IMG/VR virus record: IMGVR_UViG_3300020045_003515
Span: 1 to 28,280 of that record
Reading direction: 5' to 3' (one strand)
Origin: a virus
Lineage: Duplodnaviria; Caudoviricetes
Length of the DNA: 28,280 nt
Positions 1-28,280 of this stretch are shown one piece after another. Made by a program: the position numbers and the translations under genes. The notes under the pieces were generated by a model that saw only the letters and a program-made list of their open reading frames with translations, was not told where the DNA came from and made no database searches. How positions within the stretch are numbered: the stretch's first letter is position 1; the number at the start of each line of letters is the position of its first letter.

Positions 1-953
1 GTTATTATTCCTTCTGCTGGAACTCTAAACACAGTGTCATCCCCATAACCAGCTATATAAGTATAACCATAGGAATCTCTAGTAGCATTTCTAGGGTTAA
101 GACCAATTATACTTGATGTTAAGACTGCTCCTGCTAAGCTAACTTCTTTATAAGTATTGTCACTTGTTGAGGTAACTCCTAGTGTGTTTGTATCAGCGAA
201 GTAAGTTACATAAGCTAAGGCATCTGACAAGGTGTATGTAGTAGTTATAGTACCTAAGGTTGGTTGAATCTTGATAAGTTTCCCACCATTAGTTACCCAA
301 CCAGTGTAGATAAATTGTTGAGTACCTTGTAAAGTTACCCAAAGGTCATTGCCATCAAAAGCTACACCTACTGGAGCTATTCCCCAACTATAAGCAGCTA
401 CCATAGCTCCAGAAGTATTTATTCTGGCTACTTTGTTAGCTGTAAATAAGGTTGCCCATAGAAAAGTACCATCAAAAGCCATAGAAAGTACTTCTGAGTT
501 AGTAATTGTTGTACTAAGAAGAACCCCAGAAGTATTAATCTTATAGATTAACCCAGCATGACTATCCCCAAGCCATAAGTTAGTACCATCAAATAGAATA
601 GTTTGCAGTCCTTTACCTATTAGATAGTGTGCTACAAATGTTCCATCTAAGTTTAGTTTAGTAACCCCAGTCTTATTAAGACTTATTAGATACAGGTATG
701 TACCATCTGTTGCCATACCTATGGTAAAATCAGAAGTTGGGGTACTTACTAAGGTGGCAGTTGAACTAATATCCCCAACGGTAGTGCCTAAGGTGGCAGG
801 GTCATACTTTTCAATATAACCTCCTGTATTTGTTACCCAGACTGTATCATTAGCATCTGTAAGGCTGAACCATTTAAAGCCTAGTGTGAATGAAGGGGGT
901 GGTATGTACAGAGCCTCTCCCAGTACACCTCTTGGTTTATAGATAGGAATCAT
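1..953 (-). CDS. Beta-propeller protein (YncE/NHL/Vgb-like blades), probable virion or receptor-binding protein; 3' end outside window
   Basis: Not in the ORF track. ATG at 953, one base past the stop of the 237-aa ORF, and open to the window edge (>=317 codons: MIPIYKPRGVLGE...FRVPAEGII). Repeated blade motifs ATDGTYLYL, LFDGTNLWL, AFDGTFLWA, AFDGNDLWV about 40 aa apart. Confidence 0.8.
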   Translation of the reverse strand, partial: MIPIYKPRGVLGEALYIPPPSFTLGFKWFSLTDANDTVWVTNTGGYIEKYDPATLGTTVGDISSTATLVSTPTSDFTIGMATDGTYLYLISLNKTGVTKLNLDGTFVAHYLIGKGLQTILFDGTNLWLGDSHAGLIYKINTSGVLLSTTITNSEVLSMAFDGTFLWATLFTANKVARINTSGAMVAAYSWGIAPVGVAFDGNDLWVTLQGTQQFIYTGWVTNGGKLIKIQPTLGTITTTYTLSDALAYVTYFADTNTLGVTSTSDNTYKEVSLAGAVLTSSIIGLNPRNATRDSYGYTYIAGYGDDTVFRVPAEGII

Positions 954-954
954 C

Positions 955-1668
955 TTAGCTACTCTCTGCAATAGATAAGACACCAGCAGTAGCTGAGATT
1001 GCCGCTACTTTTGTAACAGATGGGTTTACCTTAAAGGGATAGGAGGGGACACCAGCAGTTAGTAGAATCGCTGGTTCTTGTCCTATCGCTACAGTAGGAT
1101 TTGTACCAATAGTTACCCAAGTATCTACGGTAGCTGTTAAGACTATACGTTTAGTAGCTGCACTTATAACAGCACTTACGGTTTCTACAGCAGAGGTAGC
1201 CAAGATTTGTCCTAGTATTAATACCACAGACTGCTCTATAGAGATTCCAGCTAGTAGAACTGCTAGAGCTGTTTGACTAGCTTCTGTTGCCGCATTAGCA
1301 GCTAAACCAACTGGTACTGGTGTGGCTCTTAGCTGTGTATCCGTTAAACCTTGAGTTAATCCAGTCTCTGCGGTAACAGTACCAGTAACTTCTACAGAAG
1401 AAACACCATAAGGTACTGGAGTTCCTGTAATAGTATAGGCACTACCATCAGATAGTTTCCAATTAGTTAAAACTGGAGGTGTATCTGCCGAAACTCTTTT
1501 GAAAAACAAAGTTCCATCTGTATCTTGCATTACGATGTTATCTACCGTGGCAACTGTAGACCCTCCACCAGAACCTCCTAAATCTTCTTTTGTTATATAT
1601 TCAACACCACCATCACCTGTTTGGATAATTGAACCTGTTTGTTTTACTGCTAGTAAGACTGTTTCCAT
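955..1668 (-). CDS. Hypothetical virion/tail-associated protein, 237 aa
   Basis: RBS AAGGA upstream on the - strand. Gly-rich linker (GGSGGGS) and an LTDTQLRATPVPV motif of the kind seen in phage tail-associated proteins. T/V/A-rich, beta-type C-terminus. Confidence 0.7.
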   Translation of the reverse strand: METVLLAVKQTGSIIQTGDGGVEYITKEDLGGSGGGSTVATVDNIVMQDTDGTLFFKRVSADTPPVLTNWKLSDGSAYTITGTPVPYGVSSVEVTGTVTAETGLTQGLTDTQLRATPVPVGLAANAATEASQTALAVLLAGISIEQSVVLILGQILATSAVETVSAVISAATKRIVLTATVDTWVTIGTNPTVAIGQEPAILLTAGVPSYPFKVNPSVTKVAAISATAGVLSIAESS

Positions 1669-1747
1669 TGTAGTTCCTTAATTATAATATGTAAGTGTAC
1701 TTTTTAATATTGTTCGGGTATACCTTTGAGACCGGATACCATAAGGC

Positions 1748-3166
1748 TCATAAGTATAAAAATCTTGCTCTAAGAACCATAACCCCTCCTGCGGCATTAT
1801 GAAAAGCTATACTAGCATTTGTTGTTTGGTTTGTTTTAGCTATTAGGTAATAAAGCGTCTTGGCTGCTATCAAAGTATTTTTAAACCTAGTTATAGTTCC
1901 CGAAGCTACTATCGTTCCAGATGCTCCTGCATTTGAGACATATCCAAGTAAGTCTGCATCCGATACAGAGCTATTGCTAGTAGAAAGGGCTACAAACATA
2001 TTTGCAGTTGTTTGTGCCGCATTAGATGTAGTTAGAGCAACTACTTGAAAAGATAGTTCCCATGCACCAATAGGCACAGCTATTTGTTCAGCAGTTGTCC
2101 CTAAGTTGTAGTAAACATTCTGTGTTGGGGTTGCTTGTGATTGCGAAGTTGTGTCATTTACTACAACATCCCATTTAGTAGGACTCATAGGAAAACCAAA
2201 TGGGGCTTTTTGTAGACTGAAATACGGCAATGTTATTGCTGCGTTAGCTAATGTATAATCTGTACCTCCATACAAAGTTATAGGTGTAACTCCACCAGAA
2301 TAAGCTCCTATAGCTGTAACTACAAAGTATTTAACAGTAGTTTGAGTTAATTTTATACGACTCCCTAAACTTAGATAACCTGTTGCATCTCCTGTCATAT
2401 TCATAACAAAAGTAGGACTATCTGCTGATACATAAGCACAAGCTCCTAAGGTTATCCAGCCAGATACATCATACCCTCCTAGGTAAGCTGGAGAGGCTAC
2501 AGGCAATCCTGCGGCATTTGTTAGGTTTATCGCACTGGGAGTTCCTAAGTTAGGGGTTACTAAAGATAGATTAACATAACTCTGTAAGTTAGTAGCATTA
2601 CCAACAGTAAGTCCAGTGGCATTACCATTACAATTAGTTAAATTCCCACTCGCTGGAGTTCCTAAAGCTGGTGTTGTTAGGTTTGGGCTATTAGAAAGTA
2701 CAAGACTGCCAGAGCCTGTAGAAAGGTTTACACCAGAACCACCTTTATCTACTGTTAGAATACCCTCTACTTGAGAAGTTAGATTAATCCCAGTTAAGTT
2801 ACCTCCTAGAGTTAAATTACCACCTGTTCCAGTGGCATTACCAGTTATAGTTAAGCCATTAACAGTACCATTACCCTGTACAAAGGAAAGGTTGCTTGTT
2901 CCTTTATTATTAAAAGTATTCCAATCTGTGCTAGTTAAAGCCCCTGCTTGTGTTGTATTTGCAATGTTAATACTTATATTAGGAGAAGACCCACCACTAA
3001 CAACAATAGGACTTGTTGCATTTATAGTTGAAATCCCACTAATATTGGCTACGGTATCTTGTAAAGCTTCAATGTCAGTCTTTGCGGCTGCAAAGTTAGC
3101 CCTAAGTTCTGCTGAACTTACCAAACTATTAGTTACTGGGATAGTTATATTAATTGTACTTGCCAT
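1748..3166 (-). CDS. Putative tail fibre/spike protein, 472 aa
   Basis: GGAGA RBS. N-terminal 'ELRANFAAAKTDIEALQ' attachment/coiled motif. G/T/N-rich shaft with repeated TP(A/N)LGTP...NLTN units and a distinct C-terminal domain. Lies directly downstream of J. Confidence 0.75.
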   Translation of the reverse strand: MASTINITIPVTNSLVSSAELRANFAAAKTDIEALQDTVANISGISTINATSPIVVSGGSSPNISINIANTTQAGALTSTDWNTFNNKGTSNLSFVQGNGTVNGLTITGNATGTGGNLTLGGNLTGINLTSQVEGILTVDKGGSGVNLSTGSGSLVLSNSPNLTTPALGTPASGNLTNCNGNATGLTVGNATNLQSYVNLSLVTPNLGTPSAINLTNAAGLPVASPAYLGGYDVSGWITLGACAYVSADSPTFVMNMTGDATGYLSLGSRIKLTQTTVKYFVVTAIGAYSGGVTPITLYGGTDYTLANAAITLPYFSLQKAPFGFPMSPTKWDVVVNDTTSQSQATPTQNVYYNLGTTAEQIAVPIGAWELSFQVVALTTSNAAQTTANMFVALSTSNSSVSDADLLGYVSNAGASGTIVASGTITRFKNTLIAAKTLYYLIAKTNQTTNASIAFHNAAGGVMVLRARFLYL

Positions 3167-3177
3167 GAGTATCTCCG

Positions 3178-5559
3178 TTAAAATTGTAGTGGCGAATAGC
3201 CATCATAGTATATACTAGAATCATAATGACAACCAGTATCATATCTGGTTTCAGCAAAACTAAAAGTAACGGCTTTACTAGGTAAATCTAGCGAACTTAT
3301 AGCTGTTACAGTGAAGAAATAAGTTACATTAGCCTGAAGAACCTGTGCAATAAAGTCTAAACTTTTAGTAGTAGTGGTAGCTGTACCAGAAGTTCCATAG
3401 GAAGTTGTGTAGTCTACTTGATAAGTATAACTTCGTCCAGTAATTTGAGTATGCTCCCAAGTTACAACAAAGTGTTTATTAGTTATGTCAGCTAGGTTTG
3501 TTAAATCTTGTAACTGTATATTACTAACAGCAGTAGTTTTACCTCTACTAACTTCAATAAAATTATTAGTACTTGGTAGTGTAACTATTTGCTCAATAAA
3601 GTCATACTTTCTAGCATCATATTTAGTAGCTTCTATTAAGTAGAGGTTATCTTCTTTAGTGATATTTGTTACTTTATAGGGTGTTGTTCTTTCAGACTTT
3701 TGAATAAAGATACTTTGTTCAATAAGTTCTAAAGTACCAGTGTAATCTGCTGATACTTCTGTAAGAGTTCCTGCAATTTCATTAAGCATTAGTTCTATTA
3801 AAGTCCCATCGGACTTATAAACCATTAAGGTAGTTATACCAGCTAAAGTAATTGCTCTATCCAATACTAGGCTAATTCCAACTGGACTAGCTATATAACT
3901 AACCACCCTTCCAGTCTCAATTGTATCAAACAAATTACTATCGTGTATTCTTATCAAACTCCCTTTATGTAGCATAACTGCTTCTATAAGACACCTGAAT
4001 TGAACTATCCCATCACCTGCTAGGTCAATCATAAGAGAGTCCCATAGAAGGTTTCTACCTTTACGAACTCCAGCAGATATACTAGCACACCCTAACATAA
4101 GAAAGTCAGAGCTAGTATAGCCATATAAGTCTACAAAATGCCCTCTAGTAAGTCCAAGGAAGTCCTCTAGTTCATCCACTAATACTGTAATTGTCCTTGT
4201 TCTATTTCTATTATCAATCTCTTGTATGGTTACGTTTATCTGTGTATTGTTATCAGTAATATCTGCACTAGCATATTCAAATAAACCTTCTTGAACATTT
4301 TGGTTAGTGAAGATTAAGCTTTGGTTAATCTCGGTAGTAGAGAATCGTCTATCCCATACAATAGATACTAATCCACCATACTCTATAAGTTCTGCATTGC
4401 CAACAGTAAGTAAATCATCCCTAGCAATTTTAGCATCTTTTCTTTCGATAAACTGTCTGTTAAGCGTATATCTTCTTTCAGTTAATGTAGGTGAGCTAGG
4501 AGTTTCCTTATAAGAAAGTAGTTCATCACAGTATCTTGCATATTCTTCAAAAGTGAAGTGAGCAAGATGTACTTTTGGAATATCACAACCACGGGGGTAT
4601 CGTATTCCATCAACCTCAAAGAATAGCCAATCGCTTAAGAAGTTATAAATAACCCAACTTAGATTATTATTATATTGGTAGATTGGTATACCTGCTACTG
4701 TGTGAAAAGTACCATCCCAAGTTAATCTACTTGGGTCTGTTGGAGATACAAAGGTAGTTCCATTACTATATAAACCATTAAAAGCATCATAATAGGCACT
4801 GGTTGGCAGCATTAACTTTACACCAGAACCTCTAACAGATATAGTTGGTATCCTATTAGATACCTCAGAAGCATCCTCTAAGCGGATAGCTATTAAAGCT
4901 GACCCAGCATAGTTACTAATATTCTCCGTACTATAGTAAGTAATATGTGGTATAGTCATAACCACAGCCTCGTCTAATGGGAAAATAGTGGTAGACTTAT
5001 GCGCTATCTTAACACCCCATTCATGGTCTCCTGTATTGCTAGTTGGTCTATAAGCTCTAAAGGTTGCTTGGTATTGTCCATCACTTTTACCAACAATATT
5101 TTGTGTAGATGCAAGAGTATAACTTGGAGCTACATAACTATCAGAAGTAGAAATATCAAAAAATACCATAGCATAGACAGAATCACCTTCGGTAGTTTTA
5201 TGAACTACTTGACTAAAGTTCACTGCAATATCTACATATTCGTAATCACCTGATATAGGTCTAACTACACCCGCAGGGTCTGCCTGAGGTAATGGGACAT
5301 CAACACCTTCGGTTAAAGAGGTAGAGTTTAGATGTGCAATACTTCCTTGATTAACTTCACCCCTTGTAAACGACCAACTAGCAGTAAATTCAGTAATACT
5401 AACATCATCAATATAAATATCTTCTATGTTAGTTATTTCTCCCTCACTAACTACAAATAATAAGTAAAGAGCTTGAGTAGTCTTTAAATTAGCTGGATAG
5501 CTAACTGGTTTAGCTGGTGGGCTACCACCTTCCCCATATAGTCTAGGTAAAGTATTCAT
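3178..5559 (-). CDS. Tail tip / host-specificity protein J-like (short form, ~793 aa)
   Basis: Motifs VSEGEI, WDGTF, NLSWVIYNFL, ARYCDEL, FTNQNVQEGLFEY and LGCAS..G.RKGR, plus a C-terminal FN3-like segment. Start placed at ATG 5559, an ATGA overlap with the stop of the I-like gene. Confidence 0.88.
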   Translation of the reverse strand: MNTLPRLYGEGGSPPAKPVSYPANLKTTQALYLLFVVSEGEITNIEDIYIDDVSITEFTASWSFTRGEVNQGSIAHLNSTSLTEGVDVPLPQADPAGVVRPISGDYEYVDIAVNFSQVVHKTTEGDSVYAMVFFDISTSDSYVAPSYTLASTQNIVGKSDGQYQATFRAYRPTSNTGDHEWGVKIAHKSTTIFPLDEAVVMTIPHITYYSTENISNYAGSALIAIRLEDASEVSNRIPTISVRGSGVKLMLPTSAYYDAFNGLYSNGTTFVSPTDPSRLTWDGTFHTVAGIPIYQYNNNLSWVIYNFLSDWLFFEVDGIRYPRGCDIPKVHLAHFTFEEYARYCDELLSYKETPSSPTLTERRYTLNRQFIERKDAKIARDDLLTVGNAELIEYGGLVSIVWDRRFSTTEINQSLIFTNQNVQEGLFEYASADITDNNTQINVTIQEIDNRNRTRTITVLVDELEDFLGLTRGHFVDLYGYTSSDFLMLGCASISAGVRKGRNLLWDSLMIDLAGDGIVQFRCLIEAVMLHKGSLIRIHDSNLFDTIETGRVVSYIASPVGISLVLDRAITLAGITTLMVYKSDGTLIELMLNEIAGTLTEVSADYTGTLELIEQSIFIQKSERTTPYKVTNITKEDNLYLIEATKYDARKYDFIEQIVTLPSTNNFIEVSRGKTTAVSNIQLQDLTNLADITNKHFVVTWEHTQITGRSYTYQVDYTTSYGTSGTATTTTKSLDFIAQVLQANVTYFFTVTAISSLDLPSKAVTFSFAETRYDTGCHYDSSIYYDGYSPLQF

Positions 5560-6197
5560 GAAAATTTCATCCAATTAGAAGGATAGTTCATACCTTCTGG
5601 AAAGGTTGCAATTGGTATAACATCTGGATAAACTGATAAGGCTTGCTCTAGTCTAAGACCTATACGAACTCCTCCAAAAAGACAGTTACCAAACACAACT
5701 GGAACACTTCCCCCTTGTTCAGTTATGTTAGGGACACCATTATATAGTTTAGATAGGTTGGAAGGGTCTTGGTTGTTATCTAGTTTATTTTGTGGGGTTA
5801 AGGCACGAACTAACATACCAAGACCAATGATTACACCTACATAAATTATAGTAGCTACTACATAGCCTACAGCTACCGCAGTAGCCGCAGAAGCTCCAGC
5901 AGCGGCAGCTCCAGCAGCAATAGCAGCCGCAACAGATGTAAAATAAGCGTCACCAGTTATCTTAGGACAAATTACTAAAACATCATAATTACTAATATCA
6001 AATTCCAACATAGTTGGTAGTATAGGATAAGCCTTCTCTTTATCTTGCATATAAACTGTATAGCAAAGTTCTTTCTCTGAAACTTCTTTAAATATCTCAG
6101 GTTTATTTATTTTAAGATAGTCATAAAGTTGTACTAAATTAACTACTTGTACATCAAAGCGTTCTCCTATGTTACCATTGAAGTATATAATCTGCAT
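5556..6197 (-). CDS. Tail assembly protein I-like
   Basis: N-terminal domain ending CPKITG, Ala-rich hydrophobic segment, and C-terminal NITEQGGSVPVVFG motif typical of lambda gpI homologs. Lies between K and J. Confidence 0.87.
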   Translation of the reverse strand: MQIIYFNGNIGERFDVQVVNLVQLYDYLKINKPEIFKEVSEKELCYTVYMQDKEKAYPILPTMLEFDISNYDVLVICPKITGDAYFTSVAAAIAAGAAAAGASAATAVAVGYVVATIIYVGVIIGLGMLVRALTPQNKLDNNQDPSNLSKLYNGVPNITEQGGSVPVVFGNCLFGGVRIGLRLEQALSVYPDVIPIATFPEGMNYPSNWMKFS

Positions 6198-6198
6198 C

Positions 6199-6978
6199 TT
6201 AGTTACCTATAGCTGGGTGTCTATAAACCTTAGTTATCTTATTAAGATAAAGTTCTAAAGGTTCAATCTTTGAATAGTCACCTTGATTAAGAATTGTACC
6301 GTTTCCTAGATAAATCATGGCATGATTATCCTTAAACCCTAGTATAGATATAATCAAAAGGTCTCCTTTCTGTAACTGCCCTGTCTTAGTAATATCAATA
6401 AGATTATTACTCTTAATAGCTTCTCCAACATTATCTTGTTGAAGTAAATTATGCTCCTGCAATTTATTATCTTCAAGGACTCTTTTTACCAAAGATGCCC
6501 AACTTTTCTTTTCTGTAAGATGGTCTGTTAGTGGAATCTTAATATTAATCCCAAACTCGAAGTGATAATAATCCCTAATAAGACAACCACAGTCTGATAC
6601 TCCGAAGATGTACGGTCTATTTAGATACTCTCTTGAAGGTTCTGGTGGAACTTTCAAGGGTTGGTAGTATTGACTCCCATCAAAAGCAGAGATATACAAA
6701 GGAAGGCTAACTGTAATAGCTAGTGTAAGGTCAGCCATAGAGGGTGTTTGTATGTGTACATGGCTCTTTTTGGTATGTGAATGTATGATAGCATAGATAG
6801 AGTCTTTATGTTCTAGGAACTTTAAAGGACAAAGTTCAAAAGATTTAGTTGGATTCTCTGCTATGTTTGGTTGTTCATGTAGGCTACCATCATGGTATAA
6901 GTATCCACAAAACTCGTTTGGGAAAGCCCTACGGGTAGCTAGTTCTATTTTAAGTAAAGTTGCATCTGAAAGTATCAT
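6199..6978 (-). CDS. Tail assembly protein K-like (JAB/MPN + NlpC/P60)
   Basis: JAB motif E-FCG ... HSH-x10-SMAD. NlpC/P60 motifs DCGCLIRDYY and NHAMIYLG. RBS GGAGA upstream. Confidence 0.92.
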   Translation of the reverse strand: MILSDATLLKIELATRRAFPNEFCGYLYHDGSLHEQPNIAENPTKSFELCPLKFLEHKDSIYAIIHSHTKKSHVHIQTPSMADLTLAITVSLPLYISAFDGSQYYQPLKVPPEPSREYLNRPYIFGVSDCGCLIRDYYHFEFGINIKIPLTDHLTEKKSWASLVKRVLEDNKLQEHNLLQQDNVGEAIKSNNLIDITKTGQLQKGDLLIISILGFKDNHAMIYLGNGTILNQGDYSKIEPLELYLNKITKVYRHPAIGN

Positions 6979-7008
6979 ATTATCTCCAATAAGGTTATTA
7001 TAGCTAGA

Positions 7009-7533
7009 CTAAATAGACTTAGTGTAAGCAAGCCCTTCAAATCTCATCTTATCTCTACCATCCCTAAGCATTTGTCGCCTTGGGTATTTCATCTGCTTAA
7101 AGTTAGTATAAGTTCCCATTCCATAGACTAATTGTCCAGCTTGCTTACTTAACATCTGGTCAATTGTAAAATGTCTCTTCATTAAAAACAAAGGTGTACT
7201 ACTTCCTACATCCTCTCCTATATAACTCTCTGTCGTCTGTACATACATTACTTTAGCACCTTTAAGATTAGGTACTTTGTAAACTGCGGAAAGCCAATAA
7301 GCATCCCTTTTAGCTATAGATAACTTAGGGGTGTCATTAGCATTTGTTTCATTAAATGTAACATCTGAGATTATAATTGGAAACGCAAGGTATTCCTGAC
7401 TATCCCAGAATAAACTCCCAGAACGTAGTGAACTAGTTAAACGATAATATACTCCATTGTACAATATCTCAAATAACTCCACAAGATTTGGGAGTTCTAG
7501 CTTTTGGATAAGTTGTAAGTTTTCGTCTGACAT
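7009..7533 (-). CDS. Minor tail protein L-like (no C-terminal Cys cluster)
   Basis: IQKLE...LVELFEI, W-x3-YLAFPI, PKLSI, LKGAKV and PRRQM motifs match the gpL N-terminal domain. First gene of the L-K-I-J run. Confidence 0.82.
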   Translation of the reverse strand: MSDENLQLIQKLELPNLVELFEILYNGVYYRLTSSLRSGSLFWDSQEYLAFPIIISDVTFNETNANDTPKLSIAKRDAYWLSAVYKVPNLKGAKVMYVQTTESYIGEDVGSSTPLFLMKRHFTIDQMLSKQAGQLVYGMGTYTNFKQMKYPRRQMLRDGRDKMRFEGLAYTKSI

Positions 7534-7539
7534 AACGGC

Positions 7540-7573
7540 TTGACAGGTTTATAAAGTATGCGCTATAGTACCA
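7540..7573. promoter_or_regulatory. Divergent sigma70-like promoter pair with overlapping -10 elements
   Basis: + strand: TTGACA (7540-7545), 18 bp, TATAGT (7564-7569). - strand: extended -10 TGG-TACTAT (7573-7565). This is the only intergenic gap between the two divergent arms. Confidence 0.6.
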
Positions 7574-7610
7574 TATAAATAAAGGATACACCACTAAATA
7601 AGGCACTTAT

Positions 7611-7898
7611 ATGACTGACCGTAGAAGCAATCCCGCTGAGATAGATTATAAAAGGCTGTTAGAAGAGCATATTGTTTCAGAAGAGCTTTACAAACAGCAA
7701 ACTACAGCATCCTTAATTACTCTTAGCAGTAAACTAGATGAGTTAACAGCTTCTACCACCGCAGTTGTTGAAGCTTATAAAACTGCGCAACAAGCTATTA
7801 AAATATCAACTTTCTTTGGTAGACTTGTAAAATTCACAATGGGAATTATCTTAGCCTATTATGCTTTAGATGGTTATCTCCATGCTTCTCATAAATAA
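7611..7898 (+). CDS. Small coiled-coil protein with C-terminal hydrophobic helix; holin/antiholin-like candidate
   Basis: Coiled-coil LSSKLDEL segment followed by the hydrophobic FTMGIILAYYAL. AAGG RBS. Function is inferred only from topology. Confidence 0.5.
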   Translation: MTDRRSNPAEIDYKRLLEEHIVSEELYKQQTTASLITLSSKLDELTASTTAVVEAYKTAQQAIKISTFFGRLVKFTMGIILAYYALDGYLHASHK

Positions 7899-7907
7899 AT
7901 AAACATT

Positions 7908-8528
7908 ATGGCTTCTTATATAGAAACTCCAGATACTCCAGCAGTTCTTAGTAGAGTTCAAGAACTTTGTGGTATTAATCCTAAGACATGGAAAGACCTA
8001 ACGGATATTGGGACGTTTCGTGAGTGTATTACATATAAAGACTTTGCAACTACGCTTGTGAACTATTATCGACAGAATAAAGAAGCTAAGGATTTAGTTG
8101 TAAAAGCTAAGCTTGCAGAAGCTGAGGCTAAGCCAAGATTCAAGAACTCGGAATTAAGGGATAAACTAGACCAAGTAACAATAGCCGAGAAGATTCAGAA
8201 GATTAACCTAGACAAAACTAGACAAGAAGAATTACTTATAAAAGTCTTAGTATCTAGATTAGAGTATATTGCTAAAGGTAACATAGAAGCCTTACTCTTA
8301 TCCTCTTTCACTAACATTTGTAATATGTTACGACATACAGCAGAGGAAAATCCACAAGTACAGGAAGTAATAGACAGGTGTATTAAAGAAATATATGACC
8401 TTGCTATACAACTAGAAGAAGATGCTATCTTGGATAGACAAAACTATGTAACAACCAAACTAAAGACTGAGTTCTCTATTGAAGAGATTGAAAGTACATT
8501 TGATTTCACTATGGAAGAAGAGTCTTAA
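7908..8528 (+). CDS. terS: Terminase small subunit (gpNu1-like)
   Basis: Immediately upstream of terL. N-terminal HTH-like LSRVQELCGINPKTWKDL..G followed by a long coiled coil, the Nu1 architecture. Confidence 0.75.
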   Translation: MASYIETPDTPAVLSRVQELCGINPKTWKDLTDIGTFRECITYKDFATTLVNYYRQNKEAKDLVVKAKLAEAEAKPRFKNSELRDKLDQVTIAEKIQKINLDKTRQEELLIKVLVSRLEYIAKGNIEALLLSSFTNICNMLRHTAEENPQVQEVIDRCIKEIYDLAIQLEEDAILDRQNYVTTKLKTEFSIEEIESTFDFTMEEES

Positions 8529-10493
8529 ATGTATATTCCAAGAACCTTAGAAAATATCTCAGAAAGATTATTACTATCTAGCTGTCTTAAAGCTGTGTTT
8601 CGCCCTATTCTTAGATTATCTTCTATGGAATGGGCAATGAAATACAGAAGTATAACTAGCACAGAGACTTCCTTTGGTATTGGTAAGTTTGACCCAGATA
8701 GAACACCGTATATGGAGTATCTATATGATTGTCTTGATAATCCCTACATACCAGTTATTATAGGGCAGAAATCTTCTCGTATTGCTTGGACAGAAACAAT
8801 TAATAATTGGCTAGGAAAAAACATTCATACCAATCCTAGGAATACTTTAATAGGCTTTCCAACAAAAGATAAGGCTAAGGAATATGGTAAAGGGAAGTTA
8901 CAACCATTGATAGAGAACACTCCAATCTTGCAAGAAGCAATAGATGTTGGTTTATCAGAGAATAAGAAAAGTATTTTTGATTATAACCTAAAAGGAGCTT
9001 GGCTACGACTTCGTACTCTTGGTAGCTTAGTTAAGTCGGACAATGTACCTACTATTGTAGTTGAAGAATTTGCAGACACCCCCGATAACGTAAATAACCA
9101 AGGCGATACGGTTGCTGCACTTCTTGACCGTCAGAAGCTTGTACCATTAGTTATGCGAAAGTTTGTAGGTGGTAGCACTCCTACTAATATGGATTTTTGC
9201 CAAGTTGAACGAGCTATTAAATATTCCAATCAACTTGTTTTCAAAGCTGAATGTCATGAATGTGGCGAACTCATAGCTATGGATAGTACAAGCTTTGCTG
9301 CAATTAAAGTAGCAGAGTTTGGAGAGAGAAGAATTGATGAGAAGTATGGAAGACAAGACCCTTTTAGTGCTAAGTTCTTCTGCCCAGCTTGTGCTGCTGA
9401 ATGGACATTTGAACAAAAGAATCTTAACATAATAGCTGGAAAGAAACATGGTTTTACTGACCATACGGGTAGATTCTCTAAAGGGTGGCACGCTAACAAA
9501 CCAGAAGTTACAGATACTTTCGGATTTATCTTCTCAGAATTGCTAAGTCCCTTCGATGGTGGTAACTTTGTTGAACTCTCTAAGAAAAGAATACTAGCAG
9601 AAGTAGACCATGCAAAAGGTAAGGAAGGTTTATTAAAGGCTTTCTATAATACCTGTATGGGAGTTCCTTATGCTTCTGGTGTATCAGCTTTAAGTGTTGA
9701 AGAAATGAGAAAACTCCGTAGTAACTATCCAGAGGGTATTGTACCTAGTGATGGTCTTATCTTAACTATGGGTGTGGATGTTCAGATTAATAGGTTTGCG
9801 TATGTAATAAGGGCTTGGGGAAGAAATGGAAACTCATACCTAGTAACTTGGAGAGAAATCTTTGGTAATACGCAGAACTACCAAGACTCTATTTGGGAAG
9901 AACTTAAGAATATTATAACGTCAGAGTATCCCCATGCAGGTGGAAAGACTCTTAAAATTGCGGCTTGTAGCATTGACTCTGGTTGGAATACTGAGTTAGT
10001 TTATAGGTTTGTTTTAGAGTTGAACCAACAAGTAGGTTATGAAGCTGTTTTTGCAACTAAAGGGAGTGATGAACTTAGATTCTCTCACGATGAAATTTAC
10101 AACGAACCTTCTAACTTAGATATTCTTACGGATAAACAACTTAGAAAGTCCTTAGCTGAAACAATGGGTGTTAAGGTTTACAATATAGGGGCGCACAAAG
10201 CTCATAATGAGATACTTAGACGAGTTGGTCTTAATCTAATTGAAGGTTGCAATCAAGACCGTTACTTCTTCAATGAACAAAGTTATGGGCAGTACGAAGA
10301 CCAGATGGTTTCTTGTAGAAAACTTATTGATGTAAGAAGTGGTACACAACGAGAAGTATATAAGCTAGTAAGTGGTAAGAGAAAGGAGGCAATGGATGCT
10401 GAAAAAAATGCTATTCATGCAGCTTATGCAGGTGGAGTACCTTCGGCTTCTTCTGAGCATTGGAAAGCAATAGAACATTATTTATATAACTAG
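8529..10493 (+). CDS. terL: Terminase large subunit, lambda GpA family
   Basis: EWAMKYR...RTPY, Walker A-like KSSRIAWTE, STPT coupling motif, CxxC...CPxC, and nuclease motifs GVDVQ, IDSG, KG, EAMD. Confidence 0.96.
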   Translation: MYIPRTLENISERLLLSSCLKAVFRPILRLSSMEWAMKYRSITSTETSFGIGKFDPDRTPYMEYLYDCLDNPYIPVIIGQKSSRIAWTETINNWLGKNIHTNPRNTLIGFPTKDKAKEYGKGKLQPLIENTPILQEAIDVGLSENKKSIFDYNLKGAWLRLRTLGSLVKSDNVPTIVVEEFADTPDNVNNQGDTVAALLDRQKLVPLVMRKFVGGSTPTNMDFCQVERAIKYSNQLVFKAECHECGELIAMDSTSFAAIKVAEFGERRIDEKYGRQDPFSAKFFCPACAAEWTFEQKNLNIIAGKKHGFTDHTGRFSKGWHANKPEVTDTFGFIFSELLSPFDGGNFVELSKKRILAEVDHAKGKEGLLKAFYNTCMGVPYASGVSALSVEEMRKLRSNYPEGIVPSDGLILTMGVDVQINRFAYVIRAWGRNGNSYLVTWREIFGNTQNYQDSIWEELKNIITSEYPHAGGKTLKIAACSIDSGWNTELVYRFVLELNQQVGYEAVFATKGSDELRFSHDEIYNEPSNLDILTDKQLRKSLAETMGVKVYNIGAHKAHNEILRRVGLNLIEGCNQDRYFFNEQSYGQYEDQMVSCRKLIDVRSGTQREVYKLVSGKRKEAMDAEKNAIHAAYAGGVPSASSEHWKAIEHYLYN

Positions 10494-10502
10494 GAACTAA
10501 AC

Positions 10503-10670
10503 ATGAACTACATAAAGAAAAGACTACAAGAAAAATCAACTAAGACTGCAATAATCGGTTTCACAACCGTAATCTTATACCATATTCCAGCTATACCAGC
10601 CGATGTTGTAAACTCCTTCTCTTTACTAGCTATTGCTTTATTTATTGGGGCTGGAGCATCCGAGGGTTAG
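10503..10670 (+). CDS. Putative small holin (55 aa, two hydrophobic segments)
   Basis: Below the ORF-track cutoff. AGGA RBS, ATG 10503 to TAG 10670: MNYIKKRLQEKSTKTAIIGFTTVILYHIPAIPADVVNSFSLLAIALFIGAGASEG. Basic N-terminus plus two TM-like stretches. Confidence 0.6.
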   Translation: MNYIKKRLQEKSTKTAIIGFTTVILYHIPAIPADVVNSFSLLAIALFIGAGASEG

Positions 10671-10671
10671 T

Positions 10672-10830
10672 ATGAGTAGTATGAGTACAAGAGACTTACA
10701 CATCTGTCACATCTTTATTAAAGAAAATAATAAGATAGTTTGTAAGAAGTGTGGTAAAATTGAACAAATAAATTTAAGTTGGTCGGATTTAGTATTACCT
10801 CCTATCAATCTTTGGTCTTTACCAAACTAG
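10672..10830 (+). CDS. Small hypothetical Cys/His protein (52 aa)
   Basis: ATG at 10672, one base after the upstream stop, with GAGG upstream. HICH...CKKC suggests metal binding. Confidence 0.45.
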   Translation: MSSMSTRDLHICHIFIKENNKIVCKKCGKIEQINLSWSDLVLPPINLWSLPN

Positions 10831-10839
10831 GGTATAAAG

Positions 10840-11121
10840 ATGGCAACAATAACTAGACAAGAAAAACTTACCATAGCTTATGCAGACTTGGCTAAAGTTA
10901 ATGCTGCCATTGACTTGATGCTTTCTGGTAAGATGATTCAACGATTAGAAATAGGTTCAATGGAGTTCAGAAGAGTATATGACTATCAAAAGCTTAGTTT
11001 AGCGGACTTAAAAGAAATGCGTAGAGAGCTTCTTGAGATTATCGATACATTAGAAGCTACTTCCCAAGTTACTTATAGAACTGGAGCAAGCGTTCCTTTA
11101 GTAGTTAATCGGAGATTTTAA
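10840..11121 (+). CDS. Head completion protein, gpW-like
   Basis: Helix-hairpin-helix pattern (LAKVNAAI..LSG...EIG...Y...LADLKEMRRELL). Canonical position just before the portal. Confidence 0.8.
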   Translation: MATITRQEKLTIAYADLAKVNAAIDLMLSGKMIQRLEIGSMEFRRVYDYQKLSLADLKEMRRELLEIIDTLEATSQVTYRTGASVPLVVNRRF

Positions 11122-12569
11122 TGACTGACACAACTTTCCTAGTCCAAGACTTATACCAAACTAACTATGCAGCGGCTAGTACAGAATACTCCTTAGCCCA
11201 CCGACAGGCTAGTATAGGGGATGTAGACACCCTAGGGGTTAGTGAGGTTCTATTCCTAATTGCGCGTAGCCGCTATATGTGCCGTAATAATGCCGTGGCT
11301 TCCTCTGCACAAGACAAGTATTCAACTAAGTTAGGAAGTATCAAGGTTACTTGGAACTCTCCTGATGGTAGTAAACATGACATCATGCAAGACTTATGGG
11401 ATAGTTGGGCAGATAACCCAATGCTAGATGGTTTTGGGAATCTTGATACTTGGCAAGTTGCTTGTAATCATGAAAGGTTTGCTAGTGGTAAAGCCCTTAC
11501 AAGGTTACATACTGTAGATAATGACCATCCAATTCCACTTAAGTTACAAGGTATTCCGGCAGAATATTGGGATATTAACTACACTGGAATGGATAATCCT
11601 AGTCTTAATAGTAAGAGTTTAGTAACAAAGTACGGTATAACCTTCCAAAATACTAAACCTTTAGCTTATCACTTCTTCAAAGAAGGTTACTTTAGTATTA
11701 AACCCTTGCCAATAAAAGACCTTTGGAAAAGAGAAATAATTGACGCTAATGACATTATTAATTGTTTTGAAAGAAAGAATGCTAACCAATGGATAGGTAT
11801 TCCATTATTAACAAGCTGTCTTATAACTATCTATGCTCTTGAAGACCTTTGCGATGCAACAATTAAACAACAAACTAATGCTTCGGCAGTTAGCTGGATA
11901 GTTTCAAGTGAAGGCTCATCCTTGCTAAGAACTCCAGTTGGTAGTGTCTCTGTTCAAGGAAAGAAAGACCTTAATGACCCTGATAAACAAACTATCTTTA
12001 GGTCGGCTTCTGGTAATGTACATTACTTAGCAACAGGTGAAAGGCTTGAGCAAGTTCAAAGTACCGATATTGGTAACAACTTAGTTCCTATGATAAAGAG
12101 TGAGCTTGAGTTAGTTGCCGCTGCACTTAATATGCCCTACTTTGAATTAAAAGGTGACACTTCTGGAATGGACTTCTCAAGTATAAGGGCAATTCTTATC
12201 CAATGGAGAAATAGAATAGAGTTCATATACAATATGATAACTATTCCTACCCAAATGAAACCTTTGGTAACTAGATTTCAAGCTTATGCAAAACTTAAGT
12301 ATAAAGTAGCCAATGCTAAACCTAGTTTCATTCTACCAAGATGGTATGGTGTTGATGACTTAAAAGATGCACAGGCAGACTTACTTGAAATAGCTAGTGG
12401 CTTTACTCCTATAGACCAAATATGGGCTGAAAGAGGTTATACTCGTGAGCAGATAGAAGCTAGTATTTCTACTATGAAAGAAATGGGACTTTATGAACTT
12501 CTAATGCAAGCTAATAGTACAGCAAAACCAAGTTCACAAGATGCAGTAGAAACTACGGCTGCCCCATAA
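11121..12569 (+). CDS. Portal protein, lambda family
   Basis: ARSRYMCRNN, Q-WIGIP, PYFELKGDTSGMDFSSIR and VDDLKD motifs of lambda-type portals. Confidence 0.94.
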   Translation: MTDTTFLVQDLYQTNYAAASTEYSLAHRQASIGDVDTLGVSEVLFLIARSRYMCRNNAVASSAQDKYSTKLGSIKVTWNSPDGSKHDIMQDLWDSWADNPMLDGFGNLDTWQVACNHERFASGKALTRLHTVDNDHPIPLKLQGIPAEYWDINYTGMDNPSLNSKSLVTKYGITFQNTKPLAYHFFKEGYFSIKPLPIKDLWKREIIDANDIINCFERKNANQWIGIPLLTSCLITIYALEDLCDATIKQQTNASAVSWIVSSEGSSLLRTPVGSVSVQGKKDLNDPDKQTIFRSASGNVHYLATGERLEQVQSTDIGNNLVPMIKSELELVAAALNMPYFELKGDTSGMDFSSIRAILIQWRNRIEFIYNMITIPTQMKPLVTRFQAYAKLKYKVANAKPSFILPRWYGVDDLKDAQADLLEIASGFTPIDQIWAERGYTREQIEASISTMKEMGLYELLMQANSTAKPSSQDAVETTAAP

Positions 12570-12595
12570 AAAACTTCTTTACTTTTCCCTACTTA

Positions 12596-12618
12596 TGCTA
12601 TAATAAACACCATAGGAG
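12596..12618 (+). promoter_or_regulatory. Extended -10 promoter (TGC-TATAAT) and RBS upstream of protease/capsid genes
   Basis: TG at 12596-12597, TATAAT at 12599-12604, AGGAG at 12614-12618, in the intergenic gap after the portal. Confidence 0.6.
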
Positions 12619-12624
12619 AATTTT

Positions 12625-13758
12625 ATGAACCGTAAAGAACTATTTGCACAACTTAAAGCTAATGAAACTAGACTTATTCAGGAAAAAACACTGAAAGTTA
12701 AGTTTGCTGATAGTTGTGTAGTGTCCCCAGAAATCTTGCAGCGTGTAACACCAAAAGAGAATACTACTAAGGTAACTGGTGACACTCCAACAGAACCTGC
12801 CATCGAACCAGATACTTTACTTGTAAAGGTAGTAGCAAACACAGCTAATTGGATGGACTCTCAAGGGGATGTTCTTACCGCAGATTCATATAAAGCAAGT
12901 ATCTTGAAACGTGGAATATCAATTCCACATATCTTAGACCACAAGCATAGTGTTACTTCTTTTGTCGGTGATGTTCAAAAGGTCTATACCGAACAACTTA
13001 ATCTAAAAGACTTAGGACTTTCCCAAGAAGGAAGTACCACTGCCCTTGTTTTTGAAACCTTAATCCGTAAGGATTATAACGAAGATGTGTTTAAGTTCTA
13101 TGGTAATGGTAAAATTAACCAACATAGTATTGGGTTAAAGTACCAAGAGATTAGACTAGCTTTAGATTCTTCTGACCCAGAAGATGTTTCCTATAAAGAA
13201 GTTTGGAACAAGTACTATCCAGATATTATTAATAAAGACCAAGCAGACCAACACGGTATGTTCTGGGCAGTTACTAAAGTAGATATTCTTGAAAACTCTG
13301 CTGTACTATTCGGGGCTAATGAACTTACCCCAACACTAGAATTATCAGGAAAGTCTTTAGACTCTTCTGAAAATGATTTACCAACCCTATCTGCTCAAGT
13401 AGAGCAAGGAGAAAACACAATGATTCTTGAAGAAGCATTGAAAAAAATCTCAGACTTAGAAACTGAGGTGAAACAAGCTTCTGCTTTAGCTACTAAAGCA
13501 GAAAGAGAACGTACCATTGGTATCTTGGAAGCTGCAAAGACTTTTAGCCTAGACCATGAAACTGCTATTAAAGCTATCAATAAAGCTAAATGGGATGTTG
13601 AAGATGTTGTAGACTTCTTTACAACTATTAAAGCTAGTCAAGATGCTAGTCAAACAATTGACACATCTGTAGTTGTTTTCGGTAAAGGTTCTGAGCAACC
13701 AACGGGTGCTTCGGAACACTATGTACCTGCTTTCTTGAAACAAAAAGGAGCTAAATAA
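12625..13758 (+). CDS. Prohead protease (HK97/S78-like) fused to C-terminal scaffold
   Basis: DSQGDV...SI, ILDH, HSIG and ENSAV.FGANE.TP motifs match HK97-type proteases. Helical C-terminus contains AERERT.GI. Confidence 0.8.
   Translation: MNRKELFAQLKANETRLIQEKTLKVKFADSCVVSPEILQRVTPKENTTKVTGDTPTEPAIEPDTLLVKVVANTANWMDSQGDVLTADSYKASILKRGISIPHILDHKHSVTSFVGDVQKVYTEQLNLKDLGLSQEGSTTALVFETLIRKDYNEDVFKFYGNGKINQHSIGLKYQEIRLALDSSDPEDVSYKEVWNKYYPDIINKDQADQHGMFWAVTKVDILENSAVLFGANELTPTLELSGKSLDSSENDLPTLSAQVEQGENTMILEEALKKISDLETEVKQASALATKAERERTIGILEAAKTFSLDHETAIKAINKAKWDVEDVVDFFTTIKASQDASQTIDTSVVVFGKGSEQPTGASEHYVPAFLKQKGAK
13420..13758 (+). CDS. Nested in-frame scaffold protein (Nu3-like), 112 aa
   Basis: Internal AAGGAG (13406-13411) 8 nt before an in-frame ATG at 13420 (MILEEALKK...). 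Coiled-coil product, analogous to Nu3 within lambda C. Confidence 0.65.
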   Translation: MILEEALKKISDLETEVKQASALATKAERERTIGILEAAKTFSLDHETAIKAINKAKWDVEDVVDFFTTIKASQDASQTIDTSVVVFGKGSEQPTGASEHYVPAFLKQKGAK

Positions 13759-14540
13759 TGAACAGTCCACATACGATGACTTATTGGGAAAGTCAACAAG
13801 ATGCTGGTTTTAAGAACTACCCTGAAAGAACTACAAACCGTCCTTTTGTTCCTGAGAAGTCTCAAACTATCACAGTAGCTTCTGGTCAAATCTTAAAAGC
13901 AAGAAGTTTTGTTAAAAGTAATGCTTCTGGAAAGATGATTGCTGGTGGTAATATCTCTGAGTATGCTAAACTTGTTCTTAGTGGTACTTTAGCAGATACA
14001 GATACGGCTATTGCTGGTGGTCTTACCGTAACAGCTACTGGTGGTGTGGTTACTGCTGCCCAAGTTATTACTGCTTTAGTAACTGGAGCCGATGTAGGCT
14101 TTGCAGTCGTAACTGGTACTTTATCTGGTTGGGAGCTAGTCGCTGACCCTTCAAGCACTACTCTTTGGGCTTACAGTACTACTGGTATTACCAATGTAAC
14201 AGACTTTGCAGTTACAGGTACTAACACTTCATTAACTGAAACAGTAACTACTGTTGGTGGTTCAACTACCTTTCAGAAACCTTCTGGTATCTTAGCTATG
14301 GATGTTGACGCTACTTCTGGTGACGTAGTAACAACTATGTACATTGAAGCGTATGCCTATGAAAGTGAAGTTATCTGGGGTGTAGATGTTGCAGTAGATA
14401 CTATCACTAAAGCTGATGGTACTACGGTAGCTTGTTCTGCCTATAACACAGGTGCAGTGACTCCCTTACTTCGCAAGATGTATGTTGAGAATACTGAGTT
14501 TGAAATCGTAACACCTACAGCTGGTGAGGAGTTAGTATAA
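13758..14540 (+). CDS. Head decoration protein (gpD/HDPD-like) with internal insertion
   Basis: TITVASGQILKA..V and PSGILAMDVDATSGDV...YIEA...VIW halves of the decoration fold, separated by about 100 extra residues. Lies before the capsid gene. Confidence 0.82.
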   Translation: MNSPHTMTYWESQQDAGFKNYPERTTNRPFVPEKSQTITVASGQILKARSFVKSNASGKMIAGGNISEYAKLVLSGTLADTDTAIAGGLTVTATGGVVTAAQVITALVTGADVGFAVVTGTLSGWELVADPSSTTLWAYSTTGITNVTDFAVTGTNTSLTETVTTVGGSTTFQKPSGILAMDVDATSGDVVTTMYIEAYAYESEVIWGVDVAVDTITKADGTTVACSAYNTGAVTPLLRKMYVENTEFEIVTPTAGEELV

Positions 14541-15802
14541 TGGCTGATTTAATTTTAATGACACCTTATCAAAGTGGGCTACCTACCTTAGATGGTGTAA
14601 TTTCAGCAAACCCTTTGCCAAGACCTTTGGCAATGTCTCAGTGGTTTGGACAAGAAAGTACAACTACTAAAGATAGAATCAATGTTGACTATGAGTTTGG
14701 AGCAACTAACTTAATTGCTCGTTTCGTAGCTCCAACTATTGATGCTGCTAAGTTTGCACATCCTAACTTTGGCACTAAAGAAATGACCTTTGGTTATGCT
14801 AAAGCGGCTGTTGAAAGTCCTGACTTAACTGAGATTAGTCAAAGAATGTTTGGACAACCTTTCGGTGCGGAACAAAACTTCCAAGCTAATTACGACATGA
14901 TTCTTGCAAAAGACATGGATAGAGCTGATAAGAGTATTGAGAACTTAGAAGAGTTATGCGCCACACACTTGTTAGTCTATGGTAGCTATACAACGGCTAT
15001 CTCTGGTGACAATGCGCAACATCCTTTAGTTACTTTTGACTGGGGAAGAACTACTTTAACTAATAGTTCTGCTACTACACAAGCTTCTCGTAATGCTAAT
15101 GTAGCCTCAGTCTATAACGATTGGATTCCAGAAGTAAACTTAACAACTTTGAAAGCTAATACTGCTACGGATGTTGGTGGCGGCTTATCTTGGGATGCTA
15201 AAGATAATACCTCTGGTACTCCTACAACTGTAACGCCTGTTTCAGTAGTTGACCCAGTTGAGCAAGTTCGCCGTATGGATAGAATCTGTTCTTATCGTGC
15301 TGGTTCTACAGAAGCTTTTGTTATGAGTGATGATGCTTGGTCTTGGTATAAAGCTGCTATAAAAGCTGATAAGTACAAAGACTTGTGGGATTTAACAAAG
15401 AATGCTACTCCAAGAATACAAAATCCAATCCTTGATATGATTCATAACTTCCAAGGATGGTTCTTGCGTGGTTTTATGTTAGATGATGTTGGTATGACTG
15501 TTCCTATCTTTGGCTACAGTGGTACTTATGACAATATTGATACAGGTGTTAGAACTAAGTATTTCCCAGATGGTTATGTAGTAGCCTTGCCTAGTAGAAG
15601 CTACGGTAAGAAAATCTACGGTCGTATTATGCACCCTAAAGCGGCTTGGCTTCCTGCTAAACGCTGGGTGAATCAATGGGGTAATACAAAAACAGGTTAC
15701 ACAGAGTGGGAACTTCACTCTAGTTTCTTGTTAGGTCATACTGATATTGATACTGTAGTTAGTTGGAAGGTATGTTCTACTGCTCCAGCAGCTACCCTGT
15801 AA
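14540..15802 (+). CDS. Major capsid protein, lambda gpE family
   Basis: IARFVAP, EELCA..L..G, V.FDWG, YSGTY and YFPDG.V...YG motifs. Position after the decoration gene; 420 aa. Confidence 0.9.
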   Translation: MADLILMTPYQSGLPTLDGVISANPLPRPLAMSQWFGQESTTTKDRINVDYEFGATNLIARFVAPTIDAAKFAHPNFGTKEMTFGYAKAAVESPDLTEISQRMFGQPFGAEQNFQANYDMILAKDMDRADKSIENLEELCATHLLVYGSYTTAISGDNAQHPLVTFDWGRTTLTNSSATTQASRNANVASVYNDWIPEVNLTTLKANTATDVGGGLSWDAKDNTSGTPTTVTPVSVVDPVEQVRRMDRICSYRAGSTEAFVMSDDAWSWYKAAIKADKYKDLWDLTKNATPRIQNPILDMIHNFQGWFLRGFMLDDVGMTVPIFGYSGTYDNIDTGVRTKYFPDGYVVALPSRSYGKKIYGRIMHPKAAWLPAKRWVNQWGNTKTGYTEWELHSSFLLGHTDIDTVVSWKVCSTAPAATL

Positions 15803-15874
15803 GTTTACAGTTGTAAGGCTGTGAAATCGTGGGCTGCTTAGCTTATCTCCCTAAGTTAGCCCACACCCTGTAAG
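15794..15874 (+). repeat. 10-bp direct repeat (ACCCTGTAAG) flanking a long stem-loop
   Basis: Repeat copies at 15794-15803 and 15865-15874. Hairpin GTGGGCT-GCTTAG...CTAAGT-T-AGCCCAC (15829-15864) has no U-tract. Confidence 0.7.
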
Positions 15875-15883
15875 GAGTTTACT

Positions 15884-16258
15884 ATGTTTGAGTTAAGTGA
15901 TAAATCACTAGATAAAATGAAAGGAGTAAATCCTTCCTTACTAGCTGTTGTCAAAAAAGCTATTGAACTTTCTCCAGTTGATTTTGGGGTATCCGAAGGT
16001 TTAAGAACAGTTGAAAGACAAAAAGAACTGTTTAAAGCTGGTAAATCCCAGACTATGAAAAGTAGACATATTGTTGGAGAAGCTGTTGATGTTGTAGCTT
16101 ATGTTAATGGTAAAGTTGACTGGACTTGGAAATACTATGAACAGATTGCAGTTGCTATGAAAGAAGCTTCTAAAGAGCTAGGTATAGTTATCGAATGGGG
16201 CGGAGACTGGGTATCTTTTAAAGATGGGGTTCACTTCCAACTTAGTAAGAAGAAATGA
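15884..16258 (+). CDS. Endolysin, M15 family L-Ala-D-Glu peptidase
   Basis: EGLRT.ERQ, SRH..G.AVD, WGGDW and DGVHFQL zinc-peptidase motifs. AAGGAG RBS. Confidence 0.93.
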   Translation: MFELSDKSLDKMKGVNPSLLAVVKKAIELSPVDFGVSEGLRTVERQKELFKAGKSQTMKSRHIVGEAVDVVAYVNGKVDWTWKYYEQIAVAMKEASKELGIVIEWGGDWVSFKDGVHFQLSKKK

Positions 16259-16917
16259 GTAACTTGGATATTAAAATAACACAAACTTCTAGTAAAAGTA
16301 CCTTAGTTTCATTCTTAAAGAAAAACTTAGAGGAGAAGCTTGACCTTAAAGTATTTTCAAAAAACTTACATCGGTTTACTAAAGATTGGGTGAAGGAGAC
16401 TTCCTCTATATATACTAAAAGTCAAAAAGACCTTAGACAAGATTTATCTCTAAAGATATTAGCTGATAAAGTTTCTTTAAGTTCTTCTGTAAAGATTAAG
16501 CTAGCTAAAATTACATTAGCAGTACGAAGTAATAGTTTGGCAAGTTTTGCACATTCTACTTTAACTGAAACAGTTACAGAAGCTGGAGGTAGTGGTAGAT
16601 TTAGAGTAACTAGAGCGACTATCATACGAGGTAAAAGTAAACAAGTTTCTATTATCAGTAGAAAAAGTAGGTCTTCATATTTTGCTAGTGCTAGAGACGA
16701 TGTTACCCCTAAGTTTCAAGGTAGAATAAAAGGTTTCACACCTAAAGGACATAAAGGTAAAATCTTTATTAGACTTCAAGCACATACTTGGAAAGATAAT
16801 AAGCGTTTACCAATAGCACAAATGTATGGCATACCAAATGCCTACTTGCTAAATAGTAAAAGAACCAAAGATGCTTTTAAATTTGACCAAAGACTTAAAG
16901 ACTTATGGAAACCTTAA
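16255..16917 (+). CDS. Minor tail/neck protein, gpZ-like
   Basis: Very basic protein with IF.R....RLPI..MYG C-terminal motif. Located in the neck region. Confidence 0.6.
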   Translation: MSNLDIKITQTSSKSTLVSFLKKNLEEKLDLKVFSKNLHRFTKDWVKETSSIYTKSQKDLRQDLSLKILADKVSLSSSVKIKLAKITLAVRSNSLASFAHSTLTETVTEAGGSGRFRVTRATIIRGKSKQVSIISRKSRSSYFASARDDVTPKFQGRIKGFTPKGHKGKIFIRLQAHTWKDNKRLPIAQMYGIPNAYLLNSKRTKDAFKFDQRLKDLWKP

Positions 16918-17222
16918 CAGATAAAACTATTCAACTAGATGTTTTTGGAACAGTCTTAAGCTTTCCAACCTTTACAATTAAAGGAATTAATGGGGAAGAC
17001 TTCACAAATATTAATTTTGAAGTAGATGCAATGTCCCACAGGGCTATCGTCTTCTATTGGCAAATTACTCAAGAAGACTGGAATAATTTTGAAATAACCA
17101 AGGATGATACTTTCACAACAACTGTAGTTAATAAAGTTTTTAGTTGGAAGATTGCACAAAGACCTATTCCAGATGTTTATGGTTGGGTAAGGATAACCGC
17201 TAACTTGGTAAACCTAGTATGA
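16905..17222 (+). CDS. Head-tail joining protein, gpFII-like
   Basis: 105 aa, beta-rich, with PIPDVYGWVRI near the C-terminus. Neck position. Confidence 0.55.
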   Translation: METLTDKTIQLDVFGTVLSFPTFTIKGINGEDFTNINFEVDAMSHRAIVFYWQITQEDWNNFEITKDDTFTTTVVNKVFSWKIAQRPIPDVYGWVRITANLVNLV

Positions 17223-17665
17223 TAGACCTACAACATCTTGCCGACTATCTTGAAACTACCTTAAGTATTCAAACTGATATTGCTAACAGACTCTTCCAAG
17301 TTGGTTTATCTTTTGAAGATGACTTACCAATTATGGAAGTTTGTTATTCTCGTCTTGTTCCTGCCAAAGAGAATGAAATTTTACTAAGCTCAGCAAGTGA
17401 GATAGATAACCAATGTGTTATGTTTATTGATGTAGTGTACTCAGCTCCTATGTATGACGTAACTAACAACTTTATCTATCAAGTAGGCTTACAAAAACTT
17501 TGGAGGACACTCCATGCTTACCAACCACAACAGTTTGTTTCTACAGAACAAAACTTCCGAAGTTTTACAGCTATAGCTGGCGACTTTATTACAGATAATG
17601 GTAGAATTATTACTAAACTTGTCTTTGGATTTACATTCGATAATCTTTTAAACTTTAACCCATAA
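17219..17665 (+). CDS. Tail terminator/completion protein (gpU-like)
   Basis: 148 aa, acidic, shortly upstream of the tail tube gene. LP.M.V.Y and L.AYQP features. Confidence 0.55.
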   Translation: MIDLQHLADYLETTLSIQTDIANRLFQVGLSFEDDLPIMEVCYSRLVPAKENEILLSSASEIDNQCVMFIDVVYSAPMYDVTNNFIYQVGLQKLWRTLHAYQPQQFVSTEQNFRSFTAIAGDFITDNGRIITKLVFGFTFDNLLNFNP

Positions 17666-17675
17666 GGAGAACCTA

Positions 17676-17828
17676 ATGGCTATTACCGTAAGACTTCCAA
17701 AACAAAAGGAAGAAACTTTAGTTCCTAGAGAACTTAAACTAGATGAGAAGTTAAAAAGTGGTAAAGCACCTTTAGCTTCTTCTGAGAAAGAAATTAAACC
17801 AGAAGACCTTATTAAGGAGTCTAACTAA
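17676..17828 (+). CDS. Small charged hypothetical protein (50 aa)
   Basis: AAGGAG RBS, ATG 17676, and TAA overlapping the tail tube ATG (TAATG). Reads MAITVRLPKQKEE...IKESN. Confidence 0.65.
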   Translation: MAITVRLPKQKEETLVPRELKLDEKLKSGKAPLASSEKEIKPEDLIKESN

Positions 17829-19783
17829 TGGCTAGTACAGTAAGTTTTACCGAAAAAGCAGTAGCCTTATATGGGGCTAAACAAACAGGTGGTTCTGGTA
17901 TTCCAGAATCTATTTCATCTAGCCAAGCCTTGGCTGCCCTTACATTATCGTTTGATGATAATATATCCTCTCAAGAAGACCAGTATCTTGGTAATGTTAT
18001 GCAGAGAGAAACTTCTCTATCCATAACAGACCGTTTTGCAGATGTTAAAGTAGAAACCATCTTACCAAGATTAGGTAGCTTATTTGGAAGACCTATCTAT
18101 GGGTATGAGACAGCTTGGTTACAGGTATTGGATAGTATCTCTAGTGGTACACTTATCTTTGCAGGTGTAACCCAAACTATTACAAGTTTAGCAACACCAA
18201 ATCAAGTTATTGAAGAACTCTTAGCCTACTTATATGGTGGTAGTGCAACTCAAGGTCATTCAACCTTTACAGGCACACCTAATGCTGGCTTTAGTTATAC
18301 TATAAGCACAGAAGATGGTTCTATTATGTTAGCAACTGCGTTAACTGCTAACACCAATGTAACTAGCTTAACTTTAGGTGGTACACAAGCTGCTAAGGCT
18401 TCTTTGGATGTTAATGACCAAACAACTGGTGCTTTAGCTACTATTCCATTTATCCCTTTTATGGAAGCTGGAAAGTTTCATGTAATTGCAGATGCAGGAT
18501 TATCAATCACAGATGCTTTATATGATTTATATGTAAGAACCGAAGCAAAGCTACAAGAGACTTACACTGAAACAAACTGGGCAGAAAATAACCTACTAAA
18601 TGCACAAAGAATAGCCTTAAAGTTAGACTTACTTGATTTAGGTGCTACTGGTAATGCAGCTACTACTGCTTTGTTGGCTAACCTAGTTACTGCAAGAGCT
18701 GAAACTGCTGATATTATTGCTAAAACAACAGCAACTTTAGAAGCTATTAAGATTCTATGGCATAACTTGTTGATTAACCTAATAGGAGACCCAACTGGTG
18801 CTGCGTTAGTCGTAGACTTAATAGCTGATGATGGTACTGTTAAAACAAATGTTGATTTAATAGATGTAGCTACGCTAGGTACAACACTTGATATAGCTTT
18901 GGTAGAGGCTATTACCAATACGAACGTGTCTGTACAGCAAGAATATCAAACAATGTTTGATAAAATAAGAGATTTCTACTTACAAGCAGAAGCTAAACAG
19001 TTATTGTTACCAGCTTTAGCTACTACAGGTACTACTGCGGCTAAAACGTATGCGACTTCGGCTAATACAGTTGTGCAAACTCCTATCACAACGGCTGACC
19101 TTATCCCTGTAGTTTCACAACTATTATTTACTAATGAGTTTGCTAGTTCAGAAACTATGACACTTCATGTAAGAAAGTCTTCTGATAAGTTAGTTGGTTT
19201 GCAGAAGGCTATTATCATTACTGATGCTGTTGCTACAGTAGACTTAACTATTGAAATTGGTCAACGTCCTAAAGTTGCCTTTAATTATCATGGTAATATC
19301 TATGATACGGTCAATATTGCAGAACTTAGCTATCCTATTACAAGACAGAAAGCTGATGCAATGTTTGTAACTAAGGCAGAGAATGTAAGAAATGCCTCGT
19401 TACAAGCTACAGGTTCAGGACTTATCCTTAATAACATTTGTTTTAGTAAACTTACAGCTACTAACATTGACGGTTTTGAACATCAACGTGTTATGACAGG
19501 CTGTGAAGATACTTGGGATATTGCCGCTAAAGCTGGTAGTGTTACTATTACTATCTTAGAACCCGAAGCGAATACTAATATCGTTACTCAGTTTAATACT
19601 GAGGATAGTCTTGGGCAGGAATTTTGGTTTAGTTTTAAGCAAGACGGAACAAGCGGTAACACTATTGAGATTGAACTTACTAAGTTAATTCTTAAAGGTT
19701 ATAAGCAAACTACTGTTAATAACAGAGCCGCTTTCGACTTAGACTTTGTTTATAGTGGTTTCGCAAAGATTCTCTTGAAGTAA
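17828..19783 (+). CDS. Major tail (tube) protein with two large insertions, 651 aa
   Basis: Tube-type N-terminus (KAVALYGAKQ...YLG...VKVETIL), P.IPFMEAG, and C-terminal ETMTLH...V.LTIEIGQRPKVAFNYHG...GNTIEIEL. Lies before the chaperones and tape measure. AAGGAG RBS. Confidence 0.8.
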   Translation: MASTVSFTEKAVALYGAKQTGGSGIPESISSSQALAALTLSFDDNISSQEDQYLGNVMQRETSLSITDRFADVKVETILPRLGSLFGRPIYGYETAWLQVLDSISSGTLIFAGVTQTITSLATPNQVIEELLAYLYGGSATQGHSTFTGTPNAGFSYTISTEDGSIMLATALTANTNVTSLTLGGTQAAKASLDVNDQTTGALATIPFIPFMEAGKFHVIADAGLSITDALYDLYVRTEAKLQETYTETNWAENNLLNAQRIALKLDLLDLGATGNAATTALLANLVTARAETADIIAKTTATLEAIKILWHNLLINLIGDPTGAALVVDLIADDGTVKTNVDLIDVATLGTTLDIALVEAITNTNVSVQQEYQTMFDKIRDFYLQAEAKQLLLPALATTGTTAAKTYATSANTVVQTPITTADLIPVVSQLLFTNEFASSETMTLHVRKSSDKLVGLQKAIIITDAVATVDLTIEIGQRPKVAFNYHGNIYDTVNIAELSYPITRQKADAMFVTKAENVRNASLQATGSGLILNNICFSKLTATNIDGFEHQRVMTGCEDTWDIAAKAGSVTITILEPEANTNIVTQFNTEDSLGQEFWFSFKQDGTSGNTIEIELTKLILKGYKQTTVNNRAAFDLDFVYSGFAKILLK

Positions 19784-19803
19784 GATACTCTGGGTAGTAT
19801 AAT
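19775..19803 (+). promoter_or_regulatory. sigma70-like promoter
   Basis: TTGAAG (19775-19780), 17 bp, TATAAT (19798-19803). Confidence 0.55.
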
Positions 19804-19805
19804 TG

Positions 19806-19837
19806 GCAGGGTAGGAGAAATCTTATCCTGCTTTTTT
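19806..19837 (+). terminator. Rho-independent terminator after tail tube gene
   Basis: Stem GCAGGGTAGGA / TCTTATCCTGC (with G-U pairs), GAAA loop, followed by TTTTTT. Confidence 0.85.
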
Positions 19838-19850
19838 ATGTGGAGATAGA

Positions 19851-20576
19851 ATGAAAATTGTACCAGACTTTATTGAAGTTCCGCTTACAGCGCAAGATGC
19901 TAATTGTAAGGTTGACTTTGTAGTAGCTTTTAAATTAATAAATCCAAAGCAAGCTAGATACCTAAGAAATAAAACACTTAAAGCCGAATACGAATTACAA
20001 GTAGCCTTACTACTAAGCAATATAGTTTACATACATAAACTTGCAGATTCGTCTGGTAATTTAGTAAACTCTTTTGAACAGGATATTACAAAAACAATCC
20101 TTAGTAGTCTCCCCTATTTCAAAACTATCTTGGTTAATTGGCTATCTATTTTATACAGCATGGGTCAAGTAAACCTAAAGTCATTGCAAGAAGCTAACTT
20201 ATTTGAGTGTGGCAAGTTTCAATATGAAGCAGACTATGGTATAATGGATTTAGAAACACAAATAAAAGAAGACACTAAAAAGTTACAAGATAGTATGGGC
20301 GCGTTTATGTCATTTACTGATGAGGAAATTGTAGTCTCTACTACGGTAACTAAGGAAAAACTTACAATAAGTTCTTTACCTAAATTAGTTTGGAAGTCGA
20401 ATGTTATCTATCTTGAACTGTTTAATCTTGCTAAGTTTTACCAAAATGAATGGGCGATACTTAACCCAATTGTATTGATTGAACTAGCTAAAGAATTTAA
20501 ATTAACATTGAAAGATACATTAGGTTTTATACCTATAATACAAGCAGGGTATAATTCCTTAAAACCTGAAAAATAA
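19851..20576 (+). CDS. Tail assembly chaperone, G-T-like in-frame fusion
   Basis: N-half resembles the 147-aa chaperone (F.V.FK, NIV..., DSSG, LPY). C-terminal VWKSN...LF...L...L..I resembles gpT/DUF1799-type domains. Confidence 0.6.
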   Translation: MKIVPDFIEVPLTAQDANCKVDFVVAFKLINPKQARYLRNKTLKAEYELQVALLLSNIVYIHKLADSSGNLVNSFEQDITKTILSSLPYFKTILVNWLSILYSMGQVNLKSLQEANLFECGKFQYEADYGIMDLETQIKEDTKKLQDSMGAFMSFTDEEIVVSTTVTKEKLTISSLPKLVWKSNVIYLELFNLAKFYQNEWAILNPIVLIELAKEFKLTLKDTLGFIPIIQAGYNSLKPEK

Positions 20577-20598
20577 TTAACAATCTTGGAGATAAGAT

Positions 20599-21222
20599 AT
20601 GAGTGATTTTGTGGAAGTACCAAGAATCAGAACTAAGTTTGGTAAGGATAGTTTTATCTTTGGTGTTGGTATTAACGATGCTGCTTACAAAGTAACCTTA
20701 AAAGTAGGAGGTAAACTTTCAACCTGCCCTTATTATAGAACTTGGAAGAATCTACTTGCTAGATTATACTGCCCTGCCTTCCTAATAAGTAATCCTACTT
20801 ATATTAATTGTACGATAACACCTGCTTGGTTAAGTTTCACTAACTTTAAGGCTTGGATGGAACAACAGGATTGGAAGGGAAAGCAACTAGATAAGGATAT
20901 ATTAGTTAAAAACAATAAACACTACAGTCCTGAAACCTGTATGTTTATACCTCCTAGAGTAAATAAACTATTAAATAATCAAGATGCTGGTAGAGGTACT
21001 TGCAAATTAGGTGTTAGCTATAGAACAGATTCTAAAAACTTTAAAGCTTCATGCAATGATGGTTTTAAAGTAGTCTCTCTAGGTAGCTTTGCTACCGAAG
21101 ATGAAGCACATCTAACATATCTTAAATTCAAGAAAACAGTTATAATAAACTGTGCAAACGAACAAACTGATTTACGCCTTAAACAAGCTTTACTAACTAT
21201 AGCTGATAGCTATATAATTTAA
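20599..21222 (+). CDS. Free-standing HNH-type homing endonuclease with AP2-like C-terminus
   Basis: YRTW..LL.R, W..F.NFK.W, LDKDIL...N..YSPETC.FIP..VN, GVS and LGSFATEDEAH motifs of phage HNH/AP2 endonucleases. Confidence 0.88.
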   Translation: MSDFVEVPRIRTKFGKDSFIFGVGINDAAYKVTLKVGGKLSTCPYYRTWKNLLARLYCPAFLISNPTYINCTITPAWLSFTNFKAWMEQQDWKGKQLDKDILVKNNKHYSPETCMFIPPRVNKLLNNQDAGRGTCKLGVSYRTDSKNFKASCNDGFKVVSLGSFATEDEAHLTYLKFKKTVIINCANEQTDLRLKQALLTIADSYII

Positions 21223-21238
21223 CCTTTGGAGATAACCC

Positions 21239-21682
21239 ATGCAATACTTATTACCCTTACAAACACCTACTGTAATCATTGATGTTAAAGTCAAAGATAG
21301 TTCTGGCAAAGGTGATAACCTACAAGTTGAGTTCAGACGCTACCCTATCCTAGAAGCTAACAAAATCTTAGCTGAGTTCGATAAAATCGCAGAAAGCAAC
21401 CAAAAGACTTTGGAAGATATGAAAGATACTAACCAAAGTATCTGGGAAAGTTCTGTAGTCAATGAAGCTGCCGATGTTAAAGAGTTTGTCCGTAAACATA
21501 TTGTTGACTTTAAGAATGTCCGTGGCACAGATGATTCTGGCAAGACTATTAAAGTTACTTCTGTACAAGCGCAAGGTGATTTAGATAAATACTTTGATTT
21601 GCTCTGGGCTAGTTTCCCGTACAGGGATGCTTTGCGTACTTCTTGCTTACATGCTATTCAGAATACTGCTAGTAATTCCTAG
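21239..21682 (+). CDS. Tail assembly chaperone, gpG-like
   Basis: PT..IDV, VEFRR, IVDFKNV..DDSG and LL.ASFPY pattern. Directly upstream of the tape measure. GGAGA RBS. Confidence 0.72.
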   Translation: MQYLLPLQTPTVIIDVKVKDSSGKGDNLQVEFRRYPILEANKILAEFDKIAESNQKTLEDMKDTNQSIWESSVVNEAADVKEFVRKHIVDFKNVRGTDDSGKTIKVTSVQAQGDLDKYFDLLWASFPYRDALRTSCLHAIQNTASNS

Positions 21683-21702
21683 CTTCCTCGCGTGATGCTT
21701 TA

Positions 21703-21728
21703 AGGGGTAGTTTTCTACCCCTCTTTTT
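21703..21728 (+). terminator. Rho-independent terminator/attenuator before tape measure
   Basis: AGGGGTAG-TTTT-CTACCCCT followed by CTTTTT. Confidence 0.8.
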
Positions 21729-21751
21729 AAAACCTTTTGGAGTTCTTTATT

Positions 21752-24700
21752 ATGGCTGAGTCTAAAATAACCTATGTACTAGCTTTGGATACATCTAATG
21801 TTAATTCACAAATTAGTAAAGTAGCCTCAAGCTTAGATAAACTGGGAGCTAAAAAAGGTCAGAAGGTTATTGACTTTGATAAGGCTAGTATTAAACAAAT
21901 AGAAGACCATCTTACTAAACTTCTAAAGTTACAAGAAGATATTAAAAGAGGGGCTAGAGACTCCATCAAACAATCCCCATATTCAGTACTAAATAAAGCA
22001 GGTACTTTAAATACTGGTGCAACTACTACGGCTGTTAGAAGTGCTATTGGGAAAGTTGGTGATGCCTATATACAAAAGATATTACTAGAAGTTGATAAAG
22101 CTAAACTAGCTGAAAGTAAAGCTACCATAGCTAAGTTCTTTGCAGAAAAGAAAGCTTTTGAAGACCAAGCCTATAAAGAATTTGCGGCTCAAGCTACTAA
22201 AGAACTTAAACTAAAAGAACAAATGGCTAAAGTTGAAGCCGAGAAAGCTTCTATCTACGCTAAACAAACTACACAAATACAAACCCTTGTAAAGCAACAA
22301 GTGGATTATCTAGCTAAGATTGAAGCCACTAAAAAAGCTCAGGATGCTATTACACAGAGTTTGTTGACTAGACTGAATGCTGCTAAATTAGATACTATTA
22401 CACAAGCCTCTAATGCTTCTGCTAAAGCTTCTATTGGCTATAGACAAAAGATAGAAGAAGAAGCCCTTAACAGAAGACAACAACTAGAGCAACAAAAACT
22501 TAGTTGGCTAGAACAAGCTAGAATTAATATAGAAAATAAAATAGAAACTGCAAGTCTAGCATCTATTGCTAGAGTAAAAGCCGTTGACTTAGCTAGAATA
22601 GCCGCAATACAAGCTAGAGAAGATGCTCTGCAAGTTCATAGAACCTCTATGTTGCAGACTGCTCAAGGTGGTATTTATAATGGAGCTATGCTAGGAAGCG
22701 GTGCTGCTTCTTCAAAACAAACCAGCTACACACCAGACTTAAGAGCTTCTGCTGATAAACAAACTGGACTTATAAAAGGAATGTATGAAACACAGACTGC
22801 TTATAATGAACGAATTAAAGAAGCTATAAAACTTCTTGACCAAGCTAAGACTGGTGTTATGAATCTTGATAAAGCTCATAAACCTTTCCTAGAACGTATA
22901 TTTGACCTAGTTGTTGGTTATAAACTTATTAATGCTGCTGTTAATACCTTTACAAATGCAATGCGTAGTGTTCCAGAAGCAGGGTTGCAGTTTGAAACTA
23001 CCTATGCAACATTGAAAGCTGTATTCAGTGTAACTACAAAGGTTAATCAAGAACTTAAGTTCCTAGATGACCTCGCACAATCTGCTGGTATTAGCGTGTC
23101 CACCTTACGTTCTAGTTTCGTAGACTTTGCGGCTAGTGCTAAATTCTCAGGCGAAAAAGTAGAGAATATTCAAGAAATCTTTGCTAACATTTCAAAAGCT
23201 GGTATGGTCTTGCATCTTCCAGCTGATAAGATGAAAAGTGCCTTTACTGCACTTAACCAAATGTATGCAAAGAATCAAGTTATGATGGAAGAGTTAAAAC
23301 GTCAGTTAGGTAATCAGTTACCTGCTGCTGTTAATATCTTTGCATTAAGTATGGGTAAGACTACTAGGCAGTTAATGGATGATATGAAGAAAGGGTTAGT
23401 AGTTCCCAAGGAGACTCTACTTAACTTCTCAAGAACTTATGCGGCTATGTTTGCTGACCCAGCTAGTTTGGAATATGCAAGCCAAGGTGTTAATGCCCAT
23501 ATTCAAAGATTATCAACTGCTTGGACTAACTTTGCAACTACTGTTTACGAACAAAGTAAAGGAGCTATTAAAGGTGGCTTAAGTATAGCTACAAGTGCTA
23601 TAGATTTTCTTACTAAACACATGACAGGTTTAGCAAACATTGCTGTAGTTACTGGAACTGTTTTAGGTGGTGCTTTGGTTATGCACTTAGGTAAAGCAAC
23701 CCTTGCCTATCTGCAAGCTAGTAAAGCTGTTATTGCTTTTGCGGCTGCACAAACTACTATGCTTGGAACAAGTGTTGCTGTTGGTGAACTTGGACTACTT
23801 CAAACTATTAAGGCATTTACTGTTGGTACTTTAGCGGCTATCCCACCTTGGGTTAAGTTAGTTGCTATAGTTGGAACTATGGTTATGGTTCTGAAAGATT
23901 TGGAGGTTGGAACTGTTAAAGTTATGTCTTCTTTAGACCAAATGGATGGAAAAGCTATTGAAGTTCAAAAAAGTATTACAGTAAGTGACGTTGCTATCGC
24001 TAGTTGGGATATTTTAATAAGTAAAATATCAACTGCGACTACCTCATTTGCAGATTGGTATGCTAAAAACTCGCAAACTACAGAACTTCCTAATTTTATG
24101 AAGCCATCTGGAACTTCTATAGCGGATACGATAGGATATAGTATTCCAAGTATAGCCCCTTTATATCATACAGCTAAACAATATGCTAAGGCTGGTAGTA
24201 TTAAAGCGGAACAAGATGCAATAGCTAAAGCTAATGCAGAAGAAGCAGCAAGGCAAACAGAATATGTCAATGAGAAAGTTAAAGAAGCGTTACTAGCTGG
24301 GACTACAAATACAGTCGATGAAACTATGGCTGGTATGACTAAAGGGGTAACTATGGCTTTACAGGTTATCACTACCCAATTTGATATTGCTATGCAAAGA
24401 ATACAAGGGGTAACAAGTCTTAGAGTAAAAGACCTTCAATTTGAACTAACTAAAGTAAAAGCACAAGAAGCCAGAGGTGAACTTACAAAACTAGATGCGT
24501 TGAAACAAACACAGTCTATTCAAGCAAAGATACGAAAAGAAGCTAGAGATGCTTTAGAAGATGAAATTAGTTTACTTAAAGAACAGCAAAAACGGATTCA
24601 GATAGTTGGAGATACTCAACTAGAAAACTCCAAAGAAGCTAAACGTGCGGCTACACAGGAAGATAAACTAGCTAAACTTAGAGCTGATAGGGCTAATATC

Positions 24701-27253
24701 GTTGGAATCTTACCAACATTGAAAGATAGTCCTTATATAGATAGAAAAGCGGCAGAAGAAGCTTTAGGTTCTGGAACTTTGCCACAAGCTTTAAAAACAC
24801 AAGCAGTAGAAGAATGGAATAAGAATAACCCAACTAAACCTTTATTTGATAAGATTGATGTTACTAATAAAGCTCTTATGGCACAGAAGGAATCCTTAGA
24901 TAAAGCTAGGGACGAATATGCTAAGATAACTACAGAACATAGTGCGCTACAGTTAAGAGTTGTGGAAGGTACTTCTACTTCTAATGACTTCTTAGAAAAA
25001 ATTGCCATTAACACCGACCCAGCTACTGTTACAGCCGTAGAGTTTGATGGCGTTGCTAGTGCTGGAGCATCTGCTACTATTGCCACGGACTCTGCTAAGA
25101 AAGCTATTGAGTTTTTTATCGCTAAGGGATGGAAACCTGAGCAAGCTATGGGTATAACAGCTAACCTTCAAGGTGAAAGCAGTTTTAATACAGGTAATGT
25201 TGGTGACGGTGGTGTCGCCTATGGATTAGGTCAATGGCATCCAGACAGACAAGCTAACTTTGCAAAGGCTTTTGGTAAGTCTATTAAAGGTTCTTCATTT
25301 GAAGACCAGTTAGCTTTTGTAGACTGGGAACTTAAAAATACGGAAGCTAGGGCGGGTAGTTTACTAAAAGCAACTAGGACAGTTGCAGAAGCTACTAACT
25401 CTGTTACAGCTAACTATGAAAGACCTAAGTATACATCCAAAGACCAAGCAATTAGACGAGAAATAGCTAAGTCTTATTTACCTTCTGCTGGTTACGTTAA
25501 ATCTGGTGCAGAACCAACAGCACAATCTAGCATGGATGTAGATAAAAAGTTAGAAAGTGCCTATCTGAAACAACAAGAATTGGTCAAAGAGGAACGACAA
25601 GCTAAGTTTGAAGATGAACAAGCTAAGCTATTAGAACAACTACAGCAAACTAAAACAAACTTAGTAGCAAACTTACAACTTTCTAAGACTACTAAAGAAA
25701 CTGAACTCGCTAAACTAGACAACCTTGCTTTCCCACTTTCAGATAAACAACGCCTAGCCAAGACTGCTGAAATTAATACTAAAGCTAATCCTGAACTTGT
25801 TTCACAGATTGATAAACTTGTTGCTAATGCTAAAGAAACTATACTTAGAACAGCAGACCAAGCTACTAAGTCTGGCTTGCAAGCAGAGATTCTCAACTTA
25901 GAAAAAGAACGTGCAAGTATAAGTGCTGAAACTCTTAAAGATAAAACAGCAATAGAACTTAATAAGATTATTCCCTTACAAGATGCCTTAGAACGTAAAC
26001 AATTTGAGATACAAAAGTCCTTAGAGGAAAGTTTAGGTATTTTTAACGAAGAAACTATTGTAATGAGTAAAAGACTTTCACAAGAAGATACTTTAAAACT
26101 TCTTGCAACTGAGAAACTACGTCTTGCAGAAGCAAATAATGGTCTTTCTAAACAGGAAATAGCTGATAAGGAACTTCTTATATCTAAAACAGAGAAGCAA
26201 CTTACTCAACTTAACCAGATTGAGTTAATTAAAGCTAAGATTGCACATAAAGAAACTATTAATAATGCCCAAGCAGCTTACGAAGATGCGGCTGCCCAGA
26301 ACTTACCAATGGCACAAGCTGCAAAGATGGGTGCTAGTGGTAACTTTATAGGGGCTTTTGTTACAGAAGAAGCTGCAAGGTCTAAGTCCGACACTCTTGG
26401 AACGAGCCTATCACTTTCTAAACAAAAGTTAGCTCTCTCGGAGACTCAAGGTGGTAAAGGTTCTGAGGAATGGCTGAAACTTCGTACAGAGATTGCACAA
26501 ACCACAACGGCAATGAATGACCTTGCCTTTGCTAAAGATGCAGTCATAAACCAAGCTACAGCAGACACTATGAACTCTATAAGTGACCACTTTATAGCTT
26601 GGGCTAATGGGGCAGAGACTGTTAAAGATGCTTTCCGAGGAATAGCTATTGACTTTGCTAAGATGATTCAAGAAATGATTATGAATGAACTTAAGCTACA
26701 AGCTATTAAAGGTATTACTAGCCTAATATCTAGTGGCTTTGGATTTGCTTCTGGCGGTAGTGTAGGTGCTGGTATGCTAAGTTCGGGAGTATCTTCCTTT
26801 AAGTCTGGGGCTGGTTTTGCAACTGGTGGAGATATTAGAGGAACTGGTACTGGAACTTCTGATAGCATCCCCGCAATTGTACCTATTGGAAGTTATGTTC
26901 TTAATGCGAAAGCCTCTGCTAAAGCTAAGAAGAATCGATTAATCAATATAAGCCACGGTGAAGTTGTGATAAGTCCTGAACAAGTAGCAAGTCTTGGTCT
27001 TGATAATCTTAATACTATGAATAAACAGAACTATGCAACTGGTGGTTTAGTCGGTGGAAGTTCCTCTACTTCTTCAAATTCCAAAGGTTCAAAAGTTTCT
27101 AATGTAACTAATATAAATGTCACAGTACCAGAAGGAACTTCTAATCCTAAACAATTTGGGCAGGATGTTAGCGTTGAGATTATGAAAGCGGTTGCTAGAG
27201 AAGAAGCAAAAAAACAAGTTAATATGTATGACAAACAAAAGAATAGGGGATAA
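21752..27253 (+). CDS. Tape measure protein with phage tail lysozyme domain
   Basis: About 1833 aa, helical, A/K/E-rich. Tape-measure motif ALNQMYAKNQVMMEELKRQLG. Lysozyme motif GITANLQGES...YGLGQW...YERP (~25094-25475). C-terminal FATGG..GTGTSDSIPA. Start moved to ATG 21752 (GGAG at 21739-21742). Confidence 0.95.
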   Translation: MAESKITYVLALDTSNVNSQISKVASSLDKLGAKKGQKVIDFDKASIKQIEDHLTKLLKLQEDIKRGARDSIKQSPYSVLNKAGTLNTGATTTAVRSAIGKVGDAYIQKILLEVDKAKLAESKATIAKFFAEKKAFEDQAYKEFAAQATKELKLKEQMAKVEAEKASIYAKQTTQIQTLVKQQVDYLAKIEATKKAQDAITQSLLTRLNAAKLDTITQASNASAKASIGYRQKIEEEALNRRQQLEQQKLSWLEQARINIENKIETASLASIARVKAVDLARIAAIQAREDALQVHRTSMLQTAQGGIYNGAMLGSGAASSKQTSYTPDLRASADKQTGLIKGMYETQTAYNERIKEAIKLLDQAKTGVMNLDKAHKPFLERIFDLVVGYKLINAAVNTFTNAMRSVPEAGLQFETTYATLKAVFSVTTKVNQELKFLDDLAQSAGISVSTLRSSFVDFAASAKFSGEKVENIQEIFANISKAGMVLHLPADKMKSAFTALNQMYAKNQVMMEELKRQLGNQLPAAVNIFALSMGKTTRQLMDDMKKGLVVPKETLLNFSRTYAAMFADPASLEYASQGVNAHIQRLSTAWTNFATTVYEQSKGAIKGGLSIATSAIDFLTKHMTGLANIAVVTGTVLGGALVMHLGKATLAYLQASKAVIAFAAAQTTMLGTSVAVGELGLLQTIKAFTVGTLAAIPPWVKLVAIVGTMVMVLKDLEVGTVKVMSSLDQMDGKAIEVQKSITVSDVAIASWDILISKISTATTSFADWYAKNSQTTELPNFMKPSGTSIADTIGYSIPSIAPLYHTAKQYAKAGSIKAEQDAIAKANAEEAARQTEYVNEKVKEALLAGTTNTVDETMAGMTKGVTMALQVITTQFDIAMQRIQGVTSLRVKDLQFELTKVKAQEARGELTKLDALKQTQSIQAKIRKEARDALEDEISLLKEQQKRIQIVGDTQLENSKEAKRAATQEDKLAKLRADRANIVGILPTLKDSPYIDRKAAEEALGSGTLPQALKTQAVEEWNKNNPTKPLFDKIDVTNKALMAQKESLDKARDEYAKITTEHSALQLRVVEGTSTSNDFLEKIAINTDPATVTAVEFDGVASAGASATIATDSAKKAIEFFIAKGWKPEQAMGITANLQGESSFNTGNVGDGGVAYGLGQWHPDRQANFAKAFGKSIKGSSFEDQLAFVDWELKNTEARAGSLLKATRTVAEATNSVTANYERPKYTSKDQAIRREIAKSYLPSAGYVKSGAEPTAQSSMDVDKKLESAYLKQQELVKEERQAKFEDEQAKLLEQLQQTKTNLVANLQLSKTTKETELAKLDNLAFPLSDKQRLAKTAEINTKANPELVSQIDKLVANAKETILRTADQATKSGLQAEILNLEKERASISAETLKDKTAIELNKIIPLQDALERKQFEIQKSLEESLGIFNEETIVMSKRLSQEDTLKLLATEKLRLAEANNGLSKQEIADKELLISKTEKQLTQLNQIELIKAKIAHKETINNAQAAYEDAAAQNLPMAQAAKMGASGNFIGAFVTEEAARSKSDTLGTSLSLSKQKLALSETQGGKGSEEWLKLRTEIAQTTTAMNDLAFAKDAVINQATADTMNSISDHFIAWANGAETVKDAFRGIAIDFAKMIQEMIMNELKLQAIKGITSLISSGFGFASGGSVGAGMLSSGVSSFKSGAGFATGGDIRGTGTGTSDSIPAIVPIGSYVLNAKASAKAKKNRLINISHGEVVISPEQVASLGLDNLNTMNKQNYATGGLVGGSSSTSSNSKGSKVSNVTNINVTVPEGTSNPKQFGQDVSVEIMKAVAREEAKKQVNMYDKQKNRG

Positions 27254-27256
27254 TCC

Positions 27257-27571
27257 ATGATTGCTATGCCTTTACCTTGTAAGATATTAAAAAATCAATC
27301 AAGTAATGCTTCTGTAGATATTGTCAACTTTGGTCAGATTTCTAAGGATATTCATAGCCTTAATCCTCATAGTCTTGGTGAAGTTGTAGATTTTGAATGG
27401 GGTAATTTGAGTTATGCAGAAGTACAAAGCCTAGAAACTATCTTCCGAAGTGCAAAAGCTACTGAGAGGTTTACCTATGAACTTGGTCGTTATCTTATGG
27501 AGGATGGATTTACTATAAGTGTACAGGGTAATAAACCTATAATTCAAGCATCTTTTAGGAAAGTCCAATGA
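27257..27571 (+). CDS. Minor tail protein M-like (distal tail), copy 1
   Basis: Follows the tape measure. V.FG, LN, W..LS..E...LE.IF and IQASFRKV match the gpM pattern. Confidence 0.68.
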   Translation: MIAMPLPCKILKNQSSNASVDIVNFGQISKDIHSLNPHSLGEVVDFEWGNLSYAEVQSLETIFRSAKATERFTYELGRYLMEDGFTISVQGNKPIIQASFRKVQ

Positions 27572-28280
27572 CAGTTTATATCCTCCCTTTTGTAAATAAG
27601 TTATCTAGTAACTATTCTAAGAAAGTTAGCTTCACTAATGGAGCTTGTAAAGCTAATAATCAATATGTTCGTAAAGTTGGGGTAGGTATACATAATAGCC
27701 AAACAAGTTATGAACTTAGATATATTGGATTGACTAGCGAGGAACTTTTAGAGCTAGAGAACTTATTCAGTTATCAAGCATTAGGTGATTTAGTAAGTTT
27801 CAAGTCACCAATTGATGCTACTATTGGTTACTATTTCAAACCTACGTCATGGAAAAAGAGTAGATATTATAAAATTCTAGCTAATAACCAACGTGTTAAG
27901 GTGTTTGATATAGAATTTAGCCTTATAGAGGGTAATAGACTATCTAATAGCTTATTACCAATAGAACCTTTGGAAACCTATCAGATTAACGTGGCTAGTA
28001 CAGTAATTTATGAGGCATCTTCACTAACTTGTTCTGTTATAACAACTAATGTATCTGATGGAACTATACTATACTGGACTCTATATAATATAACTACGGC
28101 TTTAACCGATGTTACACCACAATCTGGTTCAGTTACTATAACAACATCTTCTGCTAGTTTTATTATAGACATACTAGCAGATGCTTATTTAGAAGGGGTA
28201 GAGACTTTTCAAATTCAGTTAAGAGTTGGTGGGATTACTGGCGGTGTAGTTGCGCTTAGCCCTGTTGTATCGATACGAGA
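27568..28280 (+). CDS. Second gpM-like protein fused to a Calx-beta/Ig-like domain; 3' end outside window
   Basis: Not in the ORF track. ATGA overlap at 27568, open to the window edge. N-terminal Y.RK.GVGIHN...YELRYIGLT.EE...LE..F...F..P is gpM-like. C-terminal TTNVSDGTILYW...SGSVTI...LADAYLEGVETF.IQLR is Calx-beta-like. Confidence 0.75.
   Translation, partial: MTVYILPFVNKLSSNYSKKVSFTNGACKANNQYVRKVGVGIHNSQTSYELRYIGLTSEELLELENLFSYQALGDLVSFKSPIDATIGYYFKPTSWKKSRYYKILANNQRVKVFDIEFSLIEGNRLSNSLLPIEPLETYQINVASTVIYEASSLTCSVITTNVSDGTILYWTLYNITTALTDVTPQSGSVTITTSSASFIIDILADAYLEGVETFQIQLRVGGITGGVVALSPVVSIR

Follow-up and report, generated by a model that had tools for sequence, protein, structure and literature searches.

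How can a stretch of phage DNA come to hold not one GATC, GGCC, GGNCC or CCNGG, and its proteins not one Gly-Pro, Pro-Gly or Trp-Pro? The window analysed here (positions 1 to 28,280, the full 28,280 bp of its virus record) comes from an uncultured tailed phage and covers its structural module, annotated with a lambda-type terminase, portal, capsid and tail tip. No close cultured relative was found, the top identity of its terminase large subunit (TerL) being 32%. Very probably, about twenty short palindromic words are gone because the host lineage, perhaps a methanotroph genus, has long selected against them with its many type II restriction enzymes.

Exact counts confirm the absences reported in the initial annotation. 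GATC occurs nowhere in the 28,280 bp, against 71.7 sites expected from a maximal-order and 51.7 from a first-order Markov model; the earlier estimate of about 90 fits base composition only. By the same Markov approach GGCC stands at 0 against 20.5, CCWGG at 0 against 22.9 and GGWCC at 0 against 14.7, and CCSGG and GGSCC are absent as well. GGNCC and CCNGG are each 0 against 34 expected and are also missing out of frame, where 9.4 and 13.1, respectively, were expected. CCGG survives twice (19.2 expected, Markov), at 1732-1735 in an ACCGGA context, which is not CCSGG, and at 11556-11559 in a TCCGGC context. As had been noticed, Asp ahead of a C-starting codon is always GAC (56 GAC, 0 GAT); overall GAT is the major Asp codon (307 versus 155).

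The avoidance extends to about fifteen further palindromes, nearly lost, that the initial annotation did not list. Under a codon-shuffle null GGNNCC stands at 1 against 22 (the sole site is at 14085-14090) and CTGAAG, which we take to be a type IIG site, at 1 against 24, while observed/expected counts are 1/10 for RCATGY, 0/10 for YACGTR, 0/7 for RGCGCY, 0/8 for GDGCHC, 0/8 for CTGCAG, 0/9 for GAATTC, 0/8 for TTCGAA, 0/7 for CATATG and 0/6 for ATGCAT. As in type II restriction-site avoidance generally, palindromes resembling recognition sites fall far under compositional expectation in the window. The depletion is selective, since palindromes of equal length are retained (AGCT 250/205, GTAC 94/97, TGCA 118/109), as are GCNGC (69/70), GANTC (62/61) and AAGCTT (22/21). 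CTAG, described as abundant, is indeed close to expectation (158 versus 183), but 6-mers containing it are depleted (ACTAGT 1/17, GCTAGC 1/12.5, TCTAGA 1/8). Because words are missing out of frame too, these data point to selection at the DNA level, and selection on words typical of type II restriction-modification (R-M) is well supported by the counts. The enzymes named for the proposed host are not a unique solution, as the zero for GGNCC is explicable by GGWCC plus GGCC, that for CCNGG by CCWGG plus CCGG, and about fifteen further specificities are involved.

GGNCC and CCNGG are self-complementary, so their absence makes Gly-Pro and Pro-Gly impossible in any frame. Against 2,000 within-protein shuffles of 24 ORFs (8,525 aa), each dipeptide was found 0 times with 16.9 expected, the two lowest z-scores among all 400 dipeptides. 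The loss of these two is thus as originally claimed, but Trp-Pro (0 versus 3.4, p=0.029) is not significant alone among 400 tests. Other dipeptides that oblige a motif (AA, VT and TV) are near expectation, together with their motifs. AP (7 versus 23) and KK (22 versus 45) are likewise low in the window, and PA is normal (27 versus 26).

The view that the purge rewrote conserved protein motifs is partly supported, comparison with homologues upholding three of the seven cases put forward and failing to uphold two. The M15 endolysin (15884-16258, plus strand) reads DGVHF at 16223-16237, a site at which 120 homologues divide into 86 with GP, 32 with GV and 2 with another pair; the tape measure protein (21737-27253, plus) reads RGTGTGTSDS at 26837-26866, where GP occupies 158 of 257 motif copies from 128 of 150 homologues; and the lambda-family portal (11121-12569, plus) reads NANQ at 11778-11789, a PG position in 36 of 55 background relatives. 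All three depart from the family majority. The portal LATGE (12027-12041), conversely, lies where the background is mostly NK (39/55), PG not being among the listed states, and the VIWG (14370-14381) of a putative decoration protein (13758-14540, plus; the label is that of the initial annotation, and a family search gave no match) lies where 32 rows list WA, WS or WK and no WP. For the HKGS (3958-3969) of the central tail fibre J (3178-5574, minus), KG is present in 8/8 alignment rows, window included, every one of them purged, and for the QKGD (6361-6372) of tail protein K (JAB and NlpC/P60; 6199-6978, minus) none of the 26 homologues returned has PG. Elsewhere, terminase gpA (8529-10493, plus) has SG at residue 615 (10365-10379), where 53 background relatives include 25 with PG, 13 with SG and 12 with AG, and a putative tail tube protein (17828-19783, plus), labelled from its position and without a match in a family search, carries SS at residue 30, a GP position in 12 of 27 background relatives. 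A single GP or PG column conserved at 50% or more was available as a retention control. The rewriting claim is weaker than first stated because the same swaps are present in unpurged phages: DGVHF occurs in the unpurged or less purged phages MP1 (GGNCC 75/73) and ECD7 (61/150), and the portal PG is already replaced by SN in seven unpurged sister lineages. Substitutions at the lost sites are thus not specific to the purge, and homologues from unrelated hosts, whose sharing of them the initial annotation would have counted against its own reading, do so in part.

Relatives of the phage display the same phenomenon in degrees. In the 66-kb relative G001, Gly-Pro, Pro-Gly and Trp-Pro are all zero in 19,076 aa (33, 33 and 7 expected); its record, ~71% complete, carries PolA, ThyX, dUTPase and two Rep3 initiators, and no integrase was found among the 24 non-structural proteins scanned. 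The purge is present in three separate terminase lineages. On the TerL tree the purged state requires three changes, A+B and A+C being rejected as clades, and the tree does not separate three gains from a single gain followed by losses. In lineage C, VG and TG occupy sites at which most sisters retain PG, and lineage B has a different avoidance profile. In a comparison of 59 family loci, each 9 kb or longer and taken uncorrected for relatedness, out-of-frame motif observed/expected (O/E) ratios track dipeptide O/E (rho 0.59 for both pairs). The cross-correlations (GGNCC with Pro-Gly 0.41, CCNGG with Gly-Pro 0.63) about equal the matched ones, which indicates that this gradient mirrors general purge strength. 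Median motif O/E in these loci is lower out of frame (0.15 and 0.19) than in frame (0.29 and 0.49), and in partially purged relatives in-frame sites persist after out-of-frame ones are lost. Conserved enzyme motifs hold several of the Pro-Gly pairs that are the last to survive. The PhoH of G006 has a Walker A reading GAAGSGKT, against GPAGSGKT in 3B85, and retains LPGT; in G005 the sole PG in ORFs of at least 100 aa aligns with the DPG of a solved RNR, and SGSLSF stands where that structure reads SGPVSF. The likely course is that unmethylated phage DNA would be cut upon entry, silent changes would come first and remove most sites, and obligate sites, among them the words that would be unavoidable for Gly-Pro, Pro-Gly and Trp-Pro codons, would be the last to go, through substitutions that the protein already tolerates.

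The idea that the avoidance profile fingerprints the host yields a lead to one methanotroph genus, that of genome G033, which on profile match and enzyme families has about an even chance of being the host. All nine genomes of the genus avoid the words missing from the phage (rho 0.66-0.83), whereas 14 other genomes of the family span 0.16-0.64 and seven other Gammaproteobacteria with an Eco47II match span 0.07-0.51. As a check, the method was applied to cyanophages A-4L and N1, for which the Nostocales plasmids came out on top. The genus encodes matching enzyme families, with HaeIII-, NgoBV-, HpaII-, Eco47II-, DpnII- and EcoRII-family genes; G033 itself gave no Eco47II, DpnII or EcoRII-C match and depletes GATC only to 0.39, and a SinI-family enzyme was found in 1 of 201 genomes, outside the genus. 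The proteome of the genus is also depleted (observed/expected Gly-Pro 58/196, Pro-Gly 87/196; 0/33 for each on the phage side). A fuller reading, in which a methanotroph genus saturated with type II R-M has reshaped its own and its phages' proteomes, structural modules only 30-39% identical have arrived at the same purge within a single host gene pool, and the palindrome profile alone suffices to assign the host, is tentative and falls somewhat short of an even prospect.

Direct links to the genus were not found. Spacers were taken from Cas1-adjacent arrays of four genomes, and none of the 281 matched any phage locus, the best having 7 mismatches, about that of the reversed-spacer null; the TerL profile detected no family prophage in the nine genus genomes; the phage tRNA-Gln and tRNA-Ser were each found in 0 of 5 genomes; and when window DNA was compared with 301 genomes of the Methylobacter MAG's family, the matches were all short and lay outside arrays. 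One further match, AT-rich and 23 nt long, in G062 was rejected as it is not part of an array. Rep3 was uninformative as a host marker, its matches reaching only 24-34% identity (48 of 201 family genomes) and ~27-31% (the plasmids listed). A search of the methylome literature brought up nothing of relevance to the motif set. Alternatively, the phage may be a generalist that has shed the type II sites most common among several host genera, its profile then fingerprinting no single host and its match to the methanotrophs reflecting shared common specificities. In favour of that unlikely though serious alternative, spacer, prophage and tRNA searches gave no link, the phage drops words that G033 scarcely avoids (CTGAAG 98/122, GAATTC 49/77, AACGTT 95/126), and T7, not a phage of the genus, reaches rho 0.65 and Nostoc plasmid DNA 0.62. 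Against it stand the separation of all nine genus genomes from both comparison sets, the top ranking of the Nostocales plasmids for A-4L and N1, and the differing profile of lineage B.

That the sites were modified by host or phage methyltransferases and then lost by 5mC deamination, or in escape from modification-dependent nucleases, and not because unmethylated sites are cut, is improbable. The candidate host chromosome avoids the same words and has C5 methyltransferases at seven loci, and G001 encodes an N6/N4 methyltransferase. Restriction-enzyme genes, however, adjoin several of the host methyltransferases, and elimination is complete and covers words to which deamination is inapplicable, GATC, CTGCAG, GAATTC and GATATC being usually adenine-methylated.

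Avoidance of Gly-Pro and Pro-Gly in translation, for example through proline stalling, with the DNA gaps secondary, could draw on the low AP and KK counts, but is largely refuted and very improbable: depletion is not confined to the coding frame, about fifteen palindromes that force no dipeptide are also gone, and PA is normal. A phage nuclease directed at host DNA, whose own target is avoided, has next to no likelihood despite HNH, GIY-YIG and LAGLIDADG domains in the window and G001, as one nuclease cannot account for about twenty unrelated words and no type II restriction enzyme family was detected in 24 window proteins or in the 24 non-structural proteins of the ~71% complete G001.

Selection by host type II enzymes, as favoured here, means that restriction can drive a phage beyond silent changes to amino-acid changes. 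Within the family, purging runs by degrees from none to complete, a natural gradient in which conserved enzyme motifs keep the last sites, and the protein cost of avoidance is therefore measurable. The avoidance profile points to a candidate host among methane oxidisers not yet cultured and yields a prediction of that lineage's methylome, which would be relevant to transforming them.

Site avoidance as a mechanism is textbook knowledge, and the dipeptide effect follows directly from it. Type II palindromic sites are completely or nearly eliminated in about one-tenth of viral genomes, more commonly in non-temperate phages (PMC6286503). The window fits this pattern, described for orthodox type II palindromes in dsDNA phages by Rusinov et al. 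2018 (PMC6286503), but loses about twenty words at once plus two obligate dipeptides, and also depletes CTGAAG, a kind of site reported there as not generally avoided; 'amino acid', 'synonymous' and 'codon' have 0 occurrences in the main text of that paper. Rosenblumvirus phages have likewise lost GGNCC totally, a loss ascribed to Sau96I, with the protein consequence unmentioned in the accessible text of the report (PMC6346686). LysECD7 (PDB 8Q2G; identified in PMC11267749) shares the M15 family and the DGVHFQL motif with the window lysin. Yet in ECD7 GGNCC is only partly depleted and 21 Gly-Pro remain over 100 kb of counted sequence, which means that valine can stand there without a purge. 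In cultured phages from R-M-bearing hosts the dipeptide loss matches the avoided motif. Staphylococcus phage K, counted over 80 of its 148 kb, resembles the window in GATC (0/219), GGNCC (0/58), Gly-Pro (0/46) and Trp-Pro (0/6), but retains Pro-Gly (30/46) and has lost AA instead (3/52). Gly-Pro is also absent from the stretches counted of phi29 (0/11), Anabaena A-4L (0/36) and Nostoc N1 (0/43), so that zero Gly-Pro, one case of the dipeptide loss that the initial annotation held to be the striking part, occurs in 4 of 15 hand-picked cultured phages. Pro-Gly is scarce in Yersinia PY100 (3/37) and lactococcal c2 (1/12, with AA 1/24). Both dipeptides are zero in none of the 15, lactococcal sk1 coming nearest (Gly-Pro 1/11, Pro-Gly 1/11, AA 2/30). 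The phage is thus an extreme case of a known strategy of site evasion that is seen in textbook phages as well.

GATC, of which 72 copies were expected, is absent from the window, as the initial annotation had reported, and so are GGCC (20.5 expected), CCWGG (22.9), GGWCC (14.7), GGNCC (34) and CCNGG (34), while CCGG occurs twice (19). The claim that Asp before a C-starting codon is always GAC is equally accurate (GAC 56, GAT 0). Under a codon-shuffle null further words are depleted (observed/expected: GGNNCC 1/22, RCATGY 1/10, YACGTR 0/10, RGCGCY 0/7, GDGCHC 0/8, CTGCAG 0/8, GAATTC 0/9, TTCGAA 0/8, ACTAGT 1/16, TCTAGA 1/11, CTGAAG 1/24), but the loss is selective among palindromes, as AGCT, GTAC, TGCA, GCNGC, GANTC and AAGCTT occur at normal levels. 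Loss of GGWCC and GGCC gives zero GGNCC, and loss of CCWGG and CCGG gives zero CCNGG; the Sau3AI/MboI-, Sau96I-, ScrFI/EcoRII- and HaeIII-like enzymes originally proposed are therefore one list among several possible.

In 24 ORFs (8,525 aa) Gly-Pro and Pro-Gly, which force GGNCC and CCNGG, respectively, are both absent against 16.9 expected each, the bottom two of the 400 dipeptides. Trp-Pro, also proposed as lost, is indeed missing, although its zero (3.4 expected, p=0.029) is weak alone. Two further dipeptides are depleted, Lys-Lys at 22 against 45 expected and Ala-Pro at 7 against 23, and no obligate motif accounts for either. A translation-level cause of the Gly-Pro and Pro-Gly loss is ruled out, since with protein sequences held fixed the motifs are also missing out of frame (GGNCC 0 vs 9.4, CCNGG 0 vs 13.1), the words thus being absent in all frames, and the remaining obligate-motif dipeptides, Ala-Ala, Val-Thr and Thr-Val, are unaffected.

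The window (28,280 bp, 36.7% GC) carries a phage structural module that comprises a lambda-type terminase gpA, a portal, capsid E and a tape measure protein, along with an M15 endolysin and the tail genes L, K, I and J; its top terminase match among cultured phages has 32% identity. The tail-tip genes L, K, I and J, with genes beyond (955-7533, minus strand), diverge from the head-tail operon (7611-27571, plus strand), an arrangement also found in the relatives G001 and G006, whereas G005 has L and K collinear downstream of the tape measure gene. Open frames at both ends, 1-958 (minus) and 27562-28280 (plus), run off the record, which is thus a fragment. The endolysin gene (15884-16258; homologues among fetched loci in L009 and L010 only) and an HNH gene (20599-21222; homologues in no fetched locus), both free of avoided words, look like recent exchanges.

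Relatives came from three retrievals of 3, 80 (3 repeating the first) and 14 loci, 86 of which (78 distinct) carry a terminase 520 aa or longer. The 66-kb G001 (terminase 93% identical) contains no Gly-Pro, Pro-Gly or Trp-Pro in 19,076 aa (33, 33 and 7 expected). Full purge occurs in three terminase lineages: A (the window, L001-3 and L008-10), B (L019, which is G006; Gly-Pro 0/27, Pro-Gly 3/27) and C (L050, L051 and L048; the last is G005, with Gly-Pro 1/30 and Pro-Gly 1/30). In a 48-terminase tree, built from the family's 69 after exclusion of 21 near-copies or partial rows, the purged state requires three changes, with gain and loss indistinguishable. AU tests reject clades A+B (p 3e-8) and A+C (p 6e-39), the groups having been named after the first tree was inspected. 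G005 and G001 share up to 96% identity in replication genes and 30-39% in head genes, which at sequence level points to a swap of the whole structural module. A and C also have a common word profile; that of B differs (CTGAAG 72/48, AGTACT 58/52). Shared replication genes and the same profile suggest that A and C draw on one host gene pool.

The purge is graded over relatives. Among the 59 family loci that span 9 kb or more, motif O/E out of frame and dipeptide O/E correlate (rho 0.59 for both, uncorrected for relatedness), with median O/E of 0.15 and 0.19 out of frame vs 0.29 and 0.49 in frame. Mismatched motif-dipeptide pairs correlate about equally (0.41, 0.63), so the gradient reflects overall purge strength. 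Plasmid-type Rep3 initiators accompany a family A polymerase (G001 28898-29683 and 33872-34606; G005 L100:12639-13466), the initiators possibly indicating a phage-plasmid lifestyle. G001 also encodes a UvrD-like helicase whose intein bears a LAGLIDADG domain (60880-63486), and the B12-type ribonucleotide reductase of G005 (L100:4031-6859) has intein-like matches.

The proposal that conserved motifs were rewritten holds in part: lysin, tape measure and portal residue 221 depart from the family majority, but the same swaps occur in unpurged phages. The lysin motif has Gly-Pro in 86 of 120 homologues (Gly-Val 32, other 2), and the window's DGVHF recurs in MP1 (GGNCC 75/73), in ECD7 (61/150) and in the solved LysECD7. 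Gly-Pro occupies 158 of 257 tape measure motif copies (motif found in 128 of 150 proteins); the five closest matches read GT, GT, GV, GK and GV, with no GP or PG, yet GA, GS and GK turn up as well in proteins retaining GP elsewhere. At portal residue 221 the background has PG in 36 of its 55 rows, while all seven members of A have AN, B has SN and C has VG; SN already stands in seven sister lineages of A and B, all of them unpurged. Terminase residue 615 is PG in 25, SG in 13 and AG in 12 of 53. The portal LATGE and decoration VIWG, suggested to replace PG and WP, do neither in the family alignment, and the homologue sets compared yielded no unpurged homologues of K and J. The clearest signs of protein cost lie in relatives, from one structure alignment each, and there residual sites fall within conserved motifs. 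PhoH of G006 reads GAAGSGKT where PDB 3B85 has GPAGSGKT, yet retains LPGT, one of 3 CCNGG in 64 kb; the sole Pro-Gly of G005 (ORFs of at least 100 aa), in a ribonucleotide reductase motif, aligns to the DPG of PDB 1XJK, and the SGPVSF of that structure is SGSLSF in G005.

Restriction-modification very probably provided the selection behind the purge. Host type II enzymes would cut incoming unmethylated phage DNA; most sites would be removed through silent changes, and obligate sites would go last, via substitutions the family already tolerates.

A weakly purged family contig, L086, was binned in a Methylobacter MAG; it may be mis-binned, as bins of Roizmanbacteria and Balneolaceae contain further family members. 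When the bacterial family of that MAG was sampled, a chance short match led to G033, a genome from a methanotroph genus. In 277 kb it shows GGCC 107/801, CCGG 35/573, GGWCC 31/217, CCWGG 75/360, GGNNCC 44/508, RCATGY 16/258, RGCGCY 4/304, GRCGYC 1/185, GDGCHC 11/297, YACGTR 5/204 and CTGCAG 2/63, and its proteins Gly-Pro 58/196 and Pro-Gly 87/196. The chromosomes of all nine sampled genomes of the genus are strongly palindrome-depleted, with Gly-Pro and Pro-Gly reduced. A pmoA/amoA-family gene is present in G033 (two of five genus genomes tested). G033 has C5 methyltransferases at seven loci: three are paired with endonucleases of the HaeIII, NgoBV and HpaII families, a fourth with a weak SacI match and a fifth with an HNH gene. 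At L222:6655-8628 (G033:C18) a C5 methyltransferase and an HpaII-family endonuclease are fused in a single 658-aa ORF. Of the nine genomes, four carry Eco47II-family genes, one DpnII and one a split EcoRII-C, all three lacking from G033; enzyme specificities are predicted from family. Eco47II occurs in 25 of 201 genomes of the bacterial family and 8 of 400 of the class. Palindrome-profile correlations with lineage A, from 9-60 kb per genome (G033, 277 kb), are 0.66-0.83 for all nine genus genomes, 0.16-0.64 for 14 others of the family, 0.07-0.51 for seven of the eight Eco47II-bearing class genomes (the eighth, with <2 kb, was excluded); two Nostocales plasmids reach 0.61-0.62. In a control comparison, the best matches of cyanophages A-4L and N1 are the Nostocales plasmids, but T7 reaches 0.65 against G033, which counts against the method. 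No link to the phage family came from spacers (281, from arrays in four genomes), prophages (nine genus genomes) or tRNAs (five genomes). A CRISPR array in G033 (L218:136-10249, G033:C40; 169 repeats, 32-nt spacers) has no spacer matching the phage family. We give the genus of G033 an even chance of being the host.

For comparison, 15 cultured phages were hand-picked (6 lysin matches and 9 chosen as avoiders or references; 5 counted in part). Four have no Gly-Pro (phage K 0/46, phi29 0/11, A-4L 0/36, N1 0/43), and none of the 15 has both Gly-Pro and Pro-Gly at zero. Counts are low in sk1 (Gly-Pro 1/11, Pro-Gly 1/11, Ala-Ala 2/30), c2 (Pro-Gly 1/12, Ala-Ala 1/24) and PY100 (Pro-Gly 3/37). Ala-Ala, following GCNGC loss, is nearly gone in phage K (3/52), sk1 and c2 (loci L156-159 and L161-164 for the three). 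A literature search that covered few subscription or older papers and no supplements found no paper on dipeptide loss. In the text consulted, PMC6346686 reports complete GGNCC loss in Rosenblumvirus, Rusinov 2018 (PMC6286503) nowhere mentions amino acids and a review (PMC8410138) handles site avoidance as synonymous. The purge is real and strong, but the window phage is an extreme case of an established strategy, and textbook phages show the same protein-level effect; new are the double loss of Gly-Pro and Pro-Gly with about twenty words, its recurrence over the phage family and a host lead that can be tested.
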